Notes under the pieces: model-generated
What the model was told of the DNA's origin: nothing
What the model saw: the letters and a program-made list of their open reading frames with translations, nothing else
Databases searched by the model: none
Position numbers and translations under genes: made by a program
Source: Haliotis rufescens
Taxonomy: Eukaryota
DNA length: 64,000 nt
NCBI RefSeq assembly: GCF_023055435.1
Contig: NW_025963924.1
Location: 6,138,001 to 6,202,000 of the forward strand
Direction of reading: 5' to 3'
In this document: positions 1-64,000 of the stretch, in pieces
Layout of the letters: every line of letters begins with the position of its first letter
Position numbering within the stretch: position 1 is the stretch's first letter

Positions 1-166
1 GGACATTCAAATAACTTCTTCGTCATGGTGTAGCGGCCGTATAAATAGTTGTCGGGCGCACTACAGTTGTAGTATTGGGCACACTGAGTGGGGTGAGGGA
101 TCGGTGTGTCCGACGGCGGATTGCACATTGGCTCCACGTAACTTGTGGGTGCAATCAATGCTGATG
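1..166 (-). CDS. Gene A CBM14 (peritrophin-A/ChtBD2) exon, truncated by window edge
   Basis: Acceptor attccag|CA at 167/166; reads SALIAPTSYVEPMCNPPSDTPIPHPTQCAQYYNCSAPDNYLYGRYTMTKKLFECP; clear paralog of gene B exon 13404-13655. Not in the ORF track in this frame. Confidence 0.85.
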
Positions 167-199
167 CTGGAATCAATGTGATTTGACAGGTGAAGAACT

Positions 200-560
200 A
201 GTTTGTGTTTGTTTGTTTGTTTGTTTGTTTGTTTGTTGTTTACCACCGCACTCAACAATAATCCAGCTATATGACGGCGATCTGTAAAAAATCGAGTCTG
301 GACCAGACAATCCAGTGATTGACATCAGGAGCATCGATCCACGCAATTGGGATCGATGACATGCATCAACCAAGTCAGCGAGGCTGACCACCAGATCCCG
401 TTAACAGCAACCTTTGGTATTTACACTGTTCCAAAACGTGCTTCATTTACCAGTATATGTACCCAATATGATCCCGTTCGTCGCCTATTACGACAAGCAT
501 AGTCGCCATTTACGGCAAGCATGGGTTGCTGACGACCTATTCTCCCCCGGATCCTCATTA
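200..560 (-). mobile_element. SINE-like family 2 (non-tRNA head, (CAAA)n tail); others about 3085-3375, 59118-59304, 61165-61337, 61445-61767, 62155-62426, 62950-63205
   Basis: Recurrent body ...GGATTGTCTGGTCCAGACTCGATT...GCGGCGTTAAACAACAAAC in multiple copies. Confidence 0.8.
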
Positions 561-843
561 GTTTGTGAATGAGGACTCTGAACTCCACTCCTTCTTACCA
601 GTGAAACCAAACCCGCGGCACTCCCTCTACCTATCCCGTTGCTTACCACCTATCCTCTCGTACCCCACCGAGCAATGACCCGTCTCTCCATATATCCCTC
701 ACCCCCGTCGGCCAACACTCCTCACCGCAACCTTCGTTCCACCTACCCTCTTCTATCCCGCCATTTAACACTTCTCTCTGCACTTCTCTTACCCTTACCG
801 AACAATGCTCCTAACTGCAACCCTCTCTCCACCCTAAACTCAC

Positions 844-918
844 TTAGCTTGGCCAGGGGCGGCCAGGTGCGGTCAGCAACACCATCAGCAAGCACAACAC
901 GCGACACTCACGCATCAT
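844..918 (-). pseudogene. Gene A signal-peptide exon with apparent frameshift/premature stop
   Basis: MMRECRVLCLLMVLLTAPGRPWPS* with TAA directly before the GTGAGT donor; paralog in gene B (MMCESRVLCLLMVLLAALDS) is open and phase 1. Acceptor ttttcttgtag at 945/944. Confidence 0.65.
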
Positions 919-1358
919 GGAGCTGTAGATGAGATCCGAACCGTCTACAAGAAAACTAATGCATTTAAATGTTGGAGCTGATCTGGATAAAATGACATGC
1001 CATATGTAGTATGTTAAACAGGTTTGTGTCAACGTTTTCATCCGAATATATCAATATAATAACAAATTAACATTTTGTATAACATGTAAACTACCGTTTT
1101 GGGTGCAATCGAATGTCCTAATATCCCAGTTTATAAGTCAGATATCTTATCTTCGGCGACATTTAGTGATCTTGGGTGAAGAAGGAAACCACAGATAAAG
1201 GTCAGCCATATACAGAGTGCATACGTTTTGAACTGAAGTTAAAAGATAAATACAAACATACACACTTTATTAAATAAAAAATTATAATTGTTCTGGCATG
1301 CTTAATATAACCATTACTATTTAGATTTAAAGAAGTATCAAACGATTACACCGCACAA

Positions 1359-1523
1359 TGAGTGAGTGAGTTTGGTTTTACGCCGCTTTTAGCAATATTC
1401 CAGCAATATCACGGCGGGGGACACCAGAAATGGGCTTCACACATTGTACCCATGTCGGGATTCGAACCCGGGTCTTCGGCGTGACGAGCGAACGCTTTAA
1501 CCACTAGGCTACCCGACCGCCCC
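1359..1523 (-). mobile_element. tRNA-derived SINE family 1
   Basis: A box TAGCCTAGTGG, B box GGTTCGAATCC, (ACTC)n tail, 12-bp TSD tacaccgcacaa; empty paralogous site near 16577. Confidence 0.9.
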
Positions 1524-1875
1524 TACACCGCACAACAAAAGTACACCTTTAATTGGGCTGAAATAGAAGGAAACGTTTCTTTCGCATTTGGCGTCACTAT
1601 TAATCCAACATAAAGATATGTTTAAATTTCCCATCGTTATATGAAGTGTTATATGCTCTGCTCTCTATAAAATGAACACAAACGTGTGTTGTTTGTATTA
1701 AAGAGCCAAGTTCAGTGCATGCACAGTTACCTTTGTCTGTTTTCTTGGTATGAACATTTTAAAAAGTGTTCCTCCCACTTTTTTCCAAAAACAACAACAT
1801 TCTACCTCCCTCCTCACTTTTAGAAACATTATTATTTTTATGTACCCCGGTATATATAAAAATATATGAACTCAC

Positions 1876-1979
1876 CTTAACAGGGCCAAAATTGCTACAG
1901 GACAGCAGCGTGTGGTAGTTATGTAATATCTCTCCTGAAATGCCAAGGTATATTTAGATATGGGAAATGCGCATGTGGT
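1876..1979 (-). promoter_or_regulatory. Gene A predicted core promoter and non-coding first exon
   Basis: AAG|GTGAGT donor at 1876/1875; 33-bp block 1947-1979 identical to gene B 17020-17052, including TATA-like TAAATATA on minus strand. Confidence 0.6.
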
Positions 1980-2283
1980 CATGTGTAATTTCTGCTGTGG
2001 AGTAAACATTTGTATAATAGGGATAGGTGTGAAGTAATAATCTGTCGTAGAATTACATCACATAAGTATTAAGGATCAAGATGCATATGGAGATAAGAAC
2101 AAAGGTTCAGGCAATACTTGAATGTTGTTTAACGCCACATCGGGAATATCTAAATCAGGACGACTTTTTGTTGTAAACATGTTTTTGGATCCCCAGGTTG
2201 ACGGAGATGCCTCAAAATTAAAGATACGTTGATTTTGTTCTTCGCCAAGTCTGTTAACAAACGTCAACATAAAATAGATAGCA

Positions 2284-2350
<67 letters not shown>
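2284..2350. repeat. (TG)n(AG)n microsatellite
   Basis: Direct. Confidence 0.95.
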
Positions 2351-2351
<1 letters not shown>

Positions 2352-3539
2352 AAGAGTCCTTAATTCCCTTATTGTCGAGCGCCAGACAGGTAAAACACAA
2401 GTACTGTATTTTAACGTCTCTTGGTATGACGCGGTCAGGATTCGAACCACCAACCTTCCGCTCTCTTGTCAGGCAACCATCCACTTGACCATGGATGCGG
2501 TCCGCCATTTACTGGAGTTTCTGATAGGATTGCGTGGCATGGTCCCCGACTGTGTGGGACATGATCATGTGGTGGTTATCTGAAGGGCAGATATGTGGTT
2601 TTATGTGCAGGTACATATAAACTCTCCCTGTGTTGTGAAGCTCCTTTTGTAAAAACACACACGGGCCACATACGCATGCACGCGCGAAGATACACAAACA
2701 CGGACACACGCACGCACGCACTCTCGTATGATGCACACACGCACACAGCCATAACTTCATGAGTTTCATTTGTTCTCAAAGAGTGTGTTGTAATGAATTA
2801 ATTTGTCGTATAATATACATAAAATATGTATTAAGGATTATTAAAGATGACGATGAGTTTAAGAACAAGGTTTTATATTTGGTTCAAGTAAAAATATTTT
2901 AATAAAGAAATATTGTTTATTCTACCTCCATGTGCAGTGTAGTAAAGTAAAGTTTTTCAATAAATTAGTATAGCTAAAGCACGAGGACGCTTGACCTCAC
3001 ATAATCGATAGGCAACACATGATTACCCACTGAATCGGGTATATTTAAGTCATCACGACGTTTGCTATAAAGACTGACATCATGCGCATCGATCCATGCA
3101 ATTGCGATACCATGACATGCATCAACCACTCGATCCTATCATCGTATCCCAATTGTGTGGATTGATGCTCATGATATCAATCACGGGATTACATGTTCCA
3201 GACTCGATTGTTTGCAGACCGCCGTCATATAGCTTGAATATTGCTGAGTGCGGCGTTAGACAACAAACAAACAAACAAAACCATTAGTCGCCTCTTACGA
3301 CAAGCAAAGTCGCCTTTTACGGCAAGCATGGGATGCTGAAGACATATTCCGTATTCTACCCTGGATCTTCACGGTTCAATACTTTTATGCCTAGGTTGAC
3401 GGAGAGCCCACAAAATAATGATACATTTAGTAGTTTCTCGCCGATTTCCCCCCCCCCCCCCCGACTAAACCATAGATTGTGTTAATCAAGTAGTGATCTA
3501 AACCATGTGTTAGCTTAAAGGCAGCACCTACCACAAACA

Positions 3540-4320
3540 TGCAAACGCGCGTCCTTTCTTACAAGTCGAGGTAGGGCATTGCATCAGACATCGTTTTTGT
3601 CACTGGTTTTGGAAACTTAGGAAATGTCCTTCACATTCTGACGTAAAAGGTTTTGAAAGCTTTACTGAGCCAACGTTTGAGCACTTGTATGACGCTCTTT
3701 GAAACCTTCATACAAAAGGCACGCATGAAAAGAACCTCAAAAGTACCTGAAATGTGGAAACCCAAGATTGGAGCTGCTGGAATATTGCTCGACATAAATT
3801 GAAAGTTGACGTCATCTCTCTTGCCATACAGTCTTGTGGAGCGTTTTTGATTCTTTATGCATGGATCTAAATATGTGCAATAATCTTGAACCCGACGTTA
3901 AGCCCTCATTCACCTCACAACACAGCACACACATACTATACACACAACAAACACACATAAATGATACACATAGGACAACGAAGAGTGAGTGAGTTTGGTT
4001 TAACGCCGCCTTTAACAGTATTCCAGTCATATCAGCTTAATGTGGGAGAAAACATAGACAAACCTAGAAACATAATCGGGGCGAACCTGGATTCGAACCC
4101 ACAAGCATAGGTTTCTGGCGTGCCCAGGGGACGCAACTATGCACAGCGAATCGCGGCGACTTAGACGACTGGGCCACCCGTGCCCCCCACAACGAAGATG
4201 TAATTAATGATCAAATCCATCATTTCACATATTGTTTCCTCAGTAAACTTCAGATGACATTAACTTTTCTTTTTTCTCTGAAGATAGAGATGTAACGATA
4301 TCTATGTCATCCCATTTAGT
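3540..4320 (-). mobile_element. Second decayed Penelope-like fragment
   Basis: Homologous to 7950-8180/8800-8870 and 9180-9290; RLYGKRDDVNF...SNIPAAP. Confidence 0.6.
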
Positions 4321-4576
4321 TGCTTATGCACCAGACCGCAGTGGTCTAGTGGTAGAGGGTCCGCCCGGAGAGCGGAAGGTCCGGGGTTCGATCCCCGGTC
4401 GCGTCATACATAAATACGGTAAAAGATGGTATTTGTTGTTACCCTGCCTGACTACGGCATAAAAGGGGACTGGTCCGCTCGGAGGAGTCAGTATACTGTG
4501 TCTGAGTTGGGTATTTATGTGAAACTGCGGCATGGTATCTCAGTGGGCTAGCACTATAAAACGACAGGTGCAGTTA

Positions 4577-4751
4577 CAGTAAAATACGGTTATAACGAAC
4601 TCAAAGGGACTACTTATTTTAGTTCGTTTTAACCGTAGTTCGTTATACGCATATATACAGAATAACTACAGGAAATAGTCAGGACCAAAAAAGTAGTTCG
4701 TTATATCCGTCATTTCGTTATAAGCGTGTTCGTTATAACCGCAGTTTACTG
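4577..4751. mobile_element. 175-bp pogo/Tigger-type MITE nested in a SINE (same family at 29004-29178, about 37753-37927, about 45529-45703)
   Basis: TA|CAGTAAAATACGGTTATAACGAAC...GTTCGTTATAACCGCAGTTTACTG|TA. Confidence 0.88.
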
Positions 4752-5735
4752 TATCTCAAATGCGACGTTAAACCCCATTTCACCACCACCATGAATATCG
4801 TTTCGTCTGTTTCCGGTATAGTACACCGAAGTCCCCCGAACTTAATAAATAAGCGTTCAAATAGTTTGGTGGTTTTTTTGCCTTTTACGTCCAATGGAAT
4901 CTGTTTCGGCAGACAATCCACACTGATATTCTCTGGCGTCCACGTTTTAGATTTACATGAACTGGGTCGATGTTTCTGCTGGCGGACTGACGTCCTAGAG
5001 TACCATCATCACCTCAACGACAAAAGAACAGTTTGAGCCGAGACATTAAAACTAGCCCCTCGTATTCTGTTGCAAAAACAACATATTTCTGAACCGTTTC
5101 TCTTTACGTGTGTGGGGGGTACGGGTGGCCCAGTCGTCTAAGGCGCCGCAATTCGCCGAGTTCGTAGAGTTGCGTCCCTTGATCTCGCCAGAAACCTATG
5201 ATTGTGGGTTCGAGTCCCGGTTCGCCCCGATTATGTTTCTAGGTTTGTCAGCACCATACCCGTGCTCGTGGTCTTCCTGCACCACTTGGGGCTTTTCTCC
5301 CACATTAAGCTGACACGCCGTGATATAACTGGAATAATGTTAAAAGCGGCGCTAAATCCAACTCACTCACTCTCTTGACGTGTACGCAGCAGAATTTCTT
5401 CACTTGTACAGAGCAGATGTAGTTTCAAATTAACATACCGTTTTCAGTTTTAAAATCAAGAAACACGCTGTGTACTGGATTGTCTGTTCACTGTTACGAC
5501 AGATGTTGACGTTATATATTTCCACCAAAAATATTTGCCTAAGGGCCACTTTTTATCCTATTTGCTCGATCTTGTGGCATGGGTCAGTTGCCACCGAGTG
5601 GTAGGTTTGGTTTTGTGAACGCATTCAGCAATGGGGGTACATTTTCCCCACAGTATCCCCAGGGTTAAACAGATGCAATGTTTACATGCTTTTTATTTCT
5701 TACTGGACATTGTGATTTTTTAAACAATGCATTTT

Positions 5736-5971
5736 TTATCTACACTCGCAGGCACGCAAATTTGCGTCAAAAATAGGGCTCCCCGGGTCGCAATTAGGAC
5801 ACACGCCAGTTTTGAGCAGTCGCTGATTAAGGCACTCAACGTAGTTACGAGAGTTGGGGCGATGTTCGTAGACGTTGAGGCCGTCGGCGAGGTTCCTACA
5901 GGTGGGGTTGTTGATGAAACAGGGTGGCCCACAGTCCTTGCCCCCAGCACACGCGTGCTGAGCATACTCGC
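5736..5971 (-). CDS. Gene B last exon: Cys-rich linker + C-terminal CBM14-like domain
   Basis: ttttcag|GC acceptor completes Cys codon (phase 1); CEYAQHACAGGKDCGPPCFINNPTCRNLADG...VECLNQRLLKTGVCPNCDPGSPIFDANLRACECR*; homologous to gene C exon 3; AATAAA at 5692-5697 (minus). Confidence 0.85.
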
Positions 5972-6258
5972 CTGAAAAGATATAACTCATATGCGCTAAA
6001 TGCCAACTGTAAGTGTCAAAATTAAAAGTTGTGAAAAACTTATTGGCATGAACATTATCAGACATGATAAGACCTTGTGTATATCTTTCTTACACTTGCA
6101 ATGTTTCGACTTTTGACATTGGCAAGTACATAAGTATGGATACAATGAGTGAAAAACGCAGAATTTTAGAATTTCAAGTGAAAATCAAAGTATGAGCAAG
6201 ACGTTGTCTCAAGATGATTTTTATCACATGTTTGTAATGTTTGTATTCTAGGAAAATG

Positions 6259-6801
6259 CATCTTCCCGAGGCAAGAGAGTTAACTGATTTTAAGGTCCAG
6301 TTTCCACCCTTGCCGAACTAGGCTGGAATTCCTGGGCTCGATCGTAGCTATTACCTGTGGCTATTACGAGTTCTGCCCCTTCTAAGCCTTTCCTATGGAC
6401 CAATCAGATTCCACATCTCGTATCGCTTGCATTTGTTTCAAACAAAATGGTGGCGCCCTGTCAAGACGATCCTATCGATAATCAAGATCTATATTGCGAT
6501 AAAACGGGTCTGACATCGCGAAGTGCATGAAATCACGTGAGCACCTTGATTAAGACATGAAAAGATCTGGAAAACATCAAATGACAACGAGTTGGCGGTG
6601 CACATGCTTTGCAAATCCTGCAATCGACCGAAATCCGACGACAGTTTACGAACCGGATTTCGATTTCGTTGCGCGATTTTGATTGGGCTATGCATAGACT
6701 CGTTAGTCCAGCCAAAATGTAACTCCAAAATACCAGCCTAGTTCGGCAAGGGTGGAAACTGGACTTTTATAGTCAGTCAACTCCCTTGCCTCGGGAAGAT
6801 G
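6259..6801. mobile_element. 543-bp non-autonomous DNA transposon, 9-bp TSD (Mutator-like by TSD length)
   Basis: About 65-bp TIRs CATCTTCCCGAGGCAAG...; TSD aggaaaatg at 6250-6258 and 6802-6810. Confidence 0.88.
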
Positions 6802-7899
6802 AGGAAAATGAGCTAGGGTCAAAGATTTGCTCAGGTGTAAATATTAGATAAACATTTCCTGAAAACCTATATCAAAAGCCTTTTTGACTCATTTTATCCT
6901 AACCTATGCCTGTAGTTGAATTCTTTGAACAACCAAAGCTAAGCTCACATTCATACAAACATATCTCATTAATTTTCTTAGTACTAATTTTTAGCCAAAG
7001 TTTTTCCCAATTCTTAAATTATGCGGAAAAGGGGCTGTTATCCTACCATGTCCTTTGTCATTTGAAAATAAATTATATCATACTTTACACATACTGGTGT
7101 TTATACTATTTGTTTACGCTGTCCACACAAGGACATATTCATTTAAATCTATTTTTTTAAGAAAATACATTTATATAAAACCAAAGAGGTTCATTCAATT
7201 TACAACAGGGAAAGTCTAGAAATACTTCACACTAAATCTAAATTCGATTACCAACATTGGTATGTTATTGTTGCTAAAAGCTAGTTCTTTCAAAAACAAA
7301 TCTGCACCACTGAAAGAGCTACTAAAATCTTCAAATTTACCAAGACAACAAAATGACTGAAACGTTGGTATAAGATATGGTATAAGTCCCATACAAAATA
7401 GTTGCTTGGCGATACGGAGCATTCTGTTCATGTTGGGTTAGGTTACACAGCAAACGTTCTTTATCACTGCAAAAAAGTGTTCTTTTTACAGTCAATATTA
7501 CTATATTTCTTAAATCTGTACTTATATAAAATACAGTTTTGTTCTAGTTAAAATCAAGCGTAGCAAGGCGCCTGCGTTATCTCACGTCACATGTTTCGAT
7601 ATCGGTCTTATTTTAAAACATTTATATTCTACGGTTAAAGTATTTCAATAAAAATTTGTTATTGTTACCTGTGTATGATCAAACCAAACCCTTTTAATTA
7701 ACTTTTTTCAGTTAAAAGGAGTAAACGCATCATAGTCTGTATTGACAAAATATTGCAATAAAAGTGACAAAACCCTTTCTATATTACTAAAAATAATGGC
7801 CGAAAACAGTGACGATTGTACGATTACGGCTATATCATGAGCGTGTGTTTAGTGACGATGCCCCCACCCCATCCCCATCATAGACAAAGGCAAGTTAAT

Positions 7900-10480
7900 T
7901 GTTCATTTGGTACAAGTCAAAATAGGGAATTGCATAGGACTGATGTGTCAAATTTGGAAATGTCCTCGCATGTCTACCAAAAACGTTTAGAAAGGTTTAC
8001 TGAGGCCTTGAATGTTGTAACCAGGCTAAAAAAAACTGAGCAGGAGCTGTATGACGCTCATTGAAATCCTGGTAGAAAGAGCATGCTTGATTGAAGCTCA
8101 TAAGAAATGAAGACACTAAGAGATGGAGCTGCAGGAATATTGCTCGACCTGAAGGGAAAGTTGAAGTCATCCCTCTTTTCTACGGTGGCCCATAAGGGAC
8201 ATGGAGTCTGTTTTTCCATATTTTGATATTTCACTTACATTTATCGTAACCTTTTGCAAATTAACACGATCTGTCTTACAAATATGTGATAAATCATGTG
8301 TAAAGAAGATATTGAATCGCTGAAAAACGAAACGAAAATGTCAAAAACTAAAATGAAAATGTCAAAAACACAAAACGAAAATGTCAAAAACTAAAATGAA
8401 AATACAGAAAACTATTTCCACCGCGGTGATAATATTCCCACCCCGGTGATAATATTTACACCGCGGTGATAATATTTACACCGCGGTGGAAATAGTTTTC
8501 TGTGTAATCATTTTAGTTTTTGACATTTTCGTTTTGTGTTTTTGACATTTTCATTTTATTTTTTGACCTTTTCGTTTTGGTTTTTGACATTTCCATTTTA
8601 GTTTTGGACATTTTCACTTCACATTTCAGCGACTCAAAAGCTACTTAAAAGTACATTTTCTATGTTTTCGGATGTTTTTATACATGATTTATCACATATT
8701 TGTATGGCAGATTGTGTTAATTTGCAAAAGGTTAAGATAAAAGTAAGTTAAACATCAAAATATTGAAAAACAGACTCCATGTCCCTTATGGGCAACCGTA
8801 CTTTTCATACAGTCTGGTGGAGAGTGTTTTGTCACTCTGAATCTTTATGAATAGATCTAAATATGAAACAGACAAAGCTTTCTAACCGAATTATTCGTTT
8901 ATATGGCCTCCTTTATTTCTAGTTCAGGTGGGTAAGTCAATGGAAATTGGCTATTTACTGGTTATTGATCAGCATCTGATCAGTGCTATACCTGAAGCTT
9001 AAATTAAACGTCTTGGCCATATTAGCTTGTTTTGACTAGGCCAGTCCGAGCAGAGTTTCCGATTCGCATGCATAAACAGATCAGCGAGAAGAGTGGCACC
9101 ACTGGTGTCTATGGGGATGCCTTCTTCTTACCTAAACGTCTTACCCCCAAATAATTCATATAAATTATCAATGAGGAAGACCAGCGCTTCACATATTATC
9201 TCAGTAAACTTTAGAAGACATTTGCTTTCAATTTTCACAAATAACCTGAAACTCTGAGGATAGATATGTAATTATATACCCATGGATCAAGGAAAAAAGA
9301 TTTTAATTAGGTTTGTCATGTGGGAAAGTGGTGTACAAAACTTAAAAATCCATATGTTTTGACAGCATTGAACCTGGTTCTTTTCTGAAATTGTAAACAG
9401 TCATTGAAATCCTTTGAGATTGTGACAATCCTCATGGTATAAATTCCACTTGTCTCAAATATTTTCTTTGAATATAAAGGAAGTCCTTCCTTGATTGTGT
9501 TAAGGCTTATAGTTAATCTTTGGTGGTACATTTGCTGGACCCAGCAATAAATCTCTCTTTGTATGGATTTTTATGTAGCTTTACAAAAATCCGGTACAAA
9601 AGACCAATGGACATGTCTTCATGTTTTAGAGCCAAGTCAAAATTTGATAGTACTGATGCATGGTTATGGCATATGTCTTCCTCAGTAAACATACGAGCCT
9701 TATTATTAGATATGGCGCTTATATCAAGTTCAATTAATGTAGTGATGCTTACATGTAATGGTTATGTTATTTGAGGCCTTGTCAGAGGGAACAACTACAA
9801 ACTTTTCATGTAGGGCAGCTAGGCTGTGGATGTCAGCTGGCTGGGACAGAATAAGTTTCTTTCCTTTCTGTTTCCTCTTTTCCAGTTTCATCCTCTTAAT
9901 TTCTAGGGGTCGCATTTCGGTAACCCTGGGGGTTAGTGTAGGTTTACCGAATTGAGAGCCCTGGAGATATAGAGGATGTTTCAGTTTGTGCTTTCTATCA
10001 ATGACATCACACACTTACTTAGCCCACTCTGAAACACATTCAACAGATTCTCCTTCTTTTTTGGCCCATATACTGGCATATGCTTCGACAACATCCATAA
10101 TGATTTTAAAGTTGTGATCCAAATTAGTAGGAGGCTGCTCGCGATATTAACATATTATGGCACATGTTTGGAAAGTGATTTTTGTCTGAGAATGTTGTTT
10201 GAATTAAAGGCATCAGCTCCCTTTTTTGCAAATTACAATTTCAAGAATATGCAGTCTTTGTCTGATTTAGTGGAGTCTGTTCCTGGTTTGGCTAAAAGTT
10301 CCAAAGCAATATCAAGAAATATACTCTCTCGTCGATATTGTGGGCTCTTTACAATCTAGTAGATATTGTCGACTCTGACTGTATGTAGACACGCTAATCA
10401 GCAAAAGCTGCAGGAGTCGTTGAAATTCTTAGTATAGTCTTCCAAATGAATGGTATGATTTGGACCTTTCTTTTAATCAT
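7900..10480 (-). mobile_element. Decayed Penelope-like retroelement RT
   Basis: Broken-frame motifs VVVPSDKASNNI, VKTY, GIPIDTSGATLLADLFM, FNLSFRY, TRLY.KRDDFNFP...SNIPAAP typical of invertebrate PLE RTs; interrupted by the 8181-8800 element. Boundaries approximate. Confidence 0.75.
8181..8800. mobile_element. 620-bp foldback-type palindromic element, 6-bp TSD
   Basis: TACGG...CCGTA termini, long imperfect TIRs with internal subrepeats, TSD cttttc at 8175-8180 and 8801-8806. Confidence 0.9.
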
Positions 10481-10660
10481 GGCTGGGTAGACGTCTTTGG
10501 GATGCATGAAACAGACTCTTTTCATTAAAAGCTGGCAGTTCATTGGTTAGAAAGACTGCAACCGTCGTTTATGACCGTGAACGTCAACTAATGTGCCATT
10601 TTTGGCAACTTTCTCGATAATTATAAGTCTAAGTAGTTGATAAATGTTAAAGGTGTATAT

Positions 10661-11020
10661 ACGAGGGGTGGCTGAGCCTAATTACGAAGGATATACAGTA
10701 CACACTTTGCAGTACACACACAACCATTTGATTCAGCGAGGTAAAGGGATTTGTTTCTGAAAAAAAAATTAAGTCCATGTTAAACTGAAAAACTTACATA
10801 CGCCTCGCAGTGAAGGAAAAACATGATATACCCTAATCTTGAAGACGGTGTGTATTTAATTGTTGAGAAGTAACTGTGAACTTACCAAGTGGTAGCACTG
10901 GGGACAAGTGGCTGTCTGGCACCTCAAAACTAGAATTCCACCTCTACCCAAACTTGAAGAAAGAACTCTCTGGTAAGCATTAAGTAAACGGTGATGAAGT
11001 CATGTCTGCTGCGGGGGTCT
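10661..11020 (+). mobile_element. mariner relic (left part)
   Basis: TACGAGGGG terminus-like motif; EFHLYPNLKKELSGKH segment duplicated at 13100-13180. Confidence 0.55.
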
Positions 11021-11089
11021 CAGCAATATTCCAGCTATATGACAAAGGTTTGTTGTCAGCCTTGTCTGACAACTCTTCCAGGAGGAACA

Positions 11090-11950
11090 CACCTAATCTC
11101 CTAAGCCTTGCGACTATATGAATCCATGGGAAAGGATATGGGAAATCCGGAGTCAGGGTCCGTAAGGCAGTATCCTGTTGTCTTCAAGTCCCTACAGGCA
11201 GCTCTTGTGAAGCATCTGATACCATCTTGCTCTGCACATCAGTTGTCCCAGGCCTGCACCCATTAGAGGCAATTCCAGCATCAACTCACAGTGACGGCAC
11301 AACCCCGGAAGCAGGTGTCTACTAGTGATAGACCTAGCTTGATTGACGTACAATATAGCACCAAAGGTTGGAATGCTGGAAAGTTTGCACCATGACGACC
11401 GGATTGTAATGGACCTCGGAGATAAGTGATGTACCAAGACCGCTGTCATCAACAACGAAGTCCATCAACTGCACGTGGACCTCACCTTGCTACAGGCTTT
11501 GCTGTCAAGGACTCAATGCTCAGAATGATAGAGAGTGGCAAGAATGGAATGGAGAGAATTCGACTCGTCACATCCGAAGGGCCTCATCAGGCTGCCCGTT
11601 GCTACCCTCTGCTGCACACAGAAGGTAAAGCACAGGTTCGAGTTCTAGGGAGAACAGCAAGCTGACAACCCACACCAGTCTACATAGCCTTCTTCTTAAG
11701 CACAATGTTGTACGGCAGTGAGTCTTGAACCCTCTCCTCCAGACAAAGAAGAGAAACTCAGTACCTTCCACATGTGCAGCCTCGGAATTAGCTGGAGTGA
11801 CCGAGTCACAAAAACTGAAGATCTGAAGACGCCATATCCTGAGTCTCTTCCCCCCAGCTCGAACAGCACTAACTTCGCTGGATTGCCACGTCCTTCGCAT
11901 GGAGGATGTGACAACACTGAAGTACTTCCTGTATGGCTAGCTCGCCTACA
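11090..11950 (+). mobile_element. Heavily deleted RTE-clade LINE relic
   Basis: Fragments KTAVINNE and GFAVKDSMLRMIE (APE-like), GISWSDRVT and HVLRMED..LKYFLYG (RT C-terminus). Confidence 0.6.
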
Positions 11951-11957
11951 GCAAAAG

Positions 11958-12287
11958 GAGGTGAGGTGAAATGGGGTTTAACGTCGCGTCCAAGATTATT
12001 GCACTTATATAGCGACGTGCATGCACGTGGCTGCTTGTACTAGTCCGGACTGATGCCGATTTATAGTGCAAGCACACTGAGATACAATGCCGCAGTTTAA
12101 TATGAATACCCCTCTCAGACACAGTATAGCCGATCAGTCCTTGTTTAAGCCCCTTAATGCCGAGCGCCAGACAGGGTAACAACAAGTACCATCTTTTAAC
12201 GTCTTTTGGTATCACGCGGCCGGGGATCGAACCCCGGACCTTCCGCTCTCCGGGCGGACGCTCTACCACTAGACCACGGAGGCGGTC
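11958..12287 (-). mobile_element. tRNA-derived SINE family 4 (others 2350-2506, 4330-4790, 17545-17679, 54315-54585, 58425-58750)
   Basis: Head ACCGCCTCCGTGGTCTAGTGGTAGAGC...GGTTCGATCCCC, conserved body, (CACCT)n tail. Confidence 0.88.
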
Positions 12288-13063
12288 TTTGAGCAAAAGG
12301 AAACCTTCAAATACGTCTGCAAGCGGGACATGATGTCACTGGATGTTGAGAGGTGTGAGGAACTGGCTGAACAAAAATAAAAGTCACGAGTGTCTAAATA
12401 ATACAGTTCGATTTTTGGTATTTATTTTTTGTAAATAATTCACCAACTGTTGATATTGAAAGAAATAATTGAGGTCCAAAGCTTTACAAAATGTTGATCC
12501 ACTTCCACTGCCACCAAAATGTTGATAAAATACATGATATGATTATGAATGATCGGCGATTCACCACGCAGCACATTGCCGATACAGTAGGCATATCTAG
12601 TTAAAGAGTTGGGAACACTCATAGGAATGAACCGAGTATGAAAAAGGTCTAAGCACGCCAGGTTCGAAGGCCTCTAATGCTACAGGTTCATCATATTTAT
12701 GTCATTTTGAAGCAGAATCAGCCGATTTTGTCTTTGTACCAATAAATAAATCTTGGGTTTACCACTATCAGCCTGAAACTAACAACAGTCAAAGCAGAGG
12801 AAACCTGTTACGTCGAGGACAAAAGGCAAAATTTGTATCAAATGTCAACACTAAAGTCTGGAGCTGGTAGAATATTGCTCCACATAACGCGAAAATTGAC
12901 TATTGGAATCCTACTGGTGGAATACCTTATGAAAGGTGAGACCAATAATGATCAATATTAAGGTAACATGCTGAGGCAACTGCATGTATATCAAGGCTAA
13001 ACGTCGTGAAAAACTCACTAAAGGTGTGTTGTACCACGAGGACTATGCAGAATAACCCACTAA

Positions 13064-13290
13064 ACATGCTCCGTATTCACCAGATCTGGTACCGTTAGAA
13101 TTCCACCTCTACCCAAACTTGAAGAAAGAACTCTCTGGCAAGCATTAAGTAAATGGTGATGAAGCCATTTCTGCTGCGGGGGACCTTTTACCACCAGGAG
13201 GAGGTTTCCTACACCAGTGGGGTCCAGGCACTCCAGCATCATTGACAGAAGTGTGTGGACTTTGGAGTCATTATGTTCAAATATAATTGG
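13064..13290 (+). mobile_element. mariner transposase C-terminal relic
   Basis: HAPYSPDLVPLEFHLYPNLKKELSGKH* contains the mariner YSPDL motif; in-frame stop. Confidence 0.75.
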
Positions 13291-13403
13291 CAACCAACAC
13301 CATCAACGCATTCCTTCGATTAGTCTCAGAACATTTCGACCACCCCTCGTATGTCAATTCTCTTGGTTTCCATCAAGAAGAAGGGGGAGGCTAGGATACT
13401 TAC

Positions 13404-13655
13404 ATTTCCCCAGGGGCTCTGTCCTGTTGCCACACGTGACCATGCTGTAGTGTTCACATCTCTGTGTTTCAGGGTTGTACAACTCCGGGAAGGGACATTC
13501 CTGTAGGTTCTGTTCTAAGGTGGAACGATGTATTTTCATGGCGGGCGCACTACAGTTGTAGTACTGGGCACACATAGCCGGGTGGGGAATCAGTGTTTCC
13601 GTCGTCGTCTTGCAGATGGGGTTCACGTCGCCTGAGTCTAGAATGAATGCTGATG
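13404..13655 (-). CDS. Gene B CBM14 exon
   Basis: 252 nt, phase 1-1, ccag| and |GTAAGT; ICKTTTETLIPHPAMCAQYYNCSAP...QECPFPELYNPETQRCEHYSMVTC has six-Cys peritrophin-A spacing. Confidence 0.92.
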
Positions 13656-13749
13656 CTGGAACTGATGCAAAAAGTGACAGGTTTAAACCTAGTTTGTGAG
13701 TGACGAAGACTCTACCAGTGACGCCAAACTAACCACAGCCCTAAACCTA

Positions 13750-15112
13750 CCTACCCCCTCTCGCCATCTACCCTCTCTTACCCCGCCATTCAATATTTCC
13801 ACAGCACCCGTCTCTCCATCTACCCTCTCTTACCCCGCCATTCAACACTTCCCACTGCATCGCTCTCTCCATCTACTCTCTCTTACCGTGCCATTCACCA
13901 CTTCCCACTGCATTCCTCTCTCCATCTACCCTCTCTTACCCCGCCATTCAACACTTCCAACTGCATCCCTCTCATTCTACCCTCTCTTACCCCGCCATTC
14001 ACCACTTCCCACTGCATCGCTCTCTCCATCTACTCTCTCTTACCCTGCCATTCAACACTTCCCACTGCATCCCTCTCCATCTACCCTCTCTTACCCCGCC
14101 ATTCAACACTTCCCACTGCATTCCTCTCATTCTACCCTCTCTTACCCCGCCATTCACCACTTCCCACTGCATTCCTCTCATTCTACTCTCTCTTACCCCG
14201 CCATTCAACACTTCCCACTGCATCCCTCTCTCCATCTACCCTCTCTTACCCCGCCATTCACCACTTCCCACTGCATTCCTCTCATTCCACCCTCTCTTAC
14301 CCCGCCATTCACCACTTCCCACTGCATCCCTCTCTCCATCTACCCTCTCTTACCCCGCCATTCAACACTTCCCACTGCATCGCTCTCTCCATCTACCCTC
14401 TCTTACCCCGCCATTCACCACTTCCCACTGCATTCCTCTCTCCATCTACCCTCTCTTACCCCGCCATTCAACACTTCCAACTGCATCCCTCTCATTCTAC
14501 CCTCTCTTACCCCGCCATTCACCACTTCCCACTGCATCGCTCTCTCCATCTACTCTCTCTTACCCTGCCATTCAACACTTCCCACTGCATCCCTCTCCAT
14601 CTACCCTCTCTTACCCCGCCATTCAACACTTCCCACTGCATTCCTCTCATTCTACCCTCTCTTACCCCGCCATTCACCACTTCCCACTGCATCCCTCTCC
14701 ATCTACCCTCTCTTACCCCGCCATTCAACACTTCCCACTGCATTCCTCTCTCCATCTACGCTCTCTTACCCCGCCATTCACCACTTCCCACTGCATCGCT
14801 CTCTCCATCTACCCTCTCTTACCCCTCCATTCACCACTTCCCACTGCATTCCTCTCTCCATCTACCCTCTCTTACCCCGCCATTCACCACTTCCCACTGC
14901 ATCCCTCTCTCCATCTACCCTCTCTTACCCCGCCATTCAACACTTCCCACTGCATCGCTCTCTCCATCTACCCTCTCTTACCCCGCCATTCACCACTTCC
15001 CACTGCATTCCTCTCTCCATCTACCCTCTCTTACCCCGCCATTCACCACTTCCCACTGCATCCCTCTCTCCATCTACCCTCTCTTACCCCGCCATTCAAC
15101 ATTTCCCACCTA
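13750..15112. repeat. 51-53-bp pyrimidine-rich minisatellite (about 26 units) in gene B intron
   Basis: Unit catctaccctctcttaccccgccattcaacacttcccactgcatccctct(ct)c. Confidence 0.95.
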
Positions 15113-15129
15113 CCCCTCTTTGTTTCTCC

Positions 15130-15419
15130 CAGCACAACACAGACATCACTACACACAACAAACACACCTCACATTACACAACAGACAACACAACAAACAA
15201 AGCACAATACACAACTCAACACACACACAAACACATACACACATACACAAAGGACAATACACAACACAAAACACACAACAAGGACAACACACACGAACAC
15301 ACAAGCGCAATAATCTGGAACTCGACGCTAAACCCTAATTCTCCTTTCAACTCAACACACACACATACTATACACACAACACACATGCAACATGTGCACT
15401 CAACACACACACACACACT

Positions 15420-15472
<53 letters not shown>

Positions 15473-15830
15473 AAAGTACAATACACAACACAAAACACAC
15501 AACAAGGACAACACACACGTCGCTACATAAGCGCAATGATCTGGAACTCCTCGCTAAATCCTAATTCTTCCTACAACTCAACGTACACATACTATACACA
15601 CAACACACATGCAACACACACAAAACATACACACAACACACACACGTCGTTATAAAAGTGCAATAATTATGGAATCTTAATTCACCTCACCTCATAGCGT
15701 GCACGCACGCACACACACACACACACACATACACACACACACACACACACACATAAACCATGCAAATATAACACACATATACATAAACACACAACATACG
15801 CATAAGCACACATCACAAAACGATACACAC
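15130..15830. repeat. CA-rich low-complexity region with repeated SINE-4-like tails
   Basis: (CA)n runs; gcaataatc..gacgctaaacc-like motif at about 15307, 15531, 15660. Confidence 0.75.
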
Positions 15831-15858
15831 GACACAATAACATTAAGAAATAGCTCAC

Positions 15859-15919
15859 ATGAATCCAGGGCGGCCAGCAGCACCATCAGCAAGCACAACA
15901 CGCGACTCTCACACATCAT
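15859..15919 (-). CDS. Gene B signal-peptide exon (secreted chitin-binding protein, 182 aa total)
   Basis: MMCESRVLCLLMVLLAALDS, T|GTGAGC phase-1 donor; joins in frame with 13404-13655 and 5736-5971 (61+252+236=549 nt). Upstream acceptor ttttcttgtag at 15946/15945. Confidence 0.85.
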
Positions 15920-16228
15920 GGAGCTGTAGATGAGATCCAAACCGTCTACAAGAAAACTAATGCATTAAAATATTGTAGCAGATACAGTTTGGATAAAACG
16001 AAATTTTAGTTGTATCTCAAACAGGTTGATGTACATTTGTATGTTGTTAATGACAAATTAGTATTTTGTAGTATTTAGTATTTTGTAGTATTAAGTATTT
16101 TGTATGACATGTAAATGGCCGTTTGGAATGTTTTGAGAAAAATCAAGTCACTTCCTATATCCATAATGTCCTTTGGTCCTAATGAACTTATGTCCTAGTA
16201 TATAAGTCAGGTACTTCATATACCCCGA

Positions 16229-16403
16229 GGGGCGGTCGGGTAGCCTAGTGGTTAAAGCGTTCGCTTGCATTGTCACGCCGAAGACGCGGGTTCAATTCAC
16301 GACATGGGTACAATGTGTGAAGCCCATTTCTGGTGTCCCCCGCCGTGATATTGCTGGAATATTGCTAAAAGCGGAGTAAAACCATACTCACTCACTCACT
16401 CAC
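16229..16403 (+). mobile_element. SINE family 1 containing the array's left breakpoint
   Basis: 13-bp TSD tcatataccccga (16216-16228, 16404-16416); only its tail and right TSD recur at the junctions. Confidence 0.9.
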
Positions 16404-16931
16404 TCATATACCCCGACACAGACAAGTGTCAGCCATATACAGTGTGCATGCCTTGGAGAACTGAAGTTGAAACGGCGAATACAAAAGTATGTATTAAATA
16501 TAGTTGTTCCGATATGTTTTATATAAGTTAACTAACATACCACTACCATACTGGCGAATATTGATGTATCATACGATTACTCCGCACAACAAAACTACAC
16601 CCATAATATGGCTAAATATAAAATGACATCTGAGCGTCACTTTTAGTCAAATAAAAACAAAAACTAATCATTTTTTTTCAACGCTTTATGATTTCGTTAT
16701 CCATAAAATACACATTTTATAAAAGAGCAGAGTTCAAAGTGTGCACAATTGTTTATGTTGGTATTCTTGGCAAAGTCAAGAAAATAATAGATAGTGTCTT
16801 CCACTTTTGGTTTTTAATCAAATAATATAAAAATTCTACCTCTTTCCTCATTTTTTTTTTAAAAAAAGCATTAATTATTTTTATACAGCCAGGCATATAC
16901 CGTCTGGTACATAAAATGAATATTACCTTAC

Positions 16932-17052
16932 CTTCACAGCGCTATAACGGCTACAGGGCAGCGGCTTGTGGTAGATATGTTATACATCTCCCTCTTTAAA
17001 TGTAGGGTTTAAATACCAGGGTATATTTAGATATGGGAAATGCGCATGTGGT
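16932..17052 (-). promoter_or_regulatory. Gene B predicted core promoter and non-coding first exon
   Basis: GAAG|GTAAGG donor at 16932/16931 in the same position as gene A's donor; TATA-like TAAATATA/TATTTAAA; 33-bp block conserved with gene A. Confidence 0.6.
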
Positions 17053-17154
17053 TATCTGTAATTTCTGGTATGTATTAAAACTTGGTTTGAAAAAGGATAG
17101 CACCAGTTGCTTGGAATAATTTGTCGTATAATATATATAACATATGTATTAAGG

Positions 17155-17314
17155 TGAGTAAGTATGGTTTTACGCCGCTTTTAGCAATATTCCAGCAATA
17201 TCACGTCGGGGGACACCAGAAATGGGCTTCACACATTGTACCCATGTCGGGAATCGAACCCAGGTATTCGGCGTGACGAGCGAACGCTTTACCACTAGAC
17301 TACCCGACCGCCCC
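17155..17314 (-). mobile_element. SINE family 1 (copied into each unit; further copies about 21577-21740, 50580-50733, 57925-58085, 63683-63856)
   Basis: TSD tatgtattaagg; A/B boxes. Confidence 0.9.
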
Positions 17315-17962
17315 TATGTATTAAGGAGTATAAAGGATGAATATGAGGATAAGAACAAGGGTTGGTACTTCTTTCAAGTAATTATCTTTAGATAATTCAT
17401 AAATTCTGTTCAACGCCAATATCTAAATTAAAGCATTTGTTATAAACATCTTTGTTAAAAAGCGAAGTGTTTGGATCCCAAGGTTTCAGGAGCTGCACAA
17501 AAATTACTCATAAATGTGTTTTGTTCTCGCATTTCAAACTATCACCTTGATGTCGAACGCCAGGCTGAGAAACAACAAGTAGTATCTTTAAAGGTCTTTG
17601 ATGTGACGCGGCCGTGAATCCAACCACCATCATTTCGCTCCCCGGCAGACACTCTATCCGTTAGACCACGGAGGCGGTCCGCTATTAACTGGAATGTCCC
17701 ATATGTATTAGGATTGCGTGTCATCGTGTTCCACCTCAAAGGACATACACATATTGTTATCTGAACAACAGATACATTTGTTGATGTGCAGGGTTGGTTT
17801 GTTGTTTTACGCCGCACTCAGCGATAGTTGATGCGCAGGGATAGCTAGTCTGTGGTGTAGAGCCCAAGCTACATACACGCAGGGGCACATGCACTACCAA
17901 CCGCACGCACACGTCTATTGTTATGATGCGACCAGGAGCCGAAGCATTGGCCTTCTACTCTC

Positions 17963-18913
17963 GAGGCAGACGCGCTATCCACTATTCCACGAAGGCGGTC
18001 TCAGACAGACGCGCTATCCACTACACCACGAAGGCGGTTTCAGGCAGACGCGCTATCCACTACACCACGAAGGCGGTCTCAGGCAGACGCGCTATCCACT
18101 ACCCCATGAAGGCGGTCTCAGGCAGACACTCTATCCACTACACCACGAAGGCGTTCTCAGGCAGACCCGCTTTCCACTACCCCACGAAGGCGGTCTCAGG
18201 TAGATGCGCTATCCACTACCCCACGAAGGCGGTCTCAGGCAGACGCGCTATCCACTACCCCACGAAGGCGTTCTCAGGCAGATGCGCTATCCACTACACC
18301 ACGAAGGCGGTCTCAGGCAGAAGCTCTATCCACTACACTATGAAGGCGGTCTCAAGCAGACGCGCTATCCACTACCCCACCAAGGTGGTCTCAGGCAGAC
18401 GCGCTATCCACTACACCACGAAGGCGGTCTCAGGCAGACGCTCTATCCACTACCCCACGAAGGCGGTCTCAGGCAGACGCTCTATCCACTACACCACGAG
18501 GGCGGTCTCAGGCAGACTCTCTATCCACTACACCACGAAGGCGGTCTCAGGCAGACGCGCCTCAACTACCCCACGAAGGCGGTCTCAGGCAGACGCGCTA
18601 TCCACTACCCTACAAAGGCGGTCTCAGGCAGACACTCTATCTACTACCCCAAGAAGGCGGTCTCAGGCAGACGCGCTATCGACTACCCCACGAAGGCGGT
18701 CTCAGGCAGACGCGCTATCCACTACCCCACGAAGGCGGCCTCAGGCAGATGCGCTGTCCACTACACCACAAAGGCGGTCTCAGGCAGACGCGCTATCCAC
18801 TACACCAAGAAGGCGGTCTCAGGCAGACGCGCTATCCACTACACCACGAAGGTGGTCTCAGGCAGACGCGCTATCCATTACCCCACGAAGGCGGTCTCAG
18901 ACAGACGTGCTAT
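17963..18913. repeat. 39-bp minisatellite (about 24 units; about 6 units at 34162-34412)
   Basis: Unit aggcagacgcgctatccactacaccacgaaggcggtctc. Confidence 0.95.
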
Positions 18914-19239
18914 CAAAGCAATAAAACAGAGGCTGATGACTTCAGTCTGGTGCGTGCATTAAATTCAGCACCATATGGTCTCGACAACTATCGTGTATGT
19001 TGAACATCCGTCACTGGCTACTTTATAACTTACCACTGACAGGAATATGGCCTCATAAAAACAAGTATGAAAGTTTGCATTAGTGTTGTTCCCACTAAAT
19101 AGGACGTCACTGACAGCTGCCTACTTTGTGCTGAGTCGTGATGCGTGTAGGTTTACCATTCAAACAAAGAGAGGGTGTTGGTGCACCAATAGCAGTCCTC
19201 ATATATGCGTACAAATGAAGAGATTGTTGTTAAGTGAAA

Positions 19240-20460
19240 GAGGTGAGTAAGTCGGTAGGTGAGGAAGTTTGGTTGGTATGAGTGAGGGAGTGAGTGAGGG
19301 AGGGAATGGGTTAATGGTTGAGTGAGTGAGTGGCTGGGTGGGGTGGTTGGTTGGTTGAGTGGATGGTTGAGTGAGTGAGTGAGTGGGTGGGTGGATGGGT
19401 GGGTGGGTGTTATTTGGTGGGTGGGTTTTATGGTTGAGTGGTTGGTTGAGTGAGTGAGTAGGTGGGTGGATGGGTGGTATGGTTGAGTGGTTGGTTGAGT
19501 TAGTGAGTGTTAGGGTGGGTGGTATGGTTGAGTGGTTGGTTGAGTAAGTGAGTGGGCGGGTGGGTGGGTGGGTGGTATGATTGAGTGGTTGGTTGAGTAA
19601 GTGAGTAGGTAGGTGGGTGGTATGGTTGAGTGAGTGAGTGGGTGGTATGTTTGAGCGGTTGGTTGGTTAAGTGAGTGAGTGGGTGGTATGTTTGAGCGGT
19701 TGGTTGGTTAAGTGAGTGAGTGGGTGGGTTGGTTGGTTTTATGGTTGAGTGGTTGGTTGAATGAATGAGTAGGTGGGTGTGTGGTATGGTTGAGTGGCTG
19801 GTTGGTTAAGTGAGTGAGTGGGTGGGTGGTTGTGTTTTATGGTTGAGTGGTTTGTTGAGTGAGTGTGTAGGTGGGTGGATGGGTGAGTGAGTGGGTGGTT
19901 GGGTGTTATTGTTGAGTGGTTGGTTGGTTGAATGAGTGGGTGGGTGGATAGGTGGTTGGAGGGTATGGTTGAGTGGTTGGTTGGTTAAGTGAGATAGTGA
20001 GTGAGTGATTGGGTTGGTGGGTGGTATTGTTGAGTGGTTGGTTGAGTTAGTGAGTAGGTGGGTGGGTGGGTGGTATGTTTGAGCGGTTGGTTGGTTAAGT
20101 GAGTGAGTGGGTGGTATGTTTGAGCGGTTGGTTGGTTAAGTGAGTGAGTGGGTGGGTTGGTTGGTTTTATGGTTGAGTGGCTGGTTGGTTAAGTGAGTGA
20201 GTGGGTGGGTGGTTGTGTTTTATGGTTGAGTGGTTTGTTGAGTGAGTGAGTAGGTGGGGGGATGGGTGAGTGTGTGGGTGGTTGGGTATTATTATTGAGT
20301 GGTTGTTTGGTTGAATGAGTGGGTGGGTGGTATGGTTGAGTGGTTGGTTGCTTAAGTGAGTGAGTGAGTGATTGGACGGATGGGTGGTATTTGGTATGAT
20401 TGAGTGGTTGAATAAGTGAGTGGGTTGATTGGTGAATGAATGGGTGGGTTGGTAACTTGA
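19240..20460. repeat. Complex (GAGT/GGGT/GGTT)n satellite (also about 26245-27330, 34740-36080, 42720-43860)
   Basis: C-poor, G/T-rich tetramer mosaic downstream of each C gene. Confidence 0.95.
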
Positions 20461-20595
20461 TTTGAGTAACATATCACAGTAGGAATAAGAAGATATTTTG
20501 CACAGTGTATCCGAGACGCTACCCCCTTGCTGACACTACAAGATAGAATGTGATTGGTTAATAGACACCGAGAAAAGACATAATTGGTAGAAATA

Positions 20596-20601
20596 TTTAT
20601 T
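20596..20601 (-). terminator. Candidate polyadenylation signal of C1 (alternative AATAAA at 20938-20943)
   Basis: AATAAA about 650 nt past the stop, conserved in all four units. Confidence 0.45.
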
Positions 20602-21251
20602 CAATCAAGCATATTTGCAACATAAATAGAATAAAAGAATAAAACCCGAATCCGCTGGGGAATTGAGTTTAGATTTACAATCAAATTACACAACACTGTT
20701 AACACAACACACAAACACAACACATTGATCATAATTACAAGGATTCAGAAATAAATAAACCGGGTGTTTATACCGGCTGCAATGGGACTTACAGAGTTAG
20801 TGTGTACACATTCAATGACGGGCAGGTCAATACTTCAAGTGTTTAATACAAGCTTGGTACCATACAGAACACAATATTGTTCACAAACTCCAATATAATT
20901 TAGGCAACAGACGGTTTTCATGGTAATGACTTAAATTTTTATTCACGTAAAATCACAAAGACTCTAGAAATCCTATTTAGGACGCGCATTTGTTAAATTT
21001 GATTCCTTGAACACATGAAAGAAACTTGAATGTCTAAATTTGGATTTCTAAATGGCCACAACCAGTTATAGAATACGCTGAAGAAGTCCGGGAATGTGTA
21101 AAGGAAATTCCGGACTGCGGCACAAAAGTCCATCATCACGTGACCCCGAGGTGAATATGACTGCCAAATAAGGAATGACCAATCATGAAACAGGAAGTTC
21201 AGAAACAGTACCAAGTGCAAGAAATTGAGAAAGTTTTTCATCTTCATTACT

Positions 21252-21484
21252 TCAAGCAGTCCGCGCAACGCACATCCTCTTGGCTTGATCGAAGATCTGT
21301 GGTCCGTTCTTCTGGTTGCACGTACCCGAATACACCATCCGTCCACCCACACACACGACGAAGTAGGGAAAGTCTTCCCTACCCACCCAGTGGTTCAAGC
21401 CGTCGGGAAGACCCTTGCAACTTGGGTAGCGCACCATGCAGGGCATGCAGTGAGCAGACAGGCACTGGTTCGCACGGTAGTCGC
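21252..21484 (-). CDS. Gene C1 exon 3 (Cys linker + third CBM14-like domain)
   Basis: gacag|GC; CDYRANQCLSAHCMPCMVRYPSCKGLPDGLNHWVGREDFPYFVVCVGGRMVYSGTCNQKNGPQIFDQAKRMCVARTA*. Confidence 0.92.
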
Positions 21485-22516
21485 CTGTCAGAAAGAGAGA
21501 GTGAATGAGTAAATGAGTGATTTGACACTGCTTTGAACAGTCTTTCAGTTATATCACGTCGTGTCAGCTTGACATGAGAGTGAGTGAGTATGTTTTGCGC
21601 CGCTTTTAGCACTATTCCAGCACTATCACGGCGGGGGACACCAGAAATGGGCTTCACACATTGTACCAATGTCGAGAATCGAACCCGGGTCTTCGGCGTG
21701 ACGAACGAATGCTTTTACCACTAGGCTACCCGACCGCCCCTGCTTGACATGAGAGGAAATCCCCTTAGGTCTTACACGTTTACCACTTTGGTAAAACCCA
21801 CGAGCACGGGTATGGTGCTGACAAACTTAGAAACATTATCAGGGCGAACCTGGATTCGATCAAAGGTTTCTGGCACGCCTAAGCGACGCAACCCTGCAAA
21901 ATGCGGCGCATTTGGCGTCTAACCACCCGTCCCCACTACCAGTTTACAGCTACAGGTTCGTTATAAGCGTGTTCGTTATAAACGTAGTTTACTGTAATGT
22001 GAGTAAGAAAGTGAATAAGTGAGATGCCGTTTTAAGCAATTCCAGCCAGGGCAGAGAAACTGAGGTGAAGTTAGTGGAACCTTAATCAATGGTCGTGGAT
22101 TTCAAAGCAGAATAGAACCCAAGCACTTTATAACAGCCGAGTGTCGACCAATCTGGTTGTTCCAATGCCTCCCCGAGTAAGAGTACTGGAGTGAGTGAGT
22201 GAGTTGGGTTTAACGCCGCTTTTAACAGTATTCCAGTAATCCAGTTATATCGCGGCGTGTAAGCTTAATGTGGGAGGAAAGCCCGAAGTGATGCAGGTCT
22301 AAGACGTTTATCGCTTCGGTGAAACCCACGAGCACGGGTATGGTGCTGACAAACCTAGAAACATAATCGGGGCGAACCGGGATTCGAACCCACAATCATA
22401 GGTTTCTGGCGTGTTCAAGGGACGCAACTCTGCACAGCGAATCGCGGCGCCTTAGACGACTGGGCCACCCGTGCCCCCCTTTCCGGTATGAATGGCATGG
22501 TTAATGGTATACTCAC

Positions 22517-22750
22517 ACTGACTGATGGCTTCGACTCTCTCACCACACTTCACCATGGTGTAGTGCTCGCACCGCTTAGTGATGACGTTGTAAAACTGGG
22601 GGTAGGGGCACTCGCTCAGATGTTCTGGCCACCTGAACCTTGTCGGAGCAGAGCAGTTGTAGTACTGGGCACAGTTGGTGGGGTGGGGGATCAAGGCACG
22701 GGACTCTGGAAGACAGATGACCGTCTCCGCTCGGGTGTCCTTCTTGGTAC
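22517..22750 (-). CDS. Gene C1 exon 2 (CBM14)
   Basis: 234 nt, phase 1-1; ICLPESRALIPHPTNCAQYYNCSAPTRFRWPEHLSECPYPQFYNVITKRCEHYTMVKC. Confidence 0.93.
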
Positions 22751-22919
22751 CTGGCGAACAATATTCATAATTTGTAATCAAATATATCTTCTTTTTTTAA
22801 TTACCCGATGGGGTGAGTGTTTATCTCACAGGCACATGTGCCTCCATATATGAAGCAATCGCCAAACGGGTTTTCCTGTTAAGTGATGTTTCCGTTCTAA
22901 TTTGGATTCATAAAAAGGG

Positions 22920-23150
22920 TATTCCGGATTACATGATTTCCGGATTATCAAGGTTTATGGACTGACATGTAATTCGGACTAACGGGGGTCCGTACTATCA
23001 AGGCTTCCGGAATGACCTGGAATCCGGATTGACGGGAGTCCGGACTTTCAAGGTTTCTGGAAGGACATGGAATCCGGATTGCCGGGTTCCCGGATTAACA
23101 AGGTGTCCGGAATGTCGGGGGTTCCAGATAAACAAGGTTACGGACTAGTT
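22920..23150. repeat. Degenerate about 20-bp CCGGA repeat, probably MITE-internal (longer in C3/C4, ending ...TTCACTG|TA near 39072)
   Basis: Periodic tccggatt/ccggact motifs. Confidence 0.6.
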
Positions 23151-23845
23151 AGGTTTCTTATTAGTCCCGGGGCAAGTCCTGCATAACTGCTGTAACCTGA
23201 AATATATCACTGTCATGTACAACGACTCTCGGCGGGGTCGCACCTCGGCGACAGGGACGACTGACAGTGTACACAACTGCGCCGCCTCGACTTTATTCTC
23301 AGCTAAGACGTTGTCGAAATAACGCTGACATGCAGCAGCGACGACGACGAGGATTGACGTTGCATCACACAAGTCTTACTCTTTTAAAGCATTTCGCGGT
23401 TTGCTGACAAGAACATTTAAATAAATTATTGCCGTGCAGCGTCAGCTGTGCGTTGTAGCACATTTGTTTTGGGCCGGCTGTCATATTTCGTATTAAGTAT
23501 AAAGTACTTGCAATATACTGCCCGCTTGAGCGAAGATGTTTTGTGTCAGTTTTGTTCTGATTTTTATATCACCTTGGCTGAGCTTTAGATAACAAAGAGC
23601 ATTAGTATCTTGGCTTTGAGAAGAAGTTGTCGGTCGCTCGGTTTTTGTACATGATTATTGGTAGATTTCCTAAAGTAACCTTTATTTACATTCAAGATAC
23701 AAATTGTATTTTAAAGAAGTAGATTACACTCTCGTCTTTTCACTAACTGCATCGGAAAAATCTATTATATTTCAAGAAGGCCAGTAAGTGAAATCAAATT
23801 TAACTTTGAACTTGATGTTTCAGCCAATTCCTGTAAATAAGCAAG

Positions 23846-24148
23846 GTTTAACATCGCTTTTAGCAATATTTCAGTGAGATCGTGGATGGTTTAGCATCGC
23901 TTTTAGCAATATTTCAGTGAGATCGCGGATGGTATAACATCGCTTTTAGCAATATTTCAGTGAGATCGTGGATGATTTAACATCGCTTTTAGCAATATTT
24001 CAGTGAGATCGTGGATGGTTTAACATCGCTTTTAGCAATATTTCAGTGAGATTGCAGATGGTTTAACATCGCTTTCAGCAATATTTCAGTGAGATCGCGG
24101 ATGGTTTAACATCGCTTTTAGCAATATTTTAGTAAGATCGTGGATGGT
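23846..24148. repeat. 43-bp tandem repeat in C intron 1 (7, 6, 7, 10 units in C1-C4; 31028-31290, 40320-40622, 48164-48586)
   Basis: Unit ggtttaacatcgcttttagcaatatttcagtgagatcgcggat. Confidence 0.93.
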
Positions 24149-24482
24149 ACCAGGAGCGAACTTTAACCTGGGTACCCACATCATGACTAGAACCCCTCGA
24201 CGTGACGAGTGAACGCTTCAACCACAGGCCTACCCAACTGCCCATATATCTCGGTAAACGAAGATGGAATCGATGCTTTGTAAATTTATCAAATCTTCTG
24301 ATTATAGTGAGTGAGTGTGGTTTTACGCCGCTTTTAATAATATCCCACAAATATCACACGGGGGACACCAGCTTAACACCATTTAGGGCATCGAACCCGG
24401 GCATTCGGCTTGATAGAGAACTACTTAACCACTTGGCTACCCCGCCACCCTCTGAATATCGAGTTTAATACACAGTACTTAC

Positions 24483-24711
24483 AATTGTCGTAGATGGATC
24501 CCTGGCCGACGCATGTTTTGGTCTCGGGGTCGAACACGCTGTTTGAACAGTTGAACTTGTACAGGATCTCATTGGTGCACACATAGAAGACCGAACAGTC
24601 ATCGGGATCTGGTCTGAAGTCGGGGTTGCCTTTAACCACACAACTACCCACTGATGTTGAAGCGGTTGCCATGGCCACGATTAAGCAAGCGAGTACAATT
24701 CGAAATGCCAT
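24483..24711 (-). CDS. Gene C1 exon 1 (signal peptide + CBM14); secreted 3x chitin-binding protein, 231 aa
   Basis: ACCATGG context; MAFRIVLACLIVAMATAS then CVVKGNPDFRPDPDDCSVFYVCTNEILYKFNCSNSVFDPETKTC; T|GTAAG donor; 229+234+233=696 nt open. Confidence 0.93.
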
Positions 24712-24804
24712 GGTGAAATGGAACTGCAGCGACACAAATTCACCTAAAGTACAGTTATACGTGAACTCACTGGGCTTAAACAGTTTTCTCGTATATTCCT
24801 GTGA

Positions 24805-24975
24805 ATTCTGATCTGAGTGAGAGATAACGGCGTATTTATACCTATAACAGACATGGAACGCCCACAAGGTATATAGTTTCCTGGCTTGTTTTTGTAACGT
24901 CACCGCTGTAGAGGATTCTGTTTGTCAAATCTGACAGCCGATTGAACTCGCGTTCATGATGTGATGTCACGTGCG
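24805..24975 (-). promoter_or_regulatory. Gene C core promoter (TATA + Inr + CRE-like/E-box); also TATA at 31976, 41309, 49187
   Basis: TATAAAT at 24840-24834 with Inr-like TCAGAAT whose A lies 31 nt downstream (about 24809); TGATGTCACGTG at 24962-24973. Confidence 0.7.
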
Positions 24976-25734
24976 CCACCTGGTGACAAATCAGCGATCC
25001 AACTGACTGACGGCCTGTACATCACCGCGGCGATAGGCTAGTGAGATGGGGGGGGGGGGGGGGGGGGGGGGGGGTGTTAGTAGGAGGAGACATGTCGTGA
25101 CGTGCCTGGTGATATCATTTTAATAATAGATCATATCCCTGAAATGGCATTTATAATATTAAAAAATAAAATACCCACCAGTACCATACTCACTCACTCA
25201 CTCACTCACTCATATACCCCGACACAGACAAGTGTCAGCCATATACAGTGTGCATGCCTTGGAGAACTGAAGTTGAAACGGCGAATACAAAAGTATGTAT
25301 TAAATATAATTCTTCTGATATGTTTTATATAAGTTAAATAATATACCACTACCATATTGGCGAATTTTGATGTATCATACGATGACTCCGCACAACAAAA
25401 CTACACCCATAATATGGCTAAATATAAAATGACATCTGAGCGTCACTTTAAGTCAAATAAAAACAAAAAATAATCTTTTTTTTTCAACGCTTTATGATTT
25501 CGTTATCCATAAAATACACATTATGTATAGAGCAGAGTGCAAAGTGTGCACAATTGTTTGTGTTGGTATTTTTGGCAAAGTCAAGAAAATAATAGATAGT
25601 GTTCCCACTTTTGGTTTTTAATAAAATAATTTTAAAATTCTAACTCTTTCCTTATTTTTATTTTAAAAAAAACATTTATTTTTTTATACAGCCAGACATG
25701 TACCGTCTGGTACATAAAATGGATATTACCTTAC

Positions 25735-25856
25735 CTTCACAGCGCTATAACGGCTACAGGGCAGCGGCTTGTGGTAGATATGTTATACATCTCCCTCTTT
25801 AAAATGTAGGGTTTAAATACCAGGGTATATTTAGATATGGGAAATGCGCATGTGGT
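25735..25856 (-). promoter_or_regulatory. Orphan duplicate of gene B promoter/first exon upstream of C1 (also 32898-33018 and 42211-42331)
   Basis: Near-identical to 16932-17052, with GAAG|GTAAGG donor intact. Confidence 0.65.
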
Positions 25857-28140
25857 TATCTGTAATTTCTGGTATGTATTAAAACTTGGTATGAAAAAGG
25901 ATAGCACGAGTTGCTTGGAATAATTTGTCATATAATATATATAACATTTGTATTAAGGTGAGTGAGTATGGTTTTACGCCGCTTTTAGCAATATTCCAGC
26001 AATATCACGGCGGGGGACACCAGAAATGGGCTTCACACATTGTACCCATGTCGAGAATTGAACCCAGGTCTTCGGCGTGACGAGGGAACGCTTTAACCAC
26101 TAGGCTACCCGACCGCCCCTATGTATTAAGGAGTATAAAGGATGAATATGAGGATAAGAACAAGGGTTGATACTTCTTTCAAGTAAAAATATTTAGGTAA
26201 TACATAAATTCTGTTCAACGCCAATATCTAAACATTATTATAAATTGGTAGTATGGTTGAGTGGTTGGTTGAGTGAGTGAGTAGGTGGGTGGGTGGTATG
26301 GTTGAGTGGGTGGTATGGTTGAGGTTGGATGTTATGGTTGAGTGGGTGGGTGGTTGAATGTTATGGCTGAGTGGTTGGTTGAGTGAGTGAGTAGGTGGGT
26401 GGGTGGTATGGTTGAGTGAGTGAGTGGGTGGTATGGTTGAGCGATTGGTTGGTTAAGTGAGTGAGTGGGTTGGTGGGTAGGTTTTATGGTTGAGTGGTTG
26501 TTGAGTGAGTGAGTAGGTGGGTGGATGGGTGGTATGGTTGAGTTGTTGGTTGAGTTAGTGAGTGGTTGGGTGGGTGGGTGTTATGGTTGAGGGGTTGGTT
26601 GAGTTAGTGAGTGGGTTGGTGGATGGGTGTTATGGTTGAGTGGTTGGTTGAGTTAGTGAGTAGGTAGGTGGGTGGTATGGTTGAGTGAGTGAGTGGGTGG
26701 TATGTTTGAGCGGTTGGTTGGTTAAGTGAGTGAGTGGGTGGGTTGGTGCGTTTACTGGTTGAGTGGTTGGTTGAGTGAATGAGTAGGTGGGTGGGTGGTA
26801 TGGTTGAGTGGTTGGTTGGTTAAGTGAGTGAGTGGGTGGGTGGGTGGGTTTTATGGTTGAGTGGTTTGTTGAGTGAGTGAGTAGGTGGGTGGGTGGATGG
26901 GTGAGTGAGTGGGTGGTTGGGTGTTATTGTTGAGTGGTTTGTTGGTTGAATGAGTGGGAGGGTGGATAGGGGGGTGGGTGGTATGGTTGAGTGGTTGGTT
27001 GGTTAAGTGAGTGATTGAGTGATTGGGTGGGTGGGTGGGTGGTATGGTTGAGTTAGTGAGTAGGTGGGTGGATGGGTGGTATGGTTGAGTGGTTGGTTGA
27101 GTGAGTGAGTAGGTGGGTGGATGGGTGAGTGAGTGGGTGGTTGGGTATTATTGTTGAGTGGTTGGTTGGTTGAATGAGTGGGTAGGTGGTATGGTTTAGT
27201 GGTTGGTTGGTTAAGTGAGTGAGTGAGTGATTGGGTGGGTGGGTGGCATTTGGTATGATTGAGTCCGACTGTGGTTGAATAAGTGAGTGGGTGGATTGGT
27301 GAATGAATGGGTGGGTTGGTAACTCGATTTGAGTAGGAATAAGAAGATATTTTGCACAGTGTACCCGAGACTCTACCCCCTTGCTGACACTACAAGATAG
27401 AATGTGATTGGTTAATAGACACCGAGAAAAGAAATAATTGGTAGAAATATTTATTCAATCAAGCATATTTACAACATACAATGTTCAATTTACACTGAAC
27501 TCATATTAACGGATATTCTAAGCGAGAATAAAACCCGAATCCGCTGGGGAATTGAGTTTAGATTTACAATCAAATTACACAACACTGTTAACACAACACA
27601 CAAACACAACACATTGATCATAATTACAAAGATTCAGAAATAAATAAACCGGGTGTTTATACCGGCTGCAATGGGACTTACAGAGTTAGTGTGTACACAT
27701 TCAATGACGGGCAGGTCAATACTTCAAGTGTTTAATACAAGCTTGGTACCATACAGAACACAATATTGTTCACAAACTCCAATATAATTTAGGCAACAGA
27801 CGGTTTTCATGGTAATGACTTAAATTTTTATTCACGTAAAATCACAAAGACTCTAGAAATCCTATTTAGGACGCGCATTTGTTAAATTTGATTCCTTGAA
27901 CACATGAAAGAAACTTGAATGTCTAAATTTGGATTTCTAAATGGCCACAACCAGTTATAGAATACGCTGAAGAAGTCCGGGAATGTGTAAAGGAAATTCC
28001 GGACTGCGGCACAAAAGTCCATCATCACGTGACCCCGAGGTGAATATGACTGCCAAATAAGGAATGACCAATCATGAAACAGGAAGTTCAGAAACAGTAC
28101 CAAGTGCAAGAAATTGAGAAAGTTTTTCATCTTCATTACT

Positions 28141-28373
28141 TCAAGCAGTCCGCTCAACGCACATCCTCTTGGCTTGATCGAAGAACTGTGGTCCGTTCTC
28201 CTGGTTGCACAAACCCGAATACACCATCCGTCCACCCTCACACACGACGAAGTAGGGTGAGTCTTCCCTGCCCACCCAGTGGTTCAAGCCGTCGGGAAGA
28301 CCCTTGCAACTTGGGAAGCGCACCATGCAGGGGATACAGTGAGCAGCCAGGCACTGGTTCGCACGGTAGTCGC
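28141..28373 (-). CDS. Gene C2 exon 3
   Basis: Paralog of 21252-21484 with intact acceptor and stop; CDYRANQCLAAHCIPCMVRFPSC...CVERTA*. Confidence 0.92.
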
Positions 28374-29699
28374 CTGTAAGAAAGAGAGAGTGAATGAGTG
28401 AGTGAGTGTTCTGACTGCTTTGAACAGTTTTTTAGTTATATCACGTCGTGGCAGCTTGACATGAGAGTGAGTGAGTATGGTTTAACGCCGCTTTTAGCAC
28501 TATTCCAGCAATATCACGGCGGGGGACACCAGAAATGGGCTTCAAACATTGTACCCATGTCGAGAATCGAACCCAGGTCTTCGGCGTGACGAACGAATGC
28601 TTTAACCACTAGGCTACCCGACCGCCCCTGCTTGACATGAGAGGAAATCCCCTTAGGTCTTACTCGTTTACCACTTTGGTAAAACCCACGAGCACGGGTA
28701 TGGTGCTGACAAACTTAGAAACATTATCAGGGCGAAACTGGATTCGATCATAGGTTTCTGGCACGCCTAAGCGACGCAACCCTGCAAAATGCGGCGCATT
28801 TGGCGTCTAACCACCCGTCCCCACTACCAGTTTACAGCTACAGGTGTCTCCTGTCGAAGACACGCTCGGGCAAGGCAGATCAGAAATATATACAGCTTAG
28901 TCCTTATTCCGCACATTGTACCCATGTGGGAATCGAAGCCGGCCTTTGGCTTGACGAGTGATCGCTTTTACCACTAGACTACCCGCCGCCCCGGAACCAT
29001 ATACAGTAAAATACGGTTATAACGAACTCAAAGGGACCATTAATTTTAGTTCGTAACAACCGTAGTTCGTTATAAGCATATATACAGCATATATGCAACA
29101 AATGGCCGGGACTAAAACATATGTTCGTTATATCGGTCAGTTCGTTATAAGCGTGTTCGTTATAAACGTAGTTTACTGTAATGTGAGTAAGAAAGTGAAT
29201 AAGTGAGATGCCGTTTTAAGCAATTCCAGCCAGGGCAGAGAAACTGAGGTGAAGTTAGTGGAACCTTAATCAATGGTCGTGGATTGCAAAGCAGAATAGA
29301 ACCAAGCACTTTATAACAGCCGAGTGTCGACCAATCTGGTTGTTTCAATGCCTCCCCGAGTATGAGTACTGGAGTGAGTGAGTGAGTTGGGTTTAACGCC
29401 GCTTTTAACAGTATTCCAGTAATCCAGTTATATCGCGGCGTGTAAGCTTAATGTGGGAGGAAAGCCCGAAGTGATGCAGGTCTCAGACGTTTATCACTTC
29501 GGTGAAACCCACGAGCACGGGTATGGTGCTGACAAACCTAGAAACATAATCGGGGCGAACCGGGATTCGAACCCACAATCATAGGTTTCTGGCGTGTTCA
29601 AGGGACGCAACTCTGAACAGCGAATCGCGGCGCCTTAGACGACTGGGCCACCCGTGCCCCCCTTTCCGGTATGAATGGCATGGTTAATGGTATACTCAC

Positions 29700-29933
29700 A
29701 GTGACTGATGGCTTCGACTCTCTCACCACACTTCACCATGGTGTAGTGCTCGCACCGCTTAGTGATGACGTTGTAAAACTGGGGGTAGGGGCACTCGCTC
29801 AGATGTTCTGGCCACCTGAACCTTGTCGGAGCAGAGCAGTTGTAGTACTGGGCACAGTTGGTGGGGTGGGGGATCAAGGCACGGGACTCTGGAAGACAGA
29901 TGACCGTCTCCGCTCGGGTGTCCTTCTTGGTAC
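29700..29933 (-). CDS. Gene C2 exon 2 (CBM14)
   Basis: Paralog of 22517-22750, splice sites intact. Confidence 0.93.
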
Positions 29934-31624
29934 CTGGCGAACAATATTCATAATTTGTAATCAAATATATCTTCTTTTTTTAATTACCCGATGGGGTGAG
30001 TGTTTATCTCACAGGCACATGTGCCTCCATATATGAAGCAATCGCCAAACGGGTTTTCCTGTTAAGTGATGTTTCCGTTCTAATTTGGATTCATAAAAAG
30101 GGTATTCCGGATTACATGATTTCCGGATTATCAAGGTTTATGGACTGACATGTAATTCGGACTAACGGGGGTCCGTACTATCAAGGCTTCCGGAATGACC
30201 TGGAATCCGGATTGACGGGAGTCCGGACTTTCAAGGTTTCTGGAAGGACATGGAATCCGGATTGCCGGGTTCCCGGATTAACAAGGTGTCCGGAATGTCG
30301 GGGGTTCCAGATAAACAAGGTTACGGACTAGTTAGGTTTCTTATTAGTCCCGGGGCAAGTCCTGCATAACTGCTGTAACCTGAAATATATCACTGTCATG
30401 TACAACGACTCTCGTCGGTGTCGCACCTCGGCGACAGGGACGACTGACAGTGTACACAACTACGCCGCCTCGACTTTATTCTCAGCTAAGACGTTGTCGA
30501 AATAACGCTGACATGCAGCAGCGACGACGACGAGGATTGACGTTGCATCACACAAGTCTTACACTTTTAAAGCATTTCGCGGTTTGCTGACAAGAACATT
30601 TAAACAAATTATTGCCGTGCAGCGTCAGCTGTGCGTTGTAGCACATTTGTTTTTGGCCGGCTGTCATATTTCGTATTAAGTATAAAGTACTTGCAATATA
30701 CTGCCCGCTTGAGCGAAGATGTTTTGTGTCAGTTTTGTTCTGATTTTTATATCACCTTGGCTGAGCTTTAGATAACAAAGAGCATTAGTATCTTGGCTTT
30801 GAGAAGAAGTTGTCGGTCGCTCGGTTTCTGTACATGATTATTGGTAGATTTCCTAAAGTAACCTTTATTTACATTCAAGATACAAATTGTATTTTAAAGA
30901 AGTAGATTACACTCTCGTCTTTTCACTAACTGCATCGGAAAAATCTATTATATTTCAAGAAGGCCAGTAAGTGAAATCAAATTTAACTTTGAACTTGATG
31001 TTTCAGCCAATTCCTGTAAATAAGCAAGTTTTAACATCACTTTTAGCAATATTTCAGTGAGATCGCGGATGGTATAACATCGCTTTTAGCAATATTTCAG
31101 TGAGATCGTGGATGATTTAACATCGCTTTTTTCGCAATATTTCAGTGAGATCGTGGATGGTTTAACATCGCTTTTAGCAATATTTCAGTGAGATTGCAGA
31201 TGGTTTAACATCGCTTTCAGCAATATTTCAGTGAGATCGCGGATGGTTTAACATCGCTTTTAGCAATATTTCAGTAAGATCGTGGATGGTACCAGGAGCG
31301 AACTTTAACCTGGGTACCCACATCATGACTAGAACCCTTCGACGTGACGAGTGAACGCTTCAACCACAGGCCTACCCAACTGCCCATATATCTCGGTACA
31401 CGAAGATGGAATCGATGCTTTGTAAATTTATCAAATCTTCTGATTATAGTGAGTGAGTGTGGTTTTACGCCGCTTTTAATAATATCCCACAAATATCACA
31501 CGGGGGACACCAGCTTAACACCATTTAGGGCATCGAACCCGGGCATTCGGCTTGATAGAGAACTACTTAACCACTTGGCTACCCCGCCACCCTCTGAATA
31601 TCGAGTTTAATACACAGTACTTAC

Positions 31625-31853
31625 AATTGTCGTAGATGGATCCCTGGCCGACGCATGTTTTGGTCTCGGGGTCGAACACGCTGTTTGAACAGTTGAACTT
31701 GTACAGGATCTCATTGGTGCACACATAGAAGACCGAACAGTCATCGGGATCTGGTCTGAAGTCGGGGTTGCCTTTAACCACACAACTACCCACTGATGTT
31801 GAAGCGGTTGCCATGGCCACGATTAAGCAAGTGAGTACAATTCGAAATGCCAT
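31625..31853 (-). CDS. Gene C2 exon 1 (signal peptide + CBM14)
   Basis: Paralog of 24483-24711 (A8T in signal peptide). Confidence 0.93.
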
Positions 31854-34800
31854 GGTGAAATGGAACTGCAGCGACACAAATTCACCTAAAGTACAGTTAT
31901 ACGTGAACTCACTGGGCTTAAACAGTTTTCTCGTATATTCCTGTGAATTCTGATCTGAGTGAGAGATAACGGCGTATTTATACCTATAACAGACATGGAA
32001 CGCCCACAAGGTATATAGTTTCCTGGCTTGTTTTTTGTAACGTCACCGCTGTAGAGGATTCTGTTTGTCAAATCTGACAGCTGATTGAACTCGCGTTCAT
32101 GATGTGATGTCACGTGCGCCACCTGGTGACAAATCAGCGATCCAACTGACTGACGGCTTGTACATCACCGCGGCGATAGGCTAGTGAGATGGGGGTGGGG
32201 GGTGGGTGGGTGGGGGGGGGGGGGGGGGGGGTGGGTGGTGTTAGTAGGAGGAGACATGTCGTGACGTGCCTGGTGATATCATTTTAATAATAGATCATAT
32301 CCCTGAAATGGCATTTATAATATGAAAAAATAAAATACCCACCTGTACCATACTCACTCACTCACTCACTCACTCATATACCCCGACACAGACAAGTGTC
32401 AGCCATATACAGTGTGCATGCCTTGGAGAACTGAAGTTGAAACGGCGAATACAAAAGTATGTATTAAATATAATTGTTCTGATATGTTTTATATAAGTTA
32501 AATAATATACCACTACCATATTGGCGAATTTTGATGTATCATACGATGACTCCGCACAACAAAACTACACCCATAATATGGCTAAATATAAAATGACATC
32601 TGAGCGTCACTTTAAGTCAAATAAAAACAAAAAATAATCATTTTTTTTCAACGCTTTATGATTTCGTTATCCATAAAATACACATTATATATAGAGCAGA
32701 GTGCAAAGTGTGCACAATTGTTTGTGTTGGTATTTTTGGCAAAGTCAAGAAAATAATAGATAGTGTTCCCACTTTTGGTTTTTAATTAAATAATTTTAAA
32801 ATTCTAACTCTTTCCTCATTTTTATTTAAAAAAAACATTTATTTTTTTATACAGCCTGACATGTACCGTCTGGTACATAAAATGGATATTACCTTACCTT
32901 CACAGCGCTATAACGGCTACAGGGCAGCGGCTTGTGGTAGATATGTTATACATCTCCCTCTTTAAATGTAGGGTTTAAATACCAGGGTATATTTAGATAT
33001 GGGAAATGCGCATGTGGTTATCTGTAATTTCTGGTATGTATTAAAACTTGGTATGAAAAAGGATAGCACGAGTTGCTTGGAATAATTTGTCATATAATAT
33101 ATATAACATTTGTATTAAGGTGAGTGAGTATGGTTTTACGCCGCTTTTAGCAATATTCCAGCAATATCACGGCGGGGGACACACATTGTACCCATGTCGG
33201 GAATTGAACCCAGGTCTTCGGCGTGACGAGGGAACGCTTTAACCACTAGGCTACCCGACCGCCCCTATGTATTAAGGAGTATAAAGGATGAATATGAGGA
33301 TAAGAACAAGGGTTGATACTTCTTTCAAGTAAAAATATTTAGGTAATACATAAATTCTGTTCAACCCCAATATCTAAACATTATTATAAACATCTTTGTA
33401 AAAAAGCGAAGTATTTGGATCCTAAGGTTTCAGGAGCTGCACACACAAAAAACTCATAAATGTGTTTTGTTCTCGCATTTCAAACTATCACCTTGATGTT
33501 GAATGCCAGGCTGAGAAACAACAAGTAGTATCTTTAAAGGTCTTTGATGTGACGCGGCCATGAATCCAACCACCATCATTTCGCTCCCTGGCAGACAATC
33601 TATCCGTTAGACCACGGAGGCGGTCCGCTCTTAACTGGAATGTCCCATATGTATTAGGATTGGGTGTCATCGTGTTCCACCTCAAAGGACATACACATAT
33701 TGTTATCTGAACAACAGATACATTTGTTGATGTGCAGGGTTGGTTTGTTGTTTTACGCCGCACTCAGCGATAGTTGATGCGCAGGGATAGCTAGTCTGTG
33801 GTGTAGAGAGCTCAATCTACATACACGCAGGGACACATGCACTACCAACCGCACGCACACGCACACACAAGTATACACGCACGGACGCACACATGCATGC
33901 GCGCACAGACACACAATCACGCGCGCGCACGCACACAGACACGCGTGCGCACGGACACATACTAGCACACAGTCATAACTTTCTGAGCTTCATTTGTTCT
34001 GAGCAATGAAAGATGGAGTGTTTGTGTGTGGTTGACTCTGACCCGACCAGTCCTTGTTTTAGCCGCTTAATGTCGAGCGACAGGCAGAGAAACAAGTACC
34101 ATCCTTTAACGTCTTTTGTTATGACGCGACCAAGAGCCGAAGCATCGACCTTCCACTCTCGAGGCAGACGCGTTATCCACTACATCATGAAGGCGGTCTC
34201 AGGCAGACAATCTATCCACTACACCACGAAAGCTGTCTCAGGCAGACGTGCTATCCACTACACCACGAAGGCGGTCTCAGGCAGACGCGCTATCCACTAC
34301 CCCACGAAGGCGGTCTCTAATCAGACGCGCTATCCACTACCCCACGAAGGCAGTCTCAGGCAGACGCGCTATCCACTACCCCACGAAGGCGGTCTCAGGC
34401 AGACGTGCTATCAAAGCAATAAAACAGAGGCTGATGACTTCAGTCTGGTGCGTGCATTAAATTCAGCACAATATGGTCTCGACAACTATCGTGTATGTTG
34501 AACATCTGTCACTGGCTACTTTATAACTTACCACTGACAGGACATGGCCTCACAAAAATCAAGTATGAAAGTTTGCATTAGTGTTGTTCCCACTAAATAG
34601 GACGTCACTGACAGCTGCCTACTTTGTGCTGAGTCGTGATGCGTGTAGGTTTACCATTCAAACAAAGAGAGGGTGTTGGTGCATCAATAGCAGTCCTCCA
34701 ATATGCGCACAGATGAACAGATTGTTGTTAAGTGACAGAGGTGAGTAAGTCGGTAGGTGAGGAAGTTTGGGTGGTATGAGTGAGGGAGTAGGTTTATGGT

Positions 34801-36889
34801 TGAGTGAGTGAGTGGCTGGGTGGGGTGGTTGGTTGGTTGAGTGGATGGTTGAGTGAGTGAGTGAGTGAGTCTGGGCGTTATGGTTGAGTGGGTGGGTGGG
34901 TGTTACGGTTGAGTGAGTGGGTGGGTGGGTGTTATGGTTGAGTGGTTGGTTGAGTGAGTGAGTATGTTGGTGGATGGTATGGTTGAGTGAGTGGTTGGTA
35001 TGGTTGAGTGGGTGGGTGGGTGGGTGTGATGGTTGGGTGGTTGGTTGAGTGAGTGAGTAGGTGGGTGGGTGGTATGGTTGAGTAAGTGAGTGGGTGGTAT
35101 GGTTGAGCGATTGGTTGGTTAAGTGAGTGAGTGGGTTGGTGGGTGGGTTTTATGGTTGAGTGGTTGGTTGAGTGAGTGAGTAGGTGAGTGGATGGGTGGT
35201 ATGGTTGAGTGGTTGGTTGAGTATGTGAGTGGTTGGGTGGGTGGGTGTTATGGTTGAGGGGTTGGTTGAGTGAGTGAGTAGGTGGGTGGGTGGTATGGGT
35301 GAGTGAGTGAGTGGGTGGTATGGATGAGCGATTGGTTGGTTAAGTGAGTGAGTGGGTTGGTGGGTGGGTTTTATGGTTGAGTGGTTGGTTGAGTGAGTGA
35401 GTAGGTGGGTGGGTGGGTGTTATGGTTGAGGGGTTGGTTGAGTTAGTGAGTAGGTAGGTGGATGGTATGGTTGAGTGAGTGAGTGGGTGGTATGTTTGAG
35501 CGGTTGGTTGGTTAAGTGAGTGAGTGGGTGGGTTGGTGCGTTTACTGGTTGAGTGGTTGGTTGAGTGAATGAGTAGGTGGGTGGGTGGTATGGTTGAGTG
35601 GTTGGTTGGTTAAGTGAGTGAGTGGTTGGGTGGGTGGGTTTTATGGTTGAGTGGTTTGTTGAGTGAGTGAGTAGGTGGGTGGATGTGTGAGCGAGTGGGT
35701 GGATAGGGGGTGGGTGGTATGGTTGAGTGGTTGGTTGGTTAAGTGAGTGAGTGAGTGATTGGGTGGGTGGGTGGTATGGTTGAGTGGTTGGTTGAGTTAG
35801 TGAGTAGGTGGGTGGGTGGGTGGGTTGTCATGGTTGAGTGGTTGGTTGAGTGAGTGAGTAGGTGGATGGATGGGTGAGTGAGTGGGTGGTTGGGTATTAT
35901 TGTTGACTGGTTGGTTGGTTGAATGAGTGGGTAGGTGGTATGGTTTAGTGGTTGGTTGGTTAAGTGAGTGAGTGAGTGATTGGGTGGGTGGGTGGCATTT
36001 GGTATGATTGAGTCCGACTGTGGTTGAATAAGTGATTGGGTGGATTGGTGAATGAATGGGTGGGTTGGTAACTCGATTTGAGTAGGAATAAGAAGATATT
36101 TGGCACAGTGTACCCGAGACTCTACCCCCTTGCTGACACTACAAGATAGAATGTGATTGGTTAATAGACACCGAGAAAAGAAATAATTGGTAGAAATATT
36201 TATTCAATCAAGCATATTTACAACATACAATGTTCAATTTACACTGAACTCATATTAACGGATATTCTAAGCGAGAATAAAACCCGAATCCGCTGGGGAA
36301 TTGAGTTTAGATTTACAATCAAATTACACAACACGGTTTACACAACACACAAACACAACACATTGATCATAATTACAAGGATTCAGAAATAAATAAACCG
36401 GGTGTTTATACCGGCTGCAATGGGACTTACAGAGTTAGTGTGTACACATTCAATGACGGGCAGGTCAATACTTCAAGTGTTTAATACAAGCTTGGTACCA
36501 TACAGAACACAATATTGTTCACAAACTCCAATATAATTTAGGCAACAGACGGTTTTCATGGTAATGACTTAAATTTTTATTCACGTAAAATCACAAAGAC
36601 TCTAGAAATCCTATTTAGGACGCGCATTTGTTAAATTTGATTCCTTGAACACATGAAAGAAACTTGAATGTCTAAATTTGGATTTCTAGATGGCCACAAC
36701 CAGTTATAGAATACGCTGAAGAAGTCCGGGAATGTGTAAAGGAAATTCCGGACTGCGGCACAAAAGTCCATCATCACGTGACCCCGAGGTGAATATGACT
36801 GCCAAATAAGGAATGACCAATCATGAAACAGGAAGTTCAGAAACAGTACCAAGTGCAAGAAATTGAGAAGGTTTTTCATCTTCATTACT

Positions 36890-37122
36890 TCAAGCAGTCC
36901 GCTCAACGCACATCCTCTTGGCTTGATCGAAGAACTGTGGTCCGTTCTCCTGGTTGCACAAACCCGAATACACCATCCGTCCACCCTCACACACGACGAA
37001 GTAGGGTGAGTCTTCCCTACCCACCCAGTGGTTCAAGCCGTCGGGAAGACCCTTGCAACTTGGGAAGCGCACCATGCAGGGGATACAGTGAGCAGCCTGG
37101 CACTGGTTCGCACGGTAGTCGC
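36890..37122 (-). CDS. Gene C3 exon 3
   Basis: As C2 exon 3 but CQAAH in linker; intact. Confidence 0.92.
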
Positions 37123-38324
37123 CTGTAAGAAAGAGAGAGTGAATGAGTGAGTGAGTGTTCTGACTGCTTTGAACAGTTTTTTAGTTATATCACGTCGTGT
37201 CAGCTTGACATGAGAGTGAGTGAGTATGGTTTAACGCCGCTTTTAGCACTTTTCCAGCAATATCACGGCGGGGGACACCAGAAATGGGCTTCAAACATTG
37301 TACCCATGTCGAGAATCGAACCCAGGTCTTCGGCGTGACGAACGAATGCTTTAACCACTAGGCTACCCGACCGCCCCTGCTTGACATGAGAGGAAACCCC
37401 CTTAGGTCTTACACGTTTACCACTTTGGTAAAACCCACGAGCACGTGTATGGTGCTGACAAACTTAGAAACATTATCAGGGCGAAACTGGATTCGATCAT
37501 AGGTTTCTGGCACGCCTAAGCGACGCAACCCTGCAAAATGCGGCGCATTTGGCGTCTAACCACCCGTCCCCACTACCAGTTTACAGCTACAGGTGTCTCC
37601 TGTCGAAGACACGCTCGGGCAAGGCAGATCAGAAATATATACAGCTTAGGCATTATTCCGCACATTGTACCCATGTGGGAATCGAAGCCGGCCTTTGGCT
37701 TGATGAGTGATCGCTTTTACCACTAGACTACCCGCCGCCCCGGAACCATATACAGTAAAATACGGTTATAACGAACTCAAAGGGACCATTAATTTTAGTT
37801 CGTAACAACCGTAGTTCGTTATAAGCATATATACAGCAAATATGCAACAAATGGCCGGGACTAAAACATATGTTCGTTATATCGGTCAGTTCGTTATAAG
37901 CGTGTTCGTTATAAACGTAGTTTACTGTAATGTGAGTAAGAAAGTGAATAAGTGAGATGCCGTTTTAAGCAATTCCAGCCAGGGCAGAGAAACTGAGGTG
38001 AAGTTAGTGGAACCTTAATCAATGGTCGTGGATTGCAAAGCAGAATAGAACCAAGCACTTTATAACAGCCGAGTGTCGACCAATCTGGTTGTTTCAATGC
38101 CTCCCCGAGTATGAGTACTGGAGTGAGTGAGTGAGTGAGCTGGGTTTAACGCCGCTTTTAACAGTATTCCAGTAATCCAGTTATGTCGCGGCGTGTAAGC
38201 TTAATGTGGGAGGAAAGCCCGAAGTGATGCAGGTCTCAGACGTTTATCACTTTGGTGAAACCCACGAGCACGGGTATGGTGCTGACAAACCTAGTATGAA
38301 TGGCATGGTTAATGGTATACTCAC

Positions 38325-38558
38325 AGTGACTGATGGCTTCGACTCTCTCACCACACTTCACCATGGTGTAGTGCTCGCACCGCTTAGTGATGACGTTGTA
38401 AAACTGGGGGTAGGGGCACTCGCTCAGATGTTCTGGCCACCTGAACCTTGTCGGAGCAGAGCAGTTGTAGTACTGGGCACAGTTGGTGGGGTGGGGGATC
38501 AAGGCACGGGAATCTGGAAGACAGATGACCGTCTCCGCTTGGGTGTCCTTCTTGGTAC
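38325..38558 (-). CDS. Gene C3 exon 2 (CBM14)
   Basis: TKKDTQAETVICLPDSRALIPHPTNCAQYYNC...; splice sites intact. Confidence 0.93.
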
Positions 38559-40957
38559 CTGGGGAACAATATTCATAATTTGTAATCAAATATTTCATTA
38601 TTTTTTTTAATTACCCGATCGGGTGAGTGTTTATCTTACAGGCACATGTGCCTCCTTATATGAAGCAATCGCCCAGTGGGTTTTCCTGTTAAATTATGTT
38701 TCCGTTCTAATTTGGATTCCTAAAAAAGGGGCTATTCCGGATTACATGATTTCCGGATTATCAAGCTTTCTGAACTGACATGTAATTCGGACTAACGGGG
38801 CTTCCGTACTATCAAGGCTTCCGGAATGACATGGAATCCGGATTGACGGGAGTCCGGACTATCAAGGTTTCTGGAAGGACATGGAATCCGGATTGCCGGG
38901 TTCCCGGAGTAACAAGGTGTCCGAAATGTCGGGGTTTCCGGATAAACAAGGTTTCCTGACAGGCATTCAATCCGGACTAACGGGGTTTCCGGATTTTTAA
39001 GGTTACGGATTAGTTAGGTTTCCAGGGTAACTGGGTTTCCGAGATAACATGGACTAGCGGGTTATTTCACTGTATTGGGATGTAAATTCATGATCATATT
39101 GTCTGTCAAAGAAAGTGTTACAATTATGCGAAATCCGTTTTAGTTCTGTCCATTAAAGGACTGGTCATTTATTATAGGGGAGGGTGAGATGAGAGGGTGG
39201 CATGAAAAATGACCCAGTTCTATTATTTCAAATAATATTTATAAAAATGTTACATAAAATAGGGCGTCGGTTAAATATGATACAGTCGTAATACCAATCT
39301 CAAAAAGAAAGTTCAGCGCTGACGACAACCCACGCGTGACACAACCAACTTCCCCCACTGTCGAAATGAAAGAGGCGGTTGCACGTGCAAGTCGAGGTGT
39401 CGTTGGTATAAAAACTTGAGGCACGTGGTGAACCAATCGTTCACAATGGAACAGTTCATGTTGATAGAGGGGGTTTCAGGTATTTGGATGAAATTGTTCG
39501 TGGGAAATAATACACGGTGGGAAAAAGAGAGTGACGTCACGAGAATTATTTATTTTTAACAACATATATTATTTTAAGTAGTTTGCTCTACGTCCTAACT
39601 TTCCCGATCCTATTAGTCCCGGGGCAAGTCCTGCATAACTGCTGTGACCTGAAATATATCACTGTCATGTACAACGACTCTCGGCGGGGTCGCACCTCGG
39701 CGACAGGGACGACTGACAGTGTACACAACTACGCCGCCTCGACTTTATTCTCAGCTAAGACGTTGTCGAAATAAAGCTGACATGCAGCAGCGACGACGAC
39801 GAGGATTGACGTTGCATCACACAAGTCTTACACTTTTAAAGCATTTCGCGGTTTGCTGACGAGAACATTTAAACAAATTATTGCCGTGCAGAGTCAGCTG
39901 TGCGTTGTAGCACATTTGTTTTTGGCCGGCTGTCATATTTCGTATTAAGTATAAAGTACTTGCAATATACTGGTCGCTTGGGCGAATATGTTTTGTGTCA
40001 GTTTTGTTCTGATTTTTATATCACCTTGGCTGAGCTTTAGATAACAAAGAGCATTAGTATCTTGGCTTTGAGAAGAAGTTGTCGGTCGCTCGGTTTTTGT
40101 ACATGATTATTGGTAGATTTCCTAAAGTAACCTTTATTTACATTCAAGATACAAATTGTATTTTAATACAATGTCTAGGAAAAGAAGTAGATTACACTCT
40201 CGTCTTTTCACTAACTGCATCGGAAAAATCTATTATATTTCAAGAAGGCCAGTAAGTGAAATCAAATTTAACTTTGAACTTGATGTTTCAGCCACGATCC
40301 AATTCCTGTAAATAAGCAAGTTTTAACATCACTTTTAGCAATATTTCAGTGAGATCGTGGATGGTTTAACATCGCTTTTAGCAATATTTCAGTGAGATCG
40401 CGGATGGTATAACATCGCTTTTAGCAATATTTCAGTGAGATCGGGGATGATTTAACATCGCTTTTAACAATATTTCAGTGAGATCGCGGATGGTTTAACA
40501 TCGCTTTTAGCAATATTTCAGTGAGATCGCGGATGGTTTAACATCGCTTTCAGCAATATTTCAGTGAGATCGCGGATGGTTTAACATCGCTTTTAGCAAT
40601 ATTTCAGTAAGATCGTGGATGGTACCAGGAGCGAACTTTAACCTGGGTACCCACATCATGACTAGAACCCTTCGACGTGACGAGTGAACGCTTCAACCAC
40701 AGGCCTACCCAACTGCCCATATATCTCGGTACACGAAGATGGAATCGATGCTTTGTAAATTTATCAAATCCTCTGATTATAGTGAGTGAGTGTGGTTTTA
40801 CGCCGCTTTTAATAATATCCCACAAATATCACACGGGGGACACCAGCTTAACACCATATAGGGCATCGAACCCGGGCATTCGGCTTGATAGAGAACTACT
40901 TAACCACTTGGCTACCCCGCCACCCTCTGAATATCGAGTTTAATACACAGTACTTAC

Positions 40958-41186
40958 AATTGTCGTAGATGGATCCCTGGCCGACGCATGTATTGGTCTC
41001 GGGGTCGAACACGCTGTTTGAACAGTTGAACTTGTACAGGATCTCATTGGTGCACACATAGAAGACCGAACAGTCATCGGGATCTGGTCTGAAGTCGGGG
41101 TTGCCTTTAACCACACAACTACCCACTGATGTTGAAGCGGTTGCCATGGCCACGATTAAGCAAGCGAGTACAATTCGAAATGCCAT
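40958..41186 (-). CDS. Gene C3 exon 1 (signal peptide + CBM14)
   Basis: Intact; ETNTC variant. Confidence 0.93.
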
Positions 41187-44100
41187 GGTGAAATGGAACT
41201 GCAGCGACACAAATTCACCTAAAGTACAGTTATACGTGAACTCACTGGGCTTAAACAGTTTTCTCGTATATTCCTGTGAATTCTGATCTGAGTGAGAGAT
41301 AACGGCGTATTTATACCTTTAACAGACATGGAACGCCCACAAGGTATATAGTTTCCTGGCTTGTTTTTGTAACGTCACCGCTGTAGAGGATTCTGTTTGT
41401 CAAATCTGACAGCTGATTGAACTCGCGTTCATGATGTGATGTCACGTGCGCCACCTGGTGACAAATCAGCGATCCAACTGACTGACGGCTTGTACATCAC
41501 CGCTGCGGTTGGCTAGTGAGATGGGGGGTGGGGGGTGGGGGGTGGGGGTGGTGTTAGTAGGAGGAGACATATCGTGACGTGCCTGGTGATATCATTTTAA
41601 TAATAGATCATATCCCTGAAATGGCATTTATAATAAGAAAAAATAAAATACCCACCTGTACCATACTCACTCACTCACTCACTCACTCATATACCCCGAC
41701 ACAGACAAGTGTCAGCCATATACAGTGTGCATGCCTTGGAGAACTGAAGTTGAAACGGCGAATACAAAAGTATGTATTAAATATAATTGTTCTGATATGT
41801 TTTATAAAAGTTAAATAATATACCACTACCATATTGGCGAATTTTGATGTATCATACGATGACTCCGCACAACAAAACTACACCCATAATATGGCTAAAT
41901 ATAAAATGACATCTGAGCGTCACTTTAAGTCAAATAAAAACAAAAAATAATCATTTTTTTTCAACGCTTTATGATTTCGTTATCCATAAAATACACATTA
42001 TATATAGAGCAGACTTCAAAGTGTGCACAATTGTTTGTGTTGGTATTTTTGGCAAAGTCAAGAAAATAATAGATAGTGTTCCCACTTTTGGTTTTTAATT
42101 AAATAATTTAAAAATTCTAACTCTTTCCTCATTTTTATTTTAAAAAAACATTTATTTTTTTATACAGCCTGACATGTACAGTCTGGTACATAAAATGGAT
42201 ATTACCTTACCTTCACAGCGCTATAACGGCTACAGGGCAGCGGCTTGTGGTAGATATGTTATACATCTCCCTCTTTAAATGTAGGGTTTAAATACCAGGG
42301 TATATTTAGATATGGGAAATGCGCATGTGGTTATCTGTAATTTCTGGTATGTATTAAAACTTGGTATGAAAAAGGATAGCACGAGTTGCTTTGAATAATT
42401 TGTCATATAATATATATAACATTTGTATTAAGGTGAGTGAGTATGGTTTTACGCCGCTTTTAGCAATATTCCAGCAATATCACGGCGGGGGACACCAGAA
42501 ATGGGCTTCACACATTGTACCCATGTCGAGAATTGAACCCAGGTCTTAGGCGTGACGAGGGAACGCTTTACCACTAGGCTACCCGACCGCCCCTATGTAT
42601 TAAGGAGTATAAAGGATGAATATGAGGATAAGAACAAGGGTTGATACTTCTTTCAAGTAAAAATATTTAGGTAATTCATAAATTCTGTTCAACGCCAATA
42701 TCTAAACATTATTATAAATTGGTAGTATGGTTGAGTGGTTGGTTGAGTGAGTGAGTAGGTGGGTGGGTGGTATGGTTGAGTGGGTGGTATGGTTGAGGTT
42801 GGATGTTATGGTTGAGTGGGTGGGTGGTTGAATGTTATGGCTGAGTGGTTGGTTGAGTGAGTGAGTAGGTGGGTGGGTGGTATGGTTGAGTGAGTGAGTG
42901 GGTGGTATGGTTGAGCGATTGGTTGGTTAAGTGAGTGAGTGGGTTGGTGGGTAGGTTTTATGGTTGAGTGGTTGTTGAGTGAGTGAGTAGGTGGGTGGAT
43001 GGGTGGTATGGTTGAGTTGTTGGTTGAGTTAGTTAGTGTTAGGGTGGGTGGTATGGTTGAGTGGTTGGTTGAGTTAGTGAGTGTTAGGGTGGGTGGTATG
43101 GTTGAGTGGTTGGTTGAGTAAGTGAGTGGGTTGGTGGATGGGTGTTATGGTTGAGTGGTTGGTTGAGTTAGTGAGTAGGTAGGTGGGTGGTATGGTTGAG
43201 TGAGTGAGTGGGTGGTATGTTTGAGCGGTTGGTTGGTTAAGTGAGTGAGTGGGTGGGTTGGTGCGTTTACTGGTTGAGGGGTTGGTTTAGTGAATGAGTA
43301 GGTGGGTGGGTGGTATAGTTGAGTGGTTGGTTGGTTAAGTGAGTGAGTGGGTGGGTGGTTGTGTTTTATGGTTGAGTGGTTTGTTGAGTGAGTGAGTAGG
43401 TGGGTGGGTGGATGGGTGGATGGGTGAGTGAGTGGGTGGTTGGGTGTTATTGTTGAGTGGTTGGTTGGTTGAATGAGTGGGAGGGTGGATAGGGGGTGGG
43501 TGGTATGGTTGAGTGGTTGGTTGGTTAAGTGAGTGATTAAGTGATTGGGTGGGTGGGTGGGTGGGTGGTATGGTTGAGTTAGTGAGTAGGTGGGTGGATG
43601 GGTGGTATGGTTGAGTGGTTGGTTGAGTGAGTGAGTAGGTGGGTGGATGGGTGAGTGAGTGGGTGGTTGGGTATTATTGTTGAGTGGTTGGTTGGTTGAA
43701 TGAGTGGGTAGGTGGTATGGTTTAGTGGTTGGTTGGTTAAGTGAGTGAGTGAGTGATTGGGTGGGTGGGTGGCATTTGGTATGATTGAGTCCGACTGTGG
43801 TTGAATAAGTGAGTGGGTGGATTGGTGAATGAATGGGTGGGTTGGTAACTCGATTTGAGTAGGAATAAGAAGATATTTTGCACAGTGTACACGAGACTCT
43901 ACCCCCTTGCTGACACTACAAGATAGAATGTGATTGGTTAATAGACACCGAGAAAAGAAATAATTGGTAGAAATATTTATTCAATCAAGCATATTTACAA
44001 CATACAATGTTCAATTTACACTGAACTCATATTAACGGATATTCTAAGCGAGAATAAAACCCGAATCCGCTGGGGAATTGAGTTTAGATTTACAATCAAA

Positions 44101-44666
44101 TTACACAACACTGTTAACACAACACACAAACACAACACATTGATCATAATTACAAGGATTCAGAAATAAATAAACCGGAAGTTTATACCGGCTGCAATGG
44201 GACTGACAGAGTTAGTGTGTACACATTCAGTGACGGGCAGGTCAATACTTCAAGTGTTTAATACAAGCTTGGTACAATACAGAACACAATATTGTTCACA
44301 AACTCCGATATAATTTAGGCAACAGACGGTTTTCATGGTAATGACTTAAATTTTTATTCACGTAAAATCACAAAGACTCTAGAAATCCTATTTAGGACGC
44401 GCATTTGTTAAATTTGATTCCTTGAACACATGAAAGAAACTTGAATGTCTAAATTTGGATTTCTAAATGGCCACAACCAGTTATAGAATACGCTGAAGAA
44501 GTCCGGGAATGTGTAAAGGAAATTCCGGACTGCGGCACAAAAGTCCATCATCACGTGACCCCGAGGTGAATATGACTGCCAAATAAGGAATGACCAATCA
44601 TGAAACAGGAAGTTCAGAAACAGTACCAAGTGCAAGAAATTGAGAAAGTTTTTCATCTTCATTACT

Positions 44667-44899
44667 TCAAGCAGTCCGCTCAACGCACATCCTCTTGGCT
44701 TGATCGAAGAACTGTGGTCCGTTCTCCTGGTTGCACAAACCCGAATACACCATCCGTCCACCCTCACACACGACGAAGTAGGGTGAGTCTTCCCTGCCCA
44801 CCCAGTGGTTCAAGCCGTCGGGAAGACCCTTGCAACTTGGGAAGCGCACCATGCAGGGGATACAGTGAGCAGCCAGGCACTGGTTCGCACGGTAGTCGC
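44667..44899 (-). CDS. Gene C4 exon 3
   Basis: Same translation as C2 exon 3; intact. Confidence 0.92.
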
Positions 44900-46224
44900 C
44901 TGTAAGAAAGAGAGAGTGAATGAGTGAGTGAGTGTTCTGACTGCTTTGAACAGTTTTTTAGTTATATCACGTCGTGGCAGCTTGACATGAGAGTGAGTGA
45001 GTATGGTTTAACGCCGCTTTTAGCACTATTCCAGCAATATCACGGCGGGGGACACCAGAAATGGGCTTCAAACATTGTACCCATGTCGAGAATCGAACCC
45101 AGGTCTTCGGCGTGACGAACGAATGCTTTAACCACTAGGCTACCCGACCGCCCCTGCTTGACATGAGAGGAAACCCCCTTAGGTCTTACTCGTTTACCAC
45201 TTTGGTAAAACCCACGAGCACGTGTATGGTGCTGACAAACTTAGAAACATTATCAGGGCGAAACTGGATTCGATCATAGGTTTCTGGCACGCCTAAGCGA
45301 CGCAACCCTGCAACATGCGGCGCATTTGGCGTCTAACCACCCGTCCCCACTACCAGTTTACAGCTACAGGTGTCTCCTGTCGAAGACACGCTCGGGCAAG
45401 GCAGATCAGAAATATATACAGCTTAGGCCTTATTCCGCACATTGTACCCATGTGGGAACGAAGCCGGCCTTTGGCTTGATGAGTGATCGCTTTTACCACT
45501 AGACTACCCGCCGCCCCGGAACCATATACAGTAAAATACGGTTATAACGAACTCAAAGGGACCATTAATTTTAGTTCGTAACAACCGTAGTTCGTTATAA
45601 GCATATATACAGCATATATGCAACAAATGGCCGGGACTAAAACATATGTTCGTTATATCGGTCAGTTCGTTATAAGCGTGTTCGTTATAAACGTAGTTTA
45701 CTGTAATGTGAGTAAGAAAGTGAATAAGTGAGATGCCGTTTTAAGCAATTCCAGCCAGGGCAGAGAAACTGAGGTGAAGTTAGTGGAACCTTAATCAATG
45801 GTCGTGGATTGCAAAGCAGAATAGAACCAAGCACTTTATAACAGCCGAGTGTCGACCAATCTGGTTGTTTCAATGCCTCCCCGAGTATGAGTACTGGAGT
45901 GAGTGAGTGAGTTGGGTTTAACGCCGCTTTTAACAGTATTCCAGTAATCCAGTTATATCGCGGCGTGTAAGCTTAATGTGGGAGGAAAGCCCGAAGTGAT
46001 GCAGGTCTCAGACGTTTATCACTTCGGTGAAACCCACGAGCACGGGTATGGTGCTGACAAACCTAGAAACATAATCGGGGCGAACCGGGATTCGAACCCA
46101 CAATCATAGGTTTCTGGCGTGTTCAAGGGACGCAACTCTGAACAGCGAATCGCGGCGCCTTAGACGACTGGGCCACCCGTGCCCCCCTTTCCGGTATGAA
46201 TAGCATGGTTAATGGTATACTCAC

Positions 46225-46458
46225 AGTGACTGATGGCTTCGACTCTCTCACCACACTTCACCATGGTGTAGTGCTCGCACCGCTTAGTGATGACGTTGTA
46301 AAACTGGGGGTAGGGGCACTCGCTCAGATGTTCTGGCCACCTGAACCTTGTCGGAGCAGAGCAGTTGTAGTACTGGGCACAGTTGGTGGGGTGGGGGATC
46401 AAGGCACGGGACTCTGGAAGACAGATGACCGTCTCCGCTTGGGTGTCCTTCTTGGTAC
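46225..46458 (-). CDS. Gene C4 exon 2 (CBM14)
   Basis: Intact 234-nt phase 1-1 exon. Confidence 0.93.
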
Positions 46459-48835
46459 CTGGGGAACAATATTCATAATTTGTAATCAAATATTTCATTA
46501 TTTTTTTTAATTACCCGATGGGGTGAGTGTTTATCTTACAGGCACATGTGCCTCCATATATGAAGCAATCGCCCAGCGGGTTTTCCTGTTAAATTATGTT
46601 TCCGTTCTAATTTGGATTCATACAAAAGGGGCTATTCCGGATTACAGGATTTCCAGATTATCAAGCTTTCTGAACTGACATGTAATTCGGACTAACGGGG
46701 CTTCCGTACTATCAAGGCTTCCGGAATGACATGAAATCCGGATTCCCGGGTTCCCGGAGTAACAAGGTGTCCGGAATGTCGGGGTTTCCGGATAAACAAG
46801 GTTTCCTGACAGGCATTCAATCCGGACTAACGGGGTTTCCGGATTATCAAGGTTACGGATTAGTTAGGTTTCCAGGGTAACTGGGTTTCCGAGATAACAT
46901 GGACTAGCGGGTTATTTCACTGTATTGGGATGTAAATTCATGATCATATTGTCTGTCAAAGAAAGTGTTACAATTATGCGAAATCCGTTTTAGTTCTGTC
47001 CATTAAAGGACTGGTCATTTATTATAGGGGAGGGTGAGATGAGGGGGTGGCATGAAAAATGTCCCAGTTCTATTATTTCAAATAATATATTTATAAAAAT
47101 GTTACATAAAATAGGGCGTCGGTAAAATATGATACAGTCGTAATACCAATCTCAAAAAAAAAAGTTCAGCGCTGACGACCAGCCCACGCGTGACACAACC
47201 AACTTCCCCCACTGTCGAAATGAAAGAGGCGGTTGCACGTGCAAGTCGAGGTGTCGTTGGTATAAAAACTTGAGGCACGTGGTGAACAAATCGTTCACAA
47301 TGGAACAGTTCATGTTGATAGAGGGGGTTTCAGGTATTTGGATGAAATTGTTCGTGGGAAATAATACACGGTGAGAAAAAGAGAGTGACGTCACAAGAAT
47401 TATTTATTTTTAACAACATATATTATTTTAAGTAGTTTGCTCTACGTCCTAACTTTCCCGATCTTATTAGTCCCGGGGCAAGTCCTGCATAACTGCTGTG
47501 ACCTGAAATATGTCATTGTCATGTACAACGACTCTCGGCGGGGTCGCACCTCGGCGACAGGGACGACTGACAGTGTACACAACTACGCCGCCTCGACTTT
47601 ATTCTCAGCTAAGACGTTGTCGAAATAACGCTGACATGCAGCAGCGACGACGACGAGGATTGACGTTGCATCACACAAGTCTTACTCTTTTAAAGCATTT
47701 CGCGGTTTGCTGACAAGAACATTTAAATAAATTATTGCCGAGCAGCGTCAGCTGTGCGTTGTAGCACATGTGTTTTTGGCCGGCTGTCATATTTCGTATT
47801 AAGTATAAAGTACTTGCAATATACTGGTCGCTTGGGCGAATATGTTTTGTGTCAGTTTTGTTCTGATTTTTATATCACCTTGGCTGAGCTTTAGATAACA
47901 AAGAGCATTAGTATCTTGGCTTTGAGAAGAAGTTGTCGGTCGCTCGGTTTTTGTACATGATTATTGGTAGATTTCCTAAAGTAACCTTTATTTACATTCA
48001 AGATACAAATTGTATTTTAATACAATGTCTAGGAAAAGAAGATTACACTCTCGTCTTTTCACTAACTGCATCGGAAAAATCTATTATATTTCAAGAAGGC
48101 CAGTAAGTGAAATCAAATGTAAAGTGATGTTTCAGCCACGGTTCAAATACTGTGAATAAGCAAGGTTTAACATCGCTTTTAGCAATATTTCAGTGAGATC
48201 GCGGATGGTTTAACATCGCTTTTAGCAATATTTCAGTGAGATTGCGGATGGTTTAACATCGCTTGTAGCAATATTTCAGTGAGATCGCGGATGGTTTAAC
48301 ATCGCCTCTAGCAATATTTCAGTGAGATCGCGGATGGTTTAACATCGCTTTTAGGAATATTTCAGTGAGATCTCGGATGGTTTAACATCGCTTCTAGCAA
48401 TATTTCAGTGAGATCGTGGATGGTTTAACATCGCTTTTAGGAATATTTCAGTGAGATCGCGGATGGTTTAACATCGCTTTTAGCAATATTTCAGTAAGAT
48501 CGCGGATGGTTTAACGTCGCTTTTAGTAATATTTCAATGAGATCGCGGATGGTTTAACATCGCTTTTAGCAATATTTCAGTGAGATTCAACTGCCCATAT
48601 ATCTCAGTACAGGAAGATGGAATCGATGCTTTGTAAATTTATCAAATCCTCTGATTATAGTGAGTGAGTGTGGTTTTACGCCGCTTTTAATAATATCCCA
48701 CCAATATCACACGGGGGACACCAGCTTAACACCATATAGGGCATCGAACCCGGGCATTCGGCTTGATAGAGAACAATTTAACCACTTGGCTACCCCGCCA
48801 CCCTCTGAATATCAAGTTTAATACATAGTACTTAC

Positions 48836-49064
48836 ATTTGTCGTAGATGGATCCCTGGCCGACGCATGTATTGGTCTCGGGGTCGAACACGCTGTTTGCA
48901 CAGTTGAACTTGTACAGGATCTCATTGGTGCACACATAGAAGACCGAACAGTCATCGGGATCTGGTCTGAAGTCGGGGTTGCCTTTAACCACACAACTAC
49001 CCACTGATGTTGAAGCGGTTGCCATGGCCACGATTAAGCAAGCGAGTACAATTCGAAATGCCAT
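48836..49064 (-). CDS. Gene C4 exon 1 (signal peptide + CBM14)
   Basis: Intact; FNCAN and YDKC variants. Confidence 0.93.
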
Positions 49065-51999
49065 GATGAAATAAAACTTCAGCGACACAAATTCACCTAA
49101 AGTACAGTTATACGTGAACTCACTGGGCTTAAACAGTTTTCTCGTATAATCCTGTGAATTCTGATCTGAGTGAGAGATAACGGCGTATTTATACCTATAA
49201 CAGTGATGGAACGCCCACAAGGTACATGTTTATAGTTTCCTGGCTTGTTTTTTGTAACGTCACCGCTGTAGAGGATTCTGTTTGTCAAATCTGACATCTG
49301 ATTGGACTCGCGTTCATGATGTGACGTCACGTGCGCCACCTGGTGACAAATCAGCGATCCAACTGACTGACGGCTTGTACATCAACGCGGCGATAGGCTA
49401 GTGAGATGGGGGGGGGGGGGGGGGGGTATTAGTAGGAGGAGACATATCGTGACGTGCCTGGTGATATCATTTTAATAATAGATCATATCCCTGAAATGGC
49501 ATTTATAATAAGAAAAAAAAATACCCACCTGTGGCTACCAGAGTTGTAGGCTGTTTAACAAACATATTGATATTTGGTATTTGTTTAAATGTTTATTTTT
49601 CGTATTTAATCAAGATTGCATCCATCCATAATTTAAAAGTTTAATTAATTAATTACTTGATTAATTAGTAAGTCACATTTAAGGCGTTAACTACACCCTT
49701 TTATGTTTTTTCTCCCCTGTTAATAAAACACAAAAAATGCAAATTCCAAAAACTTAATCCGTAGTATCACCACAAATCATCGCCAGTGTTTGTACCGCTC
49801 CCCTTTCTCATACACACAGCCCCTTGTATCTTAGCATCTTCGGAAACAGGCGGGAATGTCCGAACGGAAGCCAAAAAGATGGAGGTATATCTTATCAACT
49901 TCGGATACCGACAACCTCGGACCTCCTGATATGGTAGTGATAGTCGCTGGCGCGTGTTAGGCGTCTACAATATCAAATATAGGATTAGCCCATTTATTTC
50001 CGAAAATAGCCGAAGAGACACCAACTGTTAAAGATGAGCACTGGTCGGGCAATAGATAAAGAAGTCCAACAAGTGGTTCAACAAATATAGCTGCTCGTGT
50101 CGCCACTTTATTTTCAAAGGTGTTATACGTCAACGAAACAGTGTCATTGTTGCCTCTTTAACAAATTTCTATATTGACACAGTTATAGTTAAGTATCGGC
50201 AGTAAGAATGTAGCATTCGTCTCGTCACGAGTAAAGTCACGTGGGTCATCTGTCTTACAGACGTGTTTATAGATGAGAATATTTAGATCGGGAACTTACG
50301 GTAATAACACCATGTAATCCTATAGCGCCATGTATCTTTTTGTTGGGGGTCATAATCCCCCCCAAAGACCGATCCTTGGAAATTATGGCATGTGTTAAGT
50401 AGCCTGTTTTCGTCTTAAAGGGATGAAGATGTATTTAGTGATGCTTTTCACGCTTTGCAAACAGTGTTATGGAAATTATGACATTGCTAATCTGGCTTTT
50501 GTAGCAGAGATCACGTCGCTGTTAAACTTTGAATAACGTGGTATAACTGACTATATACCAGTACAGCAGGAGCGGTGGATAATATTTTACGCCGTTGTTA
50601 GCAATATTCCAGCAATATCACGATGGGGGGAAACAGAAATGGGCTTCACACATTGTATCCATGTGGAGAATCAAATCCGGGTCTTCGGCGTGACAAGCGA
50701 ACGATTTATCCACTGAGCAACCCCACAGCCCCGAGTACAAGAAAATAGTATCGGTTTGTTCAGTTGTTTATATTGCTAGGCGTTTTAGCTTAAGAGAGCG
50801 GCTTTATCTTTTAATAATACAGTAACTAATAATACCTTACATGAAATGTGCATTTTTTCAAATATGCAACAATACTTTACCCAAATAAATTACGAATATA
50901 CACAAATTCAGTTAAATAATTCTTAAGAGACTGTAATTGTACATGAGGTTGTTTTATCATAACCTTTTGTATGGGACTTATTCAACAAAAGTAATATTTT
51001 CCCCATTCTAAAATACTTAGAGCATATTTCCTGTAATTAAGCATGTACCAAGAAGCATGTTTTTATGCAGTGCGTCATGTTACGACTAGTTGTGACGTAA
51101 ACAGTATCCTCTAACAATATGTCCGTATTGTCTGATGTATCATATACAACTTCTGACAAGTTGAAGTGTAATTATATTTATGACAATTCAACTCCCGGAT
51201 CCATTCCATAATTTATACCCATCGCATGACTTCACATAGGTGTGCTTAGAATGTCCTGATTTAATAAACAGATCCGGGGATAAACAATAAACACTGAAAT
51301 ATCTTTCTTCACATTGCAAGCCCTGAACAATAACGCCACCGGATACCCTTTTAGCAATTTAATTGTAAAGTACAGCCCACGCAGGGATACGCTTGCACGA
51401 ACCGAATAACGAAGAGTTTAATATGCCGCCCATGCAATACAATTGAAGAGATTCCTCAGAAAGTCAGTAACTTGTTTGTCAAGGGAGAGATTTTTTTTCT
51501 GTCGTCAACTAGGAGGAGTCGTGTTTAAGAAAGTCATTCACTAGCCCCAAACGCGGGGGGTGGGGTGGGGGGGGGGGGGGGGTGGGTGAGCTATTCTGGG
51601 GAAAGAGGTTAGCTTGCTGTCAAAAGTTCGCCCCCGTGGTGCGTATATGTACAAACGTCTGGTTAGACGGGATAACAGATGCGCTCTAACCACACAATGA
51701 TGAAGTCATTAATTACGCCGTTTCTTAAATAAAACACTATTTGGGTAAATTGTAAATATCGAGTTCGCGGCTTGAACGTGAATGAAGACTCGTTATTATG
51801 AGTTCACGGTGGATTTGGGGTAGATTTGTCTCAAGAGAATATGCTGGTACAAGTTGTCAGTTGTCACTGTGTCTAAAACTAAGAGTTCCCTTCTTCATTT
51901 CCAGCAGTATTGTACTCATACAACTCCCTGCAGATTTATGTCTCGCACCACTGACGTACCGACACGCTGAGTCACGTCACCTACGTACTCCACCTAAAA

Positions 52000-53015
52000 T
52001 GTACCTAACTACGTCACTTCAACTCGTCACCTGCACCTAACTACGTCACTTCAACTCGTCACCTGCACCTAACTACGTCACTTCAGCTCGTCACTTGCAC
52101 CTACGTCACTTCAGCTCGTCACCTGCACCTAACTACGTCACTTCAGCTCGTCACCTGCACCTAACAACGTCACTTCAGCTCGTCACCTGCACCTAACTAC
52201 GTCACTTCAGCTCGTCACCAGCATCTAAATACATTACTTAAGCTCGTCACCTGCACCTCACTACGTCACTTCAGCTCGTCACCTGCACCTAACTACGTCA
52301 CTTCAGCTAGTCACCTCAACACACGCTGTGAGCATGTCACCTAAACACACCGTCGATGTGCGTCACCTAAGCACACTGTCTAATCACGTCACCAAAGCAC
52401 ATCGCCTAAGTGAGTCATCTGAGCACATTACCTAAGTGTGTCACATAAGCACACCGTCTAAATGCGTAATCTAAGCACATCGTTTAGGCGCGTCACCTGA
52501 GCACACGATGTGCGTCACCTCAGCAGATTGCCTAAGTGCGTCACATAAGCACTCCGTCAAAGTACGTCACCTCAGTACATCGCAAAAGCATGTACACCAC
52601 CATTTAAGCACGTCAACTAAGCACGTCACATCCACACACCACATAAGCACGCCATCTTATCATACATCAAAGCACGTCATCTGGGCACATTTCGTGTACC
52701 TAAGCACGTCACCTAAGCACACTGTTTATGGTCGTCACCTCCGCACACTGTCTTAGCACTTAACCAATGCACACCAAGCGACACATAAGCATACTAAGTG
52801 CGTTCACCTAAGCACATCGCCTAAGTGAGTCATATAAGCACTCCGTCGAAGCACGTCGCCTAAGCACACCGCATAAGCATGTCACATCCACACACCTTTT
52901 AAGCATGTCAACCAAACACGTCACATCAGCACATCACCATCTAGTCATAACATTAAAGCACGTCACCTGAGCACACGTCGTTTAAGCACATTACCTAAGC
53001 ACGTCACCTAAGCAT
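52000..53015. repeat. 32-bp tandem repeat (about 10 units) grading into degenerate CGTCACCTAAGCA repeats
   Basis: Unit aactacgtcacttcagctcgtcacctgcacct at about 52007-52320. Confidence 0.88.
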
Positions 53016-53627
53016 CCCTGCACTACACCTATCCCTGCATCCCTGCTTGTCACCCAAACACGTTACGTGAACAAGTCCCCACGTAACCCAAGTAAGTTAA
53101 AACGTTAATTTAGTAACTACAAAGCTAATAATAACACAATTCAAACAACTACTTCAGACAAACCAGTCTTCTGGAAAAACAAAATCAATCATCTAAACTA
53201 ACTAAAAAAAAATTTAAATTTTTTAAATTACGACAGAGCGCAACGACCTTCTCTGACGTCACAGCCGCTGCACCCATATCTGCGGTGGCTCTGGGATGTG
53301 ACGTTTAGGGCACGGCTAACGTGTTTTCAGATTACTTACTGGTTATAAATAATTTCTTTGTTAAGCCAAGGGAACACCATTTCTTATTGGCCCGAATCAC
53401 CTCATTACATCTTCTTGAGTTAGGTTTAACGCCGCTTTTAACATTATTCCAGTTATATCGCGCCGTGTCAGCTTAAAGTGGGAGGAAAGCCCGAAGAGAT
53501 GCAAGTCTTAGACGTTTACCACTTCGGTGAAACCCACGAGCACGGGTATGGTGCTTAAAAACCTAGAAACATAATCGGGGCGAACCGGGATTCGAACCCA
53601 CAATCATAGGCATCTGGCGTGGCCAAG

Positions 53628-53794
53628 CATGGGCGGATACAGAGGGGGGTGCGGGGGTGCGCACCCCGCCTTTTTATTTCGAAAACAATCTTTATTTCTG
53701 TATAAATTACCTCCAAAGACAATAAATAGATCTAAATTGTGCACACACACTCCCCCCCCCCCCCCCTTTTTCAAAAAAGCTGTATCCGCCCATG
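53628..53794. mobile_element. 167-bp MITE inserted in a family-3 SINE
   Basis: 15-bp TIR CATGGGCGGATACAG; 5-bp TSD ccaag duplicated from the SINE consensus. Confidence 0.85.
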
Positions 53795-55239
53795 CCAAGG
53801 GACGCAACTCTGCACAGGGCGCCTTATACGAATGTGCCACCCGTGCCCCCTCCTCATTACAAATATACTCTTCAAAATAATAGGGAATACTCGCATATAA
53901 CTTGAAAGTTCAATAATTGTTATTGTAAGTAGATGATGTGTAAAGACATGAAATAAGTCGTCAAGACAGTAGCACTTGTATGTACATGTATATACACGTG
54001 TTTTGGTTCAGTAGTGTGTAATACCGCCACGACTTTTTAAACAGCCATGCGTCAATCACCTACACGTAGCAGAGCGAAATAAACATACACAGCTGTTATA
54101 TTTCAACTTTAGTTTTGTGCTTATAAATATACATTTTATTGGCCCTTGGCGAAATTATTTTGACCAGTTAAGTATTTTGTACGTCTCAAACTGAAATCAG
54201 TCCTTGAAACGACGGCTTGCAATAAACTTATACCACAATGAACCACACAATCACAGGGCCTCGTTTTATAAAGCGGCCGTAGCGCTACGACTTTCGTAAC
54301 CACTATACATTAATACCGCCTCCGTGGTCTAGTGGTAGAGCGTCCGCCAGGAGAGCGGAAGGTCCGGGGTTCGATCCCCGGCCGTGTCATACCAAAAGAC
54401 GTTAAAAGATGGTTATTGTTGTTACCCTGTCTGGCGCTCGGCATTAAGGGGCTAAAACAAGGAGTGGTCGGCTCGGAGTCAGTATACTGTGTCTGAGTGG
54501 GGTATTCATGTTAAACTGCGGCATGGTATCACAGTGGGCTAGCACTATAAATCGGCATCAGGCCGACTTGTACAAGCAGCCACAGCGCAGCGAGCGCTTT
54601 GAAAATATATCGAGTTATCTGGAGTTCGGGACAAGCGGAGTATCAATGATGGATAATCGCGTCGATAAGATTTTCACCGGGTGGACCGCATAAGTCTACA
54701 TCGTAATCAACTACAAGTCAAGTCTCGTTAATCCGACACCGTAAATCCGACAATCAGCTTCATCCGACACTGATGAAGGGAACCGATTACATCAGTGCTA
54801 ATTAGACCCGTTAATCCGACAACCTCGCACTACGACTCCGATTTTGCAAGAAATTGCTGAAATCACTCATAAACAGCCTCGTTAATCCGACACAGTGATC
54901 AGCTTACTCTGTGATTCGCCTGACCGTGATTCCACAGCCCCGTGTTCGGTTTACTCTCACTTTGCCAGCAGGCTGGGAGATTAACTTGTACGGTCCAGTG
55001 ACTTGCCAGCTATAGCCTGTTCTGATTATCTGAGCTCCTTGATGACTAAGCTGTGACCCACTGTGACCCAAACTTAACTAATGAAGTGAACTGTGTTCAG
55101 CTTAACAGATATGGCTAAATTATTTGATGTGAACATAAATCACTGATTACTATACTTTTCCAAACAGGCAAATTGAGTGAGTTTAAAATAACGGATATAT
55201 ACACTGTCTATATATGGAGGTGCCATTTGAGAATTTTAT

Positions 55240-55430
55240 GCAAAATGGCAAATGCACAGGTAAACGTTAAGTTCATCCTTCATTCGCGAGGTGGACATAA
55301 GTTCAGAGTCAAGACAAGAAGACGAGGCACAGTGCACTGGAGGTGTTGTAAGGCTGGATGCATGTCCTGCAGCCATCAACACTGCCAACAATCTCATCAC
55401 TCAAAGTCATTTTGCTGTAGCCAGATATAA
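55240..55430 (+). pseudogene. FLYWCH-like (MULE transposase N-terminal) remnant
   Basis: SRGGHK..FRVKTRRRGTVHWRC..AGC resembles a FLYWCH core; deleted and frameshifted. Confidence 0.4.
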
Positions 55431-56373
55431 ATTTTGCAAGCTATATTGTATTAGATTGTCTTGAAAATTTGTACATCTGAACATAAATGGATTTTTTAAT
55501 TAATAATTAATAAAAACCTACACTACTACATACATTTTTTGTATCAATACAAACTACTGTATTACATTGTCTTGAAAATTTGTACATCTGTACAAAAATG
55601 TAATTTTTAATTAATAATTAATCAAAACCTATACTACTACATACATTTTTGTGTGTTATATCTACCGAGACAGGCTGTAGTCTGGCTATAGTCAGTGAAA
55701 GTGAAACAGTCTATAGTGTTAACCCCCATTGTTGTAGGGCTTATCACGGGCTGCTGATTTTTAAACTAGAACAATAGCTGCTTGCAAAGTGAGAACACCC
55801 CCCGTGTTCATTCGTCCCCACTCGCCCCTTTCCGTAACCTGCAAGAAGACTCTCGTACCCCTATCGATAATTGTTATGTGCGAAAATACGACAAACCAAT
55901 CAGAATGCGCGTATGACTTCAAGTTCTTCGTCAAAGAATCCCTCAGGAATAATTTTTGATTTTACATGTCTTGCATCTAAAAATATACCCCGGAGACACA
56001 GTTAAATGTGTTCAAACATACTGTATAATTCCGCATGTCCCGAACAGCTTTAAATTGCATCTAAAATATATATGATATATGGGGAAATATATGGCCACGA
56101 GAGGGGCACGAGTCGCTATTCGGCTTGTCCCGGAATAACACGAGTTGCGCATTGGTCACGTATGCCCCGTGTTTTGACGCGACACGAGTCGGCTTCTGAC
56201 TCCAAATTGCAATGTCTGCAGAGATAAACTTAACAATTAACAATCCAGCCTTCAAAAAAACAACCAGGAAAAGCTAGTTTACAAATGGAAGCCAGATAAA
56301 TGTGCATGAAGCCAGTTAAAAATACGAACAGGTATAAAAAACATGGTCGACTTGCCTTGTACCATTCGTCAAA

Positions 56374-56880
56374 ATGTCTTTCAGCAGTACACCACCAAGA
56401 AAGCGTGCACGAGCAGAAATCACCCCGCAAATCAAGAAAGAGATTTGTCTTTTTAAGCAGAGTAAACCGAATATCACTCAGAATGAAATCATTACGTTTG
56501 CACTTGAGAAATTCGGCGTGGAGATCGGCAGATCAACACTATCGGACATTTTGAAGGCATCGTCGAAATGGACAGTCGTTTCTTTGTCGGACACCAGCGA
56601 CGGCGACGCGGCATTGACAGCCGATGACGACATCCCACACGAGGAAGATATGACTTTCGACACCATCGTTCGCGGGGAGCCTGACGATAACACAGAAGAT
56701 GAAGTTGACGACAGTGAGGAGCCAATTATCCCACCACCAGCAACCATCAAGGCCCATCTCGCTCAACTTGCATGCTTTGTTGAAAACCACTTGGATGTGT
56801 TTTGTGTTACGGACTTGGACGTTATTGCGAAAATGCAAGCATCTTTGAGAAATGTGTCATCCAAGATTGAGAGTGAGTGA
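56374..56880 (+). CDS. pogo/Tigger transposase derivative: CENP-B-type HTH fused to acidic C-terminus, no DDE domain
   Basis: RKRARAEITPQIKKEICLFKQSKPNITQNEI...FGVEIGRSTLSDILK followed directly by an acidic tail; natural end displaced by a SINE fragment at 56873-56928. Confidence 0.7.
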   Translation: MSFSSTPPRKRARAEITPQIKKEICLFKQSKPNITQNEIITFALEKFGVEIGRSTLSDILKASSKWTVVSLSDTSDGDAALTADDDIPHEEDMTFDTIVRGEPDDNTEDEVDDSEEPIIPPPATIKAHLAQLACFVENHLDVFCVTDLDVIAKMQASLRNVSSKIESE

Positions 56881-57629
56881 GTTTGATTTTACGCCGCTTT
56901 CAGCAATATTCCAGCAACATCACGGCGACCAAGACTGAGAAACAGAAGACACTGAAAGACTATTTTACCAAGTAACCAGTAGATGATGTGTAAATAATAG
57001 CAAGACATGTAATAAGTCGTCAAGACAGTAGCATTTGCATGTACATGTATATATACACGTGTTGTTGAGGGGATGAATTCACGAGCAATGTCTGTATTGT
57101 AGCGTAAAAATGTGAAAATTATTTGTATTTTTGCAATGTTATTAATCATAAATTAAGGAACGAATGAATAAACAACATAACGATAGGAATATTTCGTTTT
57201 TAATGATTTCATTTATACACGTGTGGTTCTTTTCTATCGGGAAGAAGTCCGATTTTCGATCACAAACTTCGAGAATATCTAATTTCGCTTATCCGACATA
57301 CTCGTTAATCTGACATCATTATATGCAACCAACCATACCGGATTAACGAAACTTTACTATACATAGGGGACACGGTTGGCCCAGTCGTCTAAGGCGCCGC
57401 GATTCGCTGTGCAGAGTTGCGTCCCCTAGACACGCCAGAAACCTATGATTGTGGGTTCGAATCCCGGTTCACCCCCGATTATGTGTCTATGTTTGTCAGC
57501 ACTATACCCGTGCTGGTGGGTTTCACCGAAGTGGTAAACGTCTGAGACCTGCATCACTTCAGGCTTTCCTCCAACATTAAGCTGACACGCTGCGATATAA
57601 CTTGAACACTGTTAAAAGCGGCGTTAAAC

Positions 57630-57660
<31 letters not shown>

Positions 57661-57825
57661 GAGTTTACTGTACTGAGACATACTGCAGCTGGTACGATTT
57701 GAAACATTCTAGTCGGTTTGCCAAAATCTTGATTTTCCAAAAGAAACACCTAATGATTTCACTTAGGACAATTAAAATGATGAGAGGGGTGTAACATGAA
57801 GGGTTTTATTTTGTATAGCAAACAT

Positions 57826-58101
57826 AGCCGTTCCACAAAGCGGTCTCAAGCACTAAGACAATCGTAATTAACATACTATAACACAGGCTTTGGACATTCA
57901 TAGCGTTAAGATCGCTTTGTGGACTGACTGAGTATGATTTTAAGCCGCTTTTAGCAATATTCCAGCAATATCACGGCGGGGGACACCAGCAATTGGTTTC
58001 ACACATTGTACCCATGTCGGAAATCGAGCCCAGGTCTTCGGCGTGACGAGCGAACGCTTTGACCACTGGGCTACCCGACCTCCTAGCTTCGTGGGACAGG
58101 G
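57826..58101. mobile_element. Short MITE interrupted by a family-1 SINE
   Basis: gccgttccacaaagcg ... cgctttgtgga [SINE] gcttcgtgggacagggc; related end near 54255. Confidence 0.45.
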
Positions 58102-59304
58102 CTAAGGTCTCCATTAAAATCTTAACATCAACATATTTGTATCAGTCTGAGATTCCAATTCCAATAACAAAGTTTAAAATACCCGCTTACCCGACAGTCC
58201 GAGACGGTCTTTTTTGCTGACGGATGTCTAGTTTTGAAAAGTTGCACGTCCGATGGTCGGGGGGACAATCCACCAATTATTCTTATGTTTACCCTTTGTT
58301 CGTTAGCCTAGAACATTGTGGACTGGCAACATTATATGTGGTCTGGTAACTCTGCAATGCTGCCAGTCCTGTTGTCTGACTGAAATTTTGGGGGATTTTA
58401 TAATTGGTATGTATTGTTGTCAAAGGTGAGGTGAGGTGAAATTGGGTTTAACGTCGCGTCCAAGATTATTGCACTTATATAGCGACGTGCATGCACGTGT
58501 GTGTGTGTTGCTGCTTGTACTAGTCCGGACTGATGCCGATTTATAGTGCTAGCTCACTGAGATACCATGCCGCAGTTAACATGAATACCCCACTCAGACA
58601 CAGTATACTGACTCCGAGCCGACCAGTCCTTGTTTTAGCCCCTTAATGTCGAGCGCCAGACATGGTAACAACAAGTACCATCTTTTAACGTCTTTTGGTA
58701 TGACGCGGCTTGGGATCGAACCCCGGACCTTCCGCTCTCCGGGCGGACACTTGTTGTCAAAGGGACCGACCAGAGGAACATAATATAATTTTGTCTCGGT
58801 GAAAGTGAGTAACCATTGATGTGCCACGCATTTGCCGAATATACGTGGCTCAGACTGCAAGAAACCAATAGCTTTAATCGGGAACAGGATGTTGCCGTCT
58901 CAACACCCGCGTCATAATCACATTCAAGTTCAAGTTTAACAAATAATTGGGATAAAACTTTCTTTGTCAAGTACAGATTCTTACACGCCCAAATGTGTCT
59001 TCTATTGTCAGCGCTCTATATTTAACCACATTGTATCCATAAATACCCGGATACACGCATCGTTGTTCCATTACGATGTCCCTTTGTAATAATCACTGTC
59101 ACTGTGGTATAGTGGCTTGGTTTGTTGTTGAACGCCGCAATCAACAATACTAGTATTCCAGCTATATGACGGCGATTTGTAAATAATCGAGTCTGGACCA
59201 GACAATCCAGTGATTAATATCATGAGCATCGAACCACGCAATTGGGATACGATGACATGCATCTACCAAGTCAGCAAGCCTGACCGCCCGACCCCATTAG
59301 TCGC

Positions 59305-59844
59305 CTAGATGAATGTATCTTGTGCTTGGGTTGTCACCCTTGGTCTTCCTGACCTTGGTCTGTCGTCAACTCTGTTGGTGTTGTTGTATCGGGTCCACAG
59401 TGCGGAGATTGTCTGTCTGGATACGCCAAAGTGCCTGGCCACTTCTTGCTGAATTGCTCCAGCTTGTAATCTCCCAATGGCGTTGTTCCGTTGAGCTGCA
59501 TTCAGTCTTGGCATTCTGTCCCCGCCTCTACTGCTGTTATAAGGACTGTATGAACGGCCGTTGAGGTGGATTTTTATACCCATTCAGCAGGGGGGGGGGG
59601 GGGGGGGCCTGCATGCCTAAATGCAGGATCCTGTGCTGCACGTTTTTTACAGGCGGTTGCGTTTGGATGAAGCTGTAAAATTGATCCCCAAACGCTACGT
59701 TTACGTGTATTGCATGTGTTTTCGCGAATTATAGACACATCATCTTTCTGTTTGACTTATTTGGTTCTCATATAATGTAATTATTTTAGATATTTGGCAA
59801 AAAGTGGTTTTACATCTATGTAACGTTTCTTTTTTTGAAGAGTA
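59305..59844 (-). mobile_element. 5' part of a Tc1-like transposon
   Basis: MPRLNAAQRNNAIGRLQAG..QQEVARHFGVSRQTISALWTRY..RPRSGRPRVTT (paired-type HTH + GRPR); terminus TA|TACTCTTCAAAAAAAGAAAC; abuts a SINE at 59304. Confidence 0.85.
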
Positions 59845-60444
59845 TATTTTAAGTCTCCTTGACGTTCTACGTCTACTTCAGAAAGATTGATGATTCCGTC
59901 GAGTGGCATTGTATATACTGAAGTGACAACATTTCACCAGAGGCAAGGTGGTGTCCGTCACTCACTGACGACAACGTTCTGCAGTACAAGACGTGGTTTT
60001 GGAAAAAAATACCCTTTTTTCACTGATGAATCATGCATTTAACATTCGTGACTGTACGTGTATTGTACTATTTATGTAACCTATACTCTCGGATGTGCAT
60101 TTTGATGTTAATTATACACTCCAGAAACGAGACGAACTGACAGAGACACTGCTTAATCCGAGCGGTTTGGTTCCAAGTGAAATAGTCTGGATAAACGAAT
60201 TGTCCGGATAAATGAATCATTGTTACTGCGTAGCAATATCGTCTGAAAACTGGCTTTCCCTGTTTGACACAAGCTTTAATTTGTCGCTTTAAATATGGAA
60301 TTATTGAAACGTTATCAGAGAAAATAGTTATGAAAAGATAATGCTTTTTCCCTGTTCGTATGAGTGAGTGAGTTCGTTTTCACGCTGCTTTTAGCAATAT
60401 TCCAGCAATATCACGGCGGGGGACACCCGAATTGGCTTCACACA

Positions 60445-60831
60445 GCTAAACTAAAGATCTCAGGACATCCCATTACGGGTCACGTCAGACCGACCAATGG
60501 AATGACCAATCAGAAGGCAGCTTTCTCGTGCCTTCCGGCACTAATTTCAAATTGGCGACTACGCTTCGAAACATATTTTTTAAAATTCTCGATTACAAAT
60601 TTGAAACCTGAACTAAAGAACATTCTGGAATGGCTAATAGATGGTCTAGATTGTATGGATTCAGTCGTTAAACCCGTAACTATCGTTCGGAGTTAAAGTT
60701 TTCGAGGTTGCATGATTAGAAATCACATTCCGACTGTCACTTTCATGATCTGGTAAGCGATGCTCTGATTGGTCGGATGAAAGGTTGTTCTGACGGGACC
60801 CTAATGGGATGTCCTCAGAACTTTGTTTAGC
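60445..60831. mobile_element. About 390-bp non-autonomous TIR element
   Basis: About 45-bp imperfect TIRs gctaaactaaagatctcaggacatcccatta / taatgggatgtcctcagaactttgtttagc; no TSD seen. Confidence 0.65.
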
Positions 60832-62602
60832 GGTAGCGAGAACTGAGGTCTGATTTTAATGAGATTGTGATATAGTTGATGATCTAGTGTTTCATCATTA
60901 TAGAAATGAATGACAGGATAGTGTAGTGGTTAAAGCGTTTACTCATCACACCAAACAATCGTGTTCGATTCCCTAAATGGGTACAATGTGTGCAGACAGC
61001 TCTTGCCTGAAAATATACTTACTGTTAAGCCAGGATAAGTTGAGTTGTAACCTGACAATTAACCCCGTATGACTATGTGTGAGGTGCGCCCACTTGCGCG
61101 TATCATTGTGAAAAAAGGGGTAGCGGGAGGACCTCGACAAGTTGTTTGTTTGTTTGCACTAATTAATGTTTGTTTGTTTGTTGTTTAACGCCACATTCAA
61201 CAACATTCCAGCTATATGATTGCGGTATGTAAATAATCGAGTCTGGACCAGACAATCCAGTGATTGACATCATCGATCAACATCGGTCCACGCAATTGGG
61301 ATACGATGACATGCATCAAACCAAGTCAGCGAGCCTGGCGCAGCATACCCAGGGAACCAGACTGGTCGATTCTCAGATGTATTGTGTATGTATGATAATT
61401 AAGAAAATAAAGAAAACTATAAAATTCTAAAAAAAATTTCACATCTTTTTTTTTTTTTCTTTTTTGTTGATTAACGCCGCACTCAGCAAAATTAAAGCTA
61501 TATGACGGCAGTCTGTAAATAATCGAGTCTGGACCAAACAATCCAGTGATTGACATCATGAGCATCGAACCACGCAATTGGGATACGATGACATGCATCA
61601 ACCAAGTCAGCAAGCCTGACCACCCGATCCCGTCAGTCGGTCGCCTCTTACGATAAGCAATACTGTTAAAAGCGGCGGTAAACCCAACTCACACACTCGT
61701 ACGATAAGCATAGTCGCCTTCAACGGCAAGCATGAAGACTTATTCTAACCCGGATCTTCACGGGTCCCACATTAATGTACTGATGATTCATTATAAGAAC
61801 AATTATTCTCTGACCGACCACGCGTGTCATGTCCTGCCATGCGCCCTAACGACAGACAGAGCTGGTTGAGTGATGGATGGTGACAAGTGAATGTTAAACC
61901 AAAGTTATTTTCTGGTTTGACTGTCGAGCATATCTGTCTGATTGTTTCAAAGAAGGAGCGGTGCATGTACAGATTTCCCCCTAACGTTTGTTGTGAATCT
62001 GTCACGTAATTTCAATCCTACTTTTGAGAAAGCATTCATCATGCAGTTCTTTGACTTCATTTGTTTGCACATCGCTGTCTTGCACCTACTTAGCCCCATC
62101 CTCGATAATACAGGGCACTATAATTCCATGATATTTCATCAGCTAATGCTATCGATTTGTTTGTTTATTTGTTTACTTGTTGTTTAACGCCTAACTCAGC
62201 AATATTCCAGCTATATGACGGCGGTCTGTAAATAATCGAGTCTGGACCAGACAATCCAGTGATTGACATCATGAGCATCGATCCACTCAATTGGGATACG
62301 ATGATATGCATCAACCCAGTCAGCAAGCCTGACCACCCGTTAGTCGCCTCTTACGACAAGCATAGCCGCCTTTTACGGCAAGCATGGGTTGCTGTAGATC
62401 TATTCTACCCCGGATCATCATGGGTCTAATGCTGTCACTAACTGGTTCATGTGTCAACAAGCCGATGGAATATGAACCTATAAAAAAACACCTATTGGTC
62501 ACTTTGGAAGTTGACAGGTCATGCTGGACATCCAAGAAAAAAATGTCTGGCTGCTATTTTCAGGGGGAAAAGGTTTTGAAGCATTGACAAAACAAGGTTA
62601 AG

Positions 62603-62882
62603 AGTGAGTGAGTGAGTTGGGTTTAACGCCGCTTTAACATTATTCCAGTTATCTCACGGCGTGTCAGCTTAATGTGGGAGGAAAGCCCGAAGTGATGCAG
62701 GTCTCAGACGTTTACCACTTCGGTGAAACCCACGAGCACGGGTATGGTGCTGACAAACCTAGAAACATAATCGGAGCGAACCGGGATTCGAACCAACAAT
62801 CATAGGTTTATGGCGTGCCCAAGGGACGCAACTCTGCACAGCGAATCGCGGCGCCTTAGACGACTGGGCCACCCGTGCCCCC
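62603..62882 (-). mobile_element. tRNA-derived SINE family 3, full length (others 3984-4187, 5113-5372, 22190-22478, 29372-29661, 45898-46186, 53416-53850, 57365-57657)
   Basis: Head GGGGGCACGGGTGGCCCAGTCGTCTAAGG, B box GGTTCGAATCC, TSD aaacaaggtta. Confidence 0.9.
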
Positions 62883-64000
62883 TAAACAAGGTTATGCTTC
62901 CAATACACTCTCGCTGTTTCCAACTTGGTACCACTTGGTCCGGAATGTTCTTGTTGTTGTTTGTTTTGTTTGTTGTTTAACGCCGCCGCACAACAATATT
63001 CCAGCTATATGACGGCGGTCTGTAAATAATCGAGTCTGGACCAGACAATCCAGTGATTGATACCATGAGCATCAATCTACGCAAAAGGCAATGACGGCAT
63101 GCATCAACCAAGGCACCGAATCTGACCACCCGATAGTCACCTCATACAAGAATGGTCGGCTTTTACGGTTGCTGAAGACCGATTCTAAGCCAGATCTTCA
63201 CGAGTCTGGTCCGGAATGCAACGAGTGGTCACGAAGATCTTCCCTTCAAGCAGTGTCAAGGATAAGGAGTATATTGTGTTTGTTTCTAAAGTTCAACACA
63301 CATTGATGATGGATACCGCCACTGTATTATCTGCGACATCCTACAAGCTGATGTACGTGTTCCGTGGGGGCAAACAGGTCAACCAGGTGCAGCCACCACT
63401 GCCTCATCCCCACAACACTGTGACATGCCCTTTGTTGTTGTCACGTGACCGGGATCAGATACTATTTACCCTAAGACTGCTCACATGACTCATCCCACAT
63501 TTCCATCAGACAATGATGTAGCGTCTATTTAACGTGGTTTTCATTGCTTCCGCCAAACCCAAATAGATTCCTGTGACACTGGGGATGACGAAAAACAAAC
63601 TCATTTAGTAAAGTGTGTTTTACATAAAAGCCTGAAATCACAGATTTTATACATGTTAATATTCGATACTTTGTGTCTGGTGGTGAGTGAGTGAGTGGGT
63701 GAGTATGGTTTTACGCCGCTTTTAGCAATATTCCAGCAATATCACGGCGAGGGACACCAGAAATAGGCTTCACACATTGTACCTATGTCGGGAATCGAAC
63801 CCGGGTTTTCGGCGTGACGAGCGAACGCTTTAACCTATAGGCTACCCGAACGCCCCTGTCTGGTGATGAAAAACGCTTGATGGGTGTTAAATTTTGACAT
63901 GGGGTGTACAACGTTTCGCGAACCACCTGTATCATCACTATTTGATTTATAAACATATGCTTATGCTTAGTCGGAATCGTACAATTGACTGATTCTGCTT

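What the first reader, a model, noticed from the sequence alone, without database searches (positions are those of the whole stretch)
5736..49064. Expanding cluster of secreted multi-CBM14 proteins built from phase-1, one-domain-per-exon modules
Seen: six co-oriented genes. Every coding intron of B and C is phase 1, and those following a domain split a Cys codon (T|GT, T|GC). C = SP+CBM14(6C)+CBM14(6C)+4-Cys linker+4-Cys CBM14-like domain; B lacks the first domain. The linker CDYRANQCxxAHCxPC / CEYAQHAC..DCGPPC and the reduced last domain are not canonical insect peritrophin architecture. Established: CBM14 domains bind chitin in peritrophic matrix, cuticle and shell matrices. Inference: a lineage-specific chitin-matrix or pattern-recognition family under dosage expansion.
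Basis: partly seen in the sequence, partly recalled or inferred. Interest (0 to 1): 0.7.

Follow-up and report, generated by a model that had tools for sequence, protein, structure and literature searches.

The report
Diversifying abalone shell-matrix chitin-domain gene cluster
This is part of a 27-locus abalone cluster for small, likely secreted chitin-binding-domain proteins of a mollusc-wide design; their relatives occur in abalone shell, and one abalone-only branch shows diversifying selection and is predicted to form disulfide-linked pairs.

Summary
The genes are real. Five intact minus-strand genes (B, 182 aa; C1-C4, 231 aa) have the phase-1, Cys-splitting introns described; RNA contigs confirm both C junctions. 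They belong to a ~255-kb cluster of 27 loci in Haliotis rufescens, and C1-C4 are already in RefSeq as 'uncharacterized'. The architecture is not lineage-specific. CBM14 + 4-Cys linker + 4-Cys CBM14 is a ~150-aa module found in gastropods, bivalves and Octopus, and it is tandemly repeated in long proteins. The expansions are lineage-specific: four recent C copies, and an abalone-only B-type clade with pseudogenes, exon-2/exon-3 recombination and positive selection on exon 3 (p=1.6e-4). Published greenlip-abalone shell proteomes hold the C orthologue and three B-type proteins at low abundance; a six-module limpet relative is a major shell protein. A B-type paralogue is predicted, marginally, to form a homodimer with its extra terminal Cys on the axis. 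Best reading: secreted chitin-matrix adaptors, with the B branch diversifying, possibly for defence. Chitin binding is untested. Verdict: new variant of a known kind, interest 0.45.

The parts
48836..49064 (-). C4 exon 1: signal peptide + CBM14 domain 1 (RefSeq XP_048257661.1)
46225..46458 (-). C4 exon 2: six-Cys CBM14, first half of the module
44667..44899 (-). C4 exon 3: 4-Cys linker + 4-Cys CBM14-fold domain, stop
36890..41186 (-). gene C3, 231 aa (exons 41186-40958, 38558-38325, 37122-36890; XP_048257663.1)
28141..31853 (-). gene C2, 231 aa (exons 31853-31625, 29933-29700, 28373-28141; XP_048257662.1)
21252..24711 (-). gene C1, 231 aa (exons 24711-24483, 22750-22517, 21484-21252; XP_046372860.2); exon 3 differs from C2 at 13 nt
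15859..15919 (-). B exon 1: signal peptide only; phase-1 donor
   Evidence: paralogue RNA joint
13404..13655 (-). B exon 2: six-Cys CBM14 (acceptor at 13655 inferred from paralogues; other in-frame acceptors lie nearby)
5736..5971 (-). B exon 3: variable 4-Cys linker + reduced domain + extra C-terminal Cys
1..918 (-). gene A, 5' part (B-type): signal-peptide exon from 918, apparently frameshifted; exon 2 starts near 166 and runs off the window

Best explanation
These are real, spliced abalone genes for small signal-peptide-bearing CBM14 proteins built on a mollusc-wide ~150-residue module, and they likely act as secreted chitin-associated adaptors in the organic matrix of the shell and other epithelial secretions. 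Shown: gene structure, C splicing, the module's spread across molluscs, orthologue peptides in greenlip-abalone nacre and prism, and birth-and-death with positive selection in the B branch. Predicted: the six-Cys CBM14, the linker and the reduced CBM14 are all confidently folded; a B-type protein forms a two-fold dimer through the reduced domain's beta-sheet, with the extra terminal Cys on the axis. Inferred: the six-Cys domain (the only one keeping an aromatic residue after Cys5) docks on chitin; dimerisation makes it bivalent so that it cross-links fibrils or tethers partners; C2-C4 raise dosage; B-type copies vary the loops away from the predicted dimer face.
For: Gene models and splicing. 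RefSeq carries the same four C proteins. The H. laevigata C orthologue Tri_109450 was found in 5 of 6 nacre fractions (3-12 peptides, iBAQ 0.009-0.067%) and 2 of 4 prism fractions (9 peptides, 0.025-0.028%) (PMC6003135). Three B-type entries are in the same study's raw tables (1-3 peptides, 0.002-0.054%). Lottia 231869, with six modules, is called a major acid-soluble shell protein (PMC3374290). AF2 on 112 sequences: pLDDT 89.8, pTM 0.65. Residues 173-231 align with CBM14 folds (Z 5.9, rmsd 2.1, 53 aligned to EHEP; Z 5.5, rmsd 2.2, 48 aligned to Der p 23). The reduced domain has exactly four Cys in 104 of 112 rows. Homodimer model of paralogue g13: score 0.35, best control 0.11; runs share at least 88% of contacts, pLDDT at least 82; residue 183 (Cys) touches 183'. 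The mark was reached by 17 of 29 eukaryotic pairs (animals 7 of 16) and 0 of 30 single chains.
Against: Shell abundance is low, and the B-type entries did not make the paper's curated tables (0 hits). The transcripts also occur in the study's haemolymph/epipodial-tentacle database, so the proteins could be passengers in the shell. Octopus, without an external shell, keeps an orthologue. EHEP and Der p 23 are CBM14 proteins that do not bind chitin, and domains 1 and 3 lack an aromatic residue after Cys5. Positive selection is more typical of conflict than of a structural role. The dimer score is only just above the mark (0.32), and was run on a paralogue outside the window.
Confidence: 0.58

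Rival explanations
1. The proteins, above all the B type, are secreted defence or recognition molecules of haemocytes and exposed epithelia. They would bind chitin- or glycan-bearing invaders through variable loops and reach the shell as passengers or as a built-in barrier.
For: Positive selection on B-type exon 3 (M2a vs M1a 2dL 17.4, p=1.6e-4), beyond a recombination null (maximum 7.7 in 56 simulations). Exon-2 and exon-3 trees reject each other (AU p<1e-5). Pseudogenes are frequent. Transcripts are in a haemolymph/tentacle database. Peritrophin-A genes are named among herpesvirus-response candidates in abalone (PMC9327721), though not shown to be these genes.
Against: No induction or binding data for these genes. 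The C type is conserved across molluscs and a long relative is a major shell protein. Exon 2 shows no selection.
Confidence: 0.25
2. They are gut polyphenol scavengers like the sea-hare protein EHEP, expanded because abalone eat phlorotannin-rich brown algae.
For: EHEP (229 aa, signal peptide + three CBM14) is the best PDB match by sequence (E 3.6e-7) and by Foldseek (E 1.5e-6); it binds phlorotannin, not chitin.
Against: The sequence match covers only two CBM14 domains (profile positions 1-146). EHEP has three six-Cys domains and no 4-Cys linker. Whole-chain TM-score is 0.21, rmsd 18. C-type orthologues occur in filter feeders, carnivores and a vent snail. The only tissue evidence points to shell, mantle and haemolymph/tentacle.
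Confidence: 0.08
3. The cluster is mostly neutral copy-number churn in a repeat-rich region, partly inflated by uncollapsed haplotypes, and most copies are redundant.
For: About 6 of 27 loci look broken or remnant. One ~28-kb three-gene block is duplicated at 99% identity, which could be allelic.
Against: Four C copies cannot come from two haplotypes, and they differ by insertions and 0.2-4.7% in flanks. B-type paralogues have orthologues in other Haliotis species. Omega above 1 at some exon-3 sites, 0.36 overall in exon 2.
Confidence: 0.09

Closest known systems
CBM14 / peritrophin-A domain proteins (Pfam PF01607)
   Same: Signal peptide and six-Cys CBM14 domains above the Pfam cut-off; the last domain has the CBM14 fold.
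   Different: A conserved 4-Cys linker with no Pfam family and a last domain lacking Cys2 and Cys6 travel with the preceding CBM14 as one ~150-aa repeat unit.
Molluscan chitin-binding shell matrix proteins: H. laevigata Tri_109450 and Lottia Lotgi1|231869
   Same: Same family: Tri_109450 is the C orthologue (232 aa, peptides match H. asinina P0002); 231869 carries six modules.
   Different: Listed there only as uncharacterised chitin-binding-domain proteins; the passages read do not describe the linker module, the cluster or the diversifying B clade.
EHEP of Aplysia kurodai (PDB 8IN3)
   Same: Secreted molluscan ~25-kDa protein with three CBM14-fold domains; best PDB match.
   Different: Three canonical six-Cys domains, no 4-Cys linker, different domain arrangement from the model (TM 0.21); binds phlorotannin in digestive fluid.
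Der p 23 (PDB 4ZCE)
   Same: Short CBM14 fold matching the reduced domain (Z 5.5, rmsd 2.2, 48 aligned).
   Different: Single-domain mite allergen reported not to bind chitin; no linker or module.
Pif/BMSP shell proteins
   Same: CBM14-bearing shell matrix proteins of molluscs.
   Different: They carry VWA domains; Pfam finds only CBM_14 in these proteins.

Membership tests
CBM14 / peritrophin-A | PF01607 above gathering score | tested here: met
   C exons 1 and 2 and B exon 2 score 32.6-35.4 bits against 22.1; whole C proteins 58 bits
CBM14 / peritrophin-A | Six-Cys pattern in every domain | tested here: not met
   Met for domains 1 and 2; the last domain has four Cys in 104 of 112 rows and is below the Pfam cut-off
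CBM14 / peritrophin-A | CBM14 fold of the reduced domain | tested here: met
   On a predicted model, residues 173-231 align with EHEP, Der p 23 and CHIT1 CBM14 (Z 4.8-5.9); the top 7 rows are all CBM14
CBM14 / peritrophin-A | Exposed aromatic residue after Cys5 (Trp465 of CHIT1) | tested here: inconclusive
   Aromatic at position 140 of domain 2 in 84% of rows; none after Cys5 in domains 1 and 3. Role of Trp465 from PMC4844120; the mapping by motif is recalled
CBM14 / peritrophin-A | Chitin binding | not testable with these tools
   Needs a pull-down
Molluscan shell matrix proteins | Peptides recovered from shell organic matrix | tested here: met
   For H. laevigata orthologues, at low abundance; not for H. 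rufescens itself
Molluscan shell matrix proteins | Mantle-enriched expression | tested here: inconclusive
   Present in both the mantle and the haemolymph/tentacle databases; tissues of runs X1-X10 are not given
EHEP | Three six-Cys domains, no 4-Cys linker | tested here: not met
EHEP | Phlorotannin binding in digestive fluid | not testable with these tools
   Needs a precipitation assay
Pif/BMSP | VWA domain | tested here: not met
   Only CBM_14 found

The most novel reading that the evidence does not exclude
The abalone-only B-type genes form a variable recognition repertoire: disulfide-linked dimers with a constant CBM14 scaffold and hypervariable linker loops, diversified by tandem duplication, exon-2/exon-3 recombination and positive selection, and laid into shell and epithelial secretions as a barrier against microbes or borers. 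They are built on an unrecognised mollusc-wide CBM14-linker-CBM14 supradomain.
Probability: 0.2. Interest if true: 0.75.

Novelty: new variant of a known kind. Interest (0 to 1): 0.45.

Why it matters
It ties 'uncharacterised' entries of shell proteomes to one gene family with a shared module, a shared Cys-splitting intron and a defined genomic cluster. Shell-associated proteins under diversifying selection with a predicted covalent dimer give a concrete test of whether minor shell matrix proteins build the shell or defend it. The cluster is also a candidate copy-number-variable locus in a farmed species.

Tried and rejected
AF2 with 14 sequences gave a poor model (pLDDT 54.6) and was replaced. 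The first codon alignment used wrong donors for 12 genes and was redone. No selection signal in B-type exon 2 (p 0.61 and 0.18); C1 exon 3 (11 non-synonymous, 2 synonymous changes against C2) is not significant (Fisher p=1). Four of 13 C1-C2 exon-3 differences match paralogue g10, too few to call gene conversion. No RNA holder was on record as RNA and tissues are not given, so no expression ranking was made. B itself had no clean RNA cover. The linker got no Pfam family and no fold match of its own; it was not folded alone, so its fold is untested. No further cluster members in 50 kb left or 20 kb right of the 264-kb region. Every named relative was a mollusc, but many hits are unnamed, so absence elsewhere is not shown. 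Literature searches listed no paper on this cluster or module; K1R0D4 gave 0 papers; the gene-id search was swamped by a numeric term and is uninformative. Earlier scan findings: none. Rfam: one weak tRNA match only.

Full report
OBSERVATION. The window is G000:C146:6138001-6202000 of a 1.33-Gb genome. Four near-identical three-exon genes, C1-C4, lie on the minus strand. Each encodes 231 aa through GT-AG introns of phase 1 that split Cys77 and Cys155; their CDSs differ by 5-18 of 696 nt. Gene B has a signal-peptide exon, one CBM14 exon and the linker exon, giving 182 aa with the acceptor at 13655. Pfam CBM_14 is passed by 3 of the 5 exons scanned; C exon 3 is below the cut-off and B exon 3 has no hit. 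Contigs of four guessed-RNA runs join C exon 2-3 (4 of 4) and exon 1-2 (3 of 4) at the predicted sites, and two contigs span all three exons. On B only divergent paralogue or allele contigs were seen, with compatible joints.

IDENTITY AND CLUSTER. C1-C4 are RefSeq Haliotis rufescens proteins named 'uncharacterized', on a contig of the same length as C146; the same 90% cluster holds one H. cracherodii protein. tblastn over 264 kb found 27 exon-3-like loci between 5.979 and 6.233 Mb: 7 three-domain C-type, 16 two-domain B-type, and 4 others (one longer gene, two remnants, one on the plus strand). About six look broken: stops or frameshifts in g12, g15, g18 and g25, remnant g22, and A's first exon. 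More distant paralogues lie at C146:5.19 Mb and on C1; 3 of 3 checked keep the Cys-splitting intron. C copies differ by 0.2-1.7% downstream and 1.1-4.7% upstream; one ~28-kb block of three B-type loci is duplicated at 99% and could be allelic.

THE ARCHITECTURE IS OLD. Full-length C-type relatives occur in Gigantopelta, Patella, Babylonia, Pomacea, scallops, oysters and other bivalves and in Octopus. The unit CBM14 + linker + reduced CBM14 repeats up to nine times in long proteins of Sinanodonta, Nucella, Bulinus, Tegillarca and Lottia. A strict linker pattern matched 131 of the 202 proteins then held. In 112 aligned proteins the four linker Cys are 98-99% conserved and the last domain has exactly four Cys in 104. 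It lacks Cys2 and Cys6, which form one disulfide in CBM14 (PMC10619976, passages), so the loss is coherent. AF2 folds the mature protein confidently (mean pLDDT 89.8, pTM 0.65, linker blocks 90-96), and the reduced domain aligns with CBM14 structures.

THE B BRANCH IS ABALONE-ONLY AND DIVERSIFYING. In a tree of 154 modules, all 19 members of the B clade are Haliotis (SH-aLRT 97); its sister group is unresolved (near-duplicates and unnamed proteins over 700 aa were left out). Among 13 B-type genes, exon-2 and exon-3 trees reject each other (AU p<1e-5). With my own codon-model script on 10 of these 13 (three near-duplicates dropped), exon 2 shows no selection (omega 0.36, p 0.61). Exon 3 does: M2a vs M1a 2dL 17.4, p=1.6e-4, about 17% of sites at omega 3.2; the top sites are two in the linker and one in the last loop. 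The result held in three whole-exon subsets (p 0.0002-0.004); the linker alone gave p 0.059. Neutral simulations with three discordant trees reached at most 7.7 in 56 runs. The sample is small and branch lengths were fixed up to a scale. Eleven of 13 B-type genes end with an extra Cys two residues after the last domain Cys. A two-copy model of paralogue g13 (P0043, residues 31-184) scored 0.35 against a best control of 0.11, with at least 88% shared contacts and pLDDT at least 82. The mark was reached by 17 of 29 eukaryotic pairs (animals 7 of 16; 1 of 7 without a solved relative) and 0 of 30 single chains. The interface uses the reduced domain's sheet and places Cys183 against Cys183'; the three best-supported selected sites (about residues 118, 122, 171) are not among the named interface residues. 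This supports binding but does not show it.

FUNCTION. The H. laevigata shell proteome (PMC6003135: passages and supplement searches) lists Tri_109450, 232 aa, as an uncharacterised low-abundance chitin-binding-domain protein of nacre (5 of 6 fractions) and prism (2 of 4). Its peptides and flanks, read by eye, match the H. asinina C protein P0002. Three B-type entries appear in the raw tables with 1-3 peptides, but not in the curated ones. The transcripts come from both the mantle and the haemolymph/tentacle databases. Lottia 231869 is a major acid-soluble shell protein (PMC3374290: passages and supplement search). A secreted chitin-matrix role therefore has direct support at family level (0.58). 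Low abundance, non-mantle transcripts, the Octopus orthologue and positive selection keep a defence role open (0.25). EHEP is the closest solved structure, but it lacks the linker, has another domain arrangement than the model and binds phlorotannin (PMC10619976, PMC5271319: passages); it is an analogue, not the family (0.08), and a warning that CBM14 need not bind chitin. Only domain 2 keeps an aromatic residue near the CHIT1 Trp465 site (PMC4844120 passages; motif mapping recalled). Also read as passages, without a link to these genes: PMC9327721, PMC7142155, PMC5549309, PMC11291548.

NOVELTY. CBM14 expansions and CBM14 shell proteins are known in molluscs, and these genes are annotated. My searches listed no description of the linker module, this cluster or selection on it; the library lacks most subscription journals, and supplements of papers other than the two proteomes were not seen. 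Verdict: new variant of a known kind, interest 0.45; the variable-repertoire reading has probability 0.2 and would merit 0.75.

Noticed in passing
G000:C146:6138918-6133720 (gene A and g09; window 1-918 and L016): Public models fuse A and the next paralogue into one two-module protein in both H. rufescens (P0032) and H. cracherodii (P0033); about 900 bp separate them, with no signal-peptide-like frame seen, but I found no canonical donor for the fusion.
   Followed up: partly
G000:C146:6053056-6107439 (L008-L013): A ~28-kb three-gene block duplicated at about 99% identity, with a related third unit further left; both copies carry the same broken gene. Recent duplication or uncollapsed haplotype.
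   Followed up: partly
G000:C146:5185000-5208000 (L028-L030) and C1:55991600-55993400 (L032): A second small cluster and a longer module-bearing gene with the same Cys-splitting intron; further linker hits on C1 at 50.2 and 85.8 Mb.
   Followed up: partly
window 13743-15110, 17860-19050, 19290-20630, 23700-24250: Minisatellite arrays (about 53-, 39- and 43-nt units, and TGAG-rich tracts) in introns and spacers, several repeated in each C unit; possible substrates for unequal crossing-over.
   Followed up: no
window 16386-17913: Intergenic stretch 94-95% identical to the flanks upstream of C1-C3 but with no C exon beside it, marking the end of the duplicated unit.
   Followed up: no
window 1359-1524 and 10 further copies: A ~166-nt dispersed repeat, abundant in RNA contigs, with a weak tRNA match at 1447-1518; likely a tRNA-derived SINE.
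   Followed up: no
window 56338-56880 (+): 180-aa open frame with an acidic tail that looks by eye like a CENP-B/pogo-type transposon fragment (resemblance recalled, not searched).
   Followed up: no

What the first reader, a model, noticed from the sequence alone, without database searches (positions are those of the whole stretch)
21252..21570. Divergence hotspot in the third chitin-binding exon of C1
By-eye C1 vs C2 comparison: 13 nucleotide differences in 233 bp, giving 9 amino-acid changes (S/A, M/I, Y/F, F/S, V/E, T/L, K/E, I/F, A/E) and 2 purely silent codon changes. The adjacent 600 bp of 3'UTR differ at about one site, and exons 1 and 2 by one residue each. Three changes introduce Glu (net charge about -4) and three affect aromatics, the residue class that contacts chitin; all Cys are kept. 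Caveat: divergence continues about 80 bp into the intron, so an old haplotype or conversion tract could explain it with or without selection.
Basis: partly seen in the sequence, partly recalled or inferred. Interest (0 to 1): 0.7.

Follow-up and report, generated by a model that had tools for sequence, protein, structure and literature searches.

The report
Old unconverted patch in abalone gene
One of four side-by-side copies of an abalone gene differs from its neighbours in one exon, likely because that patch is an old version that escaped the copying-over that keeps the copies alike and not because it evolved fast, which is ordinary for tandem gene arrays.

Summary
The counts are right (13 differences in 233 bp, 9 residue changes, 1 difference in 629 bp of 3'UTR) and the clustering exceeds chance. 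The reading as a selected hotspot is not supported. The window holds four tandem 7-9 kb units (C1-C4) of a Haliotis gene for a 231-aa protein with three peritrophin-A (CBM14)-type modules. The divergent tract runs 21265-21716 and is equally divergent in exon (13/233) and intron (12/210). C1's intergenic flank 4 kb away is similarly divergent (43/1009). So exon 3 shows the background age of the C1 unit, and the UTR and upstream gene are the recently homogenised parts. dN/dS is 1.14 (p=0.52). A second species label carries 9-10 of the 13 C1 letters, and H. cracherodii mixes both types, so the two versions are old. Glu is ancestral: C1 lacks it. Only Met168 and Lys213 are unique to the C1 type. 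C1 is real, spliced and seen in independent runs. Selection keeping the patch distinct is not excluded (+4 charge; Ser193Phe at a conserved site). Chitin binding by module 3 is unproven.

The parts
21252..21484 (-). C1 exon 3: Cys-rich linker plus third, 4-Cys CBM14-like module and stop codon
   Evidence: Splice sites found by exact match to protein P0008; RNA contigs identical over 21000-21484 with a loose end reading into exon 2
22517..22750 (-). C1 exon 2 (second CBM14 module)
24483..24711 (-). C1 exon 1 (inferred signal peptide and first CBM14 module)
   Evidence: hydrophobic N-terminus, helix 3-13 in the model; no signal-peptide predictor was run
21265..21716 (.). Old unconverted tract: C1-private sites across exon 3 and the first 230 bp of intron 2
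   Evidence: 25/436 differences C1 vs C2; site list
20636..21264 (.). Recently homogenised patch covering most of the 3'UTR and the last codons
   Evidence: 1/629 differences C1 vs C2
16386..17427 (.). Intergenic outer end of the C1 repeat unit, as divergent from C2-C4 as exon 3 is
   Evidence: 42-44/977 vs the other three units, 36 C1-private sites; units 2-4 differ among themselves by 7-13/977
17437..20624 (.). Further downstream flank of C1; alignable non-repeat parts about 3% from C2/C3
   Evidence: 14/457, 10/315, 5/170 and 6/162; tandem repeats in between were not compared
21578..21741 (.). Interspersed repeat (SINE-like; label inferred) in intron 2, shared by all four copies and used to polarise changes
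   Evidence: Against a consensus of 14 other copies: 4 changes C1-only, 3 shared by C2-C4 only, 4 shared by all
21955..21956 (.). Site where C1 lacks about 296 bp present in C2-C4; possible barrier to conversion
   Evidence: it cuts through a repeat that continues in the retained part, so a deletion in C1 is inferred
22732..23200 (.). Second divergent tract, almost wholly in intron 1, grouping C1+C2 against C3+C4
   Evidence: C1 vs C2 0/315, C1 or C2 vs C3 or C4 17/315
28141..31853 (-). Copy C2 (exons 31853-31625, 29933-29700, 28373-28141)
   Evidence: protein P0009
36890..41186 (-). Copy C3 (exons 41186-40958, 38558-38325, 37122-36890)
   Evidence: protein P0011
44667..49064 (-). Copy C4 (exons 49064-48836, 46458-46225, 44899-44667)
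   Evidence: protein P0010
16386..49532 (.). Tandem array of four units, starting at about 16386, 25192, 32356 and 41669
   Evidence: self-BLAST, junctions

Best explanation
Exon 3 of C1 lies in a 450-bp patch that differs from the other three copies about as much as C1's intergenic flank does, so it is likely a remnant of an old paralogue lineage that escaped gene conversion and unequal crossing-over, while the 3'UTR and the upstream part of the gene were likely overwritten more recently. Shown: the mosaic of tracts, the equal exon and intron divergence, the sharing of C1 letters with another species label, and spliced RNA contigs of the C1 type. Inferred: two lineages (C1 type and C2-4 type) split before the 4.3 Ma radiation of eastern Pacific abalones; C1 is the outermost unit, so crossovers would replace its inner part (21.7-25.2 kb) and leave its outer part; a separate conversion of about 630 bp over the UTR cut exon 3 off from the rest of the old part and made it look like an island; a 296-bp deletion in C1 intron 2 may hinder conversion from that side; T209 and I218 may have come by a short conversion from the paralogue C0. 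The protein is predicted to be secreted, with three disulfide-bonded CBM14-fold modules, most likely an extracellular chitin-associated matrix protein (about 55%; untested). The nine differences mostly fall at variable positions under weak constraint, and would change module 3 surface charge without changing its predicted fold.
For: Divergence of C1 from C2-C4 along its unit: 4.3% at 16386-17427, about 3% at 17437-20624, 0.2% in the UTR, 5.7% in the tract, 1.3% at 21717-22520, 0.5-0.7% upstream; tract vs outer flank Fisher p=0.35. Exon vs intron within the tract p=1.0 or 0.70. Another 5.4% tract lies in intron 1 with a different grouping. Repeat polarisation gives 4 vs 3 changes on the two branches, so C1 is not accelerated. 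dN/dS 1.14, p=0.52. Organism B (2 of 2 runs laid, two studies) has the C1 letter at 9 (X19) or 10 (X16) of the 13 sites and the C2 letter at the rest, while its UTR is only 1.3-2.2% from the window (12/210 vs 10/465 p=0.02, vs 5/397 p=0.003). H. cracherodii P0005 has C1-type Q154, S164, Y174 and C2-type residues at the other 7 sites. Tract edges move between individuals: 21265 has the C2 letter in all contigs of X5 and X14, and X18 has a piece with C1-type 21444 and C2-type 21458. C0 shares a 124-bp perfect run with exon 1 and a 50-bp run with one mismatch around T209-I218. Models of C1 and C2 have identical secondary structure, mean pLDDT 87.
Against: The tract is bounded by homogenised DNA on both sides, which is also the published signature of selection against conversion (PMC3924837, PMC2588116). 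The nine changes avoid all 23 highly conserved positions of exon 3 (p=0.03), so purifying selection still acts, and an overall dN/dS near 1 then implies a raised rate at the free sites. 18 of 21 variable coding sites among C1-C4 are non-synonymous: compatible with neutrality (p=0.32) but not with the long-term dN/dS of 0.29 of exon 2 (p=0.001). F193 replaces a residue that is Ser or Thr in 73 of 81 homologues. The tract (5.7%) is somewhat more divergent than the about 3% flank segments nearest to it. The direction of each conversion was not determined, and no calibrated simulation of island formation was run.
Confidence: 0.72

Rival explanations
1. Selection keeps two functional versions of module 3 apart: conversion of the C1 exon is removed by selection, leaving a peak of divergence (Teshima-Innan model), perhaps around F193/V200 and the +4 charge shift.
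For: Island flanked by homogenised DNA. C1 type present in all 5 of 5 organism-A runs laid (runs were chosen for holding it, so this is biased). Conversion reaches 21265 but not 21296 in X5 and X14. F193 at a conserved site. Charge +4 vs 0. Exon 3 also has higher dN/dS than exon 2 in the deep C0 comparison, 0.77 vs 0.29, though p=0.10-0.16.
Against: Intergenic flank similarly divergent. No excess of dN over dS or over intron divergence. Organism B contigs show only the C1-type 3' half and the one H. cracherodii orthologue found only the C2 type, which suggests that a species can do with one type, although contigs cannot prove absence. Recombinants inside the exon exist.
Confidence: 0.15
2. The C1 unit or tract entered by hybridisation from another abalone species.
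For: Organism B shares most C1 letters and the A/E228 variation.
Against: B's UTR is only 1.3-2.2% from the window, too little to supply a 4-6% divergent unit. H. cracherodii carries C1-type Q154 and S164 together with C2-type L209 and F218, which points to both lineages being older than these species.
Confidence: 0.07
3. A recent burst of positive selection on chitin-contacting residues in C1.
For: 10.5 non-synonymous vs 2.5 synonymous differences; C1 vs C3 dN/dS 2.1.
Against: Neither ratio is significant (p=0.52, 0.41). Only M168 and K213 are absent from every non-organism-A sequence with a clearly different UTR. Y174 and I218 in C1 match the outgroups. The position two after the last Cys, where CHIT1 has its chitin-binding Trp465 (PMC4844120), is Ala or Glu here (equivalence by counting, inferred).
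Confidence: 0.04
4. Assembly or sequencing error, or an uncollapsed allele.
For: Contig depth ratios of C1 type to C2-4 type are about 1:2 (X5) and 1:1.5 (X1), not 1:3, so the number of C2-type copies may vary or be overstated; depth of contigs is a poor copy measure.
Against: C1-type contigs with 0 differences in an independent DNA run (X5) and RNA-like runs of three studies (X6, X9, X14), beside C2-type contigs in X5, X14, X1 and X18.
Confidence: 0.02

Closest known systems
Concerted evolution of tandem duplicates with local peaks of divergence (human red/green opsin exon 5; Drosophila CG18281/CG17637) (PMC3924837, PMC2588116; passages read)
   Same: A divergent coding patch between tandem copies with homogenised DNA on both sides.
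   Different: In those cases the flanking introns are homogenised and the peak is maintained in both species compared. Here the adjacent intron and the outer intergenic flank are as divergent as the exon, and the other species seen carry mixed single types.
CBM14 / peritrophin-A domain family (Pfam PF01607; tachycitin, CHIT1 chitin-binding domain, Der p 23)
   Same: The whole protein passes the Pfam cut-off (58 bits vs 22.1); module 3 aligns to Der p 23 (Z 5.7, rmsd 2.1, 48 residues) and the CHIT1 domain (Z 5.2, rmsd 3.0, 54 residues).
   Different: Module 3 has four Cys, is preceded by a conserved Cys-rich linker, falls below the cut-off on its own, and has no aromatic residue after its last Cys.
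EHEP of Aplysia kurodai, 229 aa, three peritrophin-A domains, binds phlorotannin/tannic acid and not chitin (bioRxiv 10.1101/2023.06.04.543649; passages read)
   Same: Same size and domain count; best PDB match by family profile (E=1.5e-16), Foldseek (E=7e-6) and VIA (Z 6.1).
   Different: 19-21% identity; not found by single-sequence search at E<=10; domain arrangement does not superpose (rmsd 18, TM 0.2; model pTM only 0.60); the profile match covers modules 1-2 only, not exon 3.
Pif/BMSP shell matrix proteins, with CBM14 plus CBM14-like domains (PMC11291548; passages read)
   Same: A CBM14 domain followed by a degenerate CBM14-like domain in a mollusc protein.
   Different: No VWA or laminin-G part here, and no VWA match in 25 of 25 longer homologues scanned.

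Membership tests
CBM14 / peritrophin-A (PF01607) | Whole protein scores above the Pfam gathering cut-off | tested here: met
   58.4 bits vs 22.1 for C1, two stretches
CBM14 / peritrophin-A (PF01607) | Exon-3 module on its own scores above the cut-off | tested here: not met
   C2 peptide 16.9 bits, C1 peptide no match at E<=0.1
CBM14 / peritrophin-A (PF01607) | Exon-3 module has the CBM14 beta-sandwich fold | tested here: met
   Model residues 173-227 align to Der p 23, Z 5.7, rmsd 2.1 over 48 residues; block pLDDT 91-96 over residues 161-230; Z is moderate
CBM14 / peritrophin-A (PF01607) | Binds chitin | not testable with these tools
   No assay; EHEP and Der p 23 share the fold and do not bind chitin
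EHEP-type polyphenol-binding proteins | Three peritrophin-A domains in a protein of about 230 aa | tested here: met
EHEP-type polyphenol-binding proteins | Triangular domain arrangement with central ligand cavity | tested here: inconclusive
   rmsd 18 to EHEP, but the domain arrangement in the model is uncertain, pTM 0.60
EHEP-type polyphenol-binding proteins | Present in digestive fluid and precipitates phlorotannin | not testable with these tools
   Tissue of the RNA runs is not given
Pif/BMSP shell matrix proteins | VWA domain upstream of the CBM14 domains | tested here: not met
   Only PF01607 found
Selection-maintained divergence peak (Teshima-Innan signature) | Divergent patch flanked on both sides by converted DNA | tested here: met
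   0.2% and 0.5-1.3% on the two sides
Selection-maintained divergence peak (Teshima-Innan signature) | No equally divergent neutral tracts in the same duplicated block | tested here: not met
   4.3% intergenic flank and 5.4% intron-1 tract
Selection-maintained divergence peak (Teshima-Innan signature) | Excess of non-synonymous fixed differences | tested here: inconclusive
   dN/dS 1.14, p=0.52, low power with 13 sites
Selection-maintained divergence peak (Teshima-Innan signature) | Both types kept as paralogues at the same place in a second species | tested here: inconclusive
   Organism B contigs show one type and H. cracherodii one annotated orthologue; contigs cannot show absence

The most novel reading that the evidence does not exclude
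Two versions of module 3, one neutral with Ser193 and one basic (+4) with Phe193, have been kept apart by selection against gene conversion since before the eastern Pacific abalones radiated, in an expanded family of EHEP-like secreted proteins; the versions would bind different ligands, such as chitin forms or kelp phlorotannins.
Probability: 0.1. Interest if true: 0.55.

Novelty: new member of a known kind. Interest (0 to 1): 0.2.

Why it matters
As the ordinary reading, it is a clean teaching case: an apparent exon hotspot disappears once the whole repeat unit is compared, because the low-divergence neighbours are the recently changed parts. It also shows that variant calls on this array would mix paralogues. 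If selection does hold the two module-3 types apart, the pair would be a natural experiment on what degenerate CBM14 modules bind in a kelp-grazing mollusc, a question opened by EHEP.

Tried and rejected
Donor search: the genome holds 5 matches to exon 3 among 5 candidates scored; C0 is not the donor of the whole tract, being no closer to C1 (35 mismatches) than to C2 (32). Local mutation hotspot: rejected, since the intron repeat has 7-8 changes per copy from its consensus with even branch lengths. A search for short fragments of other species found no candidate, so no extra coding DNA for a site model was obtained; H. cracherodii and H. asinina were available as protein only. Pif/BMSP link: no VWA in 25 of 25 longer homologues scanned, a hand-picked part of the 150 listed. 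Mapping the nine sites onto the model surface could not be done because model coordinates are not delivered to the script box. Absolute dating (20-23 Ma, interval 10-38; repeat only 15 Ma, 6-30) uses a pedigree mutation rate and is rough; I rely only on it exceeding 4.3 Ma. Columns in tandem repeats and poorly aligned stretches (23795-24260, 23025-23135, 20620-20636, beyond 25200) were dropped before the counts. Table 3 left 15 rows unshown, so private changes in organisms B and C may be undercounted. Literature: no paper names the locus identifiers; searches gave none on this array; only open full texts were searched and no supplements were opened, which may list these genes. Earlier findings of the scan: none returned. 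No complex prediction was run.

Full report
Setting. The window is G000:C146:6138001-6202000. It holds four tandem units of 7-9 kb starting near 16386, 25192, 32356 and 41669, each with a three-exon gene on the minus strand (C1-C4). Their spliced products match, letter for letter, four 231-aa proteins that NCBI names as uncharacterized Haliotis rufescens proteins LOC124146563, LOC125383477, LOC125383478 and LOC124146565. A fifth, more distant paralogue, C0 (LOC124146562), lies about 18-22 kb left of the window. In the 184 kb examined, exon 3 gave 18 tblastn matches in all, so the array sits in a larger cluster.

The observation. The UTR differs at 1 of 629 sites. The clustering is real: 25 differences in 450 columns against a null maximum of 20 in 20,000 placements. 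The tract, however, runs from 21265 to 21716, about 230 bp into intron 2, and exon and intron are equally divergent (13/233 vs 12/210, p=1.0; 15/230 with looser filtering, p=0.70).

It is not an error. Eight of 24 listed runs were laid, all as contigs. An independent DNA run (X5) has C1-type contigs with no differences beside C2-type contigs. RNA-like runs X6 and X9 have contigs identical to C1 over 21000-21484; X6 and X14 show loose ends that read into exon 2, so the copy is spliced (the RNA label is the tool's guess). Runs were picked for holding the C1 words, so they give no frequency.

The patch is old, and its neighbours are the changed parts. Along its unit C1 differs from the other copies by 4.3% at 16386-17427 (intergenic), about 3% at 17437-20624, 0.2% in the UTR, 5.7% in the tract, 1.3% at 21717-22520 and 0.5-0.7% further upstream. 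At the intergenic end 36 sites are private to C1 while units 2-4 differ by 7-13 of 977. A second tract of 5.4% in intron 1 groups C1+C2 against C3+C4. In the intron repeat, changes fall 4 on the C1 branch and 3 on the other. This is the mosaic expected from unequal crossing-over and conversion in an array whose outermost unit keeps its old outer part (established model, from my own knowledge; application inferred). C1 also lacks about 296 bp at 21955, and large indels are named as barriers to conversion in PMC3924837 (passage).

Other species. Organism B (X16, X19) has the C1 letter at 9-10 of the 13 sites and the C2 letter at 21311, 21427 and 21444; 21265 varies between its two runs. Its UTR is 1.3-2.2% from the window, less than the tract divergence (p=0.02 and 0.003). 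H. cracherodii P0005 has C1-type Q154, S164, Y174 and C2-type residues at the other seven sites. Both are mixtures, which implies that both lineages existed before these species split; the eastern Pacific ancestor is dated at 4.3 Ma (bioRxiv 10.1101/2024.09.16.613283, passages). Single-base parallel changes could mimic part of this. Organism C (X18) has a UTR identical to the window and shows both types, a Met codon at 209 as in H. asinina, and a piece mixing C1 and C2 letters; what this label stands for is unknown. Glu at 200, 213 and 228 is ancestral. T209 and I218 match C0 within a 50-bp run, and C0 shares a 124-bp perfect run with exon 1, so short conversions from C0 are plausible.

Selection. 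dN/dS for C1 vs C2 in exon 3 is 1.14 (10.5/179.7 vs 2.5/48.3; p=0.52), and 2.08 vs C3 (p=0.41). Results against the neutral reading: the changes avoid the 23 most conserved positions (p=0.03); 18 of 21 variable coding sites among the four copies are non-synonymous, which rejects the long-term exon-2 ratio of 0.29 (p=0.001) but not neutrality (p=0.32); Phe193 stands where 73 of 81 homologues have Ser or Thr; the module's charge moves from 0 to +4; and an island between converted flanks is the published signature of selection against conversion (PMC3924837 and PMC2588116, passages). Relaxed constraint in redundant copies explains these as well as positive selection does, and 13 sites give little power.

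The protein. It passes Pfam CBM_14 as a whole, while exon 3 alone does not. AlphaFold models of C1 and C2 (83-row alignments) have mean pLDDT 87, pTM 0.60 and the same secondary structure. Module 3 aligns to Der p 23 and the CHIT1 chitin-binding domain. The best overall PDB match is EHEP of Aplysia, a three-domain protein that binds tannins and not chitin (bioRxiv 10.1101/2023.06.04.543649, passages), at 19-21% identity and without overall superposition. The position equivalent by counting to CHIT1 Trp465 (PMC4844120, passages) is residue 228, Ala or Glu. I judge an extracellular chitin-associated matrix role most likely (about 55%), an EHEP-like tannin-binding role possible (about 15%), both untested. 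Peritrophin-A genes are mentioned in abalone virus-response and pigmentation work (PMC9327721, PMC13544226; passages), with no link shown to this locus. PMC11291548 was read in passages. Other papers were seen as search listings only, and no supplements were opened.

Verdict. A real, expressed, old variant of exon 3 preserved in a mosaic tandem array: an ordinary product of concerted evolution (0.72), with a modest chance that selection helps to keep it (0.15). New member of a known kind; interest 0.2.

Noticed in passing
G000:C146:6058001-6242000 (L006-L017 and window): Large cluster of related CBM14 genes: 18 exon-3 and 16 exon-2 matches in 184 kb, including a duplicated block about 26 kb apart and two copies with a stop codon in the exon-2 match (contig 6071648 and 6097733).
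   Followed up: partly
window 5739-5969, 13396-13680, 15860-15919: A two-module paralogue with a long intron holding a 53-bp tandem repeat; 85-96% identical to H. cracherodii P0028.
   Followed up: partly
window 24483-24711 and C0 exon 1 (L009): Exon 1 of the distant paralogue C0 shares a 124-bp perfect run with C1 and C4 and only 8-12 mismatches in 229 bp, against 34-35 in exon 2; a sign of recent conversion between old paralogues.
   Followed up: partly
window 21265: The Ala/Glu228 site varies both among organism-A runs (G in X1, X6, X9; T in X5, X14) and between the two organism-B runs.
   Followed up: partly
window 21252-49064: Contig depths suggest fewer C2-type copies than the three assembled (about 1:2 in X5, 1:1.5 in X1), a weak hint of copy-number variation.
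   Followed up: no
window 22517-24711 and equivalents in C2-C4: All 7 variable sites in exons 1 and 2 among the four copies change a residue; none is silent.
   Followed up: partly
window 17959-18914, 23845-24148, 19243-20434: Tandem repeats of 39 bp, 43 bp and GGTT/GAGT type vary in copy number between units (24.5 vs 6.5 copies; 6-9.8 copies).
   Followed up: no
P0015 (H. rubra protein): The H. rubra orthologue loses similarity within exon 3 after the first linker cysteines, as if frameshifted; error or true pseudogene not checked.
   Followed up: no

What the first reader, a model, noticed from the sequence alone, without database searches (positions are those of the whole stretch)
24700..25860. 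Candidate promoter capture: gene B's promoter and first exon sit upstream of C1-C3, and only those copies carry a CAG next to the ATG
Seen: each unit starts inside gene B's 5'-UTR intron, so B's promoter block, non-coding exon and GAAG|GTAAGG donor lie on the same strand about 1 kb upstream of C1, C2 and C3 (donors at 25735, 32898, 42211), with no B acceptor downstream. C4 keeps its native upstream DNA. Just before the ATG, C1-C3 read ttgtgtcgctgCAG|ttccatttcaccATG while C4 reads ttgtgtcgctgAAGttttatttcatcATG (4 changes in 16 nt). A shared ctgtactttAG lies 20 nt further up. The predicted chimeric intron (24724-25734, 1011 nt) is close to B's own (15946-16931, 986 nt). Inference: three copies may have two promoters and be expressed in B's pattern, i.e. 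regulatory rewiring by one duplication event. The pyrimidine tract is weak and the direction of the CAG/AAG change is unknown.
Basis: partly seen in the sequence, partly recalled or inferred. Interest (0 to 1): 0.85.

Follow-up and report, generated by a model that had tools for sequence, protein, structure and literature searches.

The report
Neighbour's promoter duplicated upstream of abalone genes
In red abalone, a tandem duplication put an intact copy of one chitin-binding gene's promoter, first exon and splice donor 1 kb upstream of three copies of the neighbouring gene, but no RNA data could be reached to show that these extra promoters are used.

Summary
All genes lie on the minus strand of Haliotis rufescens DNA.

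**Structure (shown)**
- Gene C encodes a 231-aa secreted chitin-binding (CBM14) protein. It has four intact tandem copies.
- The duplication unit runs from 470 bp upstream of C's ATG to the middle of the 5'-UTR intron of the downstream paralogue B.
- C1-C3 therefore each carry B's core promoter, non-coding exon 1 and GAAG|GTAAGG donor about 1.0 kb upstream. C4 does not.

**New results**
- With the older paralogue C5 as outgroup, CAG/TTCC/ACC in C1-C3 is derived and C4's AAG/TTTT/ATC is ancestral. Four of ten stem substitutions fall within 14 nt (P≈0.007).
- The orphan promoter/exon blocks have no substitution over 168 nt, against 4.6% divergence around them (P≈0.002-0.0003).
- B's exon 1 and donor are conserved across family paralogues.

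- C1-C3 keep their own TATA promoter.
- The CAG has an ordinary pyrimidine tract, ranking about 20th of 46 AGs. Better acceptors lie upstream.
- One gene conversion could explain the invariant block.

The arrangement is a real, lineage-restricted tandem-promoter structure of a known kind. Promoter capture is plausible but unproven.

The parts
25723..25890 (-). Orphan copy of B's core promoter (TATTTAAA at 25819-25812), non-coding exon 1 (ends 25735) and the first 12 intron bases, upstream of C1. It has no substitution against native B and one extra T.
25733..25734 (-). GT of the orphan 5' splice site GAAG|GTAAGG.
25192..25734 (-). 5' 545 nt of B's 5'-UTR intron carried in the duplication unit. 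It aligns to B 16386-16931.
25180..25192 (-). Duplication junction. The head of a SINE in B's intron, (GAGT)n ATGGT, is joined to C's position -470. Microhomology is a few bases at most, and no SINE lies at the C4 side.
24712..25179 (-). C's own upstream DNA retained in C1-C3. It holds TATAAATA at 24840-24833, a CRE-like site (24965 G>A in C1-C3), a CCAAT box (24945 C>T in C1-C3) and a 5'UTR of about 100 nt.
24713..24726 (-). Cluster of four derived substitutions in C1-C3 (A>C making CAG at 24726-24724, TT>CC at 24721-24720, T>C at 24713).
24744..24748 (-). Shared TTTAG|G, the alternative candidate acceptor. It lies 11-12 nt after a TATAAC branch-point-like motif.
24483..24711 (-). C1 exon 1: signal peptide plus CBM14 domain 1.
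22517..22750 (-). C1 exon 2: CBM14 domain 2.
21252..21484 (-). C1 exon 3: Cys-rich C-terminal module and stop codon.
32886..33052 (-). Orphan B promoter/exon 1 block upstream of C2 (donor exon base 32898; C2 ATG 31853).
42199..42365 (-). Orphan B promoter/exon 1 block upstream of C3 (donor exon base 42211; C3 ATG 41186).
49065..49529 (-). C4's native upstream region with the ancestral AAG/TTTT/ATC next to ATG 49064. No B block lies beyond it.
16920..17086 (-). Native B core promoter (TATTTAAA 17015-17008) and non-coding exon 1 (ends 16932).
15946..16931 (-). B's 5'-UTR intron (986 nt). It contains the SINE at 16228-16395 where the duplication broke.
15859..15945 (-). B exon 2: ATG at 15919-15917 and the signal peptide MMCESRVLCLLMVLLAALDS.

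Best explanation
**Shown.** In Haliotis rufescens the ancestral gene pair is C followed by B. Both genes encode secreted chitin-binding CBM14 proteins and lie on the same strand. The pair underwent a tandem segmental duplication whose unit runs from 470 bp upstream of C's ATG to the middle of B's 5'-UTR intron. The junction copy (about 4.6% diverged) was later re-duplicated twice (about 1% diverged). The array on the minus strand is now C4, oB, C3, oB, C2, oB, C1, B. Each oB is an intact copy of B's core promoter, non-coding exon 1 and strong 5' splice site. It sits 1.0 kb upstream of a complete C gene that also keeps its own TATA promoter. The CAG beside the ATG of C1-C3 is a derived state.

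**Inferred.** C1-C3 are tandem-promoter genes. Their own promoter probably remains the main one. The orphan B promoters are probably still competent and supply an upstream alternative start. Transcripts from that start become productive only if the orphan donor splices into an AG in C's leader (24813/24808, 24744 or 24724), helped by exon definition from C exon 1's strong GTAAGT donor. Which acceptor is used, if any, is not known.
For: - **Architecture and junction:**
- **Donors:** four exact donor copies.
- **Gene C:** all four copies are intact with 231 codons. CBM14 is recognised in exons 1 and 2. RefSeq lists four 231-aa H. rufescens proteins on this contig.
- **Gene B:** its coding exons are confirmed by orthologue proteins in H. 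cracherodii and H. rubra, where the C and B orthologues carry adjacent LOC numbers.
- **B exon 1:** the exon and its GTAAG donor are conserved in family paralogues L011-L016, so it is a real family-wide 5' exon.
- **Orphan block invariance:** 0 substitutions occur in a 168-nt run (permutation P=0.002). None occur in the 133-nt block defined beforehand from paralogue conservation, where 7.3 are expected (P=0.0003). Split by branch, P=0.004 for fixed B-versus-orphan sites and P=0.09 for sites variable among orphans.
- **CAG cluster:** it is derived, and 4 of 10 stem changes fall within 14 nt (P=0.007). C5 is a valid outgroup in every partition.
- **C's own promoter:** the TATA box and 470 bp of upstream DNA are retained in C1-C3.
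Against:
- The invariant block could come from one gene-conversion tract from B before the recent triplication.
- The four clustered changes could be a single multi-nucleotide mutation, or a gain in start-codon context (CACCATGG).
- The CAG's pyrimidine tract is 9 of 18, and 46 AGs lie between the donor and the ATG.
- The B-derived intron fragment is AT-rich. I read AATAAA-like runs in it from the sequence, and these could end orphan transcripts early.
Confidence: 0.45

Rival explanations
1. The orphan B promoters are the functionally important promoters of C1-C3. Their exon 1 splices to the newly gained CAG at 24724 (and its C2 and C3 equivalents), removing a 1011-nt chimeric intron. C1-C3 are therefore expressed in B's pattern, and the CAG was fixed by selection.
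For: - CAG is derived on exactly the branch that acquired the B promoter, within a significant cluster of changes.
- The orphan blocks are invariant.
- Two other stem changes hit the CRE-like and CCAAT motifs of C's own promoter, which C4 and C5 conserve (24965, 24945). This fits relaxation of the native promoter.
- The spliced leader would be short, with CACCATGG around the start (read from the sequence).
- C's own intron-1 acceptor has an equally poor pyrimidine tract.
Against: - The TATA box and most of C's promoter are intact in C1-C3.
- The CAG is not the best acceptor. Sites at 24813/24808 and 24744 also give leaders free of upstream ATGs.
- An AG at 24744 lies between the likely branch point and the CAG.
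- By my own rough estimate, two motif hits among six upstream changes has P of about 0.1, and one of them is a CpG transition.
- There are no RNA data.
Confidence: 0.2
2. Inert bystanders. The orphan blocks are silent, or make only abortive transcripts. C1-C3 are expressed solely from their own promoters, like C4. The block's invariance reflects youth plus one gene-conversion tract from B. The CAG cluster is a neutral multi-nucleotide mutation or a small change of translation context.
For: - C's own promoter is retained.
- Within the recent orphan triplication, only 2.2 substitutions are expected in the block, so zero is unremarkable (P=0.09).
- Gene conversion is active in this family. C5 exon 1 is 3.5% diverged against 15.7% for the promoter, and C1 exon 3 is mosaic.
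- The CAG is not a strong acceptor.
- Most tandem duplicates that cross gene boundaries are thought to be neutral or deleterious (PMC4069613).
Against: A conversion tract would have to coincide with the promoter/exon block, which is 133-168 nt of 1022 nt (P about 0.004 for the fixed differences). All promoter motifs and the donor remain intact in three copies. A cluster of four changes has P=0.007 if the changes were independent.
Confidence: 0.3
3. The orphan blocks act without chimeric splicing into C. Either they work as nearby enhancer-like elements that pass B-type regulatory input to C's own promoter, or they are distal alternative promoters of B itself. In the second case, their identical exon 1 would splice across C1 to B exon 2 at 15946.
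For: The block holds the family-wide conserved motif CAGATAACCACATGCGCATTTCCCATATCTAAATATAC about 1 kb from C's TATA box. Exon 1 is identical in all four copies, so a long-range B transcript would be indistinguishable from normal B mRNA. Constraint on the blocks would be explained.
Against: This is inference only. A transcript reaching B would have to read through C1's 3' end and skip C1's two good acceptors. Enhancer action is untestable from sequence.
Confidence: 0.05

Closest known systems
Chimeric genes and recruited sequence formed by tandem duplications that do not respect gene boundaries (Drosophila surveys, Rogers et al. 2014, PMC4069613)
   Same: A tandem duplication with one breakpoint inside a gene, and parental genes in parallel orientation, places the 5' end of one gene upstream of another. 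Such constructs are expected to change regulation.
   Different: The break lies in a 5'-UTR intron, so only the promoter and a non-coding exon are transferred. The recipient gene is complete and keeps its own promoter. The result is a tandem-promoter whole gene, not a coding chimera. The construct was then re-amplified to three copies.
Alternative-promoter genes with a non-coding first exon spliced to a common acceptor near the ATG (general metazoan gene architecture; from my own knowledge)
   Same: If the orphan promoter is used, C1-C3 would have a distal promoter with a 5'-UTR exon and a proximal TATA promoter, both giving the same protein.
   Different: No transcript shows this here. The acceptor would have to be new or cryptic.
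B-type members of the same abalone CBM14 cluster (gene B, gene A at window 844-2026, loci L012-L017)
   Same: They share the same conserved promoter motif, a roughly 50-nt non-coding exon 1, a GTAAG donor, and a 5'-UTR intron of about 0.9-1 kb (reckoned for B and A only).
   Different: In those genes the donor pairs with a good acceptor, TTTTCTTGTAG|ACGG, 26 nt before the ATG. C-type genes have no such acceptor ancestrally.

Membership tests
Tandem-duplication chimera (5' end of gene 1 placed upstream of gene 2) | Direct tandem repeat units with a definable junction that joins two formerly separate sequences | tested here: met
   Junction at 25180-25192, and its equivalents in C2 and C3, joins B intron position 16386 to C position -470.
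Tandem-duplication chimera (5' end of gene 1 placed upstream of gene 2) | At least one breakpoint inside a gene, with parental genes in parallel orientation | tested here: met
   The break lies in B's 5'-UTR intron. B and C are both on the minus strand.
Tandem-duplication chimera (5' end of gene 1 placed upstream of gene 2) | The transferred 5' end includes a promoter and a usable splice donor | tested here: met
   TATA box, family-conserved motif, exon 1 and GAAG|GTAAGG are identical to native B. Promoter activity itself was not tested.
Tandem-duplication chimera (5' end of gene 1 placed upstream of gene 2) | A chimeric transcript is made | not testable with these tools
The protein database holds only RefSeq models for these genes.
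CBM14 / peritrophin-A chitin-binding proteins (PF01607) | Pfam CBM_14 match above the gathering score | tested here: met
   C exon 1 scores 37.3 bits, C exon 2 31.7 bits and the B exon 35.4 bits, against a cut-off of 22.1. C exon 3 and B's last exon gave no match at E<=0.01.
CBM14 / peritrophin-A chitin-binding proteins (PF01607) | Secreted: N-terminal signal peptide | tested here: inconclusive
   Hydrophobic N-termini MAFRIVLACLIVAMATAS and MMCESRVLCLLMVLLAALDS were read from the sequence. No signal-peptide predictor was run.
Functional 3' splice site at CAG 24724 | Polypyrimidine tract, a branch point 18-40 nt upstream, and no intervening AG | tested here: inconclusive
   The tract has 9 of 18 pyrimidines, equal to C's own intron-1 acceptor. 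TATAAC lies about 32 nt upstream, but an AG at 24744 lies in between. No trained splice model was available.

The most novel reading that the evidence does not exclude
Selection maintains the three orphan B promoters, and C1-C3 have evolved a new 3' splice site (AAG>CAG) directly in front of their start codon. A neighbour's promoter and 5' exon would then drive them. That would be a complete promoter capture, from duplication to a new acceptor, caught within about 5% sequence divergence, and it would rewire part of a lineage-specific chitin-binding gene expansion in abalone.
Probability: 0.15. Interest if true: 0.6.

Novelty: new member of a known kind. Interest (0 to 1): 0.4.

Why it matters
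Tandem duplications that cut across gene boundaries are a recognised way of shuffling promoters. Well-dated natural examples are few, especially ones where the follow-up steps can be read from the sequence: retention of the captured promoter, gain of an acceptor, and decay of the old promoter. None that I know of comes from molluscs.

This locus has a built-in control in C4, which has its native promoter only. It also has an outgroup, C5, and three replicate junction copies. A single RNA-seq junction search would therefore settle whether the rewiring happened.

The genes are secreted chitin-binding proteins. Related domains occur in mollusc shell matrix and gut linings, so altered expression of three of four copies could matter for those tissues. 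If the orphan promoters are silent, the locus is simply a recent gene-family expansion with passenger DNA.

Tried and rejected
- **RNA evidence.** As a result, no orthologous DNA from H. cracherodii, H. rubra or H. asinina could be read. The 5'UTR polarity rests on the in-genome paralogue C5, plus orthologue proteins for exon 1.
- **NAHR between SINEs as the duplication mechanism.** Rejected. The break is in a SINE head on the B side, but C4's side has no SINE.
- **Micro-conversion donor for the CAG/TTCC/ACC cluster.** A whole-genome pattern search found only the three copies themselves and chance-level 2-mismatch hits.
- **C4-C5 gene conversion that would invalidate the polarity.** Rejected. 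The C4-C5 distance exceeds the C1-C4 distance in exon 1, the 5'UTR and the promoter.
- **Protein tree to date the expansion against H. cracherodii.** Unresolved polytomy.
- **Literature search for the five LOC identifiers.** No papers.
- **GTGAGT...TATAAC...TTTAG stretch in C's 5'UTR as a native intron.** It is only about 27 nt long and the AG is absent in C5, so I rejected it.
- **Spliced C and B models.** These were searched exon by exon by reference. The joined proteins were not built or submitted to any search.
Full report
**What is there**

The window is eukaryotic DNA. Protein hits and RefSeq cluster members identify it as Haliotis rufescens (red abalone), contig C146 (13.1 Mb), positions 6138001-6202000. 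All relevant genes lie on the minus strand.

- **Gene C.** It has three exons. In C1 these are 24711-24483, 22750-22517 and 21484-21252, or 229+234+233 nt, giving 231 codons. It encodes a protein with a hydrophobic N-terminus. Pfam recognises CBM14 (peritrophin-A chitin-binding) domains in exons 1 and 2.
- **Copies of C.** Four intact tandem copies have ATGs at 24711 (C1), 31853 (C2), 41186 (C3) and 49064 (C4). They correspond to RefSeq LOC124146563, LOC125383477, LOC125383478 and LOC124146565.
- **Paralogue C5.** This older copy (LOC124146562) lies about 18 kb beyond the window's start.
- **Gene B.** It lies downstream of C1 and is a paralogue. Its signal-peptide exon is 15945-15859 (ATG at 15919), with further exons near 13.6 kb and 5.9 kb. 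Orthologue proteins of H. cracherodii and H. rubra confirm these. In H. rubra the C and B orthologues carry adjacent LOC numbers, so the order C then B is ancestral.

**Check of the observation**

- The 17-mer GCGCTGTGAAGGTAAGG occurs exactly four times, with 0.02 expected by chance. The last exon bases are 16932, 25735, 32898 and 42211.
- C1-C3 read GCTGCAG|TTCCATTTCACC|ATG and C4 reads GCTGAAGTTTTATTTCATCATG. CTGTACTTTAG is shared 20 nt upstream.
- The intron lengths of 1011 nt and 986 nt are correct.

**Anatomy of the duplication**

- C1 24300-25179 aligns with C4 48653-49529 (95%). C1 25192-26232 aligns with B 16386-17427 (95%).
- The junction at 25180-25192 joins the head of a SINE in B's intron, (GAGT)n ATGGT, to position -470 of C. 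C4 has no SINE at that point, and microhomology is a few bases at most, so this was not recombination between SINEs.
- The unit is therefore 470 bp of C upstream DNA, the whole of C, an intergenic satellite, B's promoter, B's exon 1, and the first 545 nt of B's intron.
- B differs from the three orphan blocks by 4.5-4.6%. The orphans differ from one another by 0.9-1.35%. This indicates one founding duplication followed by two recent re-duplications of the junction copy.
- H. cracherodii RefSeq has only one protein in the 90% cluster of C. A protein tree cannot resolve whether the expansion followed the species split.

**Is B's exon 1 a real exon?**

A whole-genome search with the block found weaker matches at many other places on the same contig. 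Aligned, the motif CAGATAACCACATGCGCATTTCCCATATCTAAATATAC is conserved in L010, L011, L014 and L016. The segment CATAACTACCACAAGC...CTGT.AAG|GTAAG, including the donor, is conserved in L011-L016. Together with a TATA box (TATTTAAA) about 80 nt upstream of the donor, this supports a family-wide promoter plus a 5' non-coding exon of about 50 nt. The transcription start itself is not known.

1. **Polarity.**
   - C5 reads GGCTGAAGTTTTATTTCGTCATGG, so AAG/TTTT/.TC is ancestral and CAG/TTCC/ACC arose on the stem of C1-C3.
   - C5 is a valid outgroup. The C4-C5 distance exceeds the C1-C4 distance in exon 1 (8 against 3 of 229), the 5'UTR (12 against 5 of 104) and the promoter (31 against 8).
   - At the two exon-1 stem changes (Ala>Ser, Lys>Asn), the H. 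cracherodii orthologue agrees with C4.
2. **Clustering.** Over 560 aligned bases the C1-C3 stem has 10 derived substitutions and C4 has 5. Four of the ten lie in 24713-24726, and the simulated probability of such a cluster is 0.007. No donor for a micro-conversion exists elsewhere in the genome.
3. **Orphan block invariance.**
   - Among B and the three orphans, 56 of 1045 columns carry substitutions. None falls in a 168-nt run (B 17086-16920) that coincides with the promoter core, exon 1 and donor (permutation P=0.002).
   - For the 133-nt block defined beforehand from paralogue conservation, 7.3 substitutions are expected and 0 are seen (P=0.0003). Split by branch, P=0.004 for fixed B-versus-orphan differences and P=0.09 for variation among orphans.
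   - C1 carries one extra T between the TATA box and the exon.
4. **Hits on C's own promoter.** Two further stem changes hit motifs of C's own promoter that C4 and C5 conserve: TGACGTCA>TGACATCA at 24965 and CCAAT>TCAAT at 24945. This is suggestive only. One is a CpG transition, and by my rough estimate two such hits among six changes has P of about 0.1.

**Evidence against**

- C1-C3 keep TATAAATA (24840-24833) and all 470 bp of native upstream DNA, so they do not need another promoter.
- Between the orphan donor and the ATG there are 46 AGs. By pyrimidine content the CAG (9 of 18) ranks about twentieth.
- Stronger tracts precede 25038, 25267 and 24813/24808, and TTTAG|G at 24744 is also better.
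- Acceptors at 24813, 24808 and 24744 would also give leaders without upstream ATGs (read), so the CAG is not required for a productive chimera.
- The AG at 24744 lies between the best branch-point-like motif (TATAAC) and the CAG.
- In the CAG's favour, C's own intron-1 acceptor is just as pyrimidine-poor, and exon 1's strong GTAAGT donor could help define a weak upstream acceptor. The second point is inference.
- The invariance of the orphan block could be produced by one conversion tract from B before the recent triplication. Conversion is evidently active in this family.

**What could not be done**

- The protein collection holds only RefSeq models for these genes, with no transcript-derived ORFs.
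- No paper mentions the loci.
- Spliced models were searched exon by exon by reference. The joined step was left out.

**Verdict**

The structure is real and exactly as described. It is a lineage-restricted example of a known kind of event: a tandem duplication across gene boundaries that places one gene's 5' end upstream of another (PMC4069613). It differs in that only a promoter and a non-coding exon were moved, in front of a complete gene that keeps its own promoter.

Two sequence signals, the derived and clustered CAG and the invariant orphan blocks, point toward use of the captured promoter. Neither is decisive, and there are no RNA data.

My probabilities:

| Reading | Probability |
|---|---|
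| Tandem-promoter genes in which the orphan promoter contributes through some acceptor | 0.45 |
| Inert passengers | 0.30 |
| Enhancer-like element or distal promoter of B | 0.05 |

Noticed in passing
window 21252-21484 (C1 exon 3): C1 exon 3 differs from C2-C4 by 9-10 nonsynonymous and only 1-2 synonymous codons. Several C1 states match the H. cracherodii orthologue or C5 (LSAHC, RYPS, SGTC, PQIF). This suggests a mosaic or converted exon, or retained ancestral states, not simple fast evolution.
   Followed up: partly
window exons 1-2 of C1-C4 (24483-24711, 22517-22750 and equivalents): Every codon difference among the four copies in exons 1 and 2 is nonsynonymous (0 synonymous), while non-coding DNA is 1-5% diverged. 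This may reflect diversifying or relaxed selection, but the numbers are small.
   Followed up: partly
L019 / window -17763 to -17993 (C5 exon 1): C5 exon 1 is only 3.5% diverged from C4. Its promoter is 15.7% diverged and its exons 2-3 about 17%. The first ~150 coding bases are identical, synonymous sites included. This points to old gene conversion or unusually strong constraint on the signal peptide and first CBM14 domain.
   Followed up: partly
window 24945 and 24965 (and equivalents in C2, C3): C1-C3 carry derived changes in the CCAAT box (>TCAAT) and in the palindromic CRE-like TGACGTCA (>TGACATCA) of C's own promoter. Both motifs are conserved in C4 and C5.
   Followed up: partly
window 24744-24771: C's 5'UTR contains GTGAGT..TATAAC..TGTACTTTAG within about 27 nt. 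It looks like a collapsed intron (donor, branch point, acceptor). The AG is CG in C5.
   Followed up: partly
window 25048-25075, 32211-32260, 41530-41570, 49412-49436: A homopolymer C/G tract about 340 bp upstream of each C ATG varies greatly in length and interruption among the four copies.
   Followed up: no
window 19270-20450, 26250-27300, 34770-35900, 42720-43700: A (GAGT)n/(GGGT)n-type satellite with periods of 45-57 nt and extreme GC skew lies between each C 3' end and the next B-type promoter block. Its length and insertion point differ between units. Minisatellites of 39 nt (17959-18914, 34157-34412) and 43 nt (in C intron 1) are also present.
   Followed up: no
L010 about 1500-1666 (G000:C146:6114100-6114244): The B-type promoter downstream of C5 keeps the conserved motif, but a repeat-like insertion interrupts its exon 1. 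This older C-B pair may therefore have a disabled B-type 5' exon.
   Followed up: no
window 16932-16985 and orphan copies: B exon 1 holds ATG TAT AAC ... CTG TGA, a 17-codon upstream ORF that ends 2 nt before the donor. It counts only if transcription starts upstream of it. The ATG is not conserved in paralogues L010 and L011.
   Followed up: no
window 844-2026: A further B-type gene (gene A) has a conserved signal-peptide exon (…MMRECRVLCLLMVLL…) and its own copy of the family promoter and 5' exon at 1859-2026 (73% identical to B's).
   Followed up: partly
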